64,000 nucleotides of DNA, from positions 1 to 64,000 of the forward strand of contig CBDBHB010000008.1 in the NCBI GenBank assembly GCA_965205505.1. The letters run 5' to 3'. The notes below the pieces were generated by a model. The model ran no database searches, was not told where the DNA came from, and worked only from the letters and a program-made list of their open reading frames with translations. Positions within the stretch are counted from its first letter, which is position 1. Each line of letters begins with the position of its first letter. This document shows, in pieces, positions 1 to 64,000 of this stretch. The position numbers and the translations under genes were made by a program. The stretch comes from Acidobacteriota bacterium. GTDB taxonomy: Bacteria > Acidobacteriota > UBA890 > WLXD01.

Positions 1-239
1 GGTGGGCAGCAGGTAGCGCGAGGAGACAAAGTAGAGGTTGGAGACCTCGCCGGAAATGATGCCCAGAGTGCTGAACAGCGACGGCAGGAAGTAGCAAACG
101 AGGGACCGTCGGCACGACCGAGTAGAAGCGCTGCCAAAACCGTGATCCGCTGTGTGACGTGGTGAAAACAAACGCCAGCATCACAAGCAAGATGCCTACG
201 CACTACGGCGTCGTTGGTGATCAGCGGCTCAGCCGGCAC
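1..239 (-). CDS. DUF819 family membrane protein, 5' part (runs off window; two apparent frameshifts near 200 and 100)
   Basis: Manual minus-strand translation across frames: PAEPLITNDAVV / GILLVMLAFVFTTSHSGSRFWQRFYSVVPT / CYFLPSLFSTLGIISGEVSNLYFVSSRYLLPT, resembling the DUF819 N-terminus; GTG at 239. Confidence 0.65.
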   Translation of the reverse strand, partial: MPAEPLITNDAVVRRHLACDAGVCFHHVTQRITVLAALLLGRADGPSFATSCRRCSALWASFPARSPTSTLSPRATCCP

Positions 240-347
240 GGCGACTCCGGTTGGTCAGCGGGCGCCGCTAGCTTATAGCAGGGTGCTGAAGGACTCTGAT
301 GGGTCTGGGTACGGCGTCGCCAAACGAGGCAGGGCCGACCTCGTCCC

Positions 348-550
348 CTACCCGGTAATCCGGGCGATCGCCCGCATCGCCTGCCGCTGTACGTCGCGAT
401 CCGTGTCCTTCATGGCGTCGAGCAGGGCCTCCAACGCCTCGTCCGACTCGATCATTTCCAGAGCCCAGGCGGCCTGACGGCGCACCTCCGTGCCCTCGTC
501 GGCGAGCGCGTCGACCAGGCGGCCGTGGCCCGCCCCAGCAGGCCGCTCAT
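348..550 (-). pseudogene. HEAT-repeat C-terminal remnant, probably of a BlaR1/M56-HEAT partner of BlaI
   Basis: ATG at 550 overlaps the blaI stop (ATGA) but is out of frame with GRLVDALADEGTEVRRQAAWALEMIESDEALEALLDAMKDTDRDVQRQAMRAIARITG* (HEAT/PBS-lyase-like), stop at 348. Confidence 0.6.
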
Positions 551-942
551 GACTGCGCTTCCTGGTGGCGCGCCAGCTCGACCAGCTTCGAGAGCCGGTC
601 GAGATCCTGCTCGTCGAGGTCGCCGCTGCCCTCGCTCAGCAGCGCTGCAACAACGGCCTCGCGCGAGCCATCGAAGAACGTCCGTACCAGATGCTGTAAG
701 GCGCTGCGTCGCGCTTCCTCGCGAGCCACCAGCGGCCGATAAACATAACGTGGTCCATCTTGTTGGTGTCCGATATGACCCTTGTCTTCCAACACCCGCA
801 GCATGGCGCGAACGGCCGAGTAACTAGGCGGGGCGGGCATCAGACCGCGAACATCGGCAGCGCTCGAGGCGCCGTGTTCGTAAAGGATGTCCATGATCTG
901 GCGCTCTCGTCGGCTCAGGTCGCGATGAATCTGATCGCTCAT
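547..942 (-). CDS. BlaI/MecI/CopY family transcriptional repressor
   Basis: LSRRERQIMDILY...SYSAVRAMLRVLEDKG...RYVYRP...LVRTFFDGS signature. Confidence 0.92.
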   Translation of the reverse strand: MSDQIHRDLSRRERQIMDILYEHGASSAADVRGLMPAPPSYSAVRAMLRVLEDKGHIGHQQDGPRYVYRPLVAREEARRSALQHLVRTFFDGSREAVVAALLSEGSGDLDEQDLDRLSKLVELARHQEAQS

Positions 943-992
943 GGCAGCTCGCTGGTCGCAGCGCCCCGCGTTCGGGCGCCCTGCTGATCCAT

Positions 993-1030
993 GTGTTGTT
1001 TCTTTAGCATGATGCTAAAAACCTAGCATC
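993..1030. promoter_or_regulatory. Tandem candidate BlaI-family operators (TGCTA-N6-TAGCA)
   Basis: Perfect palindrome GATGCTA-AAAACC-TAGCATC at 1011-1030 plus degenerate copy TGTTG-TTTCTT-TAGCA at 994-1009, in an AT-rich stretch upstream of blaI. Confidence 0.55.
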
Positions 1031-1121
1031 GTGGCCCACCACCGTCAAGAACGCGCCGCGGTATGCTGCGCGTCGTCGCTGCGATCGCGGCGAGCCACGT
1101 AAGCCACGCCGGAGAGCCCCC

Positions 1122-2254
1122 TTGTCACACGACGCCATCGTCGTTGGTCTGGGTACCATGGGCAGCGCCGCTGCGTGGCAGCTCACCGCCCGCGGGTGCT
1201 CGGTGCTCGGCCTTGACCGCCACGTTCCACCGCATGCGCTCGGATCAGGGCACGGCAGGTCGCGCATCATTCGCACCGCCTATATGGAAGACCCGGCCTA
1301 CGTGCCGCTCGTGCAGCGATCCTTCGAGCTTTGGCGCGAGCTCGAAGCCATGACAGACAAGGAGCTTCTTCGCAGAACGAGCCTGTTGATGATCGGGCTT
1401 CCGGATAGCGACGCGGTAGCCGGCAGCCTGGCAAGCGCACGGTTGCACTCCCTGCCTCACGAGTTGCTCGACGCAGCCGAGATCCGGCGCTGCTTTCCGG
1501 TGTTTCAGCCCGATAACGATCTGGCAGCATTTTACGAAGAGGTCGCCGGCGTGCTCGAACCCGAGGCGTGTGTCTCCGCCTGCCTCGACGCCGCGTCGGC
1601 CGCCGGAGCCGACCTACGCTACGGCGAGCAGGTGTTGAGCTGGAGTCGGGACGGCCATGACGTGCGCGTGCGCACCCAGGCAGATGAGCACGTAGCCAAG
1701 TCACTCATCGTAACGGCCGGCGCCTGGGCCTCCCAGCTCTTGCCCGAGTTCGACTCCGAGCTGAGCGTCGAGCGGCAGGTGATGCATTGGTTCGAGCCTA
1801 CGGACGGCATCGAGGCCTTCGCTCCAGATCGCCTCCCCATCTACCTGTGGGAGTCTCGCGCGGGCCCGGTTCTCTACGGCTTGCCCGCACTCGATGGGGC
1901 GCGTGGGGGGGTCAAGGTAGGACTCCATCATGGCGGCGAATCGACGACGGCAGATCACCTGGATCGCACTGTGCATGAGGCCGACATCGACGCCGTCCGG
2001 TGTTGTCTCGTCGATCGAATCCCGACCCTCAACGGACGCTGGCTCGAGGGCGCCGTCTGCATGTACACCAATACACCCGATGCGCACTTCGTCATCGGGC
2101 CGCACCCTAGCGCGGAGGGGGTCTTCATCGCCGTCGGGTTTTCCGGCCACGGCTTCAAGTTCGCACCGGTAGTGGCGAGGCCCTTGCTGACCTGGTGGTC
2201 GACGGAGCCACCCGACTGCCCATGGACCCGTTCTCCCCGACGCGCTTCGGCTGA
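1122..2254 (+). CDS. solA: N-methyl-L-tryptophan oxidase / monomeric sarcosine oxidase (frameshift near 2175)
   Basis: GLGTMGS FAD motif, GSGHGRSRIIR, CMYTNTPD, GFSGHGFKFAP; expected C-terminus GEALADLVVDGATRLPMDPFSPTRFG* lies in another frame ending at 2254. Confidence 0.85.
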
Positions 2255-2315
2255 TCCGTCGCACAGCCGCCACACCTCCACCCTGCTAGCAGGCCGTGGC
2301 TCGCGGACACCGAGG

Positions 2316-3278
2316 CTACTCAGATAGGTCGGCCACTATTGCCGGGTCGGTGTTGCCACCACAGACGAGCACCGCGACACGCTCATCCGGTCGACGCCGA
2401 ACATCACCGGATACCAGCGCCGCAAGCGCCGTGGCGCCGCCGGGCTCGGCGATCACCCGCAGACGGTTCCACAGTAGCCACTGCGCTCGCTTGATCGAGG
2501 CGTCCGACACCAGCACGGATTCGCTGACCCAACGACTGGCGCTAGCGAAGCCGATATCGCCGATCCGGCTTGCCCCGAGCGAGTCTTTCGCCAGCCCACC
2601 GACCTCGACATGCACCGGCTTCCCAGCTGCAAGAGCTCGCGAGAGCGTCGGGCACCCCTCCGGCTCGACCGCCACGACATTTGCCTCCTCGCGCAACCAG
2701 GCCGCCGTTCCGCCGATCAACCCGCCACCGCCGACGGCCACCAGAACGGTCTCGAGGTCAGGCGCCTGTTGCTGTAGCTCACGACCGATCGTTCCAGCCC
2801 CGGCGACGATCTGCGGCTGATCGTAGGCGTGAACGACGAGCGCGCTGGTCTCCAGCGCGCGTTGATCAGCAGCTTCGCGCGCCTCATCGTAGACCTCACC
2901 GATCTGCACAACCTGCGCACCAAGATCGTGCAGCCGACGCACCTTCATGGTCGGCGTGCTAGCCGGCACGAAGATCTCGGCGCGGTGGCCGAGCTCGCGC
3001 GCTGCGAATGCCACGCCCAGAGCAAGATTGCCTCCCGAGGCCGCCAGCACACCGACCTCCGGCACGTCGGCAGAGAGCAACCGGTTGAAGGCACCGCGAG
3101 CCTTGAACGATCCGGTGTGCTGAAGAACCTCGAGCTTGAGGAGCAATCGAACGTCCGGTAGCCCGAGCTCCGCACCGGCGATCTCGATGACCGGGGTACG
3201 GCGCACATGGGGCGCAATCCGCGCGGCCGCCGAGTCGATCTCAGCTCGTGACGGAACCGAGGCAGTCGTCACCGGCAT
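2316..3278 (-). CDS. PLP-dependent threonine/serine dehydratase
   Basis: LKLEVLQHTGSFKARGA (PLP lysine), ASGGN, VGGGGL, AEPGGA, CGGN; ATG at 3278 chosen as start. Confidence 0.9.
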   Translation of the reverse strand: MPVTTASVPSRAEIDSAAARIAPHVRRTPVIEIAGAELGLPDVRLLLKLEVLQHTGSFKARGAFNRLLSADVPEVGVLAASGGNLALGVAFAARELGHRAEIFVPASTPTMKVRRLHDLGAQVVQIGEVYDEAREAADQRALETSALVVHAYDQPQIVAGAGTIGRELQQQAPDLETVLVAVGGGGLIGGTAAWLREEANVVAVEPEGCPTLSRALAAGKPVHVEVGGLAKDSLGASRIGDIGFASASRWVSESVLVSDASIKRAQWLLWNRLRVIAEPGGATALAALVSGDVRRRPDERVAVLVCGGNTDPAIVADLSE

Positions 3279-3463
3279 GACGGGTGCGTAACAATGCGGC
3301 GTCGCATCACTTCCCCTGCTGGTAATCGTCAAGGCTTGCGGGTATCGTCAGCCGCCGGGCGGCGAACTGATGCCCATCTTCGCATGAGGCCGCTGTCGTA
3401 GAGCCCCAGCAGTGGGGCTGGCGTCAATGCCCGACCCACTCGCTAGCCTCCCGAGCCGACGAG

Positions 3464-5109
3464 ATGCCGCCTCCAGACTCCACTCACACCTCGTCGCGTC
3501 GTGCCATCGCGGGTGCGAGCCTCGTCGTGTTCACCAGCTCGGCGTTCATCATGACGCTGGAGATCGTCGCGGCGCGCCTCGTAGCACAGCATCTGGGCGT
3601 ATCGCTCTACACCTGACGGCGGTAATCGGAGTGGTGCTGGCAGGGATCGCCGTGGGCAACTACGTCGGCGGCAAGCTTGCTGACCTGTATCCGCCCCGCG
3701 CCCTGTTGACGACCTTGTTCCTGCTGGCCTCGATGTCGAGTCTTTCCGTGCTGTTCGTCGTCGACTGGATGGGGTCTTGGGAGAGGCCGGAGGTCATCTC
3801 TTGGCCGCTCTGGATCCTTCGCAACGTCGCCCTCACGTTTCTTGCCCCGGCAACCATCATGGGCACGATCTCGCCCGTGGCAGCCAAGCTGGCTCTCGGA
3901 GCGCGACGTGAAGTGGGCGCGACGGTTGGAACCTTGTACGCGAGCGGTGCCTCCGGAAGCATCCTCGGCACGTTCCTTACCGGCTACGTGTTGATCGATG
4001 CCTTCGGCACCAAGACGATCGTCTGCGTCATCGCCGCGGGCCTCGGGACAATGGGCCTGCTAGCGGGACGGGGTTTGCGCCGCAGCCCTGCTTCGTTCTT
4101 CGTGGTCTGGCTATCGTTGCTGTTTCTGATCTCTGCCCTAACCGTGGCGCCGTGGGCGTGGAGCGAGCGCTGGGGCCATTTCTTGGGCCTACGCTTCGCT
4201 ACCGACCATCTTCACTATCAGGACGAGAGCAGCTACTTCACGATCGAGATCTATGACGCCGAGGAATTCGACAACACCCGCGTGTTGGCGCTGGATCATC
4301 TCGTGCACAGCTACGTGAACATGGACGACATCACGCAGCTGGACTACGGCTATGAGACCGTCTACGCCGCGGTGACCCACCACTTGGTAAACACTGACGA
4401 GCCCTTGCGCGCGCTGTTCATCGGCGGTGGTGGTTTTACGTTTCCGCGCTATCTCGATACGCGTTTCGCGGCAGCAGATATCGACGTCGCCGAGATCGAC
4501 CCGGCAGTCAAGCGTGCCGCTCAGGTCGCTCTGGGCCTGCCCGCCGACGATGCTACCCGCATCCGGACGCACACGCTGGACGCTCGCAATTACATCGACG
4601 ATCTGCGGCGGCAGAATCGACGCGTGACGCACCCACATCAATTCGACTTCGTATACGGAGACGCGTTCAACGACCTCGGCGTGCCCTACCACCTGACCAC
4701 ACGGGGCTTCAACGAACGCCTGGCCGAAGTAATGACGCCCGACGGCGTCTACATGATCAACATCATCGATATCTATCGTGAGGGTCTGGGCCGGTTCTTG
4801 GGTGCTTATGTAGGCACCGTGCGATTGACGTTCCCGTTCGTCTACGTGTTCGCTGGCGACCCGGATGGACCCACGGACGAGCGCGACACTTTCATCGTGG
4901 TGAGCTCTCGACGAGCCTTACCGATCCTGGAGATCGGACCTAAAGAGAACGTTCCGGACGCCTGGGGCCACGTGTTTGCCTGGGCCGAGGCCGATCACCT
5001 AGGTGGAGAGATGGCGACAGTGCTGCAGCGCGGCGGTGGGTTGGTGCTGACCGACGACCACGCACCCGTCGACAATCTACTGGCGCCCGTCTTCTCGGAC
5101 AGCAAGTGA
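3464..5109 (+). CDS. Fused MFS/spermidine synthase-like membrane protein (frameshift near 3614)
   Basis: N-terminal frame MPPPD...FIMTLEIVAARLVAQHLGVSLYT joins TAVIGVVLAGIAVGNYVGG; C-terminal IGGGGFTFP, EIDP, DAR, DAF, HLTT, LTDDHAPVD. Confidence 0.85.
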
Positions 5110-5187
5110 GAGGCGCTGCAGCTGGGGCGCGACATGCTCGCGACGAAGCTCACAAGAGAGACCTCGACAGCCCAGCCTAGTGGCCTC

Positions 5188-5462
5188 TAGTGGCCTGTAA
5201 CAGATGATCGTCGCATATCGCAGATGGGATTTGCGGGTGAGATCAAGGCGCGGCGAGGAAGGCGATGCAATAGGCATCATCGACGAGGCGCAACGCCGAT
5301 ATCGCCCGCAACTGCCCATCTGTCCGCAGGATGGCTGCGAAATCGGCCCGTCTGCGGCGTTACTCCTCCTCCAAGATGGGCAAACATCGTCTCGTCGTCG
5401 CGCCTGGCATCCGGACCCATTTCGCCACCACGATATGCAACGATCATCTGTTACAGGCCACT
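5188..5462. repeat. ERIC-like cloverleaf miniature element, copy 1 (right end split by the IS110 insertion; final A at 6869)
   Basis: TIR TAGTGGCCTGTAACAGATGATCGTCGCATATCG (5188-5220) vs 5431-5462, 1 mismatch; two inverted internal hairpin arms with CAAGGCG...CAACGC; central TCC-GCA-GGA. Confidence 0.85.
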
Positions 5463-5499
5463 TCTATGAGAAGGCCTAGTTCGGTCAAGGGCAATGTGG

Positions 5500-5700
5500 T
5501 GCCCAGCGAAGAATCGATCTGCACGCCATGCTCCTATTCGCACTCTGGTGGACGAGGATTCAGGTCGTCCGGTGCATTCTGGGGTCCGTCCCGATTCGAG
5601 GCGCTGCAATCTAGCTGCCGAGCTCGAAGCTCGTAGTGACCTTCGCAGTCGCCCGGACCGGGCGGTCAGATCGATAACCGTTGGGTCGCGTCGCCCTACC
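5500..5700 (-). ncRNA. Predicted bridge RNA / seekRNA of the IS1111-group element
   Basis: Closing stem ATCGATCTG/CAGATCGAT; target-binding loop CTGCGA-[AGGTCACT]-A-CGAGC-TTCGA-GCTCG-GCAG-[CTAG]-A-TTGCAG (5604-5648) matches the insertion target; RNA ends not known. Confidence 0.7.
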
Positions 5701-5722
5701 GACCTCCTGGTTGCGGGTTAGT

Positions 5723-6769
5723 TCATGCTGCTGAAACCTCTACAGGTGCGCGCAACGGTTCGTACTCGTCTCCACTCAGCCACAGTCGGTGCAGCACAAC
5801 GGCGAGCTTACGGGCGACAGCAACTGCTGCCTTTTTGTTGCCATGAGGACCACCGCGTCCGGCCAGCTTGAGCCCCCAGCGTCTGAGCTCAGTATCGGGC
5901 CCGAAGGGGCCCAGGATGTAATGCGCCGAGCCCACCAACAGGCGTCGGAGCATTTTGTCGCCCGCCTTGGTTATTCGTAGCGCAGGGTCCTTGTCCCCCG
6001 ACTGCCGTTTCTTCGGTCTCAGTCCCAGGTACGGGCCCACGGCTCTGGAGGTATTGAACCGCTCCGGCTCCTCGAGCGTCAGCACATACGCCAGTGCGGT
6101 CAGAGCTCCGACCCCGGCCACTTGCTGGAGCTGCTGTGTCTCCGGGTATCGCCCCTGGCACAGCTGCACGATCTGACGCTCGTATTGCTGGATGTTGCCC
6201 GTCAGCATGGCGATCGTTTCAAGCACCGGCTCGAGCGCTCCCTTGAGCCGCTCCGGTATGTGCTCTGGCGCGGTGCGCGCGAACGCCGGCGTCGAGCACC
6301 TGGGAATACGACAACCGGCCGACTTGACCGCACCACGCACATGGCTCACCAACTGCGTGCAGCTCTTTACCAGAGCATCTCGGCTCCGAATCACGGCTAG
6401 ATCCGCTCGCGCTTGTCTGCCTCGATGCTGCACCGTCTTAAGCAGCTTTGGGTCCATTCTGCCCACTCGTGCCAGGTGCTCGGCATCCAACCGGTCGGTC
6501 TTGTCGTGCTCGCCATAGATCAGCTTCAGCCGCCTCGGGTTAGCCACCAGCACCTCATGACCCAGTTGCTTCAACTGCTCACTCATCCACGGCGAGTGCG
6601 TTCCAACCTCCAGCACTACTCGAGCGGGCTCCTCGCACCCGAACCGCCTCGCCAGCCCCTCCGGGCTCGTCCTCACCCGCCCTTCCTCCATCACCCTGCC
6701 CTTACTGTCGAGCACGCACATACGGCTGTACCGGTCGCTTACGTCCAGTCCAATCGTTACACTTGTCAT
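5723..6769 (-). CDS. IS110 family DEDD transposase/recombinase
   Basis: IGLDVS, VLEVG, KTDRLD (RuvC-like DEDD); GVGALTA; GLRPKKRQSG (conserved Ser); AVARKLAVVLH. Confidence 0.96.
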   Translation of the reverse strand: MTSVTIGLDVSDRYSRMCVLDSKGRVMEEGRVRTSPEGLARRFGCEEPARVVLEVGTHSPWMSEQLKQLGHEVLVANPRRLKLIYGEHDKTDRLDAEHLARVGRMDPKLLKTVQHRGRQARADLAVIRSRDALVKSCTQLVSHVRGAVKSAGCRIPRCSTPAFARTAPEHIPERLKGALEPVLETIAMLTGNIQQYERQIVQLCQGRYPETQQLQQVAGVGALTALAYVLTLEEPERFNTSRAVGPYLGLRPKKRQSGDKDPALRITKAGDKMLRRLLVGSAHYILGPFGPDTELRRWGLKLAGRGGPHGNKKAAVAVARKLAVVLHRLWLSGDEYEPLRAPVEVSAA

Positions 6770-6770
6770 C

Positions 6771-6854
6771 GGCCAACCTCCTTGGGCTTCGAGCCCGTTA
6801 CGTTTGAAGAAACGTTTGCAGAGCCGTCAGGCTACTGCGTTCAGGAGGTTGGCC
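6771..6854 (-). promoter_or_regulatory. 12-bp stem sequestering the transposase Shine-Dalgarno
   Basis: GGCCAACCTCCT (6771-6782) and AGGAGGTTGGCC (6843-6854) are inverted; on the minus strand the 3' arm is GGAGG-TTGGCCG-ATG. Confidence 0.6.
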
Positions 6855-6866
6855 TTCTCATCTCAT

Positions 6867-7652
6867 CTAGACGTCCCGCAGCGGCGCCAGGAGGGAACGC
6901 AGGTGCGCGTGCACATGCCCGTTCGTCGCCACGATGTTGCGGCCATGGAGCAGCTTCTGCAGGTCGTCGTTGCCAGCACAATCGGTCACGCGGCCACCCG
7001 ACTCGCTCACCAGCAGGATCCCGGCCGCCACATCCCAAGGCTCCAGGTGCAGCTCCCAGAAGCCGTCGAAGCGACCACAAGCCACCAGGGCGAGGTCCAG
7101 CGCAGCCGACCCCAGCCGGCGCAGCCCGCCCGCCACCGCACCGACGCGCGGAACGTTCTCGAGGTTGTTGTCGGCAAGAGTGTCGCGCGCGTAGGGAAAC
7201 CCGGTGGCCAGAATCGCATCGCTCAGGTCGGCCGTATCGGAGACGGCTGCCGGAGCACCATCCAGCGTCGTGCCACCGCCACGCCGGGCAGCGAAAGTCA
7301 TCTGCAACATCGGAGCGTGCACCACGCCCGCAACCAATTCTCCATCCTCGATCACCGCAATCGCGACGCACCACAAAGGGAGGCCATGGAGAAAATTGAC
7401 CGTGCCGTCGAGCGGATCGATCACCCATAGGCGATCCGAGCCGACGCGACGACGGCCAGACTCCTCGGCCAGCACATCGTCTTCGGCGGGGATCCGGTCC
7501 AGAATCCAGCGCTCCGTCTCCACATCGGCGGCACTCACGAGATCGCGCCGACGGCCACCTTTGCGATCGGCGTGCGCGGCATTCAAGCTGCCGTAGTACC
7601 CCATCAGAACGGTACCGGCACCGTGGGCGAGGTCGACGAGCTGATCCAACAC
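6867..7652 (-). CDS. suhB: Inositol monophosphatase family protein
   Basis: DLVSAAD, LAEESG, WVIDPLDGTVNF, RRLGSAALDLA, WDVAAG; GTG 7652 taken as start. Confidence 0.9.
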   Translation of the reverse strand: MLDQLVDLAHGAGTVLMGYYGSLNAAHADRKGGRRRDLVSAADVETERWILDRIPAEDDVLAEESGRRRVGSDRLWVIDPLDGTVNFLHGLPLWCVAIAVIEDGELVAGVVHAPMLQMTFAARRGGGTTLDGAPAAVSDTADLSDAILATGFPYARDTLADNNLENVPRVGAVAGGLRRLGSAALDLALVACGRFDGFWELHLEPWDVAAGILLVSESGGRVTDCAGNDDLQKLLHGRNIVATNGHVHAHLRSLLAPLRDV

Positions 7653-7789
7653 GGGGGCTCCCGATGGCGAGTGGTACCGACCCCGGGCAAACAGCCGCGC
7701 GGCTACGCGACGCTGCACCCCGGCAGAATGTCACACGGGCAGTATCGCCGATCAGCGCGTCGCGCGGGAAGCGCCCTCCGGGAGCAGCC

Positions 7790-8488
7790 TCAGTAGGCTT
7801 CGAGGCCTTCTTTGTCGAGCACCCAGATAACTCGATCGCTCGACTCTACCAGCCCTTCACGACGGAAACCGTTGAACGCCATGCTGGTGGTTTCTCGGGT
7901 CGATCCGACCAGCTGGCCGAGGTCTGTCTGCGTCAACCGGAGCCCGATTCGCACGCCGCGATCATCGGGAGCACCGCAGTCGTCGGCGAGCCGAACGAGG
8001 GCGTGTGCCAGCCGCGTCCGTACATCCTCGGACAGCAGCGCAATCATACGGTCTTCGATCTCCGCCTTGCGCTTGGCGATGACCGCCGTGACCCAGCCCG
8101 AAAGGTCCGGATGCTGCGCCAGGTAGCCCGCGAATCGGTCACGCTCGATGACGCAGATGAACGCGTCGGCGGCGATCTGGGCGTTGTCGCGGCGCCGATC
8201 GGCACCTATCAGCGCCGTCTCACCGAACATCGCGCCGGGGCCCTCGAAACCGAAAATGACCTGCTTACCGCCGGCGATCTCGCGATACAACTTCACCGTT
8301 CCAGTACGCAGGACGTAGAAGTGATCGCACAGATCACCCGCCCGAAAGACATCTTCGCCGCGCTTGAAGAGACGCAGGTCGGCAATGTTCACCAGCTGCT
8401 TGAGCTCCCAGTCGGCCAGCGTCTTGAACATCCCCATCTGCTTGAGATGCCAGTACTTGGCCTGCGAGATCGCCGAAGACGCTTCCAT
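7790..8488 (-). CDS. Crp/Fnr family transcriptional regulator
   Basis: cNMP domain (G.VKL, FGE) plus HTH LTQTDLGQLVGSTRETTS; GGAGGAG RBS before ATG 8488. Confidence 0.92.
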   Translation of the reverse strand: MEASSAISQAKYWHLKQMGMFKTLADWELKQLVNIADLRLFKRGEDVFRAGDLCDHFYVLRTGTVKLYREIAGGKQVIFGFEGPGAMFGETALIGADRRRDNAQIAADAFICVIERDRFAGYLAQHPDLSGWVTAVIAKRKAEIEDRMIALLSEDVRTRLAHALVRLADDCGAPDDRGVRIGLRLTQTDLGQLVGSTRETTSMAFNGFRREGLVESSDRVIWVLDKEGLEAY

Positions 8489-8559
8489 CCCTCTCCTCCG
8501 CGATCGAACTCTCGTGAACACCTTACACCGCCCGCACTTCCTGCTTTTCATAGGGCGGT

Positions 8560-8700
8560 TTGCCGTGGGCGGCGCGTTGGTTACAGTCCTTTCGCGGCGA
8601 TTTGCGACGGCTACCCGGAGGCTTGGCGCGGGTTCGACAAGAACTCCAACGCAGAACCGGTCCGTGCCAGACCCACCACACTTTCACCACGGGCTGCTAG
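8560..8700. repeat. Degenerate fourth copy of the cloverleaf element (one intact TIR)
   Basis: CCAGACCCACCACACTTTCACCACGGGCTGCTA (8667-8699) equals the copy-3 TIR with 1 mismatch; residual CCCGGAGG centre and shortened arm with CCAACGC. Confidence 0.7.
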
Positions 8701-9367
8701 CTTGCCGCCGTTTCCGGCCGTACAGACTCCAGAGATAACCCAACAGGAAGCCGGTCAAGCCCAGGACCAGGATGCCACCGGTATGCCCCATCAGCACGTG
8801 CGCAGCGTCCGAGTACGGGCAGAGCATGCGCCACGACGCCTCGGCGGCGAACCCTGCTCCAGTGCCGGTCAGGAATCCTGCTACTAGCGGCCGCTGCGGC
8901 AACGTGCGAGCCACCAGCCACGCGATCAGCACCAGCGCTGGCAGGCCGATCAGCGACTCGGCTCGAAAACAGCCCATCCACATCGTTACCGTGCCGCCAC
9001 TCGACATGGGGGCGCGAACGAAGATCAGCAGGTTGACAGCGATCTGCAGCACGTAGGCGATCAAGACGAAGGCGAAGATCTTGGTGGACGAGACGTGCCA
9101 GCCCGGAATCCCTTCGCGTAGCGCAAAGATCAGCAATGCCAAGGCGAGCAGTACCTGAATGGCGACAGGAACCCACGCCAGCATCATGCCGAGCTCGCCC
9201 GTATCGCGCAGCTGGTTGTATGCGAAGGGCATCGCCATCGCCGCGAGCATCACCGGCAGCACGACCAGCAACCGCCTCCAGGGTGGTTGCAGCGGTGTCA
9301 CGGACTCGAGACGGTCCCCGATCGCCAGGCGCAGACGATCCGGCAGGTCGGGGTGTGACGCTGTCAT
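8684..9367 (-). CDS. NrsF/DUF1109-like membrane anti-sigma factor
   Basis: Follows the ECF sigma with ATGA overlap; ~6 TM segments, conserved C (MGCF), WRMLCP..D..HVLMGH. Confidence 0.75.
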   Translation of the reverse strand: MTASHPDLPDRLRLAIGDRLESVTPLQPPWRRLLVVLPVMLAAMAMPFAYNQLRDTGELGMMLAWVPVAIQVLLALALLIFALREGIPGWHVSSTKIFAFVLIAYVLQIAVNLLIFVRAPMSSGGTVTMWMGCFRAESLIGLPALVLIAWLVARTLPQRPLVAGFLTGTGAGFAAEASWRMLCPYSDAAHVLMGHTGGILVLGLTGFLLGYLWSLYGRKRRQASSPW

Positions 9368-9927
9368 GCCGGCACCCGGTCGGCGCCGAAAATCCGCCGC
9401 AAGTCCTGCATGCCTCGGAACGCTCGAAGTTTGGCGGCACGCTCGCTGATACCGAGCATGTTACCGATCTCCCGGAACGTAAATCCCCAAACGTGATGCA
9501 GTAAAAGCGATTCGCGGCGGTTCTCCGCGACATCGAGCAGCGCCTGGCCGAGATCATCACGCTCGGGAAACAGCTCCGCAATGGGAGCTACGGGGATTTC
9601 CGGCGGCACTTCCGGGCTCGGTCCCTCATGTTTGGCCAGACGTGCTGCCGAACGCCGGTACATCAGGTACACGTGTCGGGCTATCCCGAATGCCCAGGGT
9701 TTGACGGGCCGCCCTGGCATGTAGGTGTGCCGCGAGCGATGCATCTGCAGAAACGTCTCCTGCATCAGGTCCTCGCCCCGGGACAGATCACGGGTAAGCG
9801 AGGTGAGGTAGTTGCGTAGCGGCACCGAGAGGACAGCGAACAGCTCCTCGAAAGCCTCGAGCTTGCCGTTCTGGTAGCCGACCATGCATTCGGCCAGCCG
9901 ATCTGGCGAGACATCCTCTAGTCCCAC
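9364..9927 (-). CDS. ECF RNA polymerase sigma factor
   Basis: EDLMQETFLQMHRSRHTY, KPWAFGIARH, GFTFREIGNMLGISERAAKLRAFRG; start uncertain. Confidence 0.9.
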   Translation of the reverse strand: MGLEDVSPDRLAECMVGYQNGKLEAFEELFAVLSVPLRNYLTSLTRDLSRGEDLMQETFLQMHRSRHTYMPGRPVKPWAFGIARHVYLMYRRSAARLAKHEGPSPEVPPEIPVAPIAELFPERDDLGQALLDVAENRRESLLLHHVWGFTFREIGNMLGISERAAKLRAFRGMQDLRRIFGADRVPA

Positions 9928-10179
9928 TTCCGTAACCTTTGCCCTTCGCAGTCGCTTGGTTTCCGTTTCCCGTCTTCTGCCGCGCTGAAGTCCTTTGTGC
10001 AGAACGAAAAAAGGGTTTCGGGAGCGCGGGATCGGGAGATTACCATTCTCACTGACGACCGCCCAGCTGTGATGCAACGTGTCGTGGCAACTGTCCTGAG
10101 ACCCTGAAGTTTTCGATTTAGTGTAGAACCGGCCGGCTCCATGGAGTGGGTCCGCCAAGCGTAGTCGCTGGAGGCTGAC

Positions 10180-10767
10180 GTGAAGAAGCTATTGATCCTG
10201 ATGGTGCTGGCAACGGCCGGCGCGTTTCTGGCCCCTCCGGCTTGGGCGCAGCAAGACCAGGAAGCCGCTCTGTTCGGCGGCTATTCCCTCTTGCGACTCA
10301 ACCAGGGAGATAACGTGGAGCGGGCCACCATCCACGGCTTCGTGGCCGACTACACATACTTCATGGACCGCCGTTTCGGCTTCGTGGTGAGCGGCACTTA
10401 CCATAAGGGGCCGACGGATGCGAGCACCAACGCATTCGCTGTGCCCGAGTTCGACTTCCGCCAGTACACCTTGCTCGCCGGGCCTCACGCCGTGCTGTGG
10501 CGGGGCCACACGTCGGAAGCTGGATTACGTGCGCTAGCGGGCGCCGGCTGGCGTAGGTTCCGGACCTCCGATGGAGGAGTCGAGGTGAGCGATAACGTCG
10601 AGTTTACCTGGGCTATTGAGGCACATCTCGACGTGCGGCTCTCTGACCACATCTGGCTTCGCGCCCTACAGCCGGCGATCGTTCGCACGCAGTTCAATGA
10701 CATCAAGCGTACCGACTACCGACTGAGCATAGGTCTGGTGCTGCACGCCGGGAACATCCTGCAGTAG
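10180..10767 (+). CDS. Outer-membrane beta-barrel protein
   Basis: Signal peptide, LFGGYS start, amphipathic strands, RLSIGLV near the C-terminus; GGAGG RBS. Confidence 0.7.
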   Translation: MKKLLILMVLATAGAFLAPPAWAQQDQEAALFGGYSLLRLNQGDNVERATIHGFVADYTYFMDRRFGFVVSGTYHKGPTDASTNAFAVPEFDFRQYTLLAGPHAVLWRGHTSEAGLRALAGAGWRRFRTSDGGVEVSDNVEFTWAIEAHLDVRLSDHIWLRALQPAIVRTQFNDIKRTDYRLSIGLVLHAGNILQ

Positions 10768-10857
10768 GCTCGTCGGGCAGCAAGCCTCCGCCGGGCGAGC
10801 TTCCCACCGACACCCAGGGCCGGCGACACTCGCGACGCCGTCGTAGAATCGGCGGCA

Positions 10858-13518
10858 ATGTCCACCCGCCCCACACCTCTGTCTGAAGTCGACCCGCGCG
10901 AGACGCGCGAGTGGATCGAAAGTCTCGAGGCCGTTCTGCACCACGACGGCCGCGAGCGCGCCGCGTTCCTCCTGGCTCGCCTTGCTGATCGCGCCCGCCT
11001 CGACGGCATCGAGGTGTCGACGCTTCCATCGCGCTATACGAACACCATCGGCGTCGACCGCCAGCCCTCTTATCCCGGCGACCTCGAGCTCGAAGCCCGA
11101 ATCTCGGCCTGTGTGCGTTGGAACGCCATGGCAATGGTGGTGCGGGCGAATCGCCAGGCGCCCGAGCTCGGCGGCCACCTGTCGACCTATGCCTCCGCCG
11201 AGGCACTCTACGAGGTCGGCTTCAACCACTTCTTCCGTGCTCGCACCGATGAGCACGCCGGCGACCTGGTCTATTTTCAAGGGCACTCGTCGCCCGGGAT
11301 CTACGCGCGCGCCTTTCTCGAAGGACGCCTGACCGAGGAAGATCTCGACAGGTTCCGACGCGAGGCGGAGGCCGACGGACTGTCGTCGTATCCACACCCC
11401 TGGCTCATGCGTGACTTCTGGCAGTTTGCCACCGTCTCGATGGGCCTCGGCCCGATCATGGCGATCTACCAGGCTCGTTTTCTGCGATACCTGGAGAACC
11501 GCGGCCTCACTCCTCGCAGCAACCGTAAGATCTGGGCTTTCCTCGGCGACGGCGAGATGGACGAGCCCGAGTCCATGGGCGCCATCACGGTGGCGGCTCG
11601 CCAGGGACTGGACAACTTGGTGTTTGTCGTCAACTGCAACTTGCAGCGGCTCGATGGCCCGGTACGCGGTAACGGCAGCATTGTGCGCGAGCTTGAGGCA
11701 GTGTTCCGAGGCGCCGGGTGGAACGTTCTGAAGGTGCTTTGGGGAACGGACTGGGACGAGTGGCTCACCGGACCGCACGCCGACTTGCTCGTGCGTCGCA
11801 TGGAGGAGGCGGTCGACGGCGACTACCAGGCCTACGCCGCAGACGGCACAGGCAAGTTGCTGCGTGAGGAGTTCTTCGGCCGCTACCCGGAGCTCGCCAG
11901 CCTGGTGGAGAAGATGACCGATGCGGAGATCGCCGCCATGCCGTCGCGGCGTGGCGGTCACGACGAGCGCAAGGTCTACGCGGCGTTCGCCGCGGCCGTA
12001 GCACACCGCGGTCAACCGACGATCATCCTGGCCAAGACCATCAAAGGCTATGGACTGGGGACCGCCGCGGCGCGCAACCCGACCCACCAGCAGAAGAAGC
12101 TCTCCGACGCGGGGATTCGCGCATACCGCGATTGGCTCGACCTACCGATCCCCGACGAGGAGATCGACGCCCTGCCCTACGTACAACTCCCCGATAGCGC
12201 CGCCAAGTATCTGGATGAGCGCCGCGCGGAGCTCGGCGGCGCGTTCCCATCACGACGAGTCGTCGCCGAGCCGCTGGAGGTGCCTGCGCTCGACGCCTTC
12301 AAGGCGCAGCTGAAACCATCTGGCGATCGCGAGTTCTCCACCACGATGGTGTTCGTTCGTATTCTGTCGACGTTGTTGCGCAACGAGGCCATCGGCCCGC
12401 GTGTGGTTCCGATCGTGCCTGACGAGGCGCGCACCTTCGGCATGGAGGGCTTGTTCCGGCAGGTCGGCATCTACGCTCCTTACGGACAGCTCTATACACC
12501 GACCGATCGTGACCAGCTCGCCTACTACCGCGAGGATCAGGACGGCCAGATTCTGCAAGAGGGAATCACCGAAGCCGGCGCGTTCTCTTCGTGGATAGCC
12601 GCCGCGACGGCGTATGCAAACCACGATCTGCGCATGATCCCCTTCTATATTTACTATTCCATGTTCGGGCTACAGCGCATTGGCGACCTCGCGTGGGCCG
12701 CCGCCGACATGCAGGCCCGTGGCTTCCTGCTCGGAGCCACCTCGGGACGAACCACGCTGGCCGGCGAAGGCCTACAGCACACGGATGGACACAGCCACGT
12801 GCTGGCCTCGGCGATCCCTACTTGCCGAGCCTACGATCCAACCTACGCCCACGAGGTCGCGGTCATCATCCAGCATGGTTTGCAGGCGATGTACGTCAAC
12901 GACGAAGCGGCGTTCTACTACGTCACACTGATGAACGAGAACTACCCGCACCCGGGATTGCCCGAGGACGCTGCCGACGGCATCGTGCGGGGCATGTATC
13001 TGCTCCGAAGCGCGGCAGCGACACCGCAGGTGCAGCTGATGGGTAGCGGCGCGATCCTGCGCGAGGTCGAGGCTGCCGCACAGATGCTGGGCAACGATTT
13101 CGACGTCGCCGCTGATGTTTGGAGCGTCACCAGCTTTACCGAGCTCGGCCGCGACGGCATGGCGGCAGCGCGCTGGAACCGTCTCCACCCGGAAGCGCCG
13201 GCGCGCCGCTGTTTCGTTCAGCAGCAGCTAGCCGAGCGTCCGGGACCGGTTGTCGCCGCGACGGACTATTTGGAGACGTTCGCGGAGCAAGTCCGACCAT
13301 TTGTCGAGCGTCGGTTCGTCGCCCTGGGCACCAACGGCTTCGGGCGCAGCGACACACGCGCAACGCTACGCTCCTTCTTCGAGGTTGATCGTCGCCATGT
13401 CGTCGTCGCGGCCCTGAAAGCACTTGCCGACGACGGCGTGGTCGGACCGGAGACGGTAACCACCGCGATCAACAAGTACGATATCGACCCCGACGCTGCC
13501 GACCCGGCAACCGTCTAG
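10858..13518 (+). CDS. aceE: Pyruvate dehydrogenase E1, homodimeric type
   Basis: DPRETREWIES, GGHLSTYAS, TVSMGLGP, GDGEMDEPES...NCNLQRLDGP, PDEARTFGMEG, GFGRSDTR. Confidence 0.98.
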   Translation: MSTRPTPLSEVDPRETREWIESLEAVLHHDGRERAAFLLARLADRARLDGIEVSTLPSRYTNTIGVDRQPSYPGDLELEARISACVRWNAMAMVVRANRQAPELGGHLSTYASAEALYEVGFNHFFRARTDEHAGDLVYFQGHSSPGIYARAFLEGRLTEEDLDRFRREAEADGLSSYPHPWLMRDFWQFATVSMGLGPIMAIYQARFLRYLENRGLTPRSNRKIWAFLGDGEMDEPESMGAITVAARQGLDNLVFVVNCNLQRLDGPVRGNGSIVRELEAVFRGAGWNVLKVLWGTDWDEWLTGPHADLLVRRMEEAVDGDYQAYAADGTGKLLREEFFGRYPELASLVEKMTDAEIAAMPSRRGGHDERKVYAAFAAAVAHRGQPTIILAKTIKGYGLGTAAARNPTHQQKKLSDAGIRAYRDWLDLPIPDEEIDALPYVQLPDSAAKYLDERRAELGGAFPSRRVVAEPLEVPALDAFKAQLKPSGDREFSTTMVFVRILSTLLRNEAIGPRVVPIVPDEARTFGMEGLFRQVGIYAPYGQLYTPTDRDQLAYYREDQDGQILQEGITEAGAFSSWIAAATAYANHDLRMIPFYIYYSMFGLQRIGDLAWAAADMQARGFLLGATSGRTTLAGEGLQHTDGHSHVLASAIPTCRAYDPTYAHEVAVIIQHGLQAMYVNDEAAFYYVTLMNENYPHPGLPEDAADGIVRGMYLLRSAAATPQVQLMGSGAILREVEAAAQMLGNDFDVAADVWSVTSFTELGRDGMAAARWNRLHPEAPARRCFVQQQLAERPGPVVAATDYLETFAEQVRPFVERRFVALGTNGFGRSDTRATLRSFFEVDRRHVVVAALKALADDGVVGPETVTTAINKYDIDPDAADPATV

Positions 13519-13542
13519 GACCGACCGACACCGGAGACGAAG

Positions 13543-14817
13543 TTGGCTCAGATACGAGAGGTCCACGTCCCGGACATCGGCGAGTTCGACGATGTCGAGG
13601 TTGTGGAGTTGCTGGTTGCACCCGGCGACACCGTATCGGTGGATCAGTCGCTGATCACGCTTGAAAGCGACAAGGCCTCCATGGAGGTGCCGTCGCCCAC
13701 GGCGGGTGTTGTTGCTGAGCTCCGTGTCGCCATCGGCGATACCGTGGCCGAGGGCAACGTGATCTTGACCCTCGAAGAATCCACGGCCGAATCCGGTGAC
13801 CAACCATCGTCGGGCGGAGACCCGTTCAAGACCTTCCACCAGGAGCCGCGCGCCCCCGAGCCGGAGATGGCCTCGCCGGGGCCCCCACCTCGTGGGCAGG
13901 CCCCGCCGATCACCGCCGAGCCTGTCGATCCAGCGTCCCTTCCCTGGGCAAGCCCGTCGACCCGTAAGCTGGCGCGCGAGCTCGGGGTCGACCTCTCGAT
14001 ACTGGTCGGCAGCGGGCGCGACGGACGTTTCACACCGGCGGATGTCGAGGCCGGCGCGACGCGGGCCACGACCACCGCCTCGGCGCTGCCCGAGATGCCG
14101 GCGATCGACTTCGCCAAGTTCGGAGACGTCGAGATCCAGCCGCTGACCCGTATCCAGAGGCTAACCGGTAAGAATCTGCACCGGGCATGGCTACACGTGC
14201 CACACGTCACGCAGTTCGACGAGGCCGACATTACCGAGCTCGAGGCCTTCCGCAGGGAACACAAGGCCGAGGCCGAGGGGTTCGGGTTCAAGCTCACCTT
14301 CGTCAGCTTCATGCTAACGGCGGCGGCCGCCGCCCTACGGAAGTTTCCGAGCTTCAACTCATCGCTCGATCCGGCCGGCGGTGGACTCGTCGCCAAGCGC
14401 TACACGCACATAGGCGTGGCCGTTGAGACCCCGAAGGGTCTCGTCGTGCCGGTAATCCGCGACGTCGACAAGAAGCGTGTCTTCGAGCTCGCCAAGGAGC
14501 TCGCCGACGTCAGCTCCCGGGCCCGCGAACGAAAGCTCACCCCATCAGATCTTCAGGGGGGCAGCTTCACGATCTCCAGCCTCGGCGGCATCGGCGGCAC
14601 TGCCTTTACACCGATCGTCAACGCCCCGGAAGTCGCCATCCTCGGGGTCTCGCGCGCCCAAATGCGACCCGTCTGGCAGGACGGGGAGTTCGTCCCGCGC
14701 CTCATGCTGCCACTGTCTCTTTCTTACGACCATCGGGTCATCGACGGCGCTACCGCCGCCAGGTTCACCACCTACCTGGCCGGCGTGCTTTCGGATATCC
14801 GCAACTTGCTGCTGTAG
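13543..14817 (+). CDS. aceF: Dihydrolipoamide acetyltransferase E2 (one lipoyl domain)
   Basis: LESDKASMEVP lipoyl motif, ASPSTRKLARE E3-binding, SYDHRVIDGA. Confidence 0.97.
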   Translation: MAQIREVHVPDIGEFDDVEVVELLVAPGDTVSVDQSLITLESDKASMEVPSPTAGVVAELRVAIGDTVAEGNVILTLEESTAESGDQPSSGGDPFKTFHQEPRAPEPEMASPGPPPRGQAPPITAEPVDPASLPWASPSTRKLARELGVDLSILVGSGRDGRFTPADVEAGATRATTTASALPEMPAIDFAKFGDVEIQPLTRIQRLTGKNLHRAWLHVPHVTQFDEADITELEAFRREHKAEAEGFGFKLTFVSFMLTAAAAALRKFPSFNSSLDPAGGGLVAKRYTHIGVAVETPKGLVVPVIRDVDKKRVFELAKELADVSSRARERKLTPSDLQGGSFTISSLGGIGGTAFTPIVNAPEVAILGVSRAQMRPVWQDGEFVPRLMLPLSLSYDHRVIDGATAARFTTYLAGVLSDIRNLLL

Positions 14818-14826
14818 AAAGCCGCG

Positions 14827-16605
14827 ATGACCGATCTGATCGAGGTTCGCGTGCCCGACATCGGCGACTTCGACAACGTCGAGGTCACCGAGTTGATGGT
14901 GCGGCCAGGCGACGTCGTCGAGCCCGAGGCCTCTCTGATAACGCTCGAGAGCGACAAGGCCAGCCTCGAGCTGCCAGCGCTAGTCGGCGGCATCGTGCGG
15001 CAGCTGCACGTGGCAATTGGAGATACGGTATCGGAGGGGTCGCTGGTCGCCAGCATCGAGCCGAGCGGCGGCGGCGACGTCGATGCTGAACCGCCGGCAC
15101 CGCACATCCGCCAGCAACCCGCCGCGCCGGAGCCCGAGCAGCCATCGCCGACACCTCCGCCACGAGCGTCATCGTCGGAAACGCCGTTGCCCACCGCTGA
15201 TATCCGGACCGAGGTGGTGGTGATCGGATCCGGCCCCGGTGGCTACACGGCCGCGTTCCGAGCCGCCGATCTGGGCAAGCAGGTGGTGCTCGTCGAGCGC
15301 TTCCCGAGCCTCGGCGGAGTGTGCCTCAACGTCGGGTGCATCCCCTCCAAGGCCATGCTGCATGCTGCTGCGCTGATCGACGAAGCCGCCGAGTTCAAGA
15401 GTCGCGGCATCGATTTCGGAACGCCGAAATTCGACCTCCCAGCGCTCGCGAACTGGAAGGACGGCGTCGTCGACGGGCTGACCGGGGGGCTCGCGCAGCT
15501 CGCCAAGAAGCGCGGCGTCACCGTGGTTCAGGGTCGAGCGACCTTCACGGGCGAGCACACGCTGTTGATTGAACAACAACAAGAACAGCGGACGTTGGCC
15601 TACCAGAACGCCATCATCGCCGCCGGGTCGCGCCCCGCCATGCTCCCCGGACTACCCGAGGACGACGACCGCTTGTGGACATCGAACGAGGCCATCCGAT
15701 TCGACCGCATACCGAAGCGCCTGCTGGTGGTCGGCGGCGGCATCATCGGTCTCGAATTGGCCCAGGTCTACGGCTCGCTCGGTAGCAGGGTCACGGTGGT
15801 CGAGCTACTCGACGGCCTGATGCCCGGAGCGGACCGCGACCTCGTGCGCCTGCTGGAGCGGCGTATCAAGACGCGCTACGAGAACATATTCACAGCCACG
15901 AAGGTCACGGCGATCAAACCCCTCAAGGGCGGCCTCAAGGTCACCATGGAAGGCCCCAAAGCACCCGATGTCGATACTTTCGACGCCGTGCTAGTTGCCG
16001 TCGGCCGGCGACCGAATGGCGACCGCATCGGAGCGGAGGTCGCCGGCGTCCACGTCGACGCACGCGGCTTCGTTGCCACCGACCTGCAACAGCGCACCAA
16101 CGTGGCGCACATCTTCGCTATTGGCGACATCGCCGGCGAGCCCATGCTGGCCCACAAGGCAACTCATGAGGGAAAGGTCGCGGCCGAGGTGATCGCCGGC
16201 AAGGCGAGCGCATTCGACGCTAGCGTGATCCCGTCGGTCGCCTACACGGACCCGGAGGTCGCTTGGGTAGGGATCACCGAGGAGGAGGCCGCTGACCAGG
16301 GCATCGAAGTCGAGAAGGGGCGTATCCCCTGGGGTGCGAGTGGTCGCGCTCAAGGACTGGGTCGGCCCGAGGGGTTGACCAAGCTGCTCTTCGACGCCAC
16401 CAACGGGCGCCTGCTCGGCGCCGGCTTCGTCGGAGCCCACGCCGGCGACCTCATCGGCGAGGCAGCGCTGGCAATCGAAATGGGGGCTAACGCCGCCGAT
16501 ATCGGGCTCACCATTCACCCGCATCCGACGCTCTCGGAGACGCTGGCCTTCGCGGCCGAGGCCGTCGAGGGCACGCTGACCGATCTGTACCTGCCGAAGC
16601 GTTAG
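14827..16605 (+). CDS. lpdA: Dihydrolipoamide dehydrogenase with N-terminal lipoyl domain
   Basis: LESDKASLELP lipoyl; GSGPGGY; GGVCLNVGCIPSK; HPHPTLSE. Confidence 0.97.
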   Translation: MTDLIEVRVPDIGDFDNVEVTELMVRPGDVVEPEASLITLESDKASLELPALVGGIVRQLHVAIGDTVSEGSLVASIEPSGGGDVDAEPPAPHIRQQPAAPEPEQPSPTPPPRASSSETPLPTADIRTEVVVIGSGPGGYTAAFRAADLGKQVVLVERFPSLGGVCLNVGCIPSKAMLHAAALIDEAAEFKSRGIDFGTPKFDLPALANWKDGVVDGLTGGLAQLAKKRGVTVVQGRATFTGEHTLLIEQQQEQRTLAYQNAIIAAGSRPAMLPGLPEDDDRLWTSNEAIRFDRIPKRLLVVGGGIIGLELAQVYGSLGSRVTVVELLDGLMPGADRDLVRLLERRIKTRYENIFTATKVTAIKPLKGGLKVTMEGPKAPDVDTFDAVLVAVGRRPNGDRIGAEVAGVHVDARGFVATDLQQRTNVAHIFAIGDIAGEPMLAHKATHEGKVAAEVIAGKASAFDASVIPSVAYTDPEVAWVGITEEEAADQGIEVEKGRIPWGASGRAQGLGRPEGLTKLLFDATNGRLLGAGFVGAHAGDLIGEAALAIEMGANAADIGLTIHPHPTLSETLAFAAEAVEGTLTDLYLPKR

Positions 16606-16618
16606 CAGGCCGTGGTGC

Positions 16619-16822
16619 TCAGGGGGCCGCGACGCGGCCGGCTGCCGCGGACCCGACGAACTCGCCTGCTCTGGTACTGCTGAGCTTGGCATCCCACTCG
16701 GGATCGGGGCGCTGCCCTGCGGTTGTCTTGAAGTAAACCTGTAACAGCGCGGCAACGGCGAAGGGCTCGAGCACGGCCGCCTTGGTTGCCCAGGCCACGG
16801 CCAGCGCCACGACAAACCCCAT
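16619..16822 (-). pseudogene. C-terminal fragment of an uncharacterised membrane protein
   Basis: AWATKAAVLEPFAVAALLQVYFKTTAGQRPDPEWDAKLS reads as protein-like but no N-terminal portion is present. Confidence 0.45.
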
Positions 16823-17076
16823 CCACGCTACGGGCCCCGGTAGGAGGGCGATCAGAAGGCTCGCTGTGGCGGGTGGCTGCTGCCAAGCGAACCTCGAGTT
16901 GGTGCGATTACCCGAGCGACCTTAGCGGTGCCCGTCGGGACGAACAAGCTTCGCGCTGGCGCGGGCGGCGGCTTCCCGTCCGGACCTTCGGAAGCTCAGT
17001 CAACCGATACACTCGGGTCGCAGGAATGGTCCGCCGTCACCGGTAGCGCCCACCGCTCACACCGACCTTCTCTGAG

Positions 17077-17955
17077 ATGCGGCGAATGCGATTCGATCCG
17101 ATCCTGGTGCCAGCTCTGGTGCTCGGCCTGTTGTCGATTTCCGTCGCCGCCACCGCACAGGAAGGCACCTCCTCCCCGGCCGAGCTGGCAGGCTGGTCGG
17201 GCACTGCGGAGGCCACATTCGTGTTCGCTGGTGGCAACTCCGAGGCGAGCAGCCTCGGCTTTCGCCTTGCGATTGGTCGTGACTGGCTCGGGGGCACGCT
17301 GGCGCTAGAGGGTGGTGGCATTCGCGTGAGGTCGAGCACCCGCACTCAGACGGCGGTCGGCAACATCAACGATTTTTCGGTGTTGGAAGAGACGTTGACC
17401 AGCCTCACTGCGGAGAACTACTACGCGCGCGCGCGCTTTGACCATCCCCTCAGCGCCGACCTCCTTTGGTATGTGGGTGGCGGCTGGGAGCGCAACCATT
17501 TCGCGGGAATCGACAGCCGCTACGCGATCGCCGCCGGTATGAGCCGTATGTGGTTGGAGAACGAGCGCTCGCATTTGCGCGCGGATCTCGGGCTCACATA
17601 CACGCACGAGAGCTTCGTTGCTGCTATCGATGGTGCCGATTTCGGCGGGTTGCGTTTCTCCTGGGACGCTAGGCGAAAGCTGAGCGACTCAACAACTTTC
17701 GAGAGCAAGCTGGTCGTGGATGACAGCCTCGCGGAGATGGCCGACCTGCGCGCTGATTTTCTCAACTCGCTGGCAGTAGCGATGAGCGACCGGCTGGCGC
17801 TCAAGATCAGCTTCCAGGTGATGTGGGACAACCGACCGGCGCTCGTCGGCATACCCCTGGTACTCTTGGACGGTTCCGTACCGGGAGACATCGTGCTGGT
17901 CCCACTCGGTAAGACCGATAGCCTCTTGACGCTTGCGCTGATGGTCAACTTTTGA
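17077..17955 (+). CDS. DUF481 (YdiY-like) outer-membrane protein
   Basis: Signal peptide; WSG.AE..FVFAGGNS, WERNHFAGIDSR, WDNRP, C-terminal F. Confidence 0.85.
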   Translation: MRRMRFDPILVPALVLGLLSISVAATAQEGTSSPAELAGWSGTAEATFVFAGGNSEASSLGFRLAIGRDWLGGTLALEGGGIRVRSSTRTQTAVGNINDFSVLEETLTSLTAENYYARARFDHPLSADLLWYVGGGWERNHFAGIDSRYAIAAGMSRMWLENERSHLRADLGLTYTHESFVAAIDGADFGGLRFSWDARRKLSDSTTFESKLVVDDSLAEMADLRADFLNSLAVAMSDRLALKISFQVMWDNRPALVGIPLVLLDGSVPGDIVLVPLGKTDSLLTLALMVNF

Positions 17956-18080
17956 CGCGCATGCCCGACGCTGTAGTCGTTTACGGGTTCTTAGCGCCGC
18001 ACCCTATCGCTGTTGGACTTTTCTCCTGGTGATACCGATTCTGTTCCAACGGGTTCGGCAGCTGCGAACAGATCGCGACG

Positions 18081-20432
18081 TTATCGAGGCAGGATCCACT
18101 CCAGGCCAACGCGGAGTGACCTCGGCGCACCGGGACCCAGGAACCTCGGATCGTCGAACCTCCCAGCGAACACCTCGCCTGGCTCACCGAGAACGCCGAA
18201 CGTCTCGTATTCCGCATCCAGCAGGTTGGTCACCGTAGCGTACAGCGTCACGGTCTCACCGACGCGGTACGACCCCATCGCGTTGAGCAGCGTGAATCCG
18301 GGTACCGGCGCGAGCAGGTTCGCCTCGTCGCCCCTGAAGTACCGCGACGAGGTGGACATCAGGTCCAGCCCGAGCTCCCCGGCGTCGCCGACGTTGGCGA
18401 TGAGTCCGGCCTTCAGATTGTGCCGCGGTATTCCCGGTATTGCGTCGCCGGGCTCAACGCGGATCTCACCATCGGCCGCCAGCGGGTGGTTCGGGCTGGC
18501 GACGGTCAGGACGGTATCGAAGGTGGGGCTCAGTTGCATGTACTCCACGTGCCAGCCGAAACCACCGGCGATGCGACCGGAGGCGCCGAGCTCGACCCCG
18601 CGGCGCCGCGTCCGTCCGACGTTCTCGAAGAACCCTTGCCCACGCAGCGGACCGCTGCTGACGAAAAGGATGTCGTCGTGGTTGACGCTCTGAAAGACAA
18701 CCGCCCGCAGATCGAGCGACCGCAGCCGCGCTCTGAGGCCCCCCTCCCAGGTTCGCGTCACGACCTGCTCGAGTGCAGGGTCGGCGACGAAGCTGTTTGG
18801 AAGGCGGCACGCATTCTCGGGATCGGCGCAGGTCAGCTCGATCGGGGTCGGAGCCCGGGACGACTCCGCGTAGCCTGCGAACACCGATACTCGGCTCGAA
18901 GCCTGGAGCGCCAGGCCGCCGGAGAGGTTGAGCCGACCGAACGAGTGATCCCCGTCCAGGTCATCGCCGAGCTCGTCGAACAGCTCGATCCGGGTGTCGT
19001 TGTAGCGGCCCGACACGGTGAGGGAAACACCAGGGGTCACCGTCAGCGTGTCGGTAACGAACAGCCCGAGGTTGCGGTTCCGCGCCCTTACGTGCACGAG
19101 CGAGTCGAGCCAGACGATGCCGTGTCCCTCCGCGCCGCGATCCGGCGTCAGGGCGGCCAGCTCGGATTGCGAGCCGAACCGCGTTCTCCCGGCGTCGTAG
19201 CTAACGCCGACGATCAGCTGATTGTCCCGCTGCAGCACGGCCGCCCGAATCGTCGTCTCGAGAGCCCCGCCATAGCCGCGTTGCCGCGTCTCGCTGGTGT
19301 TGTTGAGTGCGTCGACCGCGGCGGCTCCGAGCGAGACGGGATTCCCGCTCAAGTCCAAGACCGGCACTCCGCCGTCTTCACCCACGCACAGGTGGTCCAG
19401 CGGCGCGGCTGCCGCGCAAGCCTCGAAGTCGGCCGTATCGGCGTTGAGGGTCTCGATGTTGTTGCGTCGGAAGTACGCGCGTCCCTCCAGCCAGTTCCCA
19501 TCCGCGATCTCACGGCGCGCCCCGACGGAGCCCAGGATCAGCGCGTTGTCGGTGATGTCGGGATGCGTGAACACGGCAGTGCGGTCGATGGTGAGAAGCT
19601 CAATCGGCGCAGCGCCGTTGCCCCGAAGCCTGTTGTCTGCGGCAGTCACGCTCGCGTCGACCGCCGTCGACTCGCCCTGCCAGCTTAACTTTCCGAACAG
19701 CCGCCGAACCGTCGAAGGCGAGAAATCCCGCCAACCATCCTCCGACATCAGGTCGCCGTTGAGGTAGTAGCCGAACCTTCCTCGGGCTCCACCGCTCTGC
19801 AGCGAGACTCCGCGCTGGCCAAACGATCCCGCCTCGGCGCGGAGCCCGTGGCTCCGGTCGCCGAAGCCGGACTTGGTGCGTATGGAAACGGAGCCGCCCA
19901 GGGTGTTGAGACCGAACAACGGGTTGGAGCCAGAAAACAGGGCGAGCGTGGAGATCGCCGATACCGGGATCAGGTCCCAGTGGACCGTGTCGCCGAACAG
20001 CTCGTTGAGCCGCACGCCGTCCTGGTAGACGGACAGTCCCTGGGGCGAGCCCAGCAGAGGCGACGCAGCGTAGCCGCGGAAGTGGACGTCGGGCTGGAAA
20101 GGGTTGCCCTGCGCTTCGACAACGTGCACACCGCCGAGCCCACGACTCATGAGGGCGCTGAGGTTCCGTGCACGAGACCGAGCGACCGCCTCGGCGCCCA
20201 TGGTCTGAACGCTCGCCGCAACCTTGGCGAGGTCGACGCCGGCGCCGATCGGCGTTACGCCGATGACGGTAATCTCGTCGACGACCGTCGGTCGGTCAGG
20301 TTCTTGTTGCGTCTCGCCTTGCTGCCCCTCAACGATGGACGCCACGCCCCCGAGCAGCGCGACGCCCAGGCCGAGAATCGTCGCGGCCGAGCGTCGAGAT
20401 GAGATGTTCGAGAGGCCGTGATCCCCGCGCAT
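18081..20432 (-). CDS. TonB-dependent receptor
   Basis: TonB box DEITVIG; plug NPFQPDVHFRG...QGLSVYQDGVRLNE; VTNLLDAEY; PGAPRSLRVGL; ATG 20432 chosen. Confidence 0.95.
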   Translation of the reverse strand: MRGDHGLSNISSRRSAATILGLGVALLGGVASIVEGQQGETQQEPDRPTVVDEITVIGVTPIGAGVDLAKVAASVQTMGAEAVARSRARNLSALMSRGLGGVHVVEAQGNPFQPDVHFRGYAASPLLGSPQGLSVYQDGVRLNELFGDTVHWDLIPVSAISTLALFSGSNPLFGLNTLGGSVSIRTKSGFGDRSHGLRAEAGSFGQRGVSLQSGGARGRFGYYLNGDLMSEDGWRDFSPSTVRRLFGKLSWQGESTAVDASVTAADNRLRGNGAAPIELLTIDRTAVFTHPDITDNALILGSVGARREIADGNWLEGRAYFRRNNIETLNADTADFEACAAAAPLDHLCVGEDGGVPVLDLSGNPVSLGAAAVDALNNTSETRQRGYGGALETTIRAAVLQRDNQLIVGVSYDAGRTRFGSQSELAALTPDRGAEGHGIVWLDSLVHVRARNRNLGLFVTDTLTVTPGVSLTVSGRYNDTRIELFDELGDDLDGDHSFGRLNLSGGLALQASSRVSVFAGYAESSRAPTPIELTCADPENACRLPNSFVADPALEQVVTRTWEGGLRARLRSLDLRAVVFQSVNHDDILFVSSGPLRGQGFFENVGRTRRRGVELGASGRIAGGFGWHVEYMQLSPTFDTVLTVASPNHPLAADGEIRVEPGDAIPGIPRHNLKAGLIANVGDAGELGLDLMSTSSRYFRGDEANLLAPVPGFTLLNAMGSYRVGETVTLYATVTNLLDAEYETFGVLGEPGEVFAGRFDDPRFLGPGAPRSLRVGLEWILPR

Positions 20433-20436
20433 CCGT

Positions 20437-20464
20437 TCCTCGCTCCTCGCTCCTCGCTCCTCGC
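20437..20464 (-). repeat. Heptamer tandem repeat (GCGAGGA)x4 at the TonB receptor RBS
   Basis: TCCTCGC x4 on the plus strand, ending 4 nt before the predicted ATG. Confidence 0.8.
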
Positions 20465-20693
20465 CGCGCGGAGTACCGCGCGCTCTGGCGACGGCGAGCA
20501 GGTCACCAAAGTCGTTAGCACCCACGCGGCCGTCCCGACAAGATTACGCTGTCCGTTGTCACCGTGGGGAGGAGATGGTCTTGGCCCAAACGCACCGCGT
20601 GGCTGTGATTCCGGGGGATGGAGTCGGCTGCTCGCTATCCTGCACCGCCTATCACGACGCCGGCGTCGGTCTCCACCCGCAACAGATGACGCG

Positions 20694-20770
20694 TGCTCTC
20701 CCGTGGTGAGAGCCGATCTATTCCGCTAGGCTGAGCAGCCTTGCGGAGCACCGCCCCTTCCCGAGCCCGC
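20694..20770. repeat. 77-bp two-hairpin sequence, copy A (candidate ncRNA/cis-element)
   Basis: Near-identical to 39610-39686 (3 differences). Confidence 0.85.
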
Positions 20771-20794
20771 CCCCTTTCTGGTCCCTAAAACACG

Positions 20795-21391
20795 GTGGTT
20801 CCATTGATAGTCGTATACGGGTTCGAAACCTCGAACAACTTCAAGGTCCGTGTGGCGCTCGGTTACAAGAACATTCCGTACGAGTTCCACACCATCGCCC
20901 CGAGCGACAGATCCTTGGTGATCGAGATTTCCGGGCAGCCCTTCACACCGGTGCTCGTCCACGGCAGCGTCGTGATCCCCGATTCGGCGGCGATTCTCCG
21001 CTACCTCGACGCCAACTTCCGGGATACTCCGCAGCTGTACAGTCGTGACTACGACGAGCTGCGCGAGATCGAGGAATGGGAAAGCTGGGGACGCGCCACC
21101 CTGGCGCGACCGCTGCTGATGTTGGTTCGTCAGCGGCGGGCGGGTCGAGATGACCCGTCTGAGGTTCAGGAGGCCGCGCAGCTCCTGGCGTCTGCCTGCC
21201 TACGACTCGAGGAACGGCTCGGCGACAACGACTGGCTGGTGGGCGACCGGCTGACCGCCGCCGACGTCACCTGCGGCCCGGTCATGTATCGAGCCAGCGA
21301 GTCCGGCATGCTGCCGTTGCCCGACAACATAGACGCCGCGCGCGAGTGGATGCGGCGGGTGATGGCTCACGACGCGGGCGCACCCCAGTAG
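20795..21391 (+). CDS. Glutathione S-transferase family protein
   Basis: SNNFKVRVAL..K.IPYE, TPVL, DSAAILRYL, WLVGDRLTAAD. Confidence 0.9.
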   Translation: MVPLIVVYGFETSNNFKVRVALGYKNIPYEFHTIAPSDRSLVIEISGQPFTPVLVHGSVVIPDSAAILRYLDANFRDTPQLYSRDYDELREIEEWESWGRATLARPLLMLVRQRRAGRDDPSEVQEAAQLLASACLRLEERLGDNDWLVGDRLTAADVTCGPVMYRASESGMLPLPDNIDAAREWMRRVMAHDAGAPQ

Positions 21392-21438
21392 CGTCAAGAG
21401 ACCACCAGGATGGCCGACGAGCCTGCCTCATCGCCTCG

Positions 21439-22896
21439 TCAGCCGGACACCCACGGTGTCGCCTCGAACTCCCGAAAGCGTTCTCCCAACCGATCCAGGA
21501 GACGCTGCTTGTCGCTCGCCGACAGAAAGCTGTAGGTAATGCTGTTTAGGGCCAGGGTCTTCAGCGTCGGATAGGACACTTCATCGTTGCGCGCCGCCAG
21601 CGCGAACTGCTGTTGCAGATCAGACAACATCGGTCCCGGATCGTCGGTGCACAGCGCAACCGGCACGCCGGCCGACAAGAACTCCAGAAACGGGTGCCCT
21701 ACGGGCCCGACACCGAGCAACTGCCGATTGCTCTCGAGATTGATCTCGACCGCAACGCTTCGCTGCCGCATCTGCGCCATCAACCGAGCAGGATCAGGAT
21801 CGGCGCTCAACGCCACTGCGTGGCCGATGCGTTGGGCCGCTGCGCCGCCCCCCTCAGCTGGCGCGACCGCAAGCGCTATGTGCCGCTCGGCACCGAGGGC
21901 GCTCGCCCGCTCGTCGGTCATCTCGCCGGCGTGCAACGTGCGCCCTACCTCCGGATAAAAGACCCCCATCTCGCCGAACATCTTCATGTGCAGCTCATAG
22001 TCGCGCAGCGACACGGGGTGCGTTTCGGGTCCGGCGAGGTTGATACCCACAACGATTGGGCTGGCCTGGGCAATCTCGTACGCCAGCAGGAGTCGGACGA
22101 AGAAACTCGTCGGGTCCACGGTACGGACGAAGAGTTGCTGAAAGCGCACCAGCGCATCACATCCCGCGTCGGGGCGTTCCCCGCTGCATCCGAGAATCTG
22201 GTCGGAGCGAGCCAGCTCTCGGGACAACGCGTCCACTGTGCGGTCGCGGATCTCACCAAAATCCGGATGAGCGAGAATCGTCTCCCGAAGCTCGGCGAGA
22301 TCATCGTTCCACCCAACCGAGGCGATCAGGCGGGCGCGCGCCTCCGGCACCGGCGTGTAGCCAGTCGACGTTTCGAGATAGACGACGCCTTGCCGGGCCG
22401 CTAGCGTCCTCGCCGCAGCGAGTACGCGTCCGAAGTCGCGTAGCGCCAGGCCGGATTGCTCGAAGGTGGTGAAGAAGTAGTCGTTGGCCTGGTCTCGGTC
22501 GATCGACGCATCGTCGGACAGATAGTTCTGCATCGACCAGCGCCTCTCGATCTCGCGATGGAAAGCGTCGTCGTTGAGCGCTGCCGCCACCGGTCGCATA
22601 TCGCCGGTGCAGGGAGGTGCTCGCAAGATCCAGACCGACTCCTGGGCGGCCGGCAGACACAGGCCATCGGCGGCGGCCAGGCGAATGAGCGCCGCGGGAC
22701 GAACGCCGCCCGCCATGTGGTGATGCAGGTCGCCGCCCAGTGGCATTCGATCGAGGAACTGGCCAAGCATGACCGGGTCGTCTCGAATGGTCTCGAAGTA
22801 CGCCGCCGTCGCACCCGTCGCGTCGTCTGCCGCCCGACCGCCACAACCGGCGGCGACGACAGCCAGCGTCAGTACGGTGCCCAGCAGCCTGATCAT
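21439..22896 (-). CDS. Adenosine deaminase family lipoprotein
   Basis: Lipobox VAAGC; DLHHHMAG, LHAGE, RIGHA, NLESN, TDDP motifs. Confidence 0.85.
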   Translation of the reverse strand: MIRLLGTVLTLAVVAAGCGGRAADDATGATAAYFETIRDDPVMLGQFLDRMPLGGDLHHHMAGGVRPAALIRLAAADGLCLPAAQESVWILRAPPCTGDMRPVAAALNDDAFHREIERRWSMQNYLSDDASIDRDQANDYFFTTFEQSGLALRDFGRVLAAARTLAARQGVVYLETSTGYTPVPEARARLIASVGWNDDLAELRETILAHPDFGEIRDRTVDALSRELARSDQILGCSGERPDAGCDALVRFQQLFVRTVDPTSFFVRLLLAYEIAQASPIVVGINLAGPETHPVSLRDYELHMKMFGEMGVFYPEVGRTLHAGEMTDERASALGAERHIALAVAPAEGGGAAAQRIGHAVALSADPDPARLMAQMRQRSVAVEINLESNRQLLGVGPVGHPFLEFLSAGVPVALCTDDPGPMLSDLQQQFALAARNDEVSYPTLKTLALNSITYSFLSASDKQRLLDRLGERFREFEATPWVSG

Positions 22897-23209
22897 GTCT
22901 ACGCGGCATCGTCGCGCGCCGGACCCGGCGCAATCCGCACCCTTATGGAACTGGAGCAAGAGCGCGGCCCGCGTTGCGTGGACCATCAAGACACCCCTCT
23001 TTCGGCGGCTGGCCGGTGCGCGCCATTCTACGGAACCCGCGCGCAGATGCACCCTCAGCAGGGTGCTGAGACGCTACCCCGCCGTCGGTGTGGGAGTCTG
23101 GTTGAGCACCCGAGGCGGCAAGGGAAGCGCGCGTGCATTGAAGGAGCCTCCCTGTGCGAGAATCGATGCTGGTGTACAACGCACCCGAGAAGCGAGTCAG
23201 GTATCCAAC

Positions 23210-23680
23210 ATGAGAGCGATGCGTTTGACGGTGTTCGCCCTGGCCGCACTCCTGTTCGGGTGTGCACCCGACACCCCACCGGCGGTGAGAATGGCCAACG
23301 TCAAGCAGCTGATGACTGCGGTGATCGAACCTGCTGCCGAGGTTTACTGGGACGCGGTGGGAACGATCATCGACGAGCACGGCACGCTGGAGTTCGCGCC
23401 GAGCAGCGCCGCGGAGTGGCAGGCGGTGCGCAACGCGGCGGTGGTGATGGCTGAGTCAGGCGACTTGTTGATGATGGAGAGTCGCGCCATAGACCAGGGC
23501 GCATGGACGGCCCTCTCTAGAGCAATGAGCGAGGCAGGAGGCCTGGCACTCGAGGCGGCGGAAGCTGAGGATACAGACGCTGTCTTTGACGCCGGCGCCG
23601 AGGTTTACTTCGCGTGCTCCGCGTGCCACACCGCGTACGCGCCAGAGATCGTCAGACCAAGCGACATCGGCGACGAATAG
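23210..23680 (+). CDS. Class II (c'-like) cytochrome c lipoprotein
   Basis: Lipobox LLFGC; helical body; C-terminal CSACH. Confidence 0.8.
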   Translation: MRAMRLTVFALAALLFGCAPDTPPAVRMANVKQLMTAVIEPAAEVYWDAVGTIIDEHGTLEFAPSSAAEWQAVRNAAVVMAESGDLLMMESRAIDQGAWTALSRAMSEAGGLALEAAEAEDTDAVFDAGAEVYFACSACHTAYAPEIVRPSDIGDE

Positions 23681-23687
23681 GGTCCGC

Positions 23688-24242
23688 GTGATACCGAGCT
23701 TTCTGGACTGGTTGGGAAGCACCAGATGGAGCGTGGCGCTCCTGGAGTCTCTCTACGCGTGGCCGCTGCTGGAATCGACCCATGTCCTCAGCCTGGGTCT
23801 GTTTGTCGGCACCGCCGTGATGAATGATCTGCGCTTGCTGGGCTGGACCATGAGGCGTATCCCCGTTTCGGAGGTCACCGGGCGGCTGCTGCCCTGGACA
23901 CGGCTAGGCTTCGTCGTGATCGTGATCAGCGGGCTGCTGATCTTCTATTCCAATCCCCTCCGCTACTATCACAACGTATTCTTCCGCGTGAAGGTTGGAC
24001 TGCTGATCGTGGCTGGCCTCAACGCGTTCGTCTTCCACCGCGGAGTTCATCGAGGAGTCGCGGAGTGGGGCCTCGACGCGCTCCCACCGCGTCAAGCACG
24101 CGTGGCCGGCGCTGTGTCGCTTGTCGCCTGGGCGCTCATTGTGGTCACCGGGCGAATGATCGCCTACAACTGGTTCGACTGCAGCATCCAGCCGCAGCCC
24201 GACTGGATCAACTGGGCTGCCGGATGCGTGATCCAACCTTGA
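23688..24242 (+). CDS. DUF6644 family membrane protein
   Basis: WPLLESTHVLSL...DLRLLG...YYHNVFFRVK...GRMIAY. Confidence 0.8.
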   Translation: MIPSFLDWLGSTRWSVALLESLYAWPLLESTHVLSLGLFVGTAVMNDLRLLGWTMRRIPVSEVTGRLLPWTRLGFVVIVISGLLIFYSNPLRYYHNVFFRVKVGLLIVAGLNAFVFHRGVHRGVAEWGLDALPPRQARVAGAVSLVAWALIVVTGRMIAYNWFDCSIQPQPDWINWAAGCVIQP

Positions 24243-24305
24243 CGGGAAGTCGATTGTTCGGAGTCACGGATTTGCTGCACCGACCGACGGCGGAACTCTA
24301 ACGTC

Positions 24306-24779
24306 ATGCTGCTGGGGGTGTTCGAATGGTGCGACGCCACCGCCCTGGGGGCGGCAGTCCGCAATTCGCTGTGGCTGTTTCCAACCATCGAGGCGGTACA
24401 CCTACTCGGCCTCTCGGTGCTCGGCGGAGCGCTGCTGGTGGTGGACCTACGGCTGCTGGGGGTGGGGCTCAAGAGGCAGACGATCGCGGAGCTAGCTGAG
24501 CAGATGCGTCCGTGGCTGTTGGGCGCGCTCGTGGTGATGGGAGCCACAGGGTTCATGTTGTTCCTGTCGGAAGCCATCAAGTGCTACTACAACGACGCCT
24601 TCTGGATGAAGATCACGACGCTACCGGTGGCGCTGATGTTCAGCTTCACCGTCCGAGCGCGCGTCGCCGGCACCGGTGGACTCGACGCCTCGATGCGCAC
24701 CCGTCTCGTGGGCGCCATCTCTATCGCGCTGTGGTTCATCGTTGCGGCGGCCGGCCGCTGGATCGGCTTCTCTGGTTAG
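24306..24779 (+). CDS. DUF6644 family membrane protein
   Basis: FPTIEAVHLLGL...DLRLLG...YYNDAFWMK...GRWIGF. Confidence 0.8.
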   Translation: MLLGVFEWCDATALGAAVRNSLWLFPTIEAVHLLGLSVLGGALLVVDLRLLGVGLKRQTIAELAEQMRPWLLGALVVMGATGFMLFLSEAIKCYYNDAFWMKITTLPVALMFSFTVRARVAGTGGLDASMRTRLVGAISIALWFIVAAAGRWIGFSG

Positions 24780-24822
24780 CGGTCGCTGTCCGTCGGCCTG
24801 CCAGTGTCCTGACTCAGGCCAT

Positions 24823-25099
24823 TAGTGCTCCTGATCATAAGTACGGTGACGTTTGTGGCGCGCGCGACCGGGGCGAATTGTAGGAGCGGCGATGAGGGCG
24901 ATGCTGGGTGTATCGTCGAGGCGCCGCGACGCCCAAGGTGGCCGGTCCCGCGGCCACCCGGAGGGCAGGAGCGATAGGCGGGCGATCTCCGCGTCAGGGC
25001 TCCTCGAGGATGGCTAAGGCATCGCCTTCCTCACCCTTCCTTGATCTCGCCCGCATCTCGCTCCTGCAAACGTCACCGTACTTATGATCAGGAGCACTA
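24823..25099. repeat. ERIC-like cloverleaf miniature element, copy 2 (277 bp)
   Basis: Perfect 33-bp TIR TAGTGCTCCTGATCATAAGTACGGTGACGTTTG; arms 24856-24956 and 24966-25066; centre CCC-GGA-GGG. Confidence 0.9.
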
Positions 25100-25106
25100 G
25101 TGGCCC

Positions 25107-25571
25107 CTAGCATCTCCCTCGCGCCTGCCGCTCTCGCAAGCGCTCGGCGTCGTCCGGGGCACCGGTGCCGGACGAGCCCAGGAAGATCTTGGTGCCGTCG
25201 GTGAAGGTGACGTCGCGACCGTTCGCACGCTTGAGCGAGTGATCCTTGGTCTGATAACCGTCGACGATGATCTCGGTGCCGTAGGTCAGGCAATCGCGTC
25301 GCAGCCCGCGACGCAGGAGCACGTTGGGTGTGCCGCCCTCTACCATCCACACCACTGTGGTGCCGTCGTCGCTAACGACCTCCAGATGAATCCAGGAGTG
25401 GGGGTTCACCCACTCGAGCTTCACCACTTTGCCGGCGAGTCGGATCGGCGCGTCGCGGTCAAACTCGGCGCCAAAGGCATGGTGCGCCACCAGGGGTGCC
25501 GCGTAGACGAGAGCTGCGAGGACCACGATGCCCCCGATCAGCGTCAAGCGTTTTGTTGGCAGTGTATTCAT
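25107..25571 (-). CDS. DUF6152 family secreted protein
   Basis: Signal peptide then AHHAFGAEFD...WVNPHSWIH...WMVEGGTPN. Confidence 0.8.
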   Translation of the reverse strand: MNTLPTKRLTLIGGIVVLAALVYAAPLVAHHAFGAEFDRDAPIRLAGKVVKLEWVNPHSWIHLEVVSDDGTTVVWMVEGGTPNVLLRRGLRRDCLTYGTEIIVDGYQTKDHSLKRANGRDVTFTDGTKIFLGSSGTGAPDDAERLRERQARGRC

Positions 25572-26704
25572 CTCGGCATCCTTCCTTCTTCGGCGGCTGC
25601 ACGCTCTTGCGCCCGCGCGCCGATCAATACGTTGGACATCGCGTAGTTGGCCTCGTGGCAGGCGTATTCGTAAACCAGATCAGGCAGCGCCTTGAACGGC
25701 ACTTGGGCGGTCCATGGACTCGAATAGAAGGCGGGATCGTCCACCGTGAACTCGTAGTTGATGGTGTGCTCGTCGACGCGCGTGAATCGCTCGGTCACCT
25801 TGAAGTCGTCGGAGCCGCCGGCGAAATTGCTGTTCCCGTTGAGTTGCTTGCGCGGCAGGTTGGTCGTCTCCACCACCAGCGTGTCGCCTTCCCACCGACC
25901 CCAGGAGTCGCCCAGCCACGGGCGGATGTGCGCCGGCAAGGGCGTGCGCTCACCCAGCCTGATGATGCGCGCGTCGTGCACCATCTCGGTCATGATCATC
26001 ACGTGATCGGCCGTCTGCACGATGGTGTAGTTGTTGTTGTAGAAGTAGTTGGGAATCATCGGAGGACCAGCATTGGAGCCGAACGACAGGAGGCAACGCT
26101 CAGCGAGCGGCCGGTTCTCGGGGTTGTCGAAATCGCCGAACCGGGCCTGTTGCTCCTCCAAGTCGCTCCGAGCCTTCTCTCCCTCGCGGCTCAACGGCGG
26201 GATACGGCCGTCTGGCGGGTCGACAACCAGCGAGCTTCGTGGCTCGCCGTCCCAAACCGCCACGCGATCGCCCGGGTCGATGTAGAAGATGTTGTAGCCA
26301 CCCGTTCCCCCAGAGGCAGCGTCGTACAGCGCGGAAGTCTGATCGTAGAGCACGGAGGCCTCGTCATCGAGCGAGTCGCCCCAGGACACGCCGCCTACCG
26401 GTGGCGCCTCACGGTCAGGATCGCTGTCCGCCAAGTGAGTCTCGATGAACGCCTCTCGGTCGCCTTCGAGTGCCACGACTTGCTCGGGCGTCAGCACACG
26501 CTCGTATCCGGGCGGTCGCTCGATCAGCGTCATCGTCGCGTTGGTCCAGTTGCCCTGCAGGTCGGGATGACCATCGGGCGTCCGTGGCAGGACCCAGGCT
26601 TCCGTGGCGGCGCCCTGGGTCAGCGTGAGGGCCGGCGTCGCTAGCCCCACGACCAGCGCCACACAACCGATCCCCGCTAGCGAGCTTCGGTTCAGGAACT
26701 CCAT
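25568..26704 (-). CDS. Secreted uncharacterised protein (PDLQGNW...RC...YEYACHE type)
   Basis: Signal peptide; PRTPDGHPDLQGNW, ERCL, GDSWGRWEGDTLVVET, YEYACHEAN. Confidence 0.75.
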   Translation of the reverse strand: MEFLNRSSLAGIGCVALVVGLATPALTLTQGAATEAWVLPRTPDGHPDLQGNWTNATMTLIERPPGYERVLTPEQVVALEGDREAFIETHLADSDPDREAPPVGGVSWGDSLDDEASVLYDQTSALYDAASGGTGGYNIFYIDPGDRVAVWDGEPRSSLVVDPPDGRIPPLSREGEKARSDLEEQQARFGDFDNPENRPLAERCLLSFGSNAGPPMIPNYFYNNNYTIVQTADHVMIMTEMVHDARIIRLGERTPLPAHIRPWLGDSWGRWEGDTLVVETTNLPRKQLNGNSNFAGGSDDFKVTERFTRVDEHTINYEFTVDDPAFYSSPWTAQVPFKALPDLVYEYACHEANYAMSNVLIGARAQERAAAEEGRMPR

Positions 26705-26714
26705 CTCTGTCCCC

Positions 26715-27587
26715 CTACTGGCCGACCGGGTTCTTGCGAAGCTGCCCGTACAGTAGCTCCTCGACGAACTCCACACACTTGAACTGACCGAGGCGGGCAT
26801 TCGGGTCGATGTTGCGGTACAGTGGCATGCGGATCGTCCATGGGCGCGAGAACGTCTCCGGATCGTCGATGGTGGCCTCGTACCAGATGTGATCGGGACT
26901 CGTCATGTTGTAACGCTCGGTTACCTTCAGCGCGGCGCTGTGGTGGTTTCCCGCCCGGTCGAACCATGTCTGATCGATCAAGCCGGTGACCTCCACGACG
27001 AACACGTCGTCCTCCCAGTGGCCGACGGACTGGCCCATCCAGGAGTCGATCTGCGCCGGGCCCGGGTCTGTGAAGTAGATGTCGCGAACGGCACCGGCGT
27101 ACTCGTACGCAATGAAGAACTTGCTCTCGCTCTGAAAGACTTGAAACGAATGCTGCATGTAGTTGGCACGCGGCACGCCCGGCAGATAGCACTTGATCTC
27201 GGGATCGCGGTCGACCCAGTTTTCACGATTCTCGTCGCGTTTGGCGAGCGCCTCCGGCAGGTACGGAATCTCGCCCCCGACGACCACACCCTGGCCTGAG
27301 GGCACAGCACCGACCGCACCGAAGGCCAGCACCTCCCTCGCCGGTACTGGCACCACCGGACCCGGTTGTAGGGCCAGCGCCGGCCGGGCCAGATGCGGCT
27401 CGATGTCCCAATGCGCGTTGCCCAGCGCCTGCCAGATGCCGTTCATGTCGGGCCTGCCGGAGGCGGTTCTGGGAATCTCTGTGTCCTGAGCGCACCCATA
27501 GCTAGCCAACGTTGCAGCTACGAGCAGGGTGCCGACGACAGCGCTGCCCACGACATGTACTGGCGATTCAAAGCCGCTCGACATCAC
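26715..27587 (-). CDS. Uncharacterised lipoprotein, paralogue of the preceding gene
   Basis: Lipobox SYGC; GRPDMNGIW, KCYLPGVPR, GQSVGHWEDD, FKCVE. Confidence 0.75.
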   Translation of the reverse strand: MMSSGFESPVHVVGSAVVGTLLVAATLASYGCAQDTEIPRTASGRPDMNGIWQALGNAHWDIEPHLARPALALQPGPVVPVPAREVLAFGAVGAVPSGQGVVVGGEIPYLPEALAKRDENRENWVDRDPEIKCYLPGVPRANYMQHSFQVFQSESKFFIAYEYAGAVRDIYFTDPGPAQIDSWMGQSVGHWEDDVFVVEVTGLIDQTWFDRAGNHHSAALKVTERYNMTSPDHIWYEATIDDPETFSRPWTIRMPLYRNIDPNARLGQFKCVEFVEELLYGQLRKNPVGQ

Positions 27588-27628
27588 GCAATCCCCTCCG
27601 GTTCACGTTTGGCGTTGAACGGTGCTCG

Positions 27629-28140
27629 TCATTCACCACGAGCGCCAAACGCCAGCAGCACGTTCCCTGCCATCTGTCCGAAGGAACCGTACCCGCTGTT
27701 GACGAAGACGAGCCCGCCAGCGTCTGGATCGAGCGCCCAGACCACGCCGGACTTCTGACCCGCAACCAAGATTTCCTTACTATCTTGCCGCGTAACCAGG
27801 ATCGGTGCCATTCTGAAGTCGAGATCTGGGCCGACCGGCGTCGGACAGTTTTCGCGGTTCTGGGCGCTGGTGCAGGCCATGGTGAACGCATCAGCCTCGG
27901 TCCCTTGGAACGACCAAGCCAATTCGCCGGTTTCCATGTCGATGGCCAGAATAGCATCGCTCGAGGTCGTGGTCGGGTGGGTGTAGTTTTCACCGGTGCC
28001 GACACGAGTCCACGGCCAGCGTCGACCGTGGGACTCGCCCACACCGGCGCCCCGGACGGCCCATAGAGCTGCGTGCCAGCGGCGTTCTTGCCGGCCTCCT
28101 CCGGGTAGCCGGGAATCACGCGGTGATACCATGTCCGGGC
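27629..28140 (-). pseudogene. PQQ beta-propeller dehydrogenase remnant (polyvinyl-alcohol dehydrogenase-like)
   Basis: YGPSGAPVWASPTVD / VGTGENYT..SSDAILAIDMETGELAWSFQ..NCP..GPDLDF..AGQKSGVVWALDPD joined directly to the terminal VFVNSGYG..GNVLLAF; N-terminus missing, frameshift. Confidence 0.75.
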
Positions 28141-28258
28141 TAATCTGAACGGTCTGGTAGGATGACACAGCCTTCGGTACGCATGCCCGTCGTTCCCCGT
28201 CGTTGACGGGGGTCGATGCATGCAACATCCTCCGGCAACCTTCCATCCGGAGGACCCC

Positions 28259-28794
28259 ATGATCTCTGCTCTACCCCCGAACAGCGGCTCGTGTCGAGCG
28301 GCGCTCGCGCTCGTCGTTTCGCTCACCGCCTACGCACCCCCCGCAGGCCCCCTACGGCCAGCCTCGATCAGCTCGTCGGGGCGTGGACCCTCGTGTCCTG
28401 GGAGCGCACGGCCGAGGACGGCACGGTCACGCAGCCCTACGGCACAGACGCCGCAGGACAGATCGTCTACACGGCCGATGGACGCATGTCAGCGCAGTTG
28501 ATGCGGCCCGGACGAGAGTTCCCCGATCCGCAGTCGGTGACCGTGGAGGAGATGAGAGCCGCCATCTTGCGGGGCTTCTTCTCCTACTACGGCACGTACA
28601 CCGTTGACCATGAGAACCGTGTGGTTACCCACCATGTGGAGGGAGCGCTTCTCCCGGACTGGGTGGGCACGCACCGACCGAGGAGTTTCACGTTCGACGG
28701 GCCGGATCGGGTAACGCTGAGCACCGCGCCGGACCCCGGCCGTACTGCCGGCGAGATTAGCGAGTTGGTGTGGGAGCGTGTCACCGGCGGCTAA
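28259..28794 (+). CDS. Lipocalin-like domain protein (frameshift in a C run near 28340)
   Basis: LVGAWTLVSW, G.IVYTADGRMSAQL, SYYGTYTVD, LVWER. Confidence 0.75.
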
Positions 28795-28828
28795 GAAACG
28801 CCAAATCTGTATCGCCCCGCGCGAGTTG

Positions 28829-28880
28829 TTGACCAACTGTATCGAAAGTTGATATAACCTTTTCGTTCGAAGTTCGATAT
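28829..28880 (+). promoter_or_regulatory. Sigma70-like promoter with overlapping candidate PadR operators
   Basis: TTGACC (28829)-18 bp-TATAAC (28853); imperfect palindromes TATCGAAAGTTGATA (28840) and GTTCGAAGTTCGATA (28865). Confidence 0.5.
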
Positions 28881-28924
28881 ATCCGATCTCGACTGAGAGT
28901 TCGGTGAGGAGAAGGTCGATCCAG

Positions 28925-29284
28925 ATGGTCCAGGTTGCCTCCGAAACGCAGAAACCGCTGACCCCCTCGGTGTTCCAGATTCTGCTCGCGCTCGCCAGCG
29001 GCGAGATGCATGGCTACGCGATCATGCAGCAGGTACGCGAGGGTTCGGGCGGGCAGGTGAAGCTCGGCCCGGGCACGCTCTACTACTCAATCCAGCGCAT
29101 GCTCGACAAGGGGCTGATCGCGGATGCCAAGGAGCGGCCAGCGCCGGACGACGACGACGAGCGGCGCATCTACTACCGCATCACCGACGCGGGTCGCCAG
29201 ATGGCCGAGGCGGAGTCGCGGCGTCTCGCTGGCCTGGTGAAGCTCGCACGCGATCGTGACTTTCTGCCGGACGAGTCCAGATGA
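28925..29284 (+). CDS. PadR family regulator
   Basis: [16 protein letters not shown]...GPGTLY...[10 protein letters not shown]. Confidence 0.92.
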
Positions 29285-31937
29285 GCATGAAGCTGTTGCT
29301 GCGCACCTGGCCGCGCGACTTTCGCGAAGCTCACGGGCGGGCCGTTCGCGACGCGGCGGTCGATGAGTTTCGTCACGACCGCCGCCTCCACGGCCTTCTC
29401 ATCGCGCTACTGCGCACCGCCCCACGCCTGATGCTCGACGTCGTCTTCACTGCGATGCGACTGCGCAGAGACCAGCTATTCGGCAGCAGCTCACCGGACC
29501 CGCTTCGTCGGCTTCCCCACCCTGAGAAAAATCCGTTCGACAACCTGTTGCAGGACATCCGCTACGGCATCCGTTACCTGTTCGGCGCCCGCGGAGTAAC
29601 CGCCGTGGCGGTCGCCGCGCTGGCACTGGGCATTGGGGCCAACACGCTGGTTTTCAGCCTGGTGAACGGCATCCTCCTCAAGCCGCTGCCGTTCGAAGAG
29701 CCCGACCGCCTCGTCCACCTGTGGGAAACCAATCTGGACCGGGGCTGGGAAAGCTTTTCGGTGTCGCCGCAGAACTACCGCGACTGGAAGGAGCAGACAG
29801 CTTCGTTCAGCGAGATGACCGGGGTATACGACACGACGGTAACCATTACGGGGCGCGACCAGCCGGTGCTTGTGGCCGGCGCGATGGTTGCCGACGACTT
29901 CTTCCTGACACTCGGCGCGGAGCTCGCGCTTGGCCGCGGATTCAGCCGCGACGAGCACGTTGACGGTGCCAGCGTCGTGGTAATCGGCCCGGGGCTGTGG
30001 CAACGACGCTTCGGCGGACAGACAGATGTACTCGGAAAAGAGATCATCGTCGACGGCTCAGATCGCACGATCATCGGGATTCTGGCCGATCCAGCCGCTG
30101 CCATACCGAGCGGAACCGACATCTGGATGCCGATCGATCTTGACGGTCAGTTCACCATAGGGCGCGGGGCCCACTGGTGGCGCGTGATTTCCCGGATGAA
30201 CGCCGGGGTGACTCTCGAACAAGCCAGCAACGACATAAAGTTGGTCGCCGACCGGCTGCCCTTGGCGGAGAGTGGTTGGTCAGCGGTAGCCGCGAGCATG
30301 CATGAAGACGTCACCGAGCGGGCGAATCGGTCACTGGTCATGCTGTTCGGCGCCGTCGGGCTCGTGCTGCTCATCGCCTGCGCCAACGTCGCCAACTTGT
30401 TGCTAGCACGCTCGAGCGTCCGCGCCCGCGAACTGTCGCTCCGTCACTCGCTCGGCGCGTCAGCGTCACGCCTGTTCCGACAGATGATCACCGAGAGCGT
30501 GCTGCTGTCTTCGATAGGAGCGATCCTCGGCGTTGGCGTCGCCTTCGCCGGGTTGCACATCGTCCGGGCGGTCGCGGGCGACACGCTGCCGCGCATGGCC
30601 GAGGTCAGCATCGACCCCACCGTGCTGTTCTTCACTCTCGGCGTTGGGCTGCTCACCGGGCTCGCCTTCGGCGTTGTCCCGGCGCTCCAAGGCATGCGCG
30701 TCACGCCGGCCGCGGCGCTCAAAGAAGGCGGGGCAGGAAGCGGCCCCGGGCGCGGGCACGCTCGCCTGCAAAGTGCGCTGGTTGTCGTGGAGGTCGGCCT
30801 CGCCGTGAGCATCGTAGCGGTGGCTGGCCTGCTCGCACGCAGCTTGGTCGAGCTGCAGAACGTCGACCCTGGCTTCGCCGTAGATCAGCGTGTAAGCGCG
30901 CGAATCGCCCTCCCGGACGGGAGCTATCCGGATCGGCCAACCCGCACTGCCTTCTACGACGGCCTGCTGGATTCGCTTCGGGCGAGCCCCGCCGTTATCA
31001 GCGCCGGAGCGACCTCGGGATTGCCCCTGGGCGGCAACTTCAGCATCAGCTTCAGCATCGTCGGACAGACTGATTCGAACGACGAGAACCGACCAACATC
31101 CGAGCTGCGGGTGGTCGACCCCGGCTACTTCGACAGCATGAGCATCCCGTTGATGCGCGGCCGGGGCCTGCAGCAGTCTGACACCGGCGACGGCGAACAC
31201 GTGGTCGTGGTGAACAGGCGATTCGTCGAACGCTTCTTCCCGGACTCAGAACCGCTCGGCGCCATATTGGATATCGGCTACGGCACCGGCGTCGAGGGCG
31301 ACTCCAGAGAACGCCGTATCGTCGGCGTCGTCAGCGACGTAAAGGCGTTCAGCCTCGGTGACGAGTCGCGTTCGATGTATTACCTGAGTCGGCACCAAAC
31401 GAGCGTCAGCAACCTGTCGCTCGTGCTCCACACGACGGTCCCCGAGGAACAGGCGTTCGTGCTGCTGCGCGAGGCCGACTCGAACCTGGCCCTATACCAG
31501 GTGCGATCTCTGGGCGAGCTCGTGCACGCGACCACAGCCAGCGAGCGGCTGCGGCTTGGCCTGATCGCCAGCTTCGCTGTTCTGGCGATGGTGCTCTCGG
31601 GAATCGGCATATACGGGATGCTGTCGTTCGGCGTGGCGGAGCGCCGCCGGGAGATCGGCCTGCGGCTCGCGATCGGCGCGGCACCGGCGGACGTGCTGCG
31701 GCTGATCCTGCGTGGCGGCATCGGCCTTGCTCTGATCGGAGTGGTTGTCGGCTCGGGCGGCGCACTCCCTCCTGGGCCGCGCGGTGGCGTCGCAGCTCTA
31801 TGGCGTTTCGCCCCTCCGACCCGCTCACCCTGCTGGGCGTGGGCGCCTCCTTGCTCATCGTGGCAATGATGGCCTGTTGGCTCCCCGCCCGCAGAGCCAC
31901 GCGCGTCGACCCAGCCACAACTCTGCGCGCCGACTGA
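29281..31937 (+). CDS. ADOP-type duplicated ABC permease (MacB/FtsX); frameshifts near the 3' end
   Basis: [46 protein letters not shown]; canonical end [14 protein letters not shown] in another frame at 31937. Confidence 0.9.
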
Positions 31938-31980
31938 ACGAGACGAGCGACCAGGCCTCGCCGACGTCGACCGATCCTGG

Positions 31981-32239
31981 GTGCGCTTCTACTGCGGCGC
32001 CTCGCTTGCGGCGCTGACGCACCTGGAGACCGAGAGAAAACTACCGCCTCGTGGCCGCCGAGCCGGAAGGCGCCAACGCTTACTTCCTGCGCAACGACAC
32101 GGCGCCCGAGATTCCCGGCGTCGAGGTGGCCCGCACCTTCCGCATGATGGAGCGCCAGAACGCCTTCATGCAGAAGAAGGGCGCGGACGTCTACGACTTC
32201 ATCAAGAAGGCCCGACTACCGTTGGATGAGGTCGACTAG
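31981..32239 (+). pseudogene. C-terminal fragment of an uncharacterised (possibly FkbM-like) protein
   Basis: FYCGASLAALTHL / EPEGANAYFLRND... split across frames, no 5' part. Confidence 0.4.
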
Positions 32240-32514
32240 CCAAAGTCATGACCCCATCCAAGCCAGGATCAGGCGGGCACTGATGCCCAACGCCGCGATG
32301 GCAAGCCATACCCACGCCGGTGTTCGTTTGTTGTCAGTGTTGTGCGGTGGTTCGGATTCGTTTTCCATCTTTCACCTCCGCTAGTGTCCTGAGTCAGGAC
32401 ACTAACTGTTCGTTCCGCGGCGCCGTTCCTTTGCGCAACTGGCCCTCGTCCTCGGGCGCCTCTAGTCGGTCGTCACAGTCGGGGTGCACACTGCTTCGGA
32501 CACGCACCCGGACG

Positions 32515-33114
32515 TCAGAGCTCCATTCTGGGAGTGAGCCGTCGGGAAGTAAGCGCCCAGGTTGCAGAGCCGAGACCGCTTCCGAACAGATTGCCCAGGA
32601 CGTCGCGCCAGGCGAAGAACCGTCCAGGTAGCAATCCCTGGAGTAACTCGTCCAGCAGAGCCACGCCCGCAATCCATGCGAAGGCAAGAAGAACTCCACG
32701 ACCCGTCCGGGTCTCGACCGCCTCGAGAACCAGATATGCAAGTAGCGCATACTGCAGCAGATGGAACCGCTTGGCGGGCAAGGAGTCCTGATAGAAGCTC
32801 ACCATCAAGAGGACTCCAACACTGAGAACGACTAGCAGTCCGACGACCCTCGCGCGACGCACAGAGCGCGGCAGGCAGGCCCGGTAACCTGCACATAGAA
32901 GCAGTGCCACGCCAACGCCGGCGAACACGACGACGGAGCGCGAGCCGACGTACGGTCCGAGCCTGCTCCAAATGCCGGGGGCCACGGTGAGCGTCGATAG
33001 CAGAACGACGCAGTACAACGCCGCCGCTACCCTCCACCGATAGCGCGTCGGGAACGACCGCAGCCTTGCTGACCGACCCCTCGAGGATGGGTCTCTGGCA
33101 TCGGGTTGACTCAT
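32515..33114 (-). CDS. VanZ family membrane protein
   Basis: RFHLLQYALLA...LLDELLQGLLPGR...DVLGNLFG. Confidence 0.75.
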   Translation of the reverse strand: MSQPDARDPSSRGRSARLRSFPTRYRWRVAAALYCVVLLSTLTVAPGIWSRLGPYVGSRSVVVFAGVGVALLLCAGYRACLPRSVRRARVVGLLVVLSVGVLLMVSFYQDSLPAKRFHLLQYALLAYLVLEAVETRTGRGVLLAFAWIAGVALLDELLQGLLPGRFFAWRDVLGNLFGSGLGSATWALTSRRLTPRMEL

Positions 33115-33734
33115 CTCGATCAACCATCCGGTGTAGCAATTGCGAGGATGGTAGCGGCAAGCTCGAAAGGAACTGTGAGACTCCTGCCGGGCAGTAGAAC
33201 GGATGTTCCCCGAATGTCGGGGAGAGTAGCTGAGCGTTCCTCCGCTAGCACGGATGATCGTATCGGTTAGGCGACCTGTTTGTCGGAGCCGCCCGTGATC
33301 TAGCAGGCGTGCTGGAAAAATCTGGTGGGTCTGGCCGAAGGCGACCAGGCTCCTCAGCAACGTCGGCAAATTGAGGATCACGGATGCTCACGGACAGCTC
33401 GCCCATGAACCAGGTGTCGCAGAGAAGTGCACTGGTGGATTTCGTGATCGTCGACGAGTTCTACCAGCACGGCACCGCGGCGTGGACGGCGGACCGCCCG
33501 GAGGAGAACGTCGACGTGCTCCTGGACAACCGCATCCCCGTCGGTTGTCACGCGAGCGTGTGCATGGGTTACTCAGCATCGACACCGAGCAAACTGACCT
33601 CGAAGGGCTCGAAGATATGGGGCCCGGTGGCGACTATCCGGGGCTTGGTATCAGGACTTTGGTGAGGGGCGATCGTTTCAAACTTCACGTTACCGGCGCC
33701 TCAGCCATGCCCCAAAGAAGGGAATAACTAACGA

Positions 33735-35357
33735 ATGAACGGACTTGCCGCAGTTTCGACATTGTTGTGGCTTTCGCTGGCGCTGCCGACGATGAGCCAC
33801 AGTGGCCAGCTGATCGAAGGGCTCGGCGAGGTGAGCTTCCCGACGTCGTGCGCGGCCGAGGTCCAAGGGGCCTTCAACCGCGCCATCGCCTTGCTGCACT
33901 CTTTCGAGTTTGAGGAATCGCGAGGCGTATTCGAGCGCATTGCCGAGCGCGAGCCCGATTGCTCCATGGCTCACTGGGGCGTAGCGACCACCTACTACCA
34001 TCCGCTCTGGGCGCCGCCGACAGAGCGCGACCTGCAGCTCGGGCGGGCCGCAGCGGAAAGGGCACTGGCGCTGCCGGCTCCGGGACGAGAGCGAGCCTAC
34101 GTCGAGGCCATCGCGGCGTTTTATCGCGACTACGAGAGGATCGATCATCGCACCCGGGCACGCTCCTACGAAGCGGCGCTGGCCCTCTTACACGAGAGCA
34201 ATCCGGACGACCAAGAGGCGCAGATCCTCCATATCCTTGCCATCCTGAGCAACGCCGACCCGACCGACAGGACCTACGCCGTACAGCTACGCACGGGGAC
34301 GATGCTCGAGTCATTGTTCGCCCGGCTGCCGAACCATCCCGGGCTGGCTCACTACATCATTCACAGCTACGACTACCCGAGCTTGGCCCACCGCGCCGTC
34401 GAGGCGGCTCACAGCTATCTCGAGATCGCCCCCGCCCTGCCGCACGCGTTGCACATGTCGGCCCACATCTTTACGCAGGAGGGGATGTGGCCCGAATCGA
34501 TCCACGCCAACACGCTGTCGGCCGAGGCGGCTCGCGATCGTGGGCAACGCACCGGCGCCCTGGCCCAGGCGCAGCTGGCTGAAATGCACGCCCTCGACTA
34601 TCTCGTCTATGCCTACCTGCAACGGGGGGAGAACGACAAGGCCCGCGAGATCCTCGAGCACGTCGCCGCACAGGAGGGGCTGAACTGGAGCAACGGAGTG
34701 GTGGCATTCAACGCCGGGGCCGTGCCGGCGCGCTACGCTCTCGAGAGGCACCGCTGGTACGAGGCAGCATCCATTCCTCGTCCTTCACAGGCCGAGGCGG
34801 CGGGAGGCAACTTCGAGACCCGCGCACTGGTCGCCCTCGTTTACTGGGCCCGTGCCGTCGGCGCCGCTCGCAGCGGGCAGATCGATGCGGCCGAGCAGGC
34901 GTTGGCTAGGGTGGAGGAGATCGCCGCCGAGTTGAGTAGCGATGTCAACGTGTGGGCGCGCAATACCGCCGAGGTGCTGCGACTCGAAGCCGCCGCTTGG
35001 CTGGCGCTAGCCAAAGCCGATGGGCAGGCAGCGCTGCGGCTCATGCGCGCGGCCGCCGATGTGGAGGACGAGACCGACAAGAGCAGCGTGAACCCGGGCC
35101 GCGTTCTGCCCGTGCATGAGCAGCTCGCCGACTTGCTGATGGAGTTAGACGGTCCGACGGAAGCTCTACGCGAATACGAGATCTCCTTCGAGCACGCCGG
35201 CCAACGCTTCAACAGCAACTACGGAGCAGCCAAGGCGGCCCGGGCCGCCGGGCAGCCAGAGGTCGCGCGACATTATTATCGGCAGCTCCTACAGCTCACC
35301 GCAAAGGACAGCGCCCGCGCCGAGCTGGACGAAGCGAGAGCTTTTCTGGGGCAGTAG
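33735..35357 (+). CDS. Secreted TPR-repeat protein
   Basis: Signal peptide; LGEVSFPTSC...ALLHSF; PNHPGLAHYIIH; PHALHMSAHIF; helical repeats. Confidence 0.85.
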   Translation: MNGLAAVSTLLWLSLALPTMSHSGQLIEGLGEVSFPTSCAAEVQGAFNRAIALLHSFEFEESRGVFERIAEREPDCSMAHWGVATTYYHPLWAPPTERDLQLGRAAAERALALPAPGRERAYVEAIAAFYRDYERIDHRTRARSYEAALALLHESNPDDQEAQILHILAILSNADPTDRTYAVQLRTGTMLESLFARLPNHPGLAHYIIHSYDYPSLAHRAVEAAHSYLEIAPALPHALHMSAHIFTQEGMWPESIHANTLSAEAARDRGQRTGALAQAQLAEMHALDYLVYAYLQRGENDKAREILEHVAAQEGLNWSNGVVAFNAGAVPARYALERHRWYEAASIPRPSQAEAAGGNFETRALVALVYWARAVGAARSGQIDAAEQALARVEEIAAELSSDVNVWARNTAEVLRLEAAAWLALAKADGQAALRLMRAAADVEDETDKSSVNPGRVLPVHEQLADLLMELDGPTEALREYEISFEHAGQRFNSNYGAAKAARAAGQPEVARHYYRQLLQLTAKDSARAELDEARAFLGQ

Positions 35358-35607
35358 GGCGAGGGCGGCCTCTGTAGCCGGCTCAGGACCGGCGGTGGAC
35401 CCACGCACGCACCTTGTCCACTCGCTCAAGTACTCCCGCGTCGACGTATGTCCTCCCGAATCGCCTCTGGTTCTGGAGACGGCGGGAATGAGCGGGAGGC
35501 GTGGGAGCTCCGGTGAGGAAGTACAGAAAACAGGAGAGGACCACATGAGCAACCTACTCAGGAAACTCACGACGGCACAAAGCGTGCGTGATAACGTGAC
35601 GGGCGTC

Positions 35608-35922
35608 ATGGAGCATACCGCCAGGTTCTTCGTCGGCCAGATCGTCCATCACACGAAGTTCCACTATCGTGGCGTCATCTTCGACGTCGATGCCACGTTT
35701 CAGGGCGCCGACGAGTGGTACGAGATAATGGCGCGGTCTTGCCCCCCGAAGGACAGCCCGTGGTATCACGTGCTCGTTGACGGAGCTGACCACACGACCT
35801 ACGTGGCCGAGCGAAACCTCGAGCCGGACGACGGCGGTCAGCCGATCAGCCACCCGCTGGTGGCCACGCTGTGCGGCGAGTTCCGGGAGGGGCGGTACGC
35901 CATGAGCACCACGCTGCACTGA
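35608..35922 (+). CDS. hspQ: Heat shock protein HspQ (YccV-like)
   Basis: F.VGQIVHH..F.YRGVIFDVD...PWYHVLVD...TYVAERNL. Confidence 0.92.
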   Translation: MEHTARFFVGQIVHHTKFHYRGVIFDVDATFQGADEWYEIMARSCPPKDSPWYHVLVDGADHTTYVAERNLEPDDGGQPISHPLVATLCGEFREGRYAMSTTLH

Positions 35923-35996
35923 CCTGCCCCCCAATAATCGGGCCAGTTTGAGAGTTAGGAATTGAGGCTCTCAGGAAGGCTCGGGAAGGGGGAGAA

Positions 35997-36275
35997 ATGG
36001 CCCGGAAGCGATACACGGTAGAGCAGATCATCGCCAAGCTCAGGGAGGCAGAGATCGAGCTGGCGCAAGGAGCCAAGACGCCACAGGCGTGCCGGAAGCT
36101 GGGCATCAGCGAGAACACGTACTACCGGTGGCGTAAGGAGTACGGCGGGCTGAGGGTGGATCAGGCACGGCGACTCAAGGAGCTGGAGCGCGAGAACGGG
36201 CGGCTCAAGAAGCTGCTGGCGGAGACGATGCTCGACAACGCCATCCTCAAAGAGGTGTCGTCGGGAAACTTCTGA
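35997..36275 (+). CDS. IS3 OrfA
   Basis: HTH CRKLGISENTYYRWRKEYGG; leucine zipper RLKELERENGRLK. Confidence 0.95.
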   Translation: MARKRYTVEQIIAKLREAEIELAQGAKTPQACRKLGISENTYYRWRKEYGGLRVDQARRLKELERENGRLKKLLAETMLDNAILKEVSSGNF

Positions 36276-36298
36276 GCCCGGCGCGCCGGAGCCGGGCA

Positions 36299-37156
36299 GT
36301 GCGACACGCACAGCAGTCGCAGGGGGTGTCGGAGAGGCGAGCCTGCCGAGTGCTGGGCCAGGTGCGCTCGACGCAGCAATATCGGCCCAAGGCGCCTGGA
36401 GACGAAACACCGCTGGTGAAGCGAATGACCGAACTGGCGACGCAGTACGGACGCTACGGGTACCGTCGGATCACGGCTCTGATGGAACGCGAAGGGTGGC
36501 GAGTAAACCACAAGAGGATCGAACGGTTATGGCGTCGTGAAGGACTGAAGGTACCGAAAAAGCAGCCCAAGCGCGGACGCTTGTGGCTCAACGATGGATC
36601 GTGCGTGCGGCTGAGGCCGGAAAGGAAAGATCACGTGTGGGCCTATGACTTCGTGCACGAACGAACTCACGACGGGCGAGCGGTTCGTCTGCTGACGATC
36701 GTGGATGAGTACACCAGGGAGTGCTTGGCCATCGATGTGGCGCGCAGGCTCAACTCCGAGAACGTGTTGGATCGACTCGCTGAGCTGTTCGTGAACCGTG
36801 GTGTTTCCGACCACATCCGCTCCGACAACGGACCGGAGTTCACTTCTCGGGTAGTGCGTGGCTGGCTCGAGCGGGTCGGTGTGAAGACGTTGTTCATCGA
36901 GCCCGGCTCGCCGTGGGAAAACGGCTATGTGGAGAGCTTCAACGGCAAGCTACGCGACGAGCTGCTGAACGGGGAGATCTTCTACACGCTCAAGGAGGCG
37001 CAGAGCTTGGTGCAAGCCTGGCGCCGCAAATACAACCAGGTGCGGCCACACAGCTCGTTGGGCTATCGGCCGCCTGCACCGAAAGCGACGTTGTTAAAGC
37101 CGGCTACGCTCCGCTCCGCCGGCTGCAACAACCTCTTGCCAGCACCGATTCTATGA
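36299..37156 (+). CDS. IS3 OrfB DDE transposase (-1 frame)
   Basis: YGYRRI, WAYDF, IRSDNGPEF, PWENGYVESFNG, RPHSSLG. Confidence 0.95.
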   Translation: MRHAQQSQGVSERRACRVLGQVRSTQQYRPKAPGDETPLVKRMTELATQYGRYGYRRITALMEREGWRVNHKRIERLWRREGLKVPKKQPKRGRLWLNDGSCVRLRPERKDHVWAYDFVHERTHDGRAVRLLTIVDEYTRECLAIDVARRLNSENVLDRLAELFVNRGVSDHIRSDNGPEFTSRVVRGWLERVGVKTLFIEPGSPWENGYVESFNGKLRDELLNGEIFYTLKEAQSLVQAWRRKYNQVRPHSSLGYRPPAPKATLLKPATLRSAGCNNLLPAPIL

Positions 37157-37190
37157 GTTACGAAGTGGCCTCAACACTTGGGGCAGGTCA

Positions 37191-39242
37191 GCCCCGAGCC
37201 GGTGGCGGGACGAACTTTCACCGAGGCCGAGGACAGCGTGCCCGGCCGCGACGCGGTGGCGGTGATCAGCTACGGCTTCTGGCAGCGTAACTTCGCCGGT
37301 GAACCCAGCGTGGTGGGGCATGCGTTCCAACTCAACTCGTATCCGTTCACGATCGTTGGCGTTATGCCCGAAGGATTCGGGTTTGCGCGTATCGAACCCA
37401 GCGTCGATCTCTGGGTACCGCTTGCGATGCAGGAGATCGCCCGACCCGGTTCGGGAACCCTCGAGGAACGCGGCAGCGGTTTCCTGGCGGCCTACGGTCG
37501 TCTGCGCCCGGGCGTCAGTCTCGAGCAGGGTAGCGAGGGCATGAACACCATGCACGCGGCGCTAGTCGAGGAGTACCCCAACGCGCTCGAGGGCACGACC
37601 GTTAACCTCGAACCAGCCACACGGTCGTACCTCGGACCCAACTCCGGCGCGGTGGCATCGATCTTCACGGTGCTGATGGGTGTGGTTGGCAGCGTCCTAC
37701 TGATCGCCTGCGCCAACGTCGCCAACTTGATGCTGGCGCGCGGAGCCGATCGACAGAGAGAGATCGGCATCCGGCTGGCGCTCGGCGCCGGGCGGCGGCG
37801 AGTGGTTCGCCAGCTGCTGACCGAGAGCTTGATGCTCGGCCGCCGCCGCCGGCATCGCCGGCGCCGTGTTAGCGGTGTGGATCAGCCGAGCCGTGACTTC
37901 GTTCCAGCCGCCGCTCCCGGTACCCGTCAGCTTCGACATGCCAATTGACTTGAGGGTTCTGGCATTCACCACCATCGTCGCGCTAGCCACCGGCCTGGTC
38001 TTCGGGCTGCTGCCCGCTCTGCGCGTATCGCGCCCGGAGCTAGTCGAAACGCTGAGGGGCGGCGGGCGAGTTACCAGCGGAACGCGCTTGAAGAACACGC
38101 TGGTGGCCGCACAGATCACCATGTCGCTCGCACTGCTCATCGGAGCGGCGCTGTTCCTCAGGAGCCTGCAGAACGCCAGCGCCATCGATGCGGGGTTCGA
38201 TGCCAACAACGTGCTCGTCGCCTCCATGGATCCTTCGCTTCAAGGCTATGGCGACGATGAGGTCGGGGCCTTTTATCGACAGCTGGTCGACTACGTACAG
38301 CAGCTACCAGGGGTTCGCGCGGTATCGCTCGCCGAGATGTTGCCGATGGCCCTGGGCACACAGCAGTGGGGCGCCTCGATCGAAGGCTATGAGCCCACCC
38401 AGGATGAGCGCATGAACCTCGACTATAACTACATCAGCCCAGGGTACTTCGAGAGCATGGGTGTGCCTCTGGTGGCTGGGCGTGAATTCGACTGGGACGA
38501 CGACCTGGCGAGCGCCGGCGCCATCATCATCAACGAGACCATGGCCGAGCGTTTCTTCCCCGGTGAGTCTGCCCTCGGCCGCAGGGTCAGTAGCGGCAAC
38601 ATGGAGCGTCAGATCGTCGGCGTGGTTCGCGACTCGAAGTACTACTCGCTGGGAGAGCAACCGCTGTCGTACATGTATTTCCCGTTCATGCAGTCGAACC
38701 AGTCGGCGCTTTCTCTGCATGTACGCAGCGCTGCCGAGCCGCAAGCCTTGGTCGCCGCGGTGCGCGAAGAAGTCCGGCGGCTCGATGCCGAGCTACCGAT
38801 CTTTGACGTACGCACCATGGAGTCACAGATCGGAATTGCCCTGTTGCCGGCACGACTGACCGCTGGGTTGCTGGGCATTTTTGGATCCTTCGCCCTGTTG
38901 TTGGCCGCCGTAGGGCTCTACGGTGTCATGGCTTATGCCGTTGGTCAGCGAACACGTGAGATCGGCATCCGCATGGCTCTAGGCGCCTCCAGCGGCGACT
39001 TGGTCCGCATGATTCTGCGCCAGACACTGGTTCTGCTCGCCATCGGGCTGAGCGTCGGATTGGTCGCCGGCGCCGGTGTGGGGCGCGCCGCCGAGAGTCT
39101 TCTCTACGGCGTGGACTGGGTCGACAGCACCGCTTTCGGGGGCGCCATCGCGGTCATCACTGTTGCGGTATTGCTCGCCGGCTTCATGCCGGCACGGCGC
39201 GCCTCCCGAGTCGATCCGGTGAACGCGCTGCGTGTCGAGTGA
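37191..39242 (+). pseudogene. 5'-truncated ADOP-type ABC permease (also frameshift near 37840)
   Basis: Begins mid-domain (P.AGRTFTEAED) right at the IS end; [35 protein letters not shown]. Confidence 0.85.
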
Positions 39243-39433
39243 GCGCGCGGACCAACGTCCTTCGTAGGCCGGCTTGCCGTTGACGATGCTAAAGACCGTT
39301 CATCATTCGCCACCGCGATGAAACACCGCGCTTGGACGCTTTTGGCTTCTCCAGGGTCAGCGGGCTCGTTATGCTGTGGGTAGTCACGAGCGTGGCAAGT
39401 TCATGTTGAGACAGGGACTGGGACCGCGCAACT

Positions 39434-39468
39434 CGCCGGCCGGCTCGATAGCCAGCCGGCGTTTTTTT
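39434..39468 (+). terminator. Rho-independent terminator
   Basis: CGCCGGCCGGCT-CGAT-AGCCAGCCGGCG followed by T7. Confidence 0.75.
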
Positions 39469-39609
39469 GCCTGCGGAGCGTGTTCAAGTCGCGTCTCGCT
39501 CGGCGAGCCAAGCGCGCTTCGCAGCGGCGATACCTTCCAGCGTCTCGGTACCCGGTCCGTTCTCATCGCTGGACTCGATCGCCGTCTGCTCAATCGCAAA
39601 TGGCCCGGC

Positions 39610-39686
39610 TGCTCTCCCGTGGTGAGAGCCGATCTATTCCGCTAGGCTGAGCAGCCTTTGCGGAGCCCGCCCCTTCCCGAACCCGC
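39610..39686. repeat. 77-bp two-hairpin sequence, copy B
   Basis: Near-identical to 20694-20770. Confidence 0.85.
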
Positions 39687-39758
39687 GACCGGCGATCTGG
39701 AAGGCCGAGGCTGATCGACCATAACCCCGACCACCTACCAAGTCCTGGTGATCGCCCG

Positions 39759-40427
39759 CTAGGCGACGCGACGTCCAGGCGTCGCCATATCAGGGTCATC
39801 AGCGAGACTGAACGCTGCGACGGTAGGCTCCAGGATCGCCAGCAGCGTGTCGAACTCGATGGCGATCACAGAGCTCCAACATTTTGCTCTGTTCGCACGA
39901 CGTACTGTTCCCTGACTGGTAGTGGGGCTGACCCGACCCTTGCTCTCAAGAAGGCGGATGCGGCAACGTGACCCCAGCGGCACATCCGGCTGATCCACAC
40001 GTGCCAACACCCCACTGCGACTTAGATTAAGTGTCACGCCGCGCAAGGCAGGAAGATCGCATTCCGCTACTTCAACGCGGATCGGATAGCAGGCTTCAAA
40101 GCGTGGAAACCGTTCAACGACGAGCCGTGGTGCGATGTCTAGGTGATCGCAGAGCTCCTCGAACCAGGAGCTTTGGAAGAATTCATTCGGGTGTCCATAC
40201 TCAACGACTTTCGTCAAGTGCTTTCGTTGGTGCGAAGAGATCAGCTTCCGATCGTGTATCTCGTGGAGGAAAACACTGTCATCGACAGCCTGCTTGAGAA
40301 CCGCCGTGAAGAGCCTGCGACAGGCGTCCGGATCGTACTCCTGTTGCAGGGAGCGACCTTCCCGAGCGACTCCTTGAACGTCACTCCTCGGCTGCTGTGC
40401 TGCAGGTGTGGCGATTACTCTCGACAT
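39759..40427 (-). CDS. PilZ-domain protein with uncharacterised helical N-terminal domain
   Basis: ERFPRF..PI, NLSRSG, GTVRR, IAIEF; N-terminal RRLFTAVLKQAVDD...FFQSSWFEELCDHLDI. Confidence 0.7.
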   Translation of the reverse strand: MSRVIATPAAQQPRSDVQGVAREGRSLQQEYDPDACRRLFTAVLKQAVDDSVFLHEIHDRKLISSHQRKHLTKVVEYGHPNEFFQSSWFEELCDHLDIAPRLVVERFPRFEACYPIRVEVAECDLPALRGVTLNLSRSGVLARVDQPDVPLGSRCRIRLLESKGRVSPTTSQGTVRRANRAKCWSSVIAIEFDTLLAILEPTVAAFSLADDPDMATPGRRVA

Positions 40428-40889
40428 CGTCTTGCACTTCTGCACGAAGCCCCGATATGCCCCGTTGAGGGCGCGCCGCCGACTGTGCCGGATCCTAGTC
40501 GTAACATCAGCGACGCGCCCACCGGGCGTTTCCCTGGTCTGGGCAAGAGGGAGACCCAAATCTATTGCTGAGACTCCGTATGTACTCTATGAAATGTATC
40601 GAACGCATTAGATCAGTTCAACATAGTTTTCATATGTTCAGATAAGTCGAACTGTTCAAATCTAATCAATAGTAACTTCCAAGGGACGAATAGGGTCACG
40701 AAAGTCGTGTCCTTTCCCTCGAACTGGCCCAAGGCGCCTCAGATCGCCGGCCTACCTGCCAGGGAGCCGGCGTTCCAGCATCTCCGAGGCCATCATCCCA
40801 AGCGGATCAGGCGGGTATCACGGTAATCTGCGCAACGTTCAGCTGACGACTGGTGGCGCCCAACCCATCCATCGCCGAGCGTAAGACCC

Positions 40890-41217
40890 GGGCAGTGACG
40901 CCTTCTACTACCGCATCGTGAACAAGCGCGGCGGCGACCCAGATATCGGTCGCAAGCTGCCGCGCATGTTTCTCGCCGCCGGGGTGAGCGAGGTCGGCCT
41001 GCACGCCGTGCAGCCAATGTCCCTCGTTGGTGAAGCGAAGCACATCAACCCGGTGACGTTGAGTGCCATCGGCCCGGCGGTGCTCGCTGATGGGCTAGCG
41101 ACAGAGGACGAGCTCGCGCAGATCGAGTCAGAGCTCGAGGAGTTCGCCAACGACCCGGCGACTTTGGTCGCAGCGCCGCGCGTGTTCCAGGTCTGGGGAC
41201 GTCGCACAACCGAGTAG
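40890..41217 (+). pseudogene. C-terminal fragment of a class I SAM methyltransferase
   Basis: RGGDPDIGRKLPRMFLAAG...VFQVWGRR; no N-terminal SAM-binding half. Confidence 0.55.
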
Positions 41218-41410
41218 AGGGCGGTTTTCGGCAGATACGGCTGCTTCGGTCGTTGCCGGTGTCGCCTCACTCGTAGGAGTAGGTTCCGCTTGGTACGTAT
41301 GCCCCGGATACGTAGCCCTCCGGTTCTTTACCCTGGCTTTCCCTAGCGACCGACGGGCCCGGTGCTAAGCTCACGACTTCTACCCTAACCACGGTCGCGG
41401 AGCTGTGTTC

Positions 41411-42130
41411 ATGCAACGGATCCTCGTTATCGACGATGATGCCGAGCTCTGCGAGCTGGTGAGCGAGTACGTTCGTGCCGAGGGCTTCGAGGTCGACGCG
41501 GTGCACGATGGCGAGGCCGGCCTCGAGGTAGCGCTTGCCGGCGACTACGCGATGGTGCTCCTCGACGTGATGCTGCCTGGCATCAACGGCTTTGAGATCT
41601 TGCGGCGACTCCGAGCCCATTCCCAGATACCGGTCTTGATGCTCACGGCTCGCGGGGACGACGTCGACCGTATCGTCGGGCTCGAGATGGGAGCCGACGA
41701 TTACCTTCCGAAACCATTCAATCCGCGAGAGCTGGTGGCGCGGATCCGAGCGATTCTGCGCCGCGCAGACGAACGCATGACATCACGTGGGCTTGCCGTC
41801 GAGGTCGGCGACGTACATCTAAACGTCGGCGCGCGCACTGCTCAGCGCGGCGGCGACGAGGTACATCTCACCGCCGTCGAGTTCGAGGTGCTCGAAGAGC
41901 TAATGCGAGCTGCCGGCAAGGTGGTGTCGCGCGAGCATCTCACGCTCGAAGTGCTCGACCGTGAGTACTCCGCCCTGGATCGCAGCATCGACATGCACGT
42001 GAGTAACCTGCGCAAGAAGCTCGGTCCTCGGCACGGCGGCACGGAACGTATCAAAACCGTACGCGGCGTGGGATATATATACACGCTACCCGCGACCCAT
42101 GAAGGGGAAATCGCTCCCTCCGGGAGCTAA
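41411..42130 (+). CDS. OmpR-family response regulator (CpxR-like)
   Basis: ILVIDDD, LLDVMLP, GADDYLPKPFNPREL, RSIDMHVSNLRKKL, TVRGVGY. Confidence 0.95.
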   Translation: MQRILVIDDDAELCELVSEYVRAEGFEVDAVHDGEAGLEVALAGDYAMVLLDVMLPGINGFEILRRLRAHSQIPVLMLTARGDDVDRIVGLEMGADDYLPKPFNPRELVARIRAILRRADERMTSRGLAVEVGDVHLNVGARTAQRGGDEVHLTAVEFEVLEELMRAAGKVVSREHLTLEVLDREYSALDRSIDMHVSNLRKKLGPRHGGTERIKTVRGVGYIYTLPATHEGEIAPSGS

Positions 42131-42134
42131 CGCC

Positions 42135-43514
42135 ATGCACCGACTGTTTATCAAGATCTTCCTATGGTTCTGGCTGGCGATGGCGTTGGTGTGGTCGGCG
42201 TTCTCGCTGCCCACCCAGCTAACCCAGAATGAAGACGTCGTCGACCGGTTTCGGGCACTCACCGGACAACGGCTGGTGCTCGCCGGACGAGTGGCGGTCA
42301 GTTTGGGTCGCCGATCGGATGAGGCAGTCGCTCAGTTCATGTCGGATCTAGAAGAGGAGGGTGCGCCCTACCCCTTCGTGTTCGATGTCGAGCTCAACGA
42401 GGTAACCGGGCGGTTGGCGCCCGAGGAAGCACGGGCGACGGCGGCCGAGGCTTTCGACAACGGGGTCGTTCACGGCGGGTTCAGTGGCTCCGGCCCCTAC
42501 GCCGGACGCTCGTTCGTGGATCGCAACGACAATACCTATACGGTCGTGCAGCGCCTCCCGAGCCGTCTCGACCTGCCGCCACCCAGCGTGCTGCCCATCG
42601 TCATCCGATGGTTGGCCGTGCTGCTGACGTCGGGCCTGGTTTGCTACGCGATGGCGCGCTACACGCTGTCGCCGGTCAGCACGCTCAGCGCCGCAACCCG
42701 GCGCTTTGCGGAAGGCGAGCTCGACACACGTGTGAGCGGCGATCTCGGCGGGCGCCGTGACGAGCTTGCCGCCCTGGGGCGCGACTTCGACGATATGGCC
42801 GAGCGAATCGGCACGCTGCTAGAGAGCCAACGACAGCTCCTCAGCGACATCTCTCACGAGCTACGCTCGCCACTTGCGCGACTGTACGTTGCGCTGGGCC
42901 TGGCGCGCCGTCAAAGCGACGATTCAGCGGCAAATGCGCTCGACCGCATCGAGCAGGAGACCGAGCGACTCAACGAGCTGATCGGCCAGTTGCTGGCGTT
43001 GACCCGCTTGCAAGACCCCGAGTCACTCGCCGATCGGCAGCCGGTGGATCTTGTCGCCCTGGTTCGCGCGGTGATCGATGACGCCGACTACGAAGCCCGA
43101 GAGTGCGGCAAGTCAGTGCAGCTCGATATCGCCGGAGCCTGTACTACGCGAGGGTTCGAGGAGCTGTTGCGGCGCGCCATCGAGAACGTGGTGCGCAATG
43201 CGATTCGCTATACGCCACCCGGATCAGCAGTGCAGGCGTCGCTCAGCGTCGCCCAGAACAACGGTTCTACGGAGGCGACGATCCACGTGCGCGATCACGG
43301 GCCGGGCGTACCCGACGACGAGCTCGACCGCCTGTTCCAACCGTTCTATCGGGTGGGCTCGGCGCGCGACCGAGAGCGCGGCGGCACCGGCTTGGGGCTG
43401 TCGATCAGTCAGCGAGCCGTGCGGGCCCACGGTGGCACAATCAGCGCTACCAACCCCGACGATGGTGGTGTCCTCATAGAGATCAAATTGCCGGCGTCGA
43501 CCGACCGCGCCTAG
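42135..43514 (+). CDS. Sensor histidine kinase (CpxA-like)
   Basis: 2 [33 protein letters not shown]. Confidence 0.95.
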   Translation: MHRLFIKIFLWFWLAMALVWSAFSLPTQLTQNEDVVDRFRALTGQRLVLAGRVAVSLGRRSDEAVAQFMSDLEEEGAPYPFVFDVELNEVTGRLAPEEARATAAEAFDNGVVHGGFSGSGPYAGRSFVDRNDNTYTVVQRLPSRLDLPPPSVLPIVIRWLAVLLTSGLVCYAMARYTLSPVSTLSAATRRFAEGELDTRVSGDLGGRRDELAALGRDFDDMAERIGTLLESQRQLLSDISHELRSPLARLYVALGLARRQSDDSAANALDRIEQETERLNELIGQLLALTRLQDPESLADRQPVDLVALVRAVIDDADYEARECGKSVQLDIAGACTTRGFEELLRRAIENVVRNAIRYTPPGSAVQASLSVAQNNGSTEATIHVRDHGPGVPDDELDRLFQPFYRVGSARDRERGGTGLGLSISQRAVRAHGGTISATNPDDGGVLIEIKLPASTDRA

Positions 43515-43578
43515 TCACATCTGGCAAACCCGTGCAGCGCCCTTGCTGTCGCCTGGCCCGGTGCCCGCCGCGACGTAC

Positions 43579-43914
43579 CTATAGAACCACCGTGCGCAGG
43601 ATCGTCGTGACGAGTGCGATCACCACGGCTCCGAGGATGGCTGGAATCCAGCCGTCGATCTGGAATCCCTTCACGAGGGCCGAAGTGAGCATCAACAACA
43701 CCGCGCTGACGACGAAAGTGAACAATCCGAGCGTCATGAGGTTGAGCGGCAGCGCCAGCAGCATCAACAACGGCCACAAGGCCGCGTTGGCGAGCCCCAG
43801 CACCATGGCCGCGATCAGCGCAGTGCCGAAGTCCCGCACTTTGAAGCCCGGAACGATGTAGGTGGTTGCCAGGAGAGCCCCAGCGCTGATGAGCCACAGA
43901 ACAAGGAGCCGCAT
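43579..43914 (-). CDS. YvlD / 4-TMS 'phage holin family' membrane protein
   Basis: ALIAAMVLGLANA.L.PLL.LL.LPL..MTLGLF.FVV. Confidence 0.85.
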   Translation of the reverse strand: MRLLVLWLISAGALLATTYIVPGFKVRDFGTALIAAMVLGLANAALWPLLMLLALPLNLMTLGLFTFVVSAVLLMLTSALVKGFQIDGWIPAILGAVVIALVTTILRTVVL

Positions 43915-43965
43915 GAAACGGTGCCTCCGTGTGGAGTTACGTTCAGTTGTGCCGTCCGGGCGCGT

Positions 43966-44400
43966 TCAATTTATCCACTGGAAGAACTCCACCGTATAGC
44001 CGCCCGGGTCGCGCACCAGGAAGGCGCGTACGGGAACGTTGGCGGAATCTGCCGGGTTACTAAGAATCTCGACCCCGGCCCGGCTCAGGAGCTCATGCCA
44101 GGCATCGACGTCCGTAGTGACGAAGCTGAGCATGACCGCGTTGTCATCGCGCGACCGATGCGCGCCACGGCTCTCGTCGACGATCCCCACCGAGGCTGTC
44201 GGCGTGATCGCGAAGATCCTCACCCACCCCTGATCGAAGGTTGGCCGGAGCTGCAAAACGCCCTCGTAGAAGCTCGCGGCGGCCTCGAGGTCAGCGTAGT
44301 ACAGAAACGTGACCTGCGAATCGATGGGCGGCGGTGGCGGCACCGGCGCTTGCGGGAGCAGGGCGGCGAGCAGTAGGGCCCACGAGATTGCGGTGGTCAT
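43966..44400 (-). CDS. Secreted VOC/glyoxalase family protein
   Basis: Signal peptide; TFLYYADL.AA..FY; FLVRDPGGYTVEF. Confidence 0.8.
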   Translation of the reverse strand: MTTAISWALLLAALLPQAPVPPPPPIDSQVTFLYYADLEAAASFYEGVLQLRPTFDQGWVRIFAITPTASVGIVDESRGAHRSRDDNAVMLSFVTTDVDAWHELLSRAGVEILSNPADSANVPVRAFLVRDPGGYTVEFFQWIN

Positions 44401-44483
44401 CGTTCCTCCCTTGGCGAGCAGGCGCTCAGGACCCCTGCACAGCATTGCACCCGGAGCCGTTCGACGTCAGCATCGCACCGGTA

Positions 44484-45425
44484 TCAGAGCCCCGGCAAGC
44501 GCACCGACTCCGGGTCGCTCGGAAGGGCGATGATCGTCCCGCGCTCGCCATCGACAATCTCCTTCAGCTCGCTCAAAGAGCCAATCGCCGCCGTGCCCCC
44601 GGCAAGCTCGGCGAACCGGCAAGCCGCCTCGACCTTCGGTCCCATCGAGCCGGCGCTGAAGCTCTCGTGCAGCAACTCTTCTGGCGTCGCTCGCCGGATG
44701 GCCTCCGCCTGCGGCGTTGCCCATCCCCGATACACAGCATCAACGTCGGTGGCCATGACCAGCATGTCGGCGTTGAGCTCAACTGCCAGCAGAGCGCTGG
44801 CAAGATCCTTGTCGATGACGACCTCGGCACCACCTAGCTTCCCCTCCTCGTCATACATCGTCGGGATACCACCCCCACCGGTGCAGACGACGATCACCCC
44901 CTGCTCCACGAGCCAGCGAATCGGACGGATCTGGAAGATGTGCTGCGGTCGCGGCGACGGCACCACGCGCCGCCAGCCGGCGCCATCGGGAGCCACCGTC
45001 CAGTCGCGCTCGGCTGCAAGTCGCTTTGCCTCGGCCTCGTCATACATGGGGCCGATCGGTTTGGTCGGATGATCGAACGCCGGATCCTCCGGATCGACCT
45101 GGACCATCGTGAGAATAGTGGCGAAGGGTTGTTCGTACGGCAGCAGATTTCCCAGCTCCTGTTCGATCAGGTACCCGATCATGCCTTCGGTCTGGGCGCC
45201 AAGCACATCCAGGGGGAAGGCTTCGACGGCATCATAGGCATCGGCCTGCAACGCCAGCAGACCCACTTGCGGCCCGTTGCCGTGCGAGATTACGAGCTGG
45301 TGCTCCTTCGCCACGGGCGCCAGGGCAGCCGCCGCCAGCCGGACGTTGAGTCGCTGCTGCGCGCTGCTCACCGGCTCGCCGCGGCGCAGGAGGGCGTTGC
45401 CGCCGAGCGCCACTACGATACGCAT
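44484..45425 (-). CDS. arcC: Carbamate kinase
   Basis: [44 protein letters not shown]. Confidence 0.95.
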
Positions 45426-45537
45426 GCGGGTTTCCGGGGCACGCGTCGTCTCAACAGGCCACTAGTGCGATCGGTCATAGCGTGGCTGGCGCCGGGAGGC
45501 CCGCATCCGGCGGCTCGGCGGCAGGCGCCCGCCGTGA

Positions 45538-46278
45538 TCAGCTCCCCGCCAGTTGGTCGAGGATCTCGCGTAGCTTCGCCTGAATTCGGCGGACGTTCTG
45601 CGGCCCCATGCGTAGCAAGTGTTTCTGCGGCAGGCTCAGTCCCTCCAGCGCGTCGTCGCGATACGTCAGACGCCCGACCGCATCGACCAGCTCGGGAGGG
45701 TCATCGACCACTGGTGTTGCCAGCAATGCACCGAATGCTTGTCGCAGACGCGGCTCGAAAGGGCGCTCCTCGCCGATCAGCTCTGTGTACGCGGCGTCTG
45801 CCAGCAACTCGACGCGCCGAAATGCGCTGACGGCAGCGCGCGCATCGAGGTCTGCGAGCGCCACCCCGACGGAGTCGTAGCGCCGGTAGCTGCCGGGATC
45901 CATGTACCAGGCATCGTCCCGATAGAGCGCATCGAAAGGCTGCTCGGGCGCCAGGAACGACAGGTGCCTTCCTGGGCTCTCACCGCTGGCCACAGCGTCG
46001 ACGACGGCAACGAAGCGTCGCATCACGTCCGAATCCTCGAGCGCCTTGGCGAGCAGCGGAGCCAGTCCGAGCATGGACGTGGCGCGGCGCACGATGTCGT
46101 CGCTGCCATCGAGCGCTGGCAAAGGCGGTTCCGGCTCCGCGATCGGCAGCGGCACAGTCAACGACTCGACGACGGCCGCCGGCTCTTCGACCGGCGGCTC
46201 TTCGCCGCCGCGGAAGTACCATACGGCGGCCACAATAAGCAGAATTACCGCAGCGGCGATCAGTGCGGGACGTTGCAC
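45538..46278 (-). CDS. DUF3014 domain protein
   Basis: N-terminal anchor; LP.LDGSD, RRFVAVVD, SYRRYD, LEGLS..QKHLLRMGP.N. Confidence 0.85.
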   Translation of the reverse strand: MQRPALIAAAVILLIVAAVWYFRGGEEPPVEEPAAVVESLTVPLPIAEPEPPLPALDGSDDIVRRATSMLGLAPLLAKALEDSDVMRRFVAVVDAVASGESPGRHLSFLAPEQPFDALYRDDAWYMDPGSYRRYDSVGVALADLDARAAVSAFRRVELLADAAYTELIGEERPFEPRLRQAFGALLATPVVDDPPELVDAVGRLTYRDDALEGLSLPQKHLLRMGPQNVRRIQAKLREILDQLAGS

Positions 46279-46364
46279 GACGGACCTCCAGGATCTCGAG
46301 AACGCTACTTCATCCTACACGAGCTCCCACAGCTTGCGCCGGAAACGCGCCCGCCGCCCCGCGT

Positions 46365-47303
46365 CTACCTCGAGCTCTTCAGGAAACGTAGAAACTCCCC
46401 ATTGGTGCCGAGCAGCATCGTCGTATCCTGTCTCAGTGTCTGCTGATATACCTCCAGCGTCTTGACGAACCGATAGAAATCGGCGTCGCGGTTGTACGCC
46501 TGGGCGTACACATCGGCGGCCGTGGCGTCGGCGGTTCCCATGATCTCCTGCGCCTGGCGATACGCTCCCGAGCTGATCGTACGCAGCTCACGTTCCTTTT
46601 CGCCGCTGATCCGCGCCGCCTCTCCGGCGCCCTCCGATCGAAACTGCTCGGCAATTCGCAGCCGCTCCGAGATCATGCGGTTGTATACCTCGCGCCGCAC
46701 TTCCTCGACATAGTTGATGCGCTTGAAGCGAAAGTCGAGGATCTCGATCCCCAGATCGGACGTCCGCCCCTGCGCCGCGGCCAGGACCTCGGACGCCAAC
46801 ATATCTCGGCCGGACTCGATATCCGCCACCGTCTCGCCCTCGGCGATGGCACCGAGCTCGTCGCCCGCCGCGATGTCGCGGTTGGTACTACGCACCACCT
46901 CGATCAGGTCGTGGTTGGCGATCGTGTTGCGGGTCTCGCCGTCGAGAATGTCGTCCAGGCGCGACTGGGCACCACGCTCGTCGCGAAGCCGCTGGAAGAA
47001 CAACAGAGGGTCAGTGATATGCCATCGCGCATAGGTATCGACGTGGATGAAGCGCTTGTCGCGCGTCGGCAGCTGGTTGCTGTCGCCGTCCCACTCCAGA
47101 AACATCTTGTTGAAGAAATTCGCCGTCTGGATGAACGGCAGCTTGTAGTGCAGCCCGGGTGTATCCACCGCATCACCGACCGGCGAGCCGAACTGGGTGA
47201 TGACCACTTGCTGAGTCTCGTCGACGACATAGACAGCCCCGCTGAACGCCAAAACGGCTGCGACCAACAGGATTCCGAGTAACACCATTCCTGTCTGCTT
47301 CAT
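46365..47303 (-). CDS. hflC: Protease modulator HflC
   Basis: QVVITQFG, PGLHYKLPFIQ, RMISER, RSEG.GEA. Confidence 0.95.
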   Translation of the reverse strand: MKQTGMVLLGILLVAAVLAFSGAVYVVDETQQVVITQFGSPVGDAVDTPGLHYKLPFIQTANFFNKMFLEWDGDSNQLPTRDKRFIHVDTYARWHITDPLLFFQRLRDERGAQSRLDDILDGETRNTIANHDLIEVVRSTNRDIAAGDELGAIAEGETVADIESGRDMLASEVLAAAQGRTSDLGIEILDFRFKRINYVEEVRREVYNRMISERLRIAEQFRSEGAGEAARISGEKERELRTISSGAYRQAQEIMGTADATAADVYAQAYNRDADFYRFVKTLEVYQQTLRQDTTMLLGTNGEFLRFLKSSR

Positions 47304-48328
47304 TGGCTTGGCTCCTGGCTAGCGATCGCCGCCGGGAGCGCCGGTTGCATAAGCCCCCCCTGGAGGTTGAGCAGCGGCAGGAGCCCGTCGATGTCCTGGT
47401 CGATGATCACCTTCTGCCGGATGGATGGCAGCAAGTCGAGCATGGTCTCGAGGTACAGGCGACGGCGCGTGACCTCCGGCGCCCGGCGGTACGCTTCGTA
47501 CACCGCCAGGAAGCGGGCCGCGTCGCCTTCGGCGCGGTTCACCCGGTCGACCGCATAGCCCTGAGCCTGCTCCACGGCCCGCAACGCCTCACCGCGGGCG
47601 GCGGGAACCTCGCGATTAAACTGCGCCCGCGCGTCGTTGATCATACGCTCGCGCTCCTGCTGCGCCTGATTGACCTCGTTGAACGATGGCCGTACCGGAT
47701 CCGGTGGGTTGACGTCTTGGAGAACGATCTGCTCGACGCGAATGCCGGTCTCGTACTGGTCGCACATCTCCTGCAATCGTCGCTCCACCTCCGACGCGAT
47801 CTCCTGGCGCCCAATGGTCAGCACCTCGGTGACGCTGCGGTCACCCACCACGGTTCGCATCACGGTCTCGTTCATGTCTCGGAAGGTTTCCGTGATGTTT
47901 CGAACTTTGAACATGTAGAGGTACGGGTCGGACACTCGGTATTGCGTCGTCCACTCGACCACGGCGACGTTGAGATCGCCGGTAAGCATGGCCGACTCCT
48001 CGGCCACCGAATCGAACTGCGACCTGACATCGGCGCTCACGGTGCGGAAGCCGAACTCCTGTTTCAGCTGCCGCTGCACCGGCACCTTCCATACCACCTG
48101 AATTGGCGCAGGCAGCTTGAAATGCAACCCCGGCTCGTTCGACGATGTGTACTCGCCGAACGTCAAGATCACCCCGACTTCCTCGGGGGACACCGTATAG
48201 ACGGTGCTCCACAACAGCACTAGACCAATGATGACGGCGGGAATCAGCGCCATCATTCGACCCGATAATTGGATATTGGGCGGGCGGAACTCGCCCACCT
48301 TCAGATTGCCGAAATCACCACGTTCCAT
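47300..48328 (-). CDS. hflK: Protease modulator HflK
   Basis: MLTGDLN, VNPPDPV..SF.EVN.A.QE, APEVTRRRLYLE. Confidence 0.95.
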   Translation of the reverse strand: MERGDFGNLKVGEFRPPNIQLSGRMMALIPAVIIGLVLLWSTVYTVSPEEVGVILTFGEYTSSNEPGLHFKLPAPIQVVWKVPVQRQLKQEFGFRTVSADVRSQFDSVAEESAMLTGDLNVAVVEWTTQYRVSDPYLYMFKVRNITETFRDMNETVMRTVVGDRSVTEVLTIGRQEIASEVERRLQEMCDQYETGIRVEQIVLQDVNPPDPVRPSFNEVNQAQQERERMINDARAQFNREVPAARGEALRAVEQAQGYAVDRVNRAEGDAARFLAVYEAYRRAPEVTRRRLYLETMLDLLPSIRQKVIIDQDIDGLLPLLNLQGGLMQPALPAAIASQEPSQ

Positions 48329-48412
48329 GTCCGGGCTCCTTTGCACACGTGGACAGAGACACTTCCACTACGGCTTGCTGGGGTCTGCGTCAAGACACTA
48401 GGGTATCGCGTA

Positions 48413-48689
48413 TAGCAGGCCGTGGTGAAAGTGTGGTGGGTCTGGTTACGGCGAGTTGGGGCCAGATGCAAGGCGGCCTGACACTGGCGATGCCCTAGCC
48501 ATCGTCGAGGAAGGCCAACGCCGCAAGTGGCCCCAAATCGCCGTAACCCTTCGGGCGACAGGGGGTTGCGCGCGTATGCTGCGTCGTTCCTCGTCAACGA
48601 TGGCGTAACCATCGCCTCCTTCTCTCTCCTTGCCTCCACTTCGCAAGACCCTGTCGCCAGACCCACCACACTTTCACCACGGCCTGCTA
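48413..48689. repeat. ERIC-like cloverleaf miniature element, copy 3 (277 bp)
   Basis: Perfect 33-bp TIR TAGCAGGCCGTGGTGAAAGTGTGGTGGGTCTGG; arms 48446-48546 and 48556-48656; centre CCC-TTC-GGG. Confidence 0.9.
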
Positions 48690-48719
48690 GACGCGCACCG
48701 ACCACGTTGCCCACAGAGT

Positions 48720-50483
48720 TCATCCGTCTACCCGGAACGCGAGCATCATGCCAGCGTGCAGATGCTCGGCGATGTGGCAGTGGAGCATCCAGTCGCCGGG
48801 GTTGGTAACGTCGACGAGAAGATCCATCGTCGAGGCAACCGGCACGATCGTGGTGTCCTTCCAGACCAGGTTCGGATTGGCCACGCCGTCCATCTCGAGC
48901 ACCAGATAGCGCTGTCCGTGAATGTGGATCGGATGGTTCATCGGGTGTAGGGGTTCCGGATCGTTGAAGATCCGGATCTTGACGACGTCGCCAACCTGGA
49001 AAGTCCACTCGATGTCCATGTTCTCGAGCCCGGTGGCGCGATCGCGCAAGATCCACCGGATCTCGTTACCGGTCGCCAGCCAGTTCATCATCGGCATGGT
49101 GTCGTTCCATTCCATGGGCGGGGAGTAGAGCCCCCTCTCGAACTCCATGGAGAGAATGATCGGCAGCGGCAACTCACCGACCTCGAGGCTGAGCTCTAGC
49201 TCATAGTCCGGGGAGCGCGAGAAGTGCGGGCGGAACGCTTCGATATCGGCCTGGACATCGCGGTTCTCACGCAAGATCGCGAACTCGGTGCTCAGATCGG
49301 GCTCGGCGCCGGCGTCGGCGACGTGCACCATCCCGAGATGGTCCACGTGCGGATAGAACTCGCCGCGAAAGTGGTTGATGGCCTGTACGGTGTTCTCGAT
49401 CGGCACGTCACCAGGCTCGCCGAAGCGCACCTCCACAACGTAGCGCTCAGCGGGCGCAATCGGCACGCTCGTCACCCATTCCTCGCGCTCGAACTTACCC
49501 AAGTCGGACGCCACGACCTTGATCGGCGCTCCCCCGAACGTGACATTGAACGTGCGTGAGTTGGCCACGTTTGTCAGGTAGAAACGGACCACTTCACCCC
49601 GCGCCACCTCGAGGCTGTAGTCGGTGCTGCCGTTGACCAGCATGACGTTGCCGAAGCGGCCCATCAGGGTGTGCGTTGGCTCCTCCTCGCCCCAAGGGAT
49701 GATGCCGTGCGCATCGATCAGGATGTCATCGAGAATAAGAAACTCCTCGCGATGCGCCGCACCGTAGTAGTCGGGATCGGCGGACACGGCCAGCAAGTTG
49801 CCGTACAGACCCAGATCCTGCTGGATGTCCTCGCGCAAGTGAGGGTGATACCAGAACACGCCCGCGTCGGCGAAGTACACCTCGTAGCGGAACGTCTGGC
49901 CTGTACGCACCGGAGCCTGGGTCAGGTCGGCGACACCGTCGAACCGGTTGTCGAGCCGGAGACCGTGCCAGTGCACGGTGGTTGGCATAGGGATCTCGTT
50001 GCGGAACAACACCGTAACGGTCGCCCCGGCTGGCGCTCTCAACATGGGCCCCGGGTACTGGCCATTGTAGCCGAACATCAGGTACTCCCGGCCGTTGATC
50101 TGGCGCCGCACGATCGACGCGGTGAGCTCGATCTCATCGCCGTCTGCCAGATCCATCAGCTCACGTGGACGCGCCACGGGAAAATCCGTCACATCGGCGC
50201 CATGCGCCGGGATGAAGGGCTTGACGCTCGGCGTCGCCGCCTCCAATCCAGGCATCATCGGCATGTTGGAGTCCATCGGCGGCATGCGCCACGCCAGCGC
50301 ATCCCCGGTCGGGGCCATGCCCTCCATCATGTGCTGCTGATGCGACATCTCCTGCTGTGGAGGAGTCGGTTTCGCGGCCTCGCCCTGCTGCGAAACAGCC
50401 GTGCCTCCGCCGCCCACGATCAACAAGGCCACGAGCGCCCAAGCGGCGCGGCGGCGCGGCGTCAATAGCCGTACGTAGTGCAT
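48720..50483 (-). CDS. Multicopper oxidase
   Basis: HWHG, WYHPH, HPIHIHG, HCHIAEHLHAGMM; export signal and Met/His-rich N-terminus. Confidence 0.95.
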   Translation of the reverse strand: MHYVRLLTPRRRAAWALVALLIVGGGGTAVSQQGEAAKPTPPQQEMSHQQHMMEGMAPTGDALAWRMPPMDSNMPMMPGLEAATPSVKPFIPAHGADVTDFPVARPRELMDLADGDEIELTASIVRRQINGREYLMFGYNGQYPGPMLRAPAGATVTVLFRNEIPMPTTVHWHGLRLDNRFDGVADLTQAPVRTGQTFRYEVYFADAGVFWYHPHLREDIQQDLGLYGNLLAVSADPDYYGAAHREEFLILDDILIDAHGIIPWGEEEPTHTLMGRFGNVMLVNGSTDYSLEVARGEVVRFYLTNVANSRTFNVTFGGAPIKVVASDLGKFEREEWVTSVPIAPAERYVVEVRFGEPGDVPIENTVQAINHFRGEFYPHVDHLGMVHVADAGAEPDLSTEFAILRENRDVQADIEAFRPHFSRSPDYELELSLEVGELPLPIILSMEFERGLYSPPMEWNDTMPMMNWLATGNEIRWILRDRATGLENMDIEWTFQVGDVVKIRIFNDPEPLHPMNHPIHIHGQRYLVLEMDGVANPNLVWKDTTIVPVASTMDLLVDVTNPGDWMLHCHIAEHLHAGMMLAFRVDG

Positions 50484-51067
50484 GGCTCGAGCTGGAACGG
50501 GCCGTGTCCCGCCATCGTATGCATGCGTCCAGACCGCGACATACCGCGAGCAACGATCGGCCCGCTCCAACGCGGTCTCGCCTCGTCATCCGGCTCCAAC
50601 GTGACCACCACCAGGAACTTGTTCCAGGTGGTCTGGCCACCGATGGCGCCGCCCGCATCCAGCCTTCCAAGTCGTTTGACCTGGTCCAACGAGGCGGTCG
50701 TCAACCACGCGATGTACACGCCTGTGGGCTGCGTGTTGAGTCCCTGCAACTGCAAGTCCACGTTGTAGATGTACTCCCCCGTTGAACCTACGGCGATCCC
50801 GAACGGGGACCGCGCGAAGCTGACGTTCCCAACGCCGCTGGCGCTGCGAGCGCCGGGAACACGTCGTGTCGACACGAGCTCGATGGCGTAGTAGGCAGGC
50901 GGCGCAGCGGGCTCGCCCAGCCACCGCGCGCTGCAGACGCCGGGAGCCACCACCAACGGCCTCGCCCAACCCTCGCCTGGTAATAGCATCGTCGACCCGA
51001 GGCTCATTACCAGCGCCGTCACCAGCAGGGGGCCTGCCACCAGACAGGGTGGGCGCGGACAACCCAT
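50462..51067 (-). CDS. Secreted uncharacterised protein with Met/His-rich C-terminus
   Basis: Overlaps both neighbours; signal-like N-terminus; VVTLEP...SGP; GMSRSGRMHTMAGHGP. Confidence 0.65.
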   Translation of the reverse strand: MGCPRPPCLVAGPLLVTALVMSLGSTMLLPGEGWARPLVVAPGVCSARWLGEPAAPPAYYAIELVSTRRVPGARSASGVGNVSFARSPFGIAVGSTGEYIYNVDLQLQGLNTQPTGVYIAWLTTASLDQVKRLGRLDAGGAIGGQTTWNKFLVVVTLEPDDEARPRWSGPIVARGMSRSGRMHTMAGHGPFQLEPCTTYGY

Positions 51068-52416
51068 CAGCGCTGCCCGCCGACCGTTTCGTCCCATTTT
51101 TGCGCGCTCGAGATGTCCGGCACGCCCCAGTCGGCGCCGTTCCAGCCCCCGAACCCTTCCATCCGGAAAGCCCAGAAGCCAGTGCTCATGTCAGAGCCCA
51201 CGATGAGGCCGTCGGCATTACGCACGTCGACGCCGAACAGACCGTTGAACATGGCCGATCGGTCCGAATTGGGCGGCCCCAGGTAGGTATCGTAGTAGGC
51301 CACGGTCACCGGGTTCTCCGGGTCCATTAGGCTGAATATCTGCAACCCGTCGAGGTAGCCGGACACAAAGACATACGGGTAGCGCACTTCATGGTTGTGC
51401 ACCAGGTTTCGCCAATCGGCGGTCCAGGCGCCCACCGGCGTACGGATGTTCTGCACCTCGCCGTCGAGCGCCGGCTTGAGGTCGAAGATGCGCAGCGGTG
51501 CGTACTGATACTCGGACTCGGCAATCACGTAGCGGCCGTCGGAGGTGGGGGTGAACGTGTGCCCGAAGCCCACCCCACTGATGCCGGTAAGCGATACCAC
51601 CAGCGCCGGGTTTTCCAGGTCTGTGATGTCGTAAATGTAGTAGCCGCCACTGCCGCCACCGTAGAAGCGATCGCTCTGTGTATCCTCGTGGAACCCGGCG
51701 TACATGTCGTGGTATCCACGGAACTGCGAGTCCGCTTCCATACCCACCGGGACCTTGGCTACTAGGGCTTCGTCCATGTGCCCTTCGACGACGTGTGCCA
51801 TGTCGTAGACGTGCGCGTACGGCCCGGAAACCGTGCTGAACAGCAACGGCCGACCGTTGGAATGCTTGTACATGAAGATGTTGTGAAACCCGCCGGGATG
51901 CTCGGGGGCGCGGATTCGCGCCACTTCCTTGACCTTCGATACGTCCGGCAGGTCGGTGACTTCGAGCACGACGGCCCCGAGATCGGCGTCGGGACCCCCT
52001 TGTCCGAACTGCAACGACTGCACGACGTAATAGCGACCGTCCCACTTGAAGTACTTCACATCCATTCCGCCGAGCGGTAGATGAAGATCCTGATCCTCGA
52101 TGCGCCAGCGATAGATCACTCTCGGATCCCGAGGATCGGACAGATCGATGATGTCCATCCCCTTCTCGCCCGCGAAGCCGTAGACCATCCGTCCGACGTA
52201 AGCGAAGGGGCGTGACACCTCCTGCTCGAGCTCGATATCAGACACGTTGAGCCGCGGTCCGAGCGGAAGATGCGACAACACTTCGATGTTGTCGCTACCC
52301 GGCTTGTGCGGCGTCCATTGCGGCGTGCCCTGGGTCTCTTCGACAGCGACTACTGCGGGGACGAGCGCCAGGGTCGTCATCACTGCCACGATAGCGCTCA
52401 GCGTGTGACGTCTCAT
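51067..52416 (-). CDS. Secreted LVIVD-repeat beta-propeller protein, paralogue 1
   Basis: Signal peptide; GMDIIDLSDP, VLEVTD, YIYDITD, LRIFDL, LQIFSL repeats. Confidence 0.8.
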   Translation of the reverse strand: MRRHTLSAIVAVMTTLALVPAVVAVEETQGTPQWTPHKPGSDNIEVLSHLPLGPRLNVSDIELEQEVSRPFAYVGRMVYGFAGEKGMDIIDLSDPRDPRVIYRWRIEDQDLHLPLGGMDVKYFKWDGRYYVVQSLQFGQGGPDADLGAVVLEVTDLPDVSKVKEVARIRAPEHPGGFHNIFMYKHSNGRPLLFSTVSGPYAHVYDMAHVVEGHMDEALVAKVPVGMEADSQFRGYHDMYAGFHEDTQSDRFYGGGSGGYYIYDITDLENPALVVSLTGISGVGFGHTFTPTSDGRYVIAESEYQYAPLRIFDLKPALDGEVQNIRTPVGAWTADWRNLVHNHEVRYPYVFVSGYLDGLQIFSLMDPENPVTVAYYDTYLGPPNSDRSAMFNGLFGVDVRNADGLIVGSDMSTGFWAFRMEGFGGWNGADWGVPDISSAQKWDETVGGQR

Positions 52417-52891
52417 TCAGTTGACCTCGGTTCGAAAATCGCACGGCTACTCCCAGCATTCTAGTCGCTGCCGCGCAAGGCGCGTAGCAACCTCCCCCGG
52501 CCGCGTGCGTTGTAGCACCTGATCCCCTTCAACGCCGACTTGGCCGCCTCGTGGGGCAGCTCGACGCGCTCTGTAGCGATCTTTGTTCAATGGCCTGATA
52601 CCCGCGTGAGTGCTTCGGGACGGATCAAAGAATGGCGGCGCCAGCGGCGGGCACTGTGTCGCGCTGGTGTAGCCGACCCTTCATTGCAGCCTGTCGGTTT
52701 GCAGCTGGCTGGAAGCGGGACCTCTGCTCTCGTGGCGGGGACTCGGCGCGATCCATGCCGCGTCTTCTGCGGCCACTCGGCAGGTCGGGATCGAGCCCCT
52801 CCCAGCTCCCGTAAGTCTCTATGTCGAACGCGAGGATCTCTTCCACACCCTCAGACTATCGGTAGGGTCCGTCAGGGTGGCTTCAGAAGAC

Positions 52892-54040
52892 CTACGCGTA
52901 CCAAAGCCACTGGAAGAACCTGGCGGTGCCGAGGTTACCCAGCAGCGCCAGGGGCCAAAACCACCTCGATCGCTCCTGGCGCAAACGCAGGTTGTAGGCG
53001 AAGGCGAGGGGAATCATGAGGCGCGTCGCCGCGCCTGGGTGGCCATCCCACACGGAGAACCCGAGGATCGAGAGCAAGAACATATAGGCTGCGCCAATGC
53101 GCCACCAGGGATCGTTCCACTCACGGCGAATCACGAGGTAGACGCCCTGCACCGTAAGGCCGATTAGCGCACAGAGGGTATGAAACTCGAATTGGTTCAC
53201 ATCGCCGTCGAAGAGCTGTCCCATGAGTTGCTTCCATTTGCCCGCGTAGCCGAAGAGCGGGAGGGCCACGTTCTGGTTGCCGGCGCCCGGGACGCTCCCC
53301 ATTGCCCAGGTCACGTAGACAATCCAGAGGAGCAGTGGCACGACAACGATCAGCCCTATTCCTACGCTGCGCATGAGCTCGCGCGGGGTCTTGCCCTTGG
53401 GCCAGGCCGGCGCCGCCGCGCCGAGGACGTTGGTCTCTCGACCCAGTCCCGCCAAGCCAAAGATCAACCCAGACAGGAGGCGCCGCTCCTCCTCGAGCGC
53501 AATGACACCGAGCATGATCAGCAGCATGCTCGGCAGTCCCAACAGAGCTCCGAGCGTCGAGCCGAGCACGGCTCCATTGAAGAGGCACGCGAACCAAAGA
53601 GCAAACGCCCTCCCGTCCCTCTTGGGGAACCAGCGAAAGAGGAGAATCCCGATCACTACCCAGCACAGAGCGTTCTGAAGGGAGAAGACCTGCAGCACCC
53701 AGTAGGGGCGACCGAGGCCCCCGAGGTAGGCGGTCCAGGAGAAGAGGATCCGACGCGCTCTGTAAGAAGGAGCGTCCAGCGAGTTCTGTAACTCGGGGTT
53801 GCGAAGGTTTGGATCGACGGCGAGGGTGGCGTACCACTGACTGTCGTAGCCCCAGCTGTTGGTCTCCTGGGCGTGAGGAACCGCGCGAATCGCCGGATGC
53901 CGCGTCTCAGCATACAAATCCCCGAATCGAATCAGGGAGGTGAACCCAGTCTTCGAGTCGTAGCGGGCTCCAAGCAACGACAGGAAGACCACCAAGCAGA
54001 CGACGTAGGGAATCCACTTGAGGAGTAGGCGTGGGTTCAT
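52892..54040 (-). CDS. Polytopic GT-C-like membrane protein (AZOBR_p60025-like)
   Basis: GYDSQWY..LAVDP...LDAPSYRARRIL, GRET, ~10 TM segments. Confidence 0.6.
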   Translation of the reverse strand: MNPRLLLKWIPYVVCLVVFLSLLGARYDSKTGFTSLIRFGDLYAETRHPAIRAVPHAQETNSWGYDSQWYATLAVDPNLRNPELQNSLDAPSYRARRILFSWTAYLGGLGRPYWVLQVFSLQNALCWVVIGILLFRWFPKRDGRAFALWFACLFNGAVLGSTLGALLGLPSMLLIMLGVIALEEERRLLSGLIFGLAGLGRETNVLGAAAPAWPKGKTPRELMRSVGIGLIVVVPLLLWIVYVTWAMGSVPGAGNQNVALPLFGYAGKWKQLMGQLFDGDVNQFEFHTLCALIGLTVQGVYLVIRREWNDPWWRIGAAYMFLLSILGFSVWDGHPGAATRLMIPLAFAYNLRLRQERSRWFWPLALLGNLGTARFFQWLWYA

Positions 54041-54311
54041 GAGCGAATCCCGCCTCGGAGCATGAGCGCAGACTCTAGTAGAGCGACCAGGGAGCAACAA
54101 CCAGCCGCGTGCCCTACCGATGCCCACCCCCGTGGTCGGTAGATGCCGTGGAGGTGTAGGTGGGGTATCGCCTACCCTCAACACGGCGTCTATTACACGT
54201 GTAAAGAGACAGTCTAGGGGTGTGGCTGACGCGGACGCGACACCGGTAGCGCCTCGCGCCAACCCCGAAAACACGCCGGTTTTGCTGGGACTCGTGTAGC
54301 ATCTGCACACC

Positions 54312-55439
54312 ATGGGCGTGGATTTCAGCGAACGGCAAGCGCGCACTATCGCGGCGGCGATCACCACCGTTTCAGCGCTGGTGATCTTGTTGGCCATCGG
54401 AGCCCTCGGATGGCTTGCAGCCTTGTTCCTGCGAGCGTTTTCCGGAGTCTTCCTGCCGCTCGCGGTTGGGGCGGTGGCGGCCCTGGTCTGCCGGCCGTAT
54501 TACGAATGGCTCCACGAGCGGTTGCGCCTACCCGCGGCAGCCGCCGTCCTGGTGGTCTTTCTGTCGGTGTTGGGACCGCTGACGGCGTTCGTCCTGTTCT
54601 TCGGCGCCATCCTCGTTGGTCAGCTGGTCAGCCTCACTGCCCTTCTTCCCGAATGGTGGGAATTGCTGCGGCTATGGGTGATGCAGCGGGTCCCAGAGGT
54701 AGCGGAGCTGATCGAGCGCAGCGGCGCTGGCGAGCGACTTCGTGGCACCGCTGAATCGCAGTTGTCGACAGTTCTGCAGGGCATCCAAAGCGTCGGGTTT
54801 CAGGCGCTCACCGCCGGCCTCGGCCTCGCCCGCGGCGTGGGGGCCTTGCTCGGATGGGCGGTAGTCCCGGTGTACTTTGCCTACTTTCTGACCTCCCGGG
54901 GAGTGCGCGTCGACGCCGACCGGCTTCTGCCCTTCCTCAAGTCCGAGACACGGCGCGACGTGATGTACCTGGGGCAGGAGTTCGTCGACATCAGCGTGGC
55001 GTTCTTTCGTGGCCAGCTGGTCATCGCGTTTCTTCAGGGCTTGATGTTCGCCGCTGGCTTCAGCCTCGTCGGCCTGCGTTACGGGTTCGTCATCGGCCTG
55101 CTGCTCGGCCTGTTGAACGTCATTCCGTACCTGGGGAGCATCATCGGGCTTGGCATCGCTCTGCCGTTGGCGTTGTTTCAGGAAGGCGGCGGTCTGGTGC
55201 CATGCGCATTGGTCCTGGCGGTCTTCGCGATAGTGCAGCAGATAGAGGGCTGGCTGCTGACACCCAAGATCATGGGCGACCGTACCGGTCTGCACTTCAT
55301 GGCCATCATCGTGGCGATCTTCTTCTGGGGCACTGCCCTCGGGGGTATCCTCGGCATGATCCTGGCGATTCCGCTGACCGCGTTCCTCGCATCGCTGTGG
55401 CGACTGGCGCGCGAGAAGTACATTCCGGAGATCCTCTAG
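54312..55439 (+). CDS. AI-2E family transporter
   Basis: [39 protein letters not shown]. Confidence 0.92.
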
Positions 55440-55509
55440 CGAATGGGCTTCAAATAGTGGCCCTGAGCTCCGCGCGCCGGGCTGCTGTGGGCCTCGGCGG
55501 AGACCGCGC

Positions 55510-57480
55510 TTGAGCTCGCCGCTCTGGACACCCTCACCAGAGCGAGCCCAGGCCGCTGAGATCACGGCGTTCATGAGTCTGGTGAACGAGCGCTTCGCAG
55601 CGCGAATCTCCACGTACGACGAGCTTTACGCTTGGTCGATCGAGAAGAAGGAAGAATTCTGGGCGGCGCTGTGGGATTTCTGCGGCGTTATCGCGAGTCA
55701 GCGGGGCGAGACATGTCTCGTGGACGGCGATCGAATGCCTGGAGCACGATTCTTTCCAGGGGCGCGCCTGAACTTCGCCGCCAACCTCCTGCGGCGGCGG
55801 GGTCCGGGAGACGCGATCATCTTCCGCGGTGAAGATCGCGTCTCACGGCGTTTGAGCTGGGACGACCTGCGAAACCAGGTAGCTGCCGTGGCTGCGACCC
55901 TACGCGATGCCGGAGTCGAGGCCGGCGATCGGGTGGCAGGCTTCATGCCCAACGTGCCGGAGTCGTTCGTGGCAATGCTGGCAACGGCCTCGCTCGGGGG
56001 CGTGTGGACTTCGTGCTCGCCCGACTTCGGCGTTCGCGGCGTTGTGGATCGCTTCGGGCAGATCGGGTCGAAGGTGCTCTTTTGTGCCGACGGCTATTTC
56101 TACAAAGGGCGGGAATTCGACTCGTTGGCGCGCGTCCGCAAGTTCCTGCCACAGCTTCCCAGCATCAAGCACGTGTTCGTGAGCCACTACGTCGGAACCG
56201 ATCCTGACCTGTGCGGGTTGGGCTCGGCGCAATGGCTCGATGACGCCATCGCCGATCACCGCGGCGCAAAGCTGTCCTTCGTCCCGGTCGGATTCAACGA
56301 TCCGCTTTACGTGCTGTATTCGTCGGGAACCACCGGACCGCCCAAGTGCATCCTCCACAGTGTGGGCGGCACGCTTCTCAAGCATCTCTCCGAGCACCGG
56401 CTCATGCTGGATGTACGCCCTGGCGACCGTGTATTCCACTTCACGACCTGCGGCTGGATGATGTGGAACTGGATGGCCTCGGCCCTGGCTTCGGAAGCGA
56501 CCCTGTTGGTGTACGACGGCGACCCATTTCACCCGCATCCCGAGGTACTCTTCGACTACATCGAACAGGAGCGAGGCACGCTGTTTGGTGTGTCCGCCAA
56601 GTACATCGATGCGCTGAGAAACGCCGGCGCCGATCCTGGCGAGCGCCACCGACTGCCGGAGCTACGCACGATCACCTCGACCGGATCGCCGCTGGTCGCG
56701 GAAGGGTTCGACTACGTGTACGAACACATCAAGAGCGACGTGTGCCTGTCGTCGATCAGCGGGGGTACCGATATCGTCGGTTGTTTTGTCGGCGGCAACC
56801 CCATCGGTGCCGTATGGCGCGGCGAGATCCAGGCACGCAGCCTCGGGATGTCCGTGCACGTGTTCGACGGTGATGGCCATCCGGTGCTCGAGCAGAAGGG
56901 CGAGCTCGTTTGCACCCAGCCCTTCCCTTCCATGCCGATCGGGTTCTGGGACGATGCCGACGGCTCTCGCTATCGTGCCGCTTACTTCGAGCGCTATCCG
57001 TGTGTCTGGCACCAGGGCGACTACGCCGAGATCACACCGCACAATGGGGTGGTGATCTATGGGCGATCCGACGCCACGCTCAATCCCGGCGGCGTACGGA
57101 TCGGAACGGCAGAGATCTACCGCGTGGTCGAGAGCATTGCCGCGGTCGAGGAAGCCCTGGTGGTGGGACAGGATTGGGAAGACGACGTTCGCGTGATCCT
57201 GTTTGTTCGGCTACGTGACGGACTGACGATCGACGAAGCCCTGGCCGACGACTTGCGTCAGCGGGTCCGCGCCAGTTGTTCGCCGCGCCATACACCGGCG
57301 GTCGTCCTCCAGGTGCAGGACATACCTCGCACCAAGAGCGGCAAGATCGTCGAGTTGGCGGTGCGGGATGTGATTCACGGCAGGCCGGTCAAGAACGTCG
57401 AGGCCCTCGCGAACCCCGAGGTCCTGGAGCAGTATGCCGATCGGCCGGAGCTATCGTACGCAGCTTGCCGTTCACAGTGA
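55510..57480 (+). CDS. Acetoacetate-CoA ligase
   Basis: [62 protein letters not shown]. Confidence 0.95.
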
Positions 57481-57572
57481 GCCGAACGGGAACGAGAAGC
57501 CGAGAATCAGCGTCAGGCGGCGGTAGCTCGGCCGCGGCGTTGATCACGCCGCCGGCTTGTTGTCGCAGCTGT

Positions 57573-59147
57573 TCAGTCGCCAAACTCCAGGCCCTGGGCC
57601 AGCGGCAGCTCGACGCTCCAGTTGATAGTGCTCGTTTGTCGCCGCATGTAGGCCTTCCAGGCGTCGGAGCCCGACTCACGACCACCACCGGTCTCCTTCT
57701 CGCCGCCGAAAGCGCCGCCGATCTCTGCACCGCTGGTGCCGATGTTGACGTTGGCAATGCCACAGTCGCTACCGCGGTGCGAGAGAAACAGCTCAATCTC
57801 GCGCACGTGGTCGCTGAAGATCGCCGAGGACAGGCCCTGCGGGACGTCATTGTGCAGCCTGATCGCCTCCGCAACTTCATCCACCGCCTGTGCGGGCGTC
57901 GCGTCGGCCGTGCCATACGAGATGATGTAGAGAATTGGCGCGAAGGTCTCTTCCTGAACGATGGCGAGCGAGTTCTCTACCACGGCAACGCATGGCGTGA
58001 CGTAGTGGCCGCCGGGATAACGGGCGCCTTCCAGCCGCTCGCCGCCACAGACGATCTCGCCGCCCGCATCGCGCACCTGTCGCAGCGCGCTCATCATGGC
58101 ATCGACAGCCCCCACCGTCACCAGCGGCCCCATCAACGTGACGCTGTCGCACGGATCGCCGATAGCGATGCTCTCGTAGGCGCCGCACAGCCGACGAACC
58201 AGCTCGTCATGTCTACTGGCATGAACTATGATGCGCCGCGTCGAGGTACAGCGCTGGCCGGCGGTGCCCACGGCGCCGAACAAGATCGCCGGCAGCGCCA
58301 GGTCCATGTTGGCGTTCGGCGTGACGATGATTGCGTTGTTGCCACCGAGCTCGAGGATCGTTCGCCCGAGGCGCTGGCCGACGGCCTCGGCCACCCTGTG
58401 GCCCATCGTGCAGCTGCCGGTGGCCGATACCAGTGAGACACGGCGATCGGCCAACAAGCGCTCACCAACCGTGCGCCCGGGTCCGACAACGAGCGAGAAG
58501 ACAGCCGGATCGACGCCGTTGCGTTGGCAAACCTCGGCGGCGATCTTGGTGCACGCAATGGCGGTGAGCGGCGTCTTGCTTGCCGGTTTCCACAACGAGG
58601 CATTGCCGCACACCGCCGAGATCGCGACGTTCCAGCTCCAGACCGCCACCGGGAAGTTGAAGGCGGTGATGATGCCTACCACGCCGAGCGGGTGCCACTG
58701 CTCGTACATCCGGTGATCGGGCCGCTCGGAGTGCATGGTCAGGCCGTAGAGCTGCCGCGAGAGCCCGGTGGCGAAGTCGCAGATGTCGATCATCTCCTGC
58801 ACCTCGCCCTCGCCTTCTGCCTGGATCTTCCCCATCTCCAGGGTCACGAGCCGTCCGAGATCCGTCTTAGCCAGACGTAGGCGCTCGCCGATCTGTCGAA
58901 CGATCTCGCCGCGGCGGGGGGCGGGCACCGAGCACCAACCCGCGAACGCCTCGTAGGCTCGCGCGGCCACGGTGTCGTACTCCTGTTCGGTGACCTGACG
59001 TACGCTGGCGAGCCTACTGCCGTCGATCGGCGTAGTGACGTCGAGGAGCGGTCCCGAACCGATCCAGTCACCGCAGAACCCTCCGGGATTCTCGCGGTCG
59101 ATTCCGAGCCTTCCCAACGCCTCGTCCATCAAGTGCACCCCGGTCAT
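57573..59147 (-). CDS. ALDH7-type aldehyde dehydrogenase (piperideine-6-carboxylate dehydrogenase-like)
   Basis: GEVQEMIDICDFA, AFNFPVAVW, LELGGNNA, GTAGQRCT, ETFAP, GGRESGSDAWK. Confidence 0.93.
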   Translation of the reverse strand: MTGVHLMDEALGRLGIDRENPGGFCGDWIGSGPLLDVTTPIDGSRLASVRQVTEQEYDTVAARAYEAFAGWCSVPAPRRGEIVRQIGERLRLAKTDLGRLVTLEMGKIQAEGEGEVQEMIDICDFATGLSRQLYGLTMHSERPDHRMYEQWHPLGVVGIITAFNFPVAVWSWNVAISAVCGNASLWKPASKTPLTAIACTKIAAEVCQRNGVDPAVFSLVVGPGRTVGERLLADRRVSLVSATGSCTMGHRVAEAVGQRLGRTILELGGNNAIIVTPNANMDLALPAILFGAVGTAGQRCTSTRRIIVHASRHDELVRRLCGAYESIAIGDPCDSVTLMGPLVTVGAVDAMMSALRQVRDAGGEIVCGGERLEGARYPGGHYVTPCVAVVENSLAIVQEETFAPILYIISYGTADATPAQAVDEVAEAIRLHNDVPQGLSSAIFSDHVREIELFLSHRGSDCGIANVNIGTSGAEIGGAFGGEKETGGGRESGSDAWKAYMRRQTSTINWSVELPLAQGLEFGD

Positions 59148-59341
59148 TGAAGGTCGCCCAAGTTGATCGCCGTAACTCTATGCCACGCTGCGCACGACGA
59201 AGAGCCACCAGACCGGCCTTCTACCAACGCCACCGCCGCCGTCACGCGGTGCCGGCAACCCGCGCCCTCCGGTTGTAGGACCACGAGCATACCTGTAACT
59301 TCCCGGCCGACCCCGTTCCCGCTCCCAACCAGGAGTCCCCT

Positions 59342-59656
59342 ATGTCGAACATCGGCAAGTACGCATTCCTTGGCGGCGCCGTCTTGGCGCTCGTCATGGC
59401 GTTCGTGAACGTACCCAACGGCGTCCTGATCCTCGCGGTTCTCGGCCTCGTCGTCGGGTTTCTCAACATCAGCGACTCCGAATCGCAGGGTTTCCTGATC
59501 GCAGCCATAGCCCTGATGATGACCGCCACCTCGGTCGCCGTTATCCCGGAGGTAGGCGGAATGATCACCAAAATCACCGGCAACCTGGCCGCCTTCGTGG
59601 CGCCGGCGGCACTCCTGGTGGCCCTGAAGTCGCTGATGGAGAGCTCCAAAGACTAG
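59342..59656 (+). CDS. Small 4-TM membrane protein of unknown function
   Basis: AGGAG RBS, own terminator; LGLVVGFLNI...FLIAAIAL...FVAPAALLVALK. Confidence 0.8.
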   Translation: MSNIGKYAFLGGAVLALVMAFVNVPNGVLILAVLGLVVGFLNISDSESQGFLIAAIALMMTATSVAVIPEVGGMITKITGNLAAFVAPAALLVALKSLMESSKD

Positions 59657-59676
59657 CGTTCCGTAGACGGGTCATC

Positions 59677-59712
59677 GCGGCCTCCGGGCTTTCTCGGAGG
59701 CCGCTTCGCTTT
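59677..59712 (+). terminator. Rho-independent terminator
   Basis: GCGGCCTCCGGG-CTTT-CTCGGAGGCCGC then TTCGCTTT. Confidence 0.7.
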
Positions 59713-59770
59713 GTGATGGCGCCGCCACGGCCTGCTAGGCTGAGAGACTGCCAATACAATACGGCTCGCT

Positions 59771-61279
59771 ATGTTGTCGAGCGTCAAAGATCCGTCATCG
59801 TCGGCACCTCCGACGAGGCTTACGCGACAGCTGGGGTTGGCCGGCCTCGCCGCCACGGGCATCTGCTCGATGATGGGCGCCGCCATCAACATCGTGCCGC
59901 TGATGGTGCAGCGCAACGTCCCCGGCATCGGGCCGTATGTGCTGCCGGCGTATCTGGTAGCGGTGGTACCGGCGGTGCTGGCTGCCATGGCCTACGCGAT
60001 CCTGGCCTCGGCTATGCCCCGCGCCGGCGGTAGCTACGTTTATGTGAGCCGCTCGTTGAACCCGTACCTCGGCTTTGTCGCGAGCTTTTCGCAGTGGTTC
60101 GGGTTGTGCGTGGCGATCGGCGTGGTCTCGTATGTCCTGGTGCCGTTCCTGCGCGATATCGCCACGACGCTCGAGTACTTCGATCTCGCGGCGCTCATCG
60201 CCGACGGTCCGGGTCGGGTCGTCGTAGCGCTGGCGTTTCTCTGGACCTTCATCGGCGTGAACGTGATCGGACTGCGCCTCTACGAGCGCATCCTCGTGCC
60301 GTTGATGGTCCTCATGTTCCTCGGCGGCGCGGTGGTCATCGTTGCCGGGTTCTCATTCGAGCCGAGCGACTTCGCTGCGGCGGTAGAGGCTCGTGACGGG
60401 GTCAAGATCGCACTCGACGGTACAGCAACGTTTCGCATCTCGACGTTCCTCAGCGCATCGGTGATCCTGTTTTCGAGCTTCATCGGCTTCGACTCGATCG
60501 CGCAGGCTGGCGGCGAGTCCCGCAACCCAGCCCGTGACCTGCCGCTGGCGATCGGAATCGCTGTGTTTTCGGTGGGCGGCTTCTATCTGGCGTTCACCGC
60601 GGCCGTCTATCATGCCATCCCCTGGGCGTATGTCGCCGAACGCGCGCTGGTCGAAGACCTCACCGCTCCCGGCCTGCTCGGCTACCTGCTTTCACCCGGG
60701 TGGACGGTGGCGATCGTGGCGGGGGCAGCGATTGCGCTCATCAACGACCTCCCGGCCATGCTCCTGTCGGTCTCCCGCCTGATGCTCGCTTGGGCGGAAG
60801 ACGGCATCTTTCCGACCTTCGTCAAGCGCATTCACGCCCGGCGGCACACGCCCCATATCGCCATCCTCCTCAGCGGTGCCATGGCCACCGCGGGGGTCGC
60901 GGGGAGTCACCTGGCAGGCGACTTTTTTCTCGGCATCGACATCCTGGTCACGGCAATGTTGGTGAACTTCCTGTTGGTCTGCCTGTCTGTGGTTTGCATC
61001 TCGAGACGCAACCCGGCTCTCGCCGGCGCCATTCGGGTAGCGCGGTCGGGCACCGTACGCACCGCGATCGGCCTCAGCGGAGCGGCGCTACTAAGTCTCT
61101 ACCTGGCCGTACACTTGTGGAAGGACCTGCGCGCTCCGGTCGACGCGTGGTACCTGCGATCGACCTGGATCTGGGTGCTGGTGATGATCGGCGGAAGCTT
61201 GGTGTTCGCCTCGAAGTGGCGCGCCATCGCCGCCGATCCAGCCCGGCGCCGCAAGTTCGAAGACCTACCGCCCGAGTAG
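59771..61279 (+). CDS. APC family amino acid permease
   Basis: AMPRAGGSYVYV, FIGFDSI, GESRNP, SRLMLAWAEDG, TPHIAI. Confidence 0.92.
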   Translation: MLSSVKDPSSSAPPTRLTRQLGLAGLAATGICSMMGAAINIVPLMVQRNVPGIGPYVLPAYLVAVVPAVLAAMAYAILASAMPRAGGSYVYVSRSLNPYLGFVASFSQWFGLCVAIGVVSYVLVPFLRDIATTLEYFDLAALIADGPGRVVVALAFLWTFIGVNVIGLRLYERILVPLMVLMFLGGAVVIVAGFSFEPSDFAAAVEARDGVKIALDGTATFRISTFLSASVILFSSFIGFDSIAQAGGESRNPARDLPLAIGIAVFSVGGFYLAFTAAVYHAIPWAYVAERALVEDLTAPGLLGYLLSPGWTVAIVAGAAIALINDLPAMLLSVSRLMLAWAEDGIFPTFVKRIHARRHTPHIAILLSGAMATAGVAGSHLAGDFFLGIDILVTAMLVNFLLVCLSVVCISRRNPALAGAIRVARSGTVRTAIGLSGAALLSLYLAVHLWKDLRAPVDAWYLRSTWIWVLVMIGGSLVFASKWRAIAADPARRRKFEDLPPE

Positions 61280-61290
61280 GCGATTCCTAG

Positions 61291-61363
61291 TGCCCCCGCC
61301 AGGACTCGAACCTGGGCACCCGGCTTAGGAGGCCGGTGCTCTATCCACCTGAGCTACGAGGGC
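61291..61363 (-). tRNA. tRNA-Arg(CCT), CCA not encoded
   Basis: GCCCTCG-TA-GCTC-AGGTGGATA-GAGC-A-CCGGC-CT[CCT]AA-GCCGG-GTGC-CCAGG-TTCGAGT-CCTGG-CGGGGGC-A. Confidence 0.96.
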
Positions 61364-61609
61364 GAAAGAAGCTATCTGTTGAGGATACCCCCCCTGGTTC
61401 GCTGCAGGCGTCCACTGTTCTTATCTGTTCTCTGCACATCTGTCCGCTGGCTTCGTCGCCGCCGCGACGCTGCGGTCTCGTTGAACGGCACTCGGGCGTG
61501 GTCCAATGCCGCCTGGGAGCCCTGGAAAACCCTCCTTGTCGCGACCCGCCCGCGTTGTTAGTGTGACCGACGGTCCCGTGAGTGATCACAGCCCCAAAGG
61601 GAGAATCTG

Positions 61610-62938
61610 ATGGGAGGAGCGCCATCGTCGCTCTTTGGAGCCCGCGTCGTGATCGGCGTGGTACTGGGATCGCTGTGTCTCGGAGCCCAGTGGACAGCCG
61701 ACAGGCGCGGAAGCGACAACATCGAGGTCGTCGCTCACGTGCCGCTCGGCGGCGACTCGGTCGCCGATATCGAGATCGAACAGGACCTCGACCGTCCCTA
61801 CGCCTACGTCAGCCGCGATGCCTTCGAGGGCGACGAGCGCGGCATGGACATCATCGACGTGCGCGATCCGGCGAACGCCTCGGTGCTCTACCGCTGGCGG
61901 ATTGCCGACTCGGACCTGCACATGGGCGGCGGTCTCGACGTCAAGCTGTTCGAGTGGAACGACCGCCACTACGTGGTGCAGTCGTTTCAATTCCGTCAGG
62001 GCGGGCCTGACGCCGATCTGGGTGCGATCGTCTTCGACGTAACCGACCTGCCAGACACCTCGTCGGTGCGCGAGGTCGGCCGCATTCGCGTCCCCGACCA
62101 CCCGGGCGGCTTTCACAATATCTTCATCTACAAGCACACCAACGGTCGGGTGCTTTTGTTCACGACCGCCAGCGCACCGCACGCGCTGGTGTACGACCTC
62201 GGGTACATCGTCGACGGTGTCGGCGGCGAGGGCGGGGGTGACGCTCTGGTCGCCAGGATTCCGGTGGGCATGCCCGGCGAGAGCGTTCTGCGCGGCTACC
62301 ACGACATGTACGTGGGCTTCCACCCAGACACCGAGCAGGATCGCTTCTACGGCGGCGGAACCGGGGGCTACTACGTATACAACGTCACCGACCTGGAGAA
62401 CCCGACGCTGGAGATCTCGCTGACGGGCATCTCCGGCGTGCAGTTCGGTCACACTTTCACACCGTCGCCTGACGGCCGCTACGTGATCGCCGAGACCGAG
62501 TATCGGTACGCGCCGCTGCGCATCTTCGATCTCCAACCAGCGCTCGATGGGGAGGTCGAGAACATCCGCGAGCCGATCTCCGCCTGGACCGCCGACTGGC
62601 GCCACCTGGTACACAACCACGAGGTGCGCTGGCCGTTCGTCTTCGTTTCCGGCTACGTCGACGGCCTGCAGGTGTTCACGCTCGCCGATCCGCATGATCC
62701 GCAGACCATCGCCTGGTACGACACCTATCTGCCGGAGGTCGGCACCGACAGCTCTCGGATCGTGTGGGGTGCCTTCGGCGTCGACGTGCGCAACGCCGAC
62801 GGGTTGATTGTCGTCTCCGACGCCTACTCCGGGTTCTGGGCCTTCCGCATGGAGGGCTTCAGTGGCTGGAACGGCAACGACTGGGGGGTGCCCGACATCT
62901 CCAGCGTACAGAAGTGGGATCGTGGGCCGGCGCAATGA
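61610..62938 (+). CDS. Secreted LVIVD-repeat beta-propeller protein, paralogue 2
   Basis: Collinear and highly similar to 51067-52416 (GGFHNIF.YKH, GYHDMY, GHTFTP, VHNHEVR). Confidence 0.8.
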   Translation: MGGAPSSLFGARVVIGVVLGSLCLGAQWTADRRGSDNIEVVAHVPLGGDSVADIEIEQDLDRPYAYVSRDAFEGDERGMDIIDVRDPANASVLYRWRIADSDLHMGGGLDVKLFEWNDRHYVVQSFQFRQGGPDADLGAIVFDVTDLPDTSSVREVGRIRVPDHPGGFHNIFIYKHTNGRVLLFTTASAPHALVYDLGYIVDGVGGEGGGDALVARIPVGMPGESVLRGYHDMYVGFHPDTEQDRFYGGGTGGYYVYNVTDLENPTLEISLTGISGVQFGHTFTPSPDGRYVIAETEYRYAPLRIFDLQPALDGEVENIREPISAWTADWRHLVHNHEVRWPFVFVSGYVDGLQVFTLADPHDPQTIAWYDTYLPEVGTDSSRIVWGAFGVDVRNADGLIVVSDAYSGFWAFRMEGFSGWNGNDWGVPDISSVQKWDRGPAQ

Positions 62939-62991
62939 CCGAGCCCGGCTGACCCCACAACCGATGATGGCGGTGGGCTATCCTTCGCGCC

Positions 62992-64000
62992 ATGTCCCGG
63001 GTTCTGATCCTGATCCCCGCCACGACGTATCGAGCCGACGCGCTCTTGGGGGCTGCCGCTCGTCTCGGCGTCGATGTGGTGGTGGGTACGAACCGACAAC
63101 AGGCTCTCGAGTCGATTCCGGGCACGGCGACGCTGACGCTCGACTTTGAAGACCAGGATGCCTCACTGAGGGCGATCACCGCGCGCCACGCCGAGCAGCC
63201 GTTGACCGCAATCCTCGGTCCCGATGATGAGACGGCCTTGTTAGCGGCCACTGCAGCCGCCTATCTCGAACTTGCCGGGAATCCTCCGGCGGCGGTGATC
63301 ACGGCGCGCGACAAGTTTCGACTACGACAGCAGCTCGCCGCATCCAACATACCGGGGCCGGAGTTCTGGAGCGTTACACCCGCCGATATTGAACAACTGG
63401 CACACCAGGTGCCCTATCCATGTGTCGTCAAGCCGACGTTTCTGTCAGCTTCGCGGGGCGTCATTCGGGCCGACTCCCCCGACGAGTTGGTGCGCGCGGC
63501 AGATCGCATCGTCAGACTCTTCGATCAGCCCGACGTGCGTGAACGTGGCCCCGCCGAAGACCGCCGGCTGCTGATCGAGAGCTACCTGCCTGGTGTAGAG
63601 GTAGCTATCGAAGGCTTGCTGGTGGACGGCACCATGCGTCTGCTGGCGATATTCGACAAGCCGGATCCACTCGAGGGGCCGTTCTTCGAGGAGACGCTCT
63701 ACACCACACCTTCGCGGCTACCAGAGCGGGAGCAACGGGCGGCAGTCGACACCACGGAGGCCGCCATTGCCGCGCTTGGGCTCACCCACGGTCCAATCCA
63801 TGCGGAGCTCCGCATACACGAGGGAGCAGCGATGCTGCTCGAAGTAGCGCCGCGAAGTATCGGCGGTCGATGCGGTGCTGTGCTCCGGTTCGGAGCGGAG
63901 ATCAGCCTGGAGGAGCTGGTAATGCGCGCCGCTCTGGGCTACGACGTACACGGGTTGGCACGCGAGAGCTCGGCGGCGGGAGTGATGATGATCCCGATTC
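62992..64000 (+). CDS. ATP-grasp domain protein (partial; frameshift near 63130)
   Basis: Manual translation: ARDKFRLR, YPCVVKPTFLSASRGVIRAD, IESYLPGVEVAIEG, FDKPDPLEGPFFEET, HAELR, EVAPRSIGG. Confidence 0.85.
   Translation, partial: MSRVLILIPATTYRADALLGAAARLGVDVVVGTNRQQALESIPGTATLTLDFEDQDASLRAITARHAEQPLTAILGPDDETALLAATAAAYLELAGNPPAAVITARDKFRLRQQLAASNIPGPEFWSVTPADIEQLAHQVPYPCVVKPTFLSASRGVIRADSPDELVRAADRIVRLFDQPDVRERGPAEDRRLLIESYLPGVEVAIEGLLVDGTMRLLAIFDKPDPLEGPFFEETLYTTPSRLPEREQRAAVDTTEAAIAALGLTHGPIHAELRIHEGAAMLLEVAPRSIGGRCGAVLRFGAEISLEELVMRAALGYDVHGLARESSAAGVMMIPI

Follow-up and report, generated by a model that had tools for sequence, protein, structure and literature searches.

What kind of element keeps one folded interior between ends that differ from copy to copy? 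Three intergenic elements, here c1, c2 and c3, raise this question in a 64,000-nucleotide stretch of an Acidobacteriota genome (the window). A first-pass annotation had read them as a double-ERIC repeat or a structured RNA, recognised by its shape and possibly belonging to an undescribed mobility system.

Anatomy and copy number

The annotated coordinates and architecture (terminal inverted repeat, arm A, 9-nt mini-hairpin, arm B, terminal inverted repeat) were confirmed for all three elements, which are listed here with the insertion sequence (IS) that adjoins c1.

5188..5462, no strand assigned: c1, IS630-type MITE, subfamily sf2, last base displaced to 6869; left end 5188-5220, arm A 5221-5322, mini-hairpin 5323-5331, arm B 5332-5430, right end 5431-5462
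5463..6868, minus strand: IS110-family insertion sequence, 1406 bp, inside the terminal CTAG of c1; transposase ORF 5723-6769 (minus strand)
24823..25099, no strand assigned: c2, IS630-type MITE, subfamily sf1a; left end 24823-24855, arm A 24856-24956, mini-hairpin 24957-24965, arm B 24966-25066, right end 25067-25099
48413..48689, no strand assigned: c3, IS1182/IS5-type MITE, subfamily sf0; left end 48413-48445, arm A 48446-48546, mini-hairpin 48547-48555, arm B 48556-48656, right end 48657-48689

Each element is 275-277 bp long, a MITE-like short length with no transposase gene inside; the ORFs overlapping c1 are chance ORFs only. The segments measure 33+101+9+101+33 nt in c2 and c3, whose ends are perfect 33-nt inverted repeats, and 33+102+9+99 nt plus a truncated end in c1, whose ends are 32-nt inverted arms of 97% complementarity. 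The last base of c1 stands at 6869 because the 1406-bp IS110-family element split its terminal CTAG. The two arms of ∼101 nt share a conserved asymmetric core and are mirror-oriented about the tiny central hairpin; when the six arms of c1-c3 were aligned, one common core emerged, flanked by outer stems that differ. Folding as single-stranded DNA gave a branched form (z = -14.4 for c3 and -9.1 for c2), and 0 of 200 shuffles folded as well. The 3-bp mini-hairpin is absent from these energy folds, its support being limited to an invariant CCC/GGG stem, a loop that varies and, in c1, a single TCC/GGA exchange.

A profile built from the six arms gave 373 arm matches in the genome and 116 convergent arm pairs, which correspond to 113 distinct full-length loci, c1-c3 being three of them. 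The 116 pairs cluster as 47, 38, 21, 4, 4, 1 and 1. The elements of the window represent the three abundant subfamilies, with 46 (sf0, c3), 38 and 19 (sf2, c1) distinct full loci. Ends are conserved inside two of these subfamilies; the 38-locus cluster is a mix of three end classes, and four of its 38 elements are chimeras with a different end class at each tip.

Insertion at CTAG and the families behind the ends

Comparison with relatives bore out the earlier proposal of non-autonomous mobile elements inserting at CTAG. In G004, a genome of the same genus, the sites orthologous to c1, c2 and c3 are all empty and hold a single CTAG, which argues against an element that is always present and immobile. 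At the c2 site, G001 and G003 lack an insertion as well, and G002 has a c3-type element; within the genome under study, c3-type copies are 97-98% alike and polymorphic. CTAG lies on both flanks of 46 of 72 two-ended sf0 elements and of 22 of 26 sf1a elements. As to the length of the duplication, asymmetric flank variants in this genome fit a duplication of TA, at a frequency no higher than point mutation would yield, and two copies in G007 that are flanked on each side by CTAA agree with a duplication of 4 bp; the sf1a flanks and the single-CTAG empty sites are compatible with 2 bp and 4 bp alike.

Of 203 two-ended elements, ∼111 have a length of 270-289 nt. The 80 that are shorter split into 69 clusters of six members at most, and arm deletions are many and independent. 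Full-length forms alone multiply, and the short derivatives may simply be young dead copies. The window also holds solo ends and other small remnants.

276..308, plus strand: solo end, sf3-like (IS5-type) class
5177..5187, no strand assigned: 11-nt partial IS630-type end (CTAGTGGCCTC), directly 5′ of c1; missing at the G004 empty site
8672..8699, minus strand: solo sf0-type end without arms
24801..24822, no strand assigned: collapsed remnant with another IS630-type end, adjoining c2; also present in G004
25100..25110, no strand assigned: extra GTGGCCCCTAG after c2; missing in G004
32382..32404, no strand assigned: 23-nt mini-palindrome of two IS630-type ends, a collapsed element

The extra GTGGCCCCTAG may be a footprint or another collapsed remnant. 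The annotation had proposed to look for longer versions enclosing an ORF; in this genome, sf0 end pairs lying 1369, 2199 and 4832 bp apart hold ordinary genes and no transposases.

To which transposons do the ends belong? Six DDE_3 matches lie in the genome, among them a 1183-bp IS with two intact copies of 381 aa; the genome's IS630-family transposase matches PF13358 at 1.1e-22 together with HTH domains, and a second IS is present in four copies. Among 80 related IS loci a terminal repeat was found in 69, 62 of which start TAGTG or TAGTC after C. We aligned ends over 26 nt and scored them against 2000 shuffles. The ends of IS-C matched those of c1 with a score of 12 (shuffle mean -1.9, sd 2.8) and the ends of IS-A those of c2 with a score of 11 (shuffle mean -2.4, sd 2.7), each attained by 0 of 2000 shuffles, whereas cross-family pairs were at chance (869 and 521 of 2000). 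The match to IS630 is partial, ∼19-20 of 26 bases, with indels for c2. The annotated view that the terminal repeats share little sequence thus does not apply to c1 and c2, whose ends are diverged versions of one end type; it stands for c3, whose ends belong to an unrelated transposon family. A 1503-bp IS at four loci in G011, a genome of the same order, starts TAGCAGGCCGTGGTGAAAGT and is identical to c3 in 20 of 20 end bases. It encodes a 472-aa protein with DUF772 at 2.6e-19 and matches to DDE_Tnp_1_6 (21.9 bits) and DDE_Tnp_1 (17.1 bits) that are both under the Pfam cut-offs; a related IS, of 358 aa and matched 109 times in G007, carries the sf3-like end and passes the cut-offs for DUF772, DDE_Tnp_1_6 and DDE_Tnp_1.

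Searches of G000-G004 with PF13751, PF05598 and two protein queries found no c3-type transposase in the genus; G000, the genome under study (96% complete, nine contigs), has no match to PF13751 or PF05598, nor to PF13586 or PF13340. Two sets of candidate partners were rejected. The single PF01609 IS (C8:559.6 kb) is IS903-like (PF13737), differs at its ends (14 of 23 bases by eye) and lacks CTAG flanks; the remaining multi-copy ISs have ends unlike those of the MITEs and transposases that look IS3-like by eye.

The annotation's own suggestion was that an undescribed enzyme recognises the shape and the internal motif, the end sequence being irrelevant. Some observations agree with it: the arm model matches in 41 of 151 genomes of the phylum, where other families carry other ends, so that the interior is more widely conserved than the ends; young, polymorphic c3-type copies occur in a genus where our search found no cognate transposase; and multiplication is restricted to full-length forms. 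However, the sf0 ends are strongly conserved across an order, the ends match those of the IS630 family and of IS1182/IS5-like elements, and CTAG is a known target of IS630 and IS5 elements. It is common for MITEs to lack a resident partner, and the abundant IS110-family element uses the ends as its target and does not carry them. We therefore regard recognition by shape and internal motif as very unlikely indeed, and an undescribed mobility system is unneeded. The annotation had itself named cognate transposases that separately explain each terminal repeat as the outcome that would count against it; this is what was found, with IS630 accounting for the ends of c1 and c2 and an IS1182/IS5-like element for those of c3.

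The IS110-family neighbour of c1 has the DEDD transposase domains PF01548 (1.4e-17) and PF02371 (5.4e-17). All 27 of its 27 full-length copies sit at one ...CAGGCCACT^AG site, that is, in the ends of IS630-type MITEs.

Taken together, the ends, the target and the empty sites suggest that c1-c3 are very probably MITEs with CTAG as insertion site, mobilised in trans by DDE transposases binding their 33-nt ends. The transposases would be of the IS630 (Tc1/mariner-like) clade for c1 and c2 and IS1182/IS5-like for c3.

The conserved interior

The covariation that had been noted in the stems is strong. Across 21 elements, drawn from 21 genomes, pairing holds in 96.4% of cells, against 85.5% after shuffling, and double changes occur in 42 of 88 pairs, a count as high in 0 of 500 shuffles and at most 13 in slid controls; in the arms alone, 22 of 31 pairs show double changes. 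Pairing is thus kept by compensatory change. The same interior lies between ends of two unrelated transposase families. A scan of 53 IS loci with the arm model found an arm inside none of them, and blastn-short of the three elements against IS bodies revealed no IS-derived interior; both searches met arms or matches in neighbouring MITEs only. Judged by these comparisons, the interior is a shared module that does not stem from the insertion sequences identified here.

Strong covariation and highly stable folds would likewise be expected if the elements served mainly as genes or cis-elements of a structured RNA, for instance a stabiliser or regulator, and spread besides. Moreover, for 54 of the 116 copies the TAG closes an adjoining open frame of 100 codons or more, which makes co-transcription probable for many; the share of element TAGs that close a long open frame is 28-29%, compared with 21% of all CTAG sites, a weak enrichment. 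We nevertheless consider this reading, for which no specific support emerged, highly improbable. Departures from pairing comprise ∼28 G-U and ∼25 A-C cells (hand count), and wobble is not favoured on this strand. Transversion swaps make up most of the double changes and one-sided intermediates are few, the copies show no preferred orientation towards the adjoining gene (24 versus 17, p = 0.35), and a scan of c3 for sigma-70 promoters and terminators gave 0 promoter-like or terminator-like sites. In Rfam, the sole match in the window at gathering score is a tRNA, and c3 and c2 returned nothing above chance at E up to 10. Contigs from three metatranscriptome runs end at or just inside c3 and none runs across it; contigs break at repeats, and this counts neither for nor against a transcript. 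The annotated resemblance to ERIC repeats proved to be without sequence support: blastn of c3 against 5,426 Escherichia coli genomes returned nothing at E up to 0.01. By blastn, c3 also had no match in plasmids, nor c1 in phages. The pairing looks DNA-level rather than RNA-specific.

A DNA-level, strand-symmetric constraint could, alternatively, come from mutation and not from selection: template switching in quasi-palindromes would copy one side of a stem onto the other, and the interior would be functionless. Matching variants are sometimes present on both ends of single copies, and hairpins are deletion-prone, in keeping with the many arm deletions. Yet private changes in one genome are mostly uncompensated; within sf0 copies, 204 one-sided changes stand against 27 compensated ones, and 22 of these 27 lie at three end positions common to 5-9 copies. 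The compensated sf0 changes reflect sub-lineages, not in-place repair. In addition, the internal loops, rich in purines, and a G-T mismatch within the core are unpaired yet conserved across the phylum, and a symmetrising process would erase them. Template switching as the source of the pairing is therefore highly improbable as well.

A folded module among known MITEs

Within the preferred reading, that of MITEs moved in trans, the interior would have been kept through continued multiplication limited to lineages with the full folded geometry. The most likely reason would be that extruded DNA hairpins draw the two ends together, or that the interior holds a conserved host-factor site. End sets appear to have been swapped between lineages: the CTAG restored at the tips of every element is a target of both IS families, so elements would pile up next to one another and recombine. 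We tentatively raise a further possibility, that the branched two-arm interior is a portable cis-acting transposition helper that, after transplanting between end sets, serves at least two unrelated DDE families; it could act by setting the ends side by side through extruded hairpins or by holding a conserved host factor.

A MITE is usually classified by the ends it has taken from a single parent insertion sequence, with its interior regarded as filler. In the present family the interior is the part kept most widely, with phylum-wide compensatory change and ends of two unrelated transposase families, and if it is indeed portable, then the interior and not the ends would be the heritable 'identity' of a MITE superfamily. 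With this shared, conserved interior, one can test whether a folded DNA module is in itself able to promote hitch-hiking. In practical terms, the elements, their many decay products and the tip-homing IS110-family element account for much of the intergenic repeat content and of the rare CTAG sites in these genomes, and all of them should be masked before searches for small RNAs or regulatory motifs.

The literature that we searched, including passages of PMC11602168, yielded no description of this two-arm MITE family; the closest known systems each share part of its features. IS4321 and IS5075, of the IS110/IS1111 group, insert into transposon terminal repeats, and the IS110-family element here likewise uses one fixed position, in the IS630-type MITE end; unlike theirs, its target is a MITE end and not a Tn21-family repeat. 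The Correia elements of Neisseria are abundant TA-targeting MITEs of ∼100-155 bp with end variants and a functional host-factor site in the interior. They resemble the present elements in abundance, end variants and an interior feature, but there is no sequence relation and the elements here are longer; Correia elements are not known to have paired hairpin arms or to use two transposase families. Like IS5/IS1182-derived MITEs, c3 targets CTAG and shares 20 end bases with an IS whose transposase bears DUF772; in contrast to them, the search of the window's genus yielded no partner, the c3 partner from G011 matches DDE domains below the Pfam cut-offs, and the interior is that of IS630-type elements. 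RUP of pneumococcus and Nezha of cyanobacteria are bacterial MITEs derived from IS630/Tc1-mariner elements. Compared with these, c1 and c2 are likewise small and non-coding, with IS630-like terminal repeats, a CTAG/TA target and many copies, and for the c2 type there is a partner IS in the same genome. They differ in an interior that is not IS-derived, forms a conserved two-arm branched hairpin with compensatory change across a phylum, and is common to MITEs with the ends of another IS family. The MITEs of the present family are ordinary in kind and unusual in design, one folded middle with ends from two unrelated transposon families.

Three window elements and their relatives in the genome

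Re-examination of the sequence bore out the positions and anatomy that the first-pass annotation had given for three elements of 275-277 bp, here called c1, c2 and c3. These and further features of the same genome are:

Window 5188-5462, with a last base at 6869: c1
Window 5463-6868: 1406-bp IS110-family element
Window 24823-25099: c2
Window 48413-48689: c3
Window 61291-61363, minus strand: tRNA gene, the sole Rfam match in the window
Contig C4, 77911-80111: 2201-bp element with 22-nt inverted ends starting TAGTGTCCT

The last base of c1 is displaced because the IS110-family element fills the intervening stretch within the terminal CTAG. Each of the three elements has a 9-nt centre flanked by two hairpin arms of ~101 nt in mirror orientation; the inverted ends are perfect over 33 nt in c2 and c3, and span 32 nt with one mismatch in c1. 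Alignment of the six arms upheld the claim of a shared core within differing outer stems. As single-stranded DNA, c3 and c2 gave branched folds (z = -14.4 and -9.1 vs shuffles, respectively; 0/200 shuffles equally good for either). The 2201-bp element encodes an IS1-like transposase (PF03400 at 9.3e-09), along with a 251-aa protein without a Pfam family.

An nhmmer profile built from the six arms yielded 373 matches in the 5.98-Mb genome, including 116 convergent full pairs that fell into clusters of 47, 38, 21, 4, 4, 1 and 1; c3, c2 and c1 each belong to one of the three large clusters. Once three pairs in duplicated stretches of contig are discounted, 113 distinct full loci remain. Window 43788-52818 (9 kb, including c3) is identical to the final 9 kb of contig C9, and long identical stretches are also common to contigs C3/C4 and C6/C7; assembly redundancy or large repeats are the likely source, with copy counts inflated by 3. 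Ends are conserved within the cluster of c3 (subfamily sf0) and within that of c1 (sf2). The second cluster, of 38 elements, comprises three end classes (sf1a, to which c2 belongs, sf1b and sf1c) and 4/38 chimeras. The core is common to at least ten arm types.

Decay products are numerous and take the form of solo ends, end-to-end stubs of 33-50 nt and one-armed forms. Some elements are lodged within another element, at the apical loop of one of its arms. Composites of ~550 bp with this nesting were seen at C8:236955-237504, C8:899344-899893 and C9:2938807-2939356, and near-identical ones number five or more in the genome, so that copying may have acted on the nested arrangement itself. Outside the window, at C8:961283-962651, 1369 bp lie between two perfect inverted c3-type ends with CTAG flanks. 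This stretch holds a long open frame, taken for an ordinary gene without a family search, and no transposase; it may be a passenger-carrying cassette.

Cognate insertion sequences and the CTAG target

Six DDE_3 matches were obtained in the window's genome, which carries two intact copies of IS-A, an IS630-family element of 1183 bp encoding 381 aa, along with another DDE_3 element, IS-B, present in four copies. Related transposases, 80 in all, were collected from many phyla, the two named records with the best match being Vicinamibacterales MAGs. Ends start cTAGTG or cTAGTC in 62 of the 69 related IS loci in which terminal repeats were found by script. The c2 end scored 11 against IS-A (reached by 0/2000 shuffles), and the c1 end scored 12 over 26 nt against IS-C, an IS630-family element of the same-order genome G007 (shuffles -1.9, sd 2.8; 0/2000 as high). 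Scores of the sf1b and sf1c ends against IS630-family ends exceeded these, at 18 and 16, and cross-family end comparisons scored at chance level. The ends of c1 and c2 belong to the cTAGTG/cTAGTC type of the IS630 family.

No partner IS of the c3 type was found in the window's genome or its genus. An order-wide PF13751 search identified IS1182/IS5-like partner elements in G007 and in a second same-order genome, G011. The IS of G007 (~1310 bp, 109 matches) encodes a 358 aa protein with DUF772, DDE_Tnp_1 and DDE_Tnp_1_6, and its ends scored 13 against the IS5-type end class sf3, a score reached by 0/2000 shuffles. In G011, a 1503-bp IS at four loci begins with the same 20 bases as c3; its 472-aa protein matches DUF772 at 2.6e-19, with DDE matches below threshold. 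Since the ends match IS630-family and IS1182/IS5-like elements, cognate transposases account for each end type, an outcome that the first-pass annotation had itself named as counting against its undescribed mobility system, and we abandon that proposal. In kind the elements are MITEs with apparent IS630 and IS1182/IS5 parentage.

Among two-ended elements, CTAG was present at both flanks in 46/72 of sf0 and 22/26 of sf1a. The motif is scarce genome-wide (5,853 sites vs 50,474 for GATC and 61,486 for TCGA); element tips account for many of its occurrences. Orthologous sites were compared, as had been suggested as a check: in the same-genus genome G004 the sites of c1, c2 and c3 are all empty with one CTAG each, and G001 and G003 of this genus likewise lack an element at the c2 site. 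A fourth congener, G002, carries a c3-type element at the CTAG orthologous to that of c2 (contig C24, locus L201, 1939-2217); the IS630-type MITE of the window's genome and the IS1182-type MITE of G002 are independent hits on one CTAG. Asymmetric flank variants occur in the window's genome and a TA duplication would fit them, but their frequency does not exceed the point-mutation expectation. CTAA borders two of the G007 copies at either end. Short GTGGCC(T/C)C + TAG extras lie beside c1 and c2 (window 5181-5187 and 25100-25110) and are absent from the empty sites of G004; these could be footprints of excision or mini-remnants left by collapsed IS630-type elements.

Constraint on the paired interior

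Across 21 genomes of the order, each represented by one c3-type element, ends and arm cores are conserved and the outer stems covary, with pairing in 96.4% of cells compared with 85.5% in shuffles. The predicted compensatory pairing was confirmed by double changes in 42/88 pairs; 0/500 shuffles were as high, and slid controls gave at most 13. For the arms alone (32 arms, all classes), 22/31 pairs had double changes. An arm covariance model matched 41/151 genomes sampled across the phylum (E up to 1e-5), a tally that takes in the window's genome and the unpublished G071 and becomes 40/150 without the latter. The same architecture carries still other 33-nt ends in other element families. Scanning 53 IS loci with the arm model revealed no arm within an IS body, so these ISs did not give rise to the interior by deletion; all 13 strong arm matches near them lie inside adjoining MITEs.

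The elements had also been read as a possible structured RNA. Departures from pairing comprise G-U in ~28 cells and A-C in ~25 (a hand count that leaves out two pairs in which G-U is the commonest form), transversion swaps make up the majority of double changes, one-sided intermediates being few, and orientation toward the adjoining gene is unbiased (24 vs 17, p = 0.35). Where the core has its one conserved G-T mismatch, the other arm reads A-C on that same strand. These observations are more consistent with pairing constrained in DNA, or equally in both strands, than with an RNA from one strand. RNA contigs end at the repeat and are uninformative on element transcripts.

Stem changes in the c3-type copies of this genome were one-sided in 204 cases vs 27 compensated. 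Because 22/27 compensated changes fall at three end positions common to 5-9 copies, they are sub-lineage markers; the mostly one-sided changes in turn indicate that copies decay without repair and that pairing is kept along lineages still multiplying. About 111/203 two-ended elements are full length, and 80 shorter ones form 69 clusters, the largest being six copies with different junctions. This pattern is as expected if transposition needs the full geometry, though recent, dead deletions might alone account for it.

Possible exchange of ends and a homing insertion sequence

CTAG is the target of both IS families and is rebuilt at the two tips of every element, so that elements and ISs come to stack end to end. 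In G007, a 1207-bp IS630-family element adjoins either a c3-type end or a complete c3-type element in at least 6/9 of the loci retrieved, and ISs abut MITE tips at further loci also. The abutting side of the 1207-bp IS was always the same IS end (L021, L028, L031, L036, L038, L040, L041); it either targets the c3-type tip or travels with it. Chimeras with unlike ends were found, one of them combining an IS630-type left end with an IS1182-type right end. We infer that neighbouring elements could swap end sets if they recombine, or if a deletion joins them, at the conserved cores.

The tips also serve a third IS. All 27 of 27 full-length copies of the IS110-family element, the window copy and 26 further loci, sit at one position, ...CAGGCCACT^AG, the last bases of an IS630-type MITE end or of remnants of such ends. 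The IS110-family element is in effect a homing one, with another mobile element as its landing pad.

No description of the element family was found in Rfam or in those portions of the literature that were searched, including one census paper (PMC11602168). What is new here is that the window's three copies span two transposase families, that the c3 type has an exact 20-base end match, that the arm module is phylum-wide, and that the tip of IS630-type ends is the homing site of an IS110-family element.

What the first reader, a model, noticed from the sequence alone, without database searches (positions are those of the whole stretch)
5455..6870. IS1111-group bridge recombinase apparently programmed against the end of the cloverleaf element
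Seen: removing 5463-6866 and one CT restores ...TTACAGGCCA-CT-AG, the exact right terminus of cloverleaf copy 1, which also holds the suhB stop codon. In the downstream non-coding end (minus strand, 5604-5648) a CTGCGA/TTGCAG stem encloses AGGTCACT, a CGAGC/GCTCG hairpin, and CTAG. These match target-left plus core (AGGCCACT, one U:G wobble) and the reverse complement of core plus target-right (CTAG). ATAGGAG (5531-5537, minus) resembles the donor junction ATAGAAG. Established: IS110/IS1111 recombinases use a bridge/seekRNA with left and right target guides around a 2-nt core, and some target REPs or transposon TIRs. Inference: an intact RNA-guided recombinase whose guide parasitises a multicopy, fitness-neutral repeat. 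It is a candidate new orthologue with readable guides.
Basis: partly seen in the sequence, partly recalled or inferred. Interest (0 to 1): 0.85.

Follow-up and report, generated by a model that had tools for sequence, protein, structure and literature searches.

The report
RNA-guided IS1111 element targeting a repeat's end
This is an intact jumping gene of the known IS1111 type. It carries its own guide RNA and has inserted about 30 times in this genome, almost always at the same 10-base sequence that ends a common host repeat, so it is a clear new example of a known mechanism.

Summary

- **The element.** Window 5463-6868 (minus strand) is a 1406-bp IS1111-family insertion sequence. It has a 348-aa DEDD transposase, 11-bp subterminal inverted repeats, 7-bp and 3-bp terminal extensions, and a 260-nt 3' non-coding region.
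- **Copies and flanks.** The genome holds 27 full and several partial copies. Of 31 junctions on the repeat side, 30 read AGGCCACT and 1 reads AGGTCACT. Of 28 junctions on the other side, 26 read CTAG.
- **The guides.** The hairpin at 5599-5654 carries AGGUCACU and AGCUAG in its internal loop.
- **Family evidence.** In 44 homologous elements from many phyla the same scaffold holds different loop sequences. Each element's own flanks beat every control flank in 34 of 44. A relative in the same taxonomic order has an 88% identical non-coding region, but both its guides and its target differ.
- **Site occupancy.** Sites that match the full 6-nt second guide (CTAGCT) are occupied in 5 of 5 cases. 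There are 111 empty AGGYCACTAG sites.
- **Second module.** It carries AUAGGAG, which follows the element's own end across the family.
- **Novelty.** This is a new member of a known kind (seekRNA/bridge-RNA IS1111, like the REP-targeting ISPa11). RNA expression, circle formation and activity are untested.

The parts
5463..6868 (-). Whole insertion sequence, 1406 bp, IS1111 type (one copy of the core CT/AG counted inside it)
   Evidence: Ends defined by 27 full copies and their flanks and by the sTIR-plus-extension rule.
5723..6769 (-). Transposase gene, 348 aa, intact in this copy. It has D9/E54/D92/D95 and the GLRPKKRQSG motif (249-258).
   Evidence: ORF. PF01548 and PF02371. NF033542 at 202.8 bits. 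Invariant residues in a 20-sequence alignment. Distant match to ISCro4 and IS621 transposases in the PDB.
6862..6868 (-). 7-bp left terminal extension AGATGAG. Its first two bases (6867-6868) are the core AG.
   Evidence: Most homologues have AGATGGG or AGATGAG at this position.
6851..6861 (-). Left subterminal inverted repeat ATGAGAAGGCC
   Evidence: The same 11-mer or a close variant is present in 45 of 80 homologous loci.
5644..5654 (-). 5' half of the outer helix of the target-binding module (GGGCG-A-CUGCG)
   Evidence: Consensus structure. Helix 1 is 99.3% paired, and 4 of its 9 pairs show compensatory changes.
5635..5642 (-). First target guide AGGUCACU. It is complementary to AGTGGCCT (core AG plus the repeat terminus) with one U:G wobble.
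   Evidence: Same position as the flank-matching segment in homologues. Invariant in 27 of 27 copies.
5619..5633 (-). Inner hairpin of the target-binding module
   Evidence: Helix 2 has compensatory changes in 2 of 3 pairs.
5611..5616 (-). Second target guide AGCUAG. It has the same sense as the left flank plus the core AG, and only CUAG is matched at most sites.
   Evidence: Full-match CTAGCT sites: 5 occupied and 0 empty.
5599..5609 (-). 3' half of the outer helix (UUGCAG-CGCCU)
5577..5585 (-). ACCCCAGAA, the position of the family's left-end-matching (donor) segment. The match in this copy is weak, 4 of 9.
   Evidence: Across the family the covariation total was reached by 0 of 20000 permutations.
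5538..5576 (-). Second module: stem UGCAC/GUGCG enclosing a hairpin
   Evidence: Helix 3 is 100% paired. All 5 pairs of helix 4 have compensatory changes.
5531..5537 (-). AUAGGAG, the donor guide matching the right end plus core (CAT-AGA-AG) with one G:T wobble
5483..5488 (-). TTGACC, a candidate -35 of a promoter that would be completed only in the circle junction (inference)
   Evidence: Conserved as TTGACA at the same place in the G011 relative. No sigma-70-like promoter inside the integrated element.
5463..5476 (-). Right subterminal inverted repeat GGCCTTCTCAT (5466-5476) and the 3-bp right extension AGA (5463-5465)
5455..5462 (+). Target half AGGCCA plus core CT, the terminus of the host repeat
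6869..6870 (+). Target half AG. Together with 6867-6868 it forms CTAG, which holds the stop codon of the inositol-monophosphatase-family gene (6867-7718, minus strand).
5187..5462 (.).
   Evidence: 209 BLAST matches in the genome, 53 of them at least 230 nt. Folds at -80.8 kcal/mol, z = -8.4. Present in all 4 same-genus genomes.

Best explanation
Window 5463-6868 is an intact IS1111-family insertion sequence. Its DEDD transposase is aimed by an RNA encoded in its own 3' non-coding region (a seekRNA, also called a bridge RNA).

- **Target module (5599-5654, minus strand).** It is a 9-bp helix around an internal loop.
  - The 5' side of the loop, AGGUCACU, pairs with one strand of the target: core AG plus TGGCCT, the last bases of a 276-bp host repeat.
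  - The 3' side, AGCUAG, pairs with the other strand on the far side of the cut.
- **Recombination.** It occurs at the 2-nt core (AG in transposase orientation, CT on the window's + strand). The core therefore appears at both junctions.
- **Second module (5531-5585).** It carries AUAGGAG, which matches the element's own right end plus core. By analogy this module holds the donor.

Shown here: the anatomy, the target rule, the conserved scaffold, and the covariation of guides with flanks.

Inferred, not shown: transcription from a circle-junction promoter, RNA binding by the protein, and current activity.
For: 1. **Family features.** PF01548 and PF02371. NF033542 above its cut-off. 11-bp sTIR, 7/3-bp extensions and a 260-nt downstream non-coding region.
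2. **Target rule inside the genome.**
   - 30 of 31 repeat-side junctions read AGGCCACT and 1 reads AGGTCACT, which is the perfect guide match.
   - 26 of 28 junctions on the other side read CTAG.
   - At least 6 insertions lie outside the repeat and share only the 10-bp motif.
3. **Guide conservation.** The target module is invariant in 27 of 27 full copies.
4. **Family covariation.**
   - Of 80 homologous loci, 44 elements including this one had ends and flanks usable.
   - In 34 of the 44, the element's own flanks gave a better guide match than every control flank. The mean was 13.4 against 11.2, sd 0.7.
   - The matches sit in one conserved scaffold: GACUGCG, guide, hairpin, guide, AU, NGCAGC.
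5. **Structure.** 21 consensus pairs, 12 with compensatory changes. 93.6% of cells pair against 82.0% in shuffles (0 of 500 reach it) and 30-46% in slid controls.
6. **Natural reprogramming.**
   - The G011 relative has an 88% identical non-coding region.
   - Its guides are ACGGACUCU and GAGUAG.
   - Its flanks are ...GAGT and AGAGTCCG....
7. **Occupancy follows the second guide.** AGGYCACTAG followed by CT is occupied in 5 cases and empty in 0, against 23 occupied and 111 empty for other sites, Fisher p = 2e-4.
8. **Donor motif.** ATGGAAG goes with right end CAT-GGA (36 elements). ATAG(A/G)AG goes with CAT-AGA (6 elements). That is 42 of 42 consistent.
9. **Guide order.** The top-strand match lies 5' of the bottom-strand match, as reported for IS1111 seekRNAs (PMC11187229, sections 4 and 9, read).
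Against: - **The window's own copy fails the automatic test.** With this copy's flanks, 18 of 41 control flanks scored as high. Its left flank matches only CUAG of the 6-nt guide. The case for this copy therefore rests on scaffold homology and on the population of junctions.
- **Weak left-end donor match here.** It is 4 of 9 in this element.
- **Published result against a needed second module.** In the ISEc11 work the short seekRNA without a second module sufficed for transposition (PMC11187229, section 10, read).
- **No direct RNA evidence.**
  - Contigs of two metatranscriptome runs cover 5406-6686 and 5468-6177.
  - Contigs give no strand, ends or level, and DNA carry-over is not excluded.
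- **No circle junction or excision joint** was seen in the four runs laid.
- **No Rfam match**.
- **Many broken copies.** Only 10 of 27 full copies read as intact genes in this assembly.
- **Non-independence.** Related homologues are not independent, so the permutation figures overstate significance.
Confidence: 0.9

Rival explanations
1. The transposase protein alone reads the target AGGCCACTAG. The hairpin in the non-coding region would then be a terminator, an mRNA-stability element or a protein-binding site, and its resemblance to the target would be coincidence.
For: - For the window's own copy, the naive flank-to-guide score is not better than controls: 18 of 41 are as high.
- No RNA ends or strand are shown.
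- No Rfam family matches.
Against: - In 34 of 44 homologues the loop sequences change together with the flanks while the scaffold stays the same.
- The G011 relative differs almost only in the two loop segments and in its target.
- Occupancy follows the distal two bases of the 6-nt guide.
- RNA guidance is experimentally established for this family (PMC11187229, read; PMC11208160, passages read).
Confidence: 0.04
2. The shared flanks do not come from targeted insertion. They come from copying of a composite unit (repeat plus element) by duplication or homologous recombination.
For: - Most repeat-side flanks are the same repeat family.
- Two copies share the same flank on the unique side, C6:423101 and C6:513822.
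- Variant sites are shuffled among copies, with 26 haplotypes in 27 copies. That points to recombination or assembly mixing.
Against: - 28 of 29 unique-side flanks are different sequences.
- At least 6 insertions are outside the repeat and share only the 10-bp motif.
- The repeat occurs without the element at 111 sites in this genome.
- The repeat is also present in same-genus genomes where no intact element was found.
- The orthologous site in G003 has the repeat with an uninterrupted terminus.
Confidence: 0.03
3. The element is a recently dead family. The guides are real relics, but nothing in this genome is active any more.
For: - 17 of 27 full copies carry frameshifts.
- No circle junction was seen.
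- No internal promoter was found.
Against: - 10 copies keep the full 348-aa frame with 345-348 identical residues.
- Copies are 98.6-100% identical.
- The target module is invariant in all 27 full copies.
- Contigs cannot show rare circle junctions.
Confidence: 0.15

Closest known systems
ISEc11, ISKpn4 and ISPst6 (IS1111 family, seekRNA shown experimentally; PMC11187229, sections 4, 6, 8, 9, 10 and 13 read)
   Same: - DEDD transposase of 330-350 aa.
- 11-13-bp sTIR with 7-bp and 3-bp extensions.
- Long non-coding region downstream of the gene.
- A hairpin RNA with a top-strand match 5' of a bottom-strand match, the two overlapping at the insertion point.
- Natural reprogramming between relatives.
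   Different: - A different target and different guides.
- The transposase sequence relation to these elements was not measured here.
- No experiment of any kind on this element.
ISPa11, ISPpu9 and ISPpu10 (IS1111/IS110-family elements that insert into REP sequences). PMC11187229 was read. For PMC12288879 only the search listing and the start of the abstract were seen.
   Same: They target a short motif inside an abundant, structured, intergenic host repeat. This gives many equivalent landing sites outside genes.
   Different: - The host repeat here is a 276-bp branched element with about 24-bp inverted termini, not a REP of about 35 bp.
- The insertion point is its very last bases, so the second guide reads variable sequence outside the repeat.
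[quoted passage not shown] Known here only from a reference title seen and from recall.
   Same: An IS1111 member aimed at the terminal inverted repeat of another mobile or repeated element.
   Different: - The target here is a non-coding chromosomal repeat, not a resistance transposon.
- No sequence comparison was made.
IS621 and ISCro4 bridge recombinases (IS110 group, with solved structures)
   Same: - The same protein superfamily: PDB matches 9t56 at E = 7.5e-9 and 8wt6 at E = 9.2e-8 over the C-terminal domain.
- A two-module RNA that reads both target and donor around a 2-nt core.
   Different: - The RNA is at the 3' end of the element, not the 5' end.
- The order of the guides is reversed.
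- The sTIRs are long.
- The donor-matching segments lie outside a stem (a multi-loop) rather than in a simple internal loop. Durrant et al. predicted this for many IS1111 members (PMC11208160, passage read).

Membership tests
IS1111 group of the IS110 family | N-terminal DEDD (RuvC-like) transposase domain | tested here: met
   PF01548 at E = 1.4e-17, residues 6-149. D9, E54, D92 and D95 are invariant in 20 aligned homologues.
IS1111 group of the IS110 family | C-terminal PF02371 domain with the GL-P----S(T)G motif | tested here: met
   PF02371 at E = 5.4e-17. GLRPKKRQSG lies at residues 249-258. G249, L250 and G258 are invariant and S257 is nearly invariant. The motif definition comes from PMC11187229, section 6.
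IS1111 group of the IS110 family | Subterminal inverted repeats of about 11-13 bp with asymmetric terminal extensions (7 bp left, 3 bp right) | tested here: met
   ATGAGAAGGCC / GGCCTTCTCAT, 11 of 11 bases. Extensions are AGATGAG and AGA.
IS1111 group of the IS110 family | The longer non-coding region lies downstream of the transposase gene | tested here: met
   260 nt downstream against 99 nt upstream.
IS1111 group of the IS110 family | Site-specific and orientation-specific insertion with no true target duplication | tested here: met
   All 31 junctions lie in one orientation relative to AGGYCACT, and only the 2-nt core is repeated. An orthologous empty site exists.
IS1111 group of the IS110 family | Circular intermediate with abutted ends that creates a promoter | tested here: inconclusive
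   No joint was seen in the contigs of four runs. Joining the ends in a script gives TTGACC, 16 nt, TAGAAG, or TTGACC, 18 nt, GAAGAT, across the junction.
seekRNA / bridge RNA | Two short RNA segments complementary to opposite strands of the target, overlapping at the insertion point, with the top-strand match 5' in IS1111 types | tested here: met
   AGGUCACU followed by AGCUAG. Covariation with flanks in 34 of 44 elements.
seekRNA / bridge RNA | Conserved secondary structure that presents the guides in an internal loop | tested here: met
   12 of 21 pairs have compensatory changes, and 0 of 500 shuffles reach the observed covariation.
seekRNA / bridge RNA | A donor-binding module that matches the element's own ends | tested here: inconclusive
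   The right-end match is consistent in 42 of 42 elements. The left-end match covaries across the family but is only 4 of 9 in this element.
seekRNA / bridge RNA | The RNA is transcribed, binds the transposase and is required for transposition | not testable with these tools
   There are only strandless contigs from RNA libraries.

The most novel reading that the evidence does not exclude
The part of the 3' non-coding RNA beyond the short target-seeking hairpin would be a real donor-binding module in this widespread IS1111 clade.

- **How it would work.** It reads both ends of the element plus the core from single-stranded segments that flank a stem.
- **Why it would matter.**
  - The seekRNA study states that the role of the 'long seekRNA' is not established (PMC11187229, discussion passage read).
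  - This reading would give that RNA a function.
  - It would also make both specificities of these compact enzymes readable from sequence.
- **A second point.** This genome is a natural specificity experiment. Fully matched sites are saturated (5 of 5). Sites that mismatch the two distal guide bases are filled at about one in six (23 occupied against 111 empty).
Probability: 0.45. Interest if true: 0.5.

Novelty: new member of a known kind. Interest (0 to 1): 0.35.

Why it matters
- **A well-documented natural case.** One genome offers about 30 occupied and 111 empty target sites. From these one can read which guide positions are needed in vivo.
  - The 8-nt first guide tolerates one wobble.
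  - In the 6-nt second guide only the four bases nearest the core are required, but a full match predicts occupancy.
- **A clade for testing.** The scaffold and the sTIR (ATGAGAAGGCC) are conserved in assembled genomes labelled as Gemmatimonadota, Actinomycetota, Acidobacteriota, Chloroflexota, Eremiobacterota, Myxococcota and others. That yields a ready set of uncharacterised IS1111-type recombinases with readable guides.
- **A recent burst on an old repeat.** The host repeat is older than the element and shared by the genus. Among the 31 genomes searched, an intact element was found only in this one.
- **No change to the established mechanism.** Nothing here alters what is already known about how these elements work.

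Tried and rejected
- **Rfam**: no family matched 4500-8000 at E up to 1. No curated model recognises this RNA.
- **Whole-region fold**: folding the full 263-nt non-coding region gave only z = -2.1 and a long-range pairing that the family does not conserve. I used the comparative structure instead.
- **Donor guide in a simple internal loop**: I looked for a segment complementary to the left end inside a loop like that of IS621, and found none. The conserved ACCCCA segment lies outside the stem.
- **ACCCCA pairing with GGG/TGG downstream of AUGGAAG:** I considered an RNA-RNA helix by eye on alignment A2. The register is inconsistent, so it was neither supported nor excluded.
- **Reads**: the contigs of two RNA-library runs and two other runs showed no circle junction and no excision joint. 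Contigs cannot show rare forms, so this says nothing either way.
- **Trans-mobilised defective lineage:**
  - I considered whether the 12 copies sharing one 4-bp deletion form a defective lineage moved in trans.
  - The variant sites are shuffled (26 haplotypes in 27 copies).
  - Gene conversion or assembly mixing of a 1.4-kb repeat explains this as well, so I draw no conclusion.
- **Other IS110-family elements in this genome**: all 47 listed matches lie at places that correspond to copies of this one element. I checked this by eye.
  - The supplements of the papers were closed. Supplementary figures 6-9 of PMC11187229 (long seekRNA folds) and the extended data of PMC11208160 could bear on the donor-module claim.
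  - ISfinder could not be queried, so I cannot say whether this element already has a name there.
- **Organism:** it was not identified.
Full report
**What is in the window.** Between 5463 and 6868 lies a 1406-bp element read on the minus strand.
- It encodes a 348-aa protein (5723-6769). Pfam finds DEDD_Tnp_IS110 (PF01548, E = 1.4e-17) and Transposase_20 (PF02371, E = 5.4e-17).
- NCBIfam NF033542, 'IS110 family RNA-guided transposase', scores 202.8 bits against a cut-off of 140.
- The only solved relatives by sequence are the ISCro4 and IS621 transposases, at E = 7.5e-9 and 9.2e-8.
- D9, E54, D92 and D95 and the motif GLRPKKRQSG are conserved in a 20-sequence alignment.
- In transposase orientation the element reads as follows:
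  - a 7-bp extension AGATGAG;
  - an 11-bp subterminal inverted repeat ATGAGAAGGCC;
  - 81 nt, then the gene;
  - a 260-nt non-coding region that ends with the inverted repeat GGCCTTCTCAT and a 3-bp extension AGA.
- These are the defining features of the IS1111 group as listed by Siddiquee et al. (PMC11187229, sections 4 and 6, read).

**Check of the observation.**
- Removing the element and one CT restores GTTACAGGCCACTAG. This is the inverted copy of the left terminus of the same 276-bp repeat (5187-5201).
- The stop codon of the neighbouring inositol-monophosphatase-family gene (6867-7718, PF00459) lies in the CTAG.
- In a same-genus genome (G003), the same gene is followed by the repeat with an uninterrupted terminus...catctgttacaggccactagatcg....
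- In another same-genus genome (G004) the repeat itself is absent from that site.

The genome (5.98 Mb, 9 contigs) holds 33 BLAST matches to the element, 27 of them full length at 98.6-100% identity.
- Of the 31 matches that begin at the element's first base, 30 are preceded by AGGCCACT. One is preceded by AGGTCACT, the sequence that matches the guide without a wobble.
- Of the 28 that reach the last base, 26 are followed by CTAG, one by CTAA, and one by CTCA then TCTAG.
- Most repeat-side flanks are termini of the repeat family. At least six are not and share only the 10-bp motif (by eye).
- AGGCCACTAG occurs 109 times uninterrupted. Composition predicts 13, and 200 permutations of the word average 17 with a maximum of 89.
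- The target module 5599-5654 does not vary in any of the 27 full copies.

**Comparison with relatives.** The closest are at 92% identity.
- A scan of one genome per species returned 473 confirmed stretches, and the best 80 were kept. They are 49-60% identical and come from assembled genomes labelled with many phyla.
- In 45 of the 80, the same sTIR or a close variant let me place both ends. In the other 35, my pattern failed on one side.
- After dropping two loci with too little flank, 44 elements including this one were tested.
- For each element I searched the non-coding region for two things:
  - a 9-nt segment complementary to the right flank;
  - 8-59 nt downstream of it, a 6-nt segment equal to the last four bases of the left flank plus the first two of the element.
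- I then compared the score with the same search using the flanks of unrelated elements.
- The element's own flanks beat every control in 34 of 44. The mean was 13.4 against 11.2, sd 0.7.
- The window's own copy did not pass this test: 18 of 41 controls scored as high. Its left flank matches only four of the six bases.
- The matches always sit in one scaffold: GACUGCG, first guide, GC-rich hairpin, second guide, AU, NGCAGC. The window's AGGUCACU and AGCUAG occupy exactly those places.
- A consensus fold of 35 distinct sequences gives 21 pairs, 12 with compensatory changes. 93.6% of cells pair, against 82.0% in shuffles (0 of 500 reach it) and 30-46% when partners are slid.
- The closest informative relative lies in a genome of the same order (G011). 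Its non-coding region is 88% identical.
  - The differences are concentrated in the two guides and in compensating changes of the inner hairpin.
  - Its guides, ACGGACUCU and GAGUAG, match its own flanks, AGAGTCCG and GAGT-AG.
- The order of the guides, with the top-strand match first, is the one reported for IS1111-type seekRNAs (PMC11187229, section 9).

**Evidence inside this genome that the second guide is six bases.**
- Among 111 empty AGGYCACTAG sites, none is followed by CT. Among 28 occupied CTAG junctions, five are. Fisher p = 2e-4.
- So every site that matches AGCUAG in full is occupied. Sites that match only CUAG are filled much less often.
- The single CTAA junction is followed by CT. 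It matches five of six positions, including the distal two.

**A second module.** About 70-110 nt downstream of the second guide, 42 of 44 elements carry AT(G/A)G(A/G)(A/G)G next to an invariant stem UGCAC/GUGCG.
- Its third base follows the right-end extension in all 42. ATGG goes with CAT-GGA (36 elements). ATAG goes with CAT-AGA (6 elements: this one, L058, and the related L064, L076, L080 and L083).
- One element (L073), whose left end begins GG rather than AG, has ATGGAGG.
- The motif therefore equals the right end plus core. In this element AUAGGAG needs one G:T wobble.
- On the 5' side of the stem, ACCCCA-like segments track changes in the left extension. Examples are CCUUA with AGATAAGG, CCCCCA with AGCTGGGG, and CUCA with ATGAG. 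The summed score was reached by 0 of 20000 permutations.
- Relatives are not independent, however, and this element matches only 4 of 9.
- Siddiquee et al. found that the short RNA alone suffices for ISEc11 and left the role of the long form open (PMC11187229, sections 10 and 14, read).
- I therefore call the donor module likely but not established.

**Expression and activity.**
- No sigma-70-like promoter lies inside the integrated element.
- Joining the ends would place TTGACC 16-18 nt upstream of TAGAAG or GAAGAT across the junction. The TTGAC is conserved in the G011 relative. This is inference, taken from the family's known circle-junction promoter.
- Contigs of two metatranscriptome runs cover the non-coding region and most of the gene. 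They give no strand or ends and may contain DNA.
- No circle or excision joint appeared.
- Ten of the 27 full copies keep the full reading frame.
- Variant sites are shuffled among copies, so per-copy states are uncertain.

**The host repeat.**
- The 276-bp element folds into a long branched hairpin (z = -8.4). It has more than 100 matches in this genome.
- It is present in all four same-genus genomes searched (4, 86, 98 and 72 matches) and, more diverged, in other genera.
- An intact copy of the insertion sequence was found only in this genome among 31 searched.
- The repeat is therefore older, and the element is a recent arrival that exploits it.

**Verdict.**
- The element is a member of the IS1111 group with a readable seekRNA/bridge RNA, aimed at the terminus of a host repeat.
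- This is the same strategy as the REP-targeting ISPa11 and ISPpu9.
- It is a new member of a known kind. Confidence in the mechanism is 0.9 and interest is 0.35.

Noticed in passing
window 5187-5462: A 276-bp structured repeat with inverted termini of about 24 bp. It folds at -80.8 kcal/mol (z = -8.4) and has over 100 matches in this genome. It is abundant in all 4 same-genus genomes searched. The site next to the phosphatase gene is polymorphic: the repeat is present in G003 and absent in G004. Its own mode of spread is unknown.
   Followed up: partly
window 5177-5196: The 10-bp target CTAGTGGCCT occurs twice in tandem at the left end of the repeat. Two such tandem cases were seen among the empty sites in the genome. 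The origin is unexplained.
   Followed up: no
genome-wide (G000): 43 of 111 empty target sites are followed by TG, which fits the palindromic double form AGGCCACTAGTGGCCT. Only 1 of 29 occupied junctions is in that class (Fisher p = 9e-5). Head-to-head sites seem to be avoided or lost.
   Followed up: no
all 27 full copies; window 6501-6504 and 6360: 12 copies share a 4-bp deletion, 5 share a 1-bp deletion, and 17 of 27 are frameshifted. Nine variant sites occur in 26 different combinations among the 27 copies. This could be gene conversion, trans-mobilised defective copies, or assembly mixing of a repeat.
   Followed up: partly
G000 C6:423101 and C6:513822: Two copies in opposite orientation, about 90 kb apart, share the same unique-side flank. 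This could be an inversion end point, a duplication or an assembly artefact.
   Followed up: no
window 45454-45465: A solitary, unoccupied ACAGGCCACTAG that is not inside the repeat, followed by TG.
   Followed up: no
L112 and L119 (G011:C1:3908074-3912196): The relative of this element in G011 matches in two pieces about 2.7 kb apart, as if interrupted by another insertion within the transposase gene.
   Followed up: no
L113 (G004:C12:90868-90992): A same-genus genome that lacks the intact element holds a 125-bp fragment 88% identical to part of the non-coding RNA region. It also holds short end fragments. These could be remnants of an older invasion.
   Followed up: no
window 3412-5109 (+): A 565-aa ORF upstream of the repeat has no Pfam match at E up to 0.001.
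   Followed up: no

What the first reader, a model, noticed from the sequence alone, without database searches (positions are those of the whole stretch)
5455..6870. IS1111-group bridge recombinase apparently programmed against the end of the cloverleaf element
Seen: removing 5463-6866 and one CT restores ...TTACAGGCCA-CT-AG, the exact right terminus of cloverleaf copy 1, which also holds the suhB stop codon. In the downstream non-coding end (minus strand, 5604-5648) a CTGCGA/TTGCAG stem encloses AGGTCACT, a CGAGC/GCTCG hairpin, and CTAG. These match target-left plus core (AGGCCACT, one U:G wobble) and the reverse complement of core plus target-right (CTAG). ATAGGAG (5531-5537, minus) resembles the donor junction ATAGAAG. 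Established: IS110/IS1111 recombinases use a bridge/seekRNA with left and right target guides around a 2-nt core, and some target REPs or transposon TIRs. Inference: an intact RNA-guided recombinase whose guide parasitises a multicopy, fitness-neutral repeat. It is a candidate new orthologue with readable guides.
Basis: partly seen in the sequence, partly recalled or inferred. Interest (0 to 1): 0.85.

Follow-up and report, generated by a model that had tools for sequence, protein, structure and literature searches.

The report
RNA-guided IS1111 element targeting a repeat end
This is an intact insertion sequence of the IS110/IS1111 kind whose own small RNA carries readable guides for a 10-base site at the end of a multicopy genomic repeat: a well-supported but expected new example of a mechanism described in 2024.

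Summary
Window 5463-6866 is a 1404-bp IS110-family element of IS1111 layout. The transposase (348 aa) is on the minus strand, with 11-bp subterminal inverted repeats and a 260-nt downstream non-coding region. The host genome holds 27 full copies. 30 of 31 left junctions read AGGCCACT (one AGGTCACT) and 27 of 29 right junctions read CTAG. Only these 10 bp are conserved.

The downstream RNA has a stem-enclosed internal loop. One side carries AGGUCACUA (target side plus core, one U:G wobble) and the other carries CUAG. In 45 homologues with other targets, both loop strands change with the flanks; in 35 of 45 the own flank beats every foreign flank. The proposed donor guide AUAGGAG also covaries with the element's end (44 of 47 perfect, five sequence states).

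The target is the junction between a 277-bp palindromic repeat and the CTAG it sits in. The repeat is genus-wide; the IS was found only in this genome. Sister genomes show this locus without the repeat, and with the repeat but no IS.

It is a new member of a known kind (seekRNA/bridge RNA elements that target repeats). No RNA or activity data exist here.

The parts
5463..6866 (-). The insertion sequence: 1404 bp, or 1406 bp with one copy of the core dinucleotide (CT on +, AG in transposase orientation).
   Evidence: 27 full copies at 98.6-100% identity in the genome with the same ends. A contig joins 5460 to 6867. Sister genomes have the locus without it.
5723..6769 (-). Transposase/recombinase gene, 348 aa, intact in this copy. 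It has the motif GLRPKKRQSG (GL-P----SG).
   Evidence: Pfam PF01548 (E 1.4e-17) and PF02371 (E 5.4e-17). NCBIfam NF033542 'IS110 family RNA-guided transposase', 202.8 bits against a cut-off of 140. Weak matches to the solved ISCro4 and IS621 transposases (E 7.5e-9 and 9.2e-8).
6851..6866 (-). Left end in transposase orientation: 5-nt extension ATGAG (7 nt if the core AG is counted) followed by the subterminal inverted repeat ATGAGAAGGCC (6851-6861).
   Evidence: Read. The same architecture is found in 51 of 82 loci examined.
5463..5476 (-). Right end: subterminal inverted repeat GGCCTTCTCAT (5466-5476) plus the 3-nt extension AGA (5463-5465).
5604..5648 (-). Target-binding module of the predicted bridge/seekRNA. 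Stem CUGCGA (5648-5643). Guide 1 AGGUCACUA (5642-5634). Hairpin (5633-5619). GCAG (5618-5615). Guide 2 CUAG (5614-5611) plus A (5610). Stem UUGCAG (5609-5604).
   Evidence: The stem and hairpin appear in the minimum-energy fold. The closing stem is kept with compensatory changes in 37 homologues. The module is invariant in 27 of 27 own copies. The guides covary with the flanks.
5531..5537 (-). Donor guide d2, AUAGGAG. It has the same sense as the right-end extension plus core (ATAGA-AG) with one G:T wobble.
   Evidence: The 7-mer AU + right-end extension + core is perfect in 44 of 47 homologues and perfect-or-wobble in 46 of 47, across five sequence states.
5580..5583 (-). Candidate second donor guide d1 (CCCA), just 5' of the hairpin UGCACC...GUGCG. 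It would pair with left-end positions 2-5 after the core (TGAG). Here only 3 of 4 positions pair.
   Evidence: Watson-Crick at 4 of 4 positions in 28 of 45 homologues (TGGG/CCCA, TGAG/CUCA, TGAA/UUCA, TAGG/CCUA). Weak for this copy.
5539..5576 (-). Conserved hairpin P2 (UGCACC ... GUGCG) between d1 and d2.
   Evidence: RNAalifold pairs 168-173 with 205-211; compensatory changes occur at column pairs 172:207 (3 sequences) and 173:205 (1 sequence).
5483..5488 (-). -35-like hexamer TTGACC, 20 nt from the right end. With the ends abutted, a weak -10 (GAAGAT) would span right end, core and left end.
   Evidence: A TTGA[CT] hexamer lies 14-20 nt from the right end in 48 of 48 homologues, and 18-20 nt in 44 of 48. 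A junction promoter is reported for ISEc11 (PMC11187229). Inference for this element.
5453..5462 (+). Left half of the split target, ...AGGCCA-CT. It is the right terminus of the 277-bp repeat.
6867..6870 (+). Right half of the target (CT core copy plus AG). It also holds the stop codon of the inositol-monophosphatase-type gene.
5186..5462 (.). The 277-bp repeat ('cloverleaf element') whose junction with a host CTAG makes the target. It is complementary to itself over its whole length (about 68% identity to its own reverse complement).
   Evidence: About 23 full copies at 80% identity or more; termini at about 55 loci. Present in sister genomes.

Best explanation
This is an active-looking IS1111-group member of the IS110 family. 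It chooses its insertion site with an RNA encoded downstream of its recombinase gene.

Target recognition. In transposase orientation the target is CT-AG-TGGCCT, with core AG. Guide 1 (AGGUCACUA) sits on the 5' side of a stem-enclosed internal loop. It pairs with the top strand across T, the core and TGGCCT, with one U:G wobble. Guide 2 (CUAG) sits on the 3' side and pairs with the bottom strand of CT plus the core. The A after guide 2 matches the first base of the element's left end rather than the target, like a handshake base.

Donor recognition. The abutted ends of the excised circle are read by a second set of single-stranded segments around a conserved hairpin. AUAGGAG reads the right end plus core. 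CCCA possibly reads the left end.

Reaction. The DEDD/serine recombinase then exchanges strands at the core, and no duplication results.

Why this site. The 10-bp target arises where a genus-wide 277-bp palindromic repeat sits in a CTAG. The genome therefore offered about 100 or more ready sites, many of them outside genes.

Shown: the anatomy, the site specificity, covariation of guides with flanks and ends, and the order of events at this locus. Inferred: that the RNA is made and bound, the circle intermediate, the junction promoter, and present-day activity.
For: Family: Pfam PF01548 and PF02371; NF033542 at 202.8 bits against a cut-off of 140.

Layout: upstream non-coding end 97 nt, downstream 260 nt, 11-bp subterminal repeats, 7-nt and 3-nt extensions. 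These are the features Siddiquee et al. give for IS1111 (PMC11187229, Results read).

Site specificity: 30 of 31 left junctions are AGGCCACT, and the one exception, AGGTCACT, matches the guide perfectly. 27 of 29 right junctions are CTAG. High information content (1.6-2 bits per position) is confined to these 10 positions, which are the positions the guides cover. Of the 31 left junctions, 12 lack the repeat's internal motif within 12-32 nt of the junction; about half of those still carry a short terminus-like tail.

The guide module is invariant in 27 of 27 copies.

Natural re-direction: G011 (62-68% aa identity) has guide 1 CGGACUCUA against flank T-AG-AGTCCG (9 of 9) and guide 2 GAGUAGA against GAGT-AG-A (7 of 7). 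L031 (43% identity) has CACGCGCUU and CUAAAGA against its own flanks.

Family test on 45 metagenome and genome homologues, counting contiguous Watson-Crick match from the core. Guide 1: own flank mean 4.80, different-target flanks 1.98. Guide 2: 4.42 against 1.40. In 35 of 45 loci the own flank beats every different-target flank. L101 has core GG, and CC, GG and GG appear at the matching places in guide 1, guide 2 and d2.

d2 is perfect in 44 of 47.

Stems are kept with compensatory changes: 8 of 18 pairs.

Order of guides: the top-strand match lies 5' of the bottom-strand match, as reported for IS1111 seekRNAs.

Locus history: G004 has CTAG with neither repeat nor IS; G003 and G002 have the repeat without the IS; G000 has both.

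The repeat's 12-mer terminus occurs 105, 91 and 42 times in sister genomes that lack the recombinase at E 1e-40.
Against: No direct RNA evidence. Rfam gives no match. RNA-library contigs from one study cover the region, but contigs show neither transcription nor strand, and DNA may be present in such libraries. No circle junction was seen.

In this element the match is weaker than in most relatives. There is a U:G wobble in the middle of guide 1, and only 2 nt beyond the core in guide 2. By the strict contiguous Watson-Crick score it does not stand out: 20% of foreign flanks score as well.

When wobble pairs are allowed, the family-wide margin shrinks to 24 of 45 loci in which the own flank beats every foreign flank.

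d2 has a wobble and d1 a C:A mismatch in this copy.

17 of 27 full copies carry frameshifts.

The homologues are related to one another, so the counts overstate independence. They fall into 39 target classes among 45 loci.
Confidence: 0.9

Rival explanations
1. Only the target-binding module acts as a guide (the short seekRNA model). The ends are then recognised through the target halves that flank the integrated element and through the protein. On this view AUAGGAG and CCCA are not donor guides.
For: Siddiquee et al. found that an 82-nt seekRNA suffices and that the donor flanks must match the target. In this copy d2 has a wobble and d1 a mismatch. d1 is fully complementary in only 28 of 45 homologues.
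Against: d2 follows the right-end extension and the core through five sequence states (44 of 47 perfect). It has the same sense as the end, so it cannot be RNA-RNA pairing within one transcript. Durrant et al. report donor-binding nucleotides in a multiloop for many IS1111 orthologues (passages).
Confidence: 0.15
2. Protein or DNA structure, not RNA, picks the site. The recombinase would recognise the palindromic repeat terminus or a hairpin it forms, and the RNA match would be coincidence.
For: Most insertions lie in a self-complementary repeat. The single-element match has a chance probability of about 0.3-2.6%, which alone is not overwhelming.
Against: Some insertions lie away from recognisable repeat copies yet share the same 10 bp, for example C9:818914, C9:1897445, C9:68587 and C6:11751. 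Conservation stops exactly where guide complementarity stops. Homologues with unrelated, non-repeat targets carry matching loops.
Confidence: 0.04
3. The copies spread by duplication or recombination together with the repeat, rather than by repeated site-specific insertion.
For: Some copies share 300 nt or more of flank on one side: C7:9918 with C6:424494, C6:11751 with C6:191362, and C6:424494 with C6:512432.
Against: 28 of 29 right flanks are unique over 60 nt, and there are 23 distinct left flanks, many differing only because they lie in repeat copies. Both ends of the repeat are used. Sister genomes have about 40-100 repeat termini and no IS.
Confidence: 0.03

Closest known systems
ISPa11, and ISPpu9/ISPpu10 (IS1111-group elements that insert into REP sequences)
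   Same: DEDD recombinase, subterminal inverted repeats, downstream non-coding RNA, and one fixed position and orientation inside a multicopy host repeat. The ISPa11 seekRNA co-purifies with its transposase and carries top- and bottom-strand matches in the same order (PMC11187229). ISPpu9 in REPs is taken from the abstract in the search listing only.
   Different: The target here is not a REP. It is the junction between a 277-bp foldback repeat and a CTAG. The best tblastn match among 72,556 plasmid records (PLSDB), which hold many annotated IS110-family transposases, is 36.7% identical; ISPa11, ISPpu9 and ISPpu10 themselves were not compared. No experiments exist for this element.
[quoted passage not shown]
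   Same: An IS1111-type element that uses the end of another mobile or repeated element as its site. The 7-nt and 3-nt terminal extensions outside the subterminal repeats match (extension lengths partly recalled; the '7 bp extension' is stated; the paper title is cited).
   Different: A different host element (a short non-coding repeat, not a transposon) and a different target sequence. The Partridge and Hall paper was not read here.
ISEc11 / ISXne4 (programmable seekRNA, natural re-direction)
   Same: The stem is conserved while the loop strands diverge together with the target. This is the pattern seen here between this IS, G011 and L031. A promoter formed at the circle junction is also shared as a feature.
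   Different: ISEc11 was tested experimentally. Here the evidence is comparative only.
IS621 bridge RNA (IS110 group)
   Same: Two guides per loop around a 2-nt core, dual-strand recognition, donor and target modules, and a handshake-type base next to the core (PMC11208160 and PMC11208158, passages).
   Different: In IS621 the RNA lies upstream of the gene. Here it lies downstream, the guide order is reversed relative to the gene, the subterminal repeats are long, and the donor segments flank a hairpin in a multiloop rather than forming a simple internal loop. Protein similarity is marginal (E 9.2e-8).

Membership tests
IS110 family (DEDD RNA-guided recombinases) | N-terminal DEDD/RuvC-like domain plus the C-terminal Tnp domain | tested here: met
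   PF01548 residues 6-149 and PF02371 residues 212-282. NF033542 at 202.8 bits against a cut-off of 140. D9, E54, D92 and D95 are invariant in 26 aligned relatives. Assigning these to the catalytic DEDD is inference.
IS110 family | Conserved serine in G--P----S(T)G | tested here: met
   GLRPKKRQSG in the translation. S257 is nearly invariant and G258 invariant. The motif is as given in PMC11187229.
IS1111 group | Subterminal inverted repeats of 7-17 bp with short terminal extensions (7 nt left, 3 nt right) | tested here: met
   ATGAGAAGGCC / GGCCTTCTCAT, 11 bp. Left extension AG+ATGAG, right extension AGA.
IS1111 group | The long non-coding region lies downstream of the recombinase gene | tested here: met
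   260 nt downstream against 97 nt upstream.
IS1111 group | Transposase of 330-350 aa that clusters with IS1111 relatives | tested here: inconclusive
   The length of 348 aa fits. No tree with named IS1111 and IS110 references was built. The best named hit is an ISAzs32-family protein at 33% identity.
IS1111 group | Insertion at one position and in one orientation of a specific target, without a target-site duplication | tested here: met
   30 of 31 and 27 of 29 junctions. An empty form skips exactly 1406 bases with a 2-nt overlap. 109 empty AGGCCACTAG sites exist.
seekRNA / bridge RNA systems | The RNA loop carries matches to both strands of the target that overlap at the core; in IS1111 the top-strand match is 5' | tested here: met
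   AGGUCACUA and CUAG in one internal loop. Covariation in 45 homologues.
seekRNA / bridge RNA systems | The RNA is expressed, bound by the recombinase and required for circle formation and insertion | not testable with these tools
   Only RNA-library contigs that cover the region. These are not evidence of a discrete RNA.
seekRNA / bridge RNA systems | Match to a curated RNA family | tested here: not met
   No Rfam 15 match at E up to 1 in 4800-7400. Whether Rfam holds a model for IS1111-type RNAs was not established.

The most novel reading that the evidence does not exclude
This may be a three-level parasitic stack with a readable code. The first level is a genus-wide foldback repeat that sits in CTAG sites. 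The second is an RNA-guided IS whose 10-bp target exists only at the repeat-CTAG junction, so each repeat insertion creates two landing pads. The third is made of frameshifted IS copies (17 of 27, in two deletion lineages at distinct loci) that appear to be moved in trans by the intact copies' protein and shared RNA. In addition, the clade has at least 7999 related proteins and 45-48 loci read here. It may give a four-segment code: guide 1, guide 2 plus a handshake base, d1 and d2. That would be a compact, naturally diversified IS1111-type bridge RNA scaffold that tolerates U:G and G:T wobbles in both loops.
Probability: 0.45. Interest if true: 0.55.

Novelty: new member of a known kind. Interest (0 to 1): 0.42.

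Why it matters
The element adds a well-documented natural case to the bridge/seekRNA recombinases. One genome supplies 27 full copies, about 30 scored junctions and 109 empty sites. Sister genomes capture the locus before the repeat arrived, and after the repeat arrived but before the IS. About 45 relatives have guides that can be read against their own flanks. Together these data delimit the recognised positions (10 bp) and show that wobble pairs are tolerated in nature. They also support donor-reading segments in an IS1111-type RNA, for which the published architecture is less settled than for IS621. For genome biology, the case shows an IS using the junction made by another repeat as a safe landing site; here it keeps the neighbouring gene's stop codon intact. 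It does not change the known mechanism.

Tried and rejected
Rfam scan of 4800-7400: no match.

Genome-contig scan with the single protein: only one locus (L031). The metagenome scan with an alignment was needed.

A strict regular expression for the module found only 14 of 82 loci. It was replaced by anchoring on three conserved blocks. 31 of 82 loci were then set aside for short contigs, no recognisable ends or other end types. Two more had too little left flank. L080 failed the donor-block pattern. L077 (uncertain register), L064 and L072 (right flank under 8 nt) were dropped before the 45-locus test.

Search for a left-end guide of the form expected by analogy (complement of the core plus ATGAGATG): not found in this element. 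Only the weaker CCCA segment emerged from comparison.

Reads: no 'go back' joint that would show a circle. The RNA-library contigs give no start, end or strand. Parts without cover mean nothing.

Pairing exact 8-mers to list repeat copies gave too few and was replaced by BLAST.

An RNAalifold pair between CCA (5' of P2) and UGG inside d2 was not adopted. It is broken in the elements whose right-end extension is AGA, including this one.

Earlier scan notes were not available.

No structure prediction or complex prediction was run.
Full report
WHAT IS THERE. Window 5463-6866 is a 1404-bp element. Its minus strand carries a 348-aa ORF (6769 to 5723) with Pfam DEDD_Tnp_IS110 (E 1.4e-17) and Transposase_20 (E 5.4e-17). 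The ORF also matches NCBIfam NF033542, 'IS110 family RNA-guided transposase', at 202.8 bits against a cut-off of 140. It contains GLRPKKRQSG, which is the GL-P----S(T)G motif that Siddiquee et al. describe for IS1111 transposases (PMC11187229, Results read in full).

In transposase orientation the left end reads ATGAG followed by ATGAGAAGGCC. The right end reads GGCCTTCTCAT followed by AGA. This gives 11-bp subterminal inverted repeats. The extensions are 7 nt on the left, if one core AG is counted with the element, and 3 nt on the right. The upstream non-coding end is 97 nt and the downstream one is 260 nt. Every one of these features is the IS1111 layout. The closest proteins in the plasmid collection are at most 36.7% identical. 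The solved ISCro4 and IS621 recombinases match only at E 7.5e-9 and 9.2e-8.

THE OBSERVATION. Removing 5463-6866 and one CT gives TTACAGGCCA-CT-AG. The minus strand of 5604-5648 reads as follows: stem CUGCGA; AGGUCACUA; a 6-bp hairpin CGAGCU-UCG-AGCUCG; GCAG; CUAG; A; stem UUGCAG. AUAGGAG is the reverse complement of 5531-5537.

The neighbouring inositol-monophosphatase-type gene (Pfam PF00459, E 1.9e-61) ends in a TAG that overlaps the core, and the insertion leaves that stop codon intact.

The minimum-energy fold of the 260-nt region keeps the stem and the hairpin. Its energy is -99.3 kcal/mol, z = -2.67, and 2 of 200 shuffles fold as well. An 8-mer that pairs with the target with at most one wobble occurs in 511 of 20000 shuffles. 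Together with a CTAG 8-45 nt downstream it occurs in 54 of 20000. Rfam has no match.

OTHER COPIES. The host assembly is 5.98 Mb in 9 contigs. It has 33 BLAST pieces of the element, of which 27 are full copies at 98.6-100% identity.

Of 31 left junctions, 30 read AGGCCACT. One reads AGGTCACT, which matches the guide perfectly. Of 29 right junctions, 27 read CTAG. One reads CTAA, and one has an extra CTCAT unit before CTAG. High information content (1.6-2 bits per position) is confined to these 10 positions. It falls to 1.3 bits and below on the repeat side and to 0.1-0.3 bits on the other side. The conserved block therefore coincides with what the two loop strands can pair with.

Of the 31 left junctions, 12 lack the repeat's internal motif within 12-32 nt of the junction, although about half of those still carry a short terminus-like tail. 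The guide module is invariant in 27 of 27 copies.

The genome holds 109 unoccupied AGGCCACTAG sites against 13.4 expected from base composition. Of these, 79 are ACAGGCCACTAG, against 0.8 expected.

THE TARGET REPEAT. The 277-bp element at 5186-5462 is complementary to itself over its whole length, at about 68% identity to its own reverse complement. It has about 23 full copies at 80% identity or more, and its termini occur at about 55 loci. Both of its ends are used by the IS.

The repeat and its terminal 12-mer are genus-wide. The 12-mer occurs 105, 91 and 42 times in G002, G003 and G004, against 1-5 for a reversed-pattern control (repeat matches). The recombinase was not found in the four same-genus genomes at E 1e-40 (0 of 4). 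It was found in 4 of 41 genomes overall, counting G000.

At the orthologous locus, G004 has a plain CTAG before the gene, with no repeat and no IS. G003 has the repeat terminus running ...GTTACAGGCCACTAG straight into the gene. G002 also has the repeat without the IS. G000 has both. The repeat therefore came first and sits in a CTAG, so the IS target is the junction of repeat end (AGGCCAC) and TAG. That this points to an IS630-like origin of the repeat (CTAG target, TA duplication) is recalled knowledge and was not tested.

A contig from public run X3 joins 5460 to 6867, skipping 1406 bases with 2 ambiguous bases. Its shorter side is only 25 letters and lies in the repeat, so the support is modest.

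DO THE GUIDES GUIDE? The strongest evidence is comparative.

G011 carries an interrupted relative at 62-68% aa identity with the same ends but a different site, GAGT-AG-AGTCCG. Its loop reads CGGACUCUA (9 of 9 against T-AG-AGTCCG) and GAGUAGA (7 of 7).

L031 is 43% identical and sits in CTAA-AG-CGTGTG. It carries CACGCGCUU (one G:T wobble) and CUAAAGA.

The protein family is very large: at least 7999 proteins at E 1e-30, with the nearest relatives 92% identical. A metagenome scan returned 80 loci. Of 82 loci examined (the 80, plus L031 and this one), 51 show the same end architecture. In 48 of them all three conserved RNA blocks could be anchored. 45 had usable flanks.

In these 45, I counted contiguous Watson-Crick match outward from the core. 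For guide 1 the mean is 4.80 for the element's own right flank and 1.98 for flanks of different targets. For guide 2 the means are 4.42 and 1.40. In 35 of 45 loci the own flank beats every different-target flank. When wobble pairs are allowed the margin shrinks to 24 of 45. The loci are related to each other, so these are not independent trials; they represent 39 target classes.

L101 is a striking case. Its core is GG instead of AG, and guide 1, guide 2 and the donor segment carry CC, GG and GG at the corresponding places.

The order of guides, with the top-strand match 5' of the bottom-strand match, is the one reported for IS1111 seekRNAs and is opposite to the IS110 type.

RNAalifold on 37 sequences keeps the closing stem (GGYGACUGC with GCAGCRCC) and a second hairpin (UGCACC with GUGCG). 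Compensatory changes occur at 8 of 18 pairs.

THIS ELEMENT IS A WEAK-LOOKING MEMBER BY THE STRICT SCORE. The U:G wobble sits third from the core in guide 1, and guide 2 reaches only 2 nt beyond the core. By contiguous Watson-Crick match its own flank is therefore no better than 20% of foreign flanks. What rescues the assignment is threefold: the homologous position of the segments in the loop, the exact fit between the 10 conserved target positions and the pairing span (9 nt for guide 1 with the wobble, 4 nt for guide 2), and the one insertion at AGGTCACT.

DONOR SIDE. In 47 loci the 7-mer at this position equals AU plus the 3-nt right-end extension plus the core. It is perfect in 44 and perfect-or-wobble in 46. 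Five sequence states covary: GGA-AG, AGA-AG, AAG-AG, GGC-AG and GGA-GG. This element and L105 share the same G:T wobble.

A second segment lies just 5' of the conserved hairpin (CCCA here). It is complementary to left-end positions 2-5 in 28 of 45 loci, for example CUCA with TGAG and UUCA with TGAA. In this element and its two nearest relatives, however, it has a C:A mismatch. I regard it as a candidate only. Donor nucleotides around a hairpin in a multiloop agree with what Durrant et al. say of many IS1111 orthologues (passages).

The base after the core in guide 2 equals the first base of the left end in 44 of 47 loci, and equals the first right-flank base in only 4 of 47. This resembles the handshake bases of IS621 (passages). 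Only L100 (G), and less clearly L097 (C), vary at this position, so the point is a hint.

A TTGA[CT] hexamer lies 14-20 nt from the right end in 48 of 48 loci. With the ends abutted, a weak -10 (GAAGAT) would span the junction, as described for ISEc11. This is inference.

STATE OF THE COPIES. This copy's gene is intact. Of the 27 full copies, 12 share a 4-bp deletion (at 6501-6504 in this copy's coordinates) and 5 share a 1-bp deletion (at 6360). All are at different loci. The simplest reading is mobilisation in trans by the intact copies, which is known to work for mini-elements. Gene conversion is not excluded.

EXPRESSION. Contigs from two RNA libraries of one study cover 5406-6686 and 5468-6177. 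Contigs show neither strand nor ends, and DNA may be present in such libraries. No circle joint was seen. Expression is therefore open.

COMPARISON AND VERDICT. The element works like the published IS1111 seekRNA/bridge RNA elements. It meets every membership feature that could be tested, except placement on a reference tree (not done) and a match to a curated RNA family (none). Targeting of host repeats (ISPa11, ISPpu9/10) and of other elements' terminal repeats (IS4321/IS5075) is already known. This is therefore a new member of a known kind, with an unusually complete natural record. The interest is moderate rather than high.

Noticed in passing
window 5177-5196: The 10-bp IS target (as CTAGTGGCCT) is tandemly duplicated at the left terminus of this repeat copy (5177-5186 and 5187-5196). 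One other locus in the genome shows the same AGGCCACTAG-AGGCCACTAG doublet. The origin is unknown; a footprint of IS or repeat activity is possible.
   Followed up: no
G000: 27 full IS copies (e.g. C6:512432, C7:50596, C8:237504; C6:424494, C8:403822): 12 of 27 copies share a 4-bp deletion and 5 of 27 share a 1-bp deletion in the recombinase gene, yet they sit at different loci. This suggests that defective copies are mobilised in trans or homogenised by gene conversion.
   Followed up: partly
G000 C6:11751 / C6:191362; C7:9918 / C6:424494; C6:424494 / C6:512432: Pairs of IS copies share at least 300 nt of identical flank on one side only. One copy shares its left flank with one partner and its right flank with another. 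This is the signature of rearrangement between copies, segmental duplication or assembly of mixed haplotypes.
   Followed up: no
window 5186-5462 and sister genomes G002-G004, G007, G013: The 277-bp repeat is an imperfect palindrome over its full length and is flanked by CTAG on both sides. At the orthologous locus G004 has a single CTAG and no repeat. This is compatible with a non-autonomous element that inserts into CTAG. No parent transposase was looked for.
   Followed up: partly
L037:~1413 and L033:~2399 (G011:C1:3908161-3911885): The closest genomic relative of the IS is a single copy whose recombinase gene is split by about 2.7 kb of inserted DNA. Its RNA module and ends are still intact and match its flanks perfectly.
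   Followed up: partly
L063, L064, L066, L068, L071, L074-L076, L080, L082, L089, L090, L108-L110, L118: A large subgroup of metagenomic relatives all sit in near-identical sites (..TTCTCSGA-AG-TTCGC..) in different contigs. This is probably another multicopy repeat used as a landing site.
   Followed up: no
window 6829-6836 (+ strand): A second 8-mer (AGGCTACT) could pair with the target with one wobble. It lies on the opposite strand in the short upstream non-coding end. Its frequency is consistent with chance.
   Followed up: no
window 3412-5109 (+): A 565-aa ORF upstream of the repeat has no Pfam match at E 0.001.
   Followed up: no
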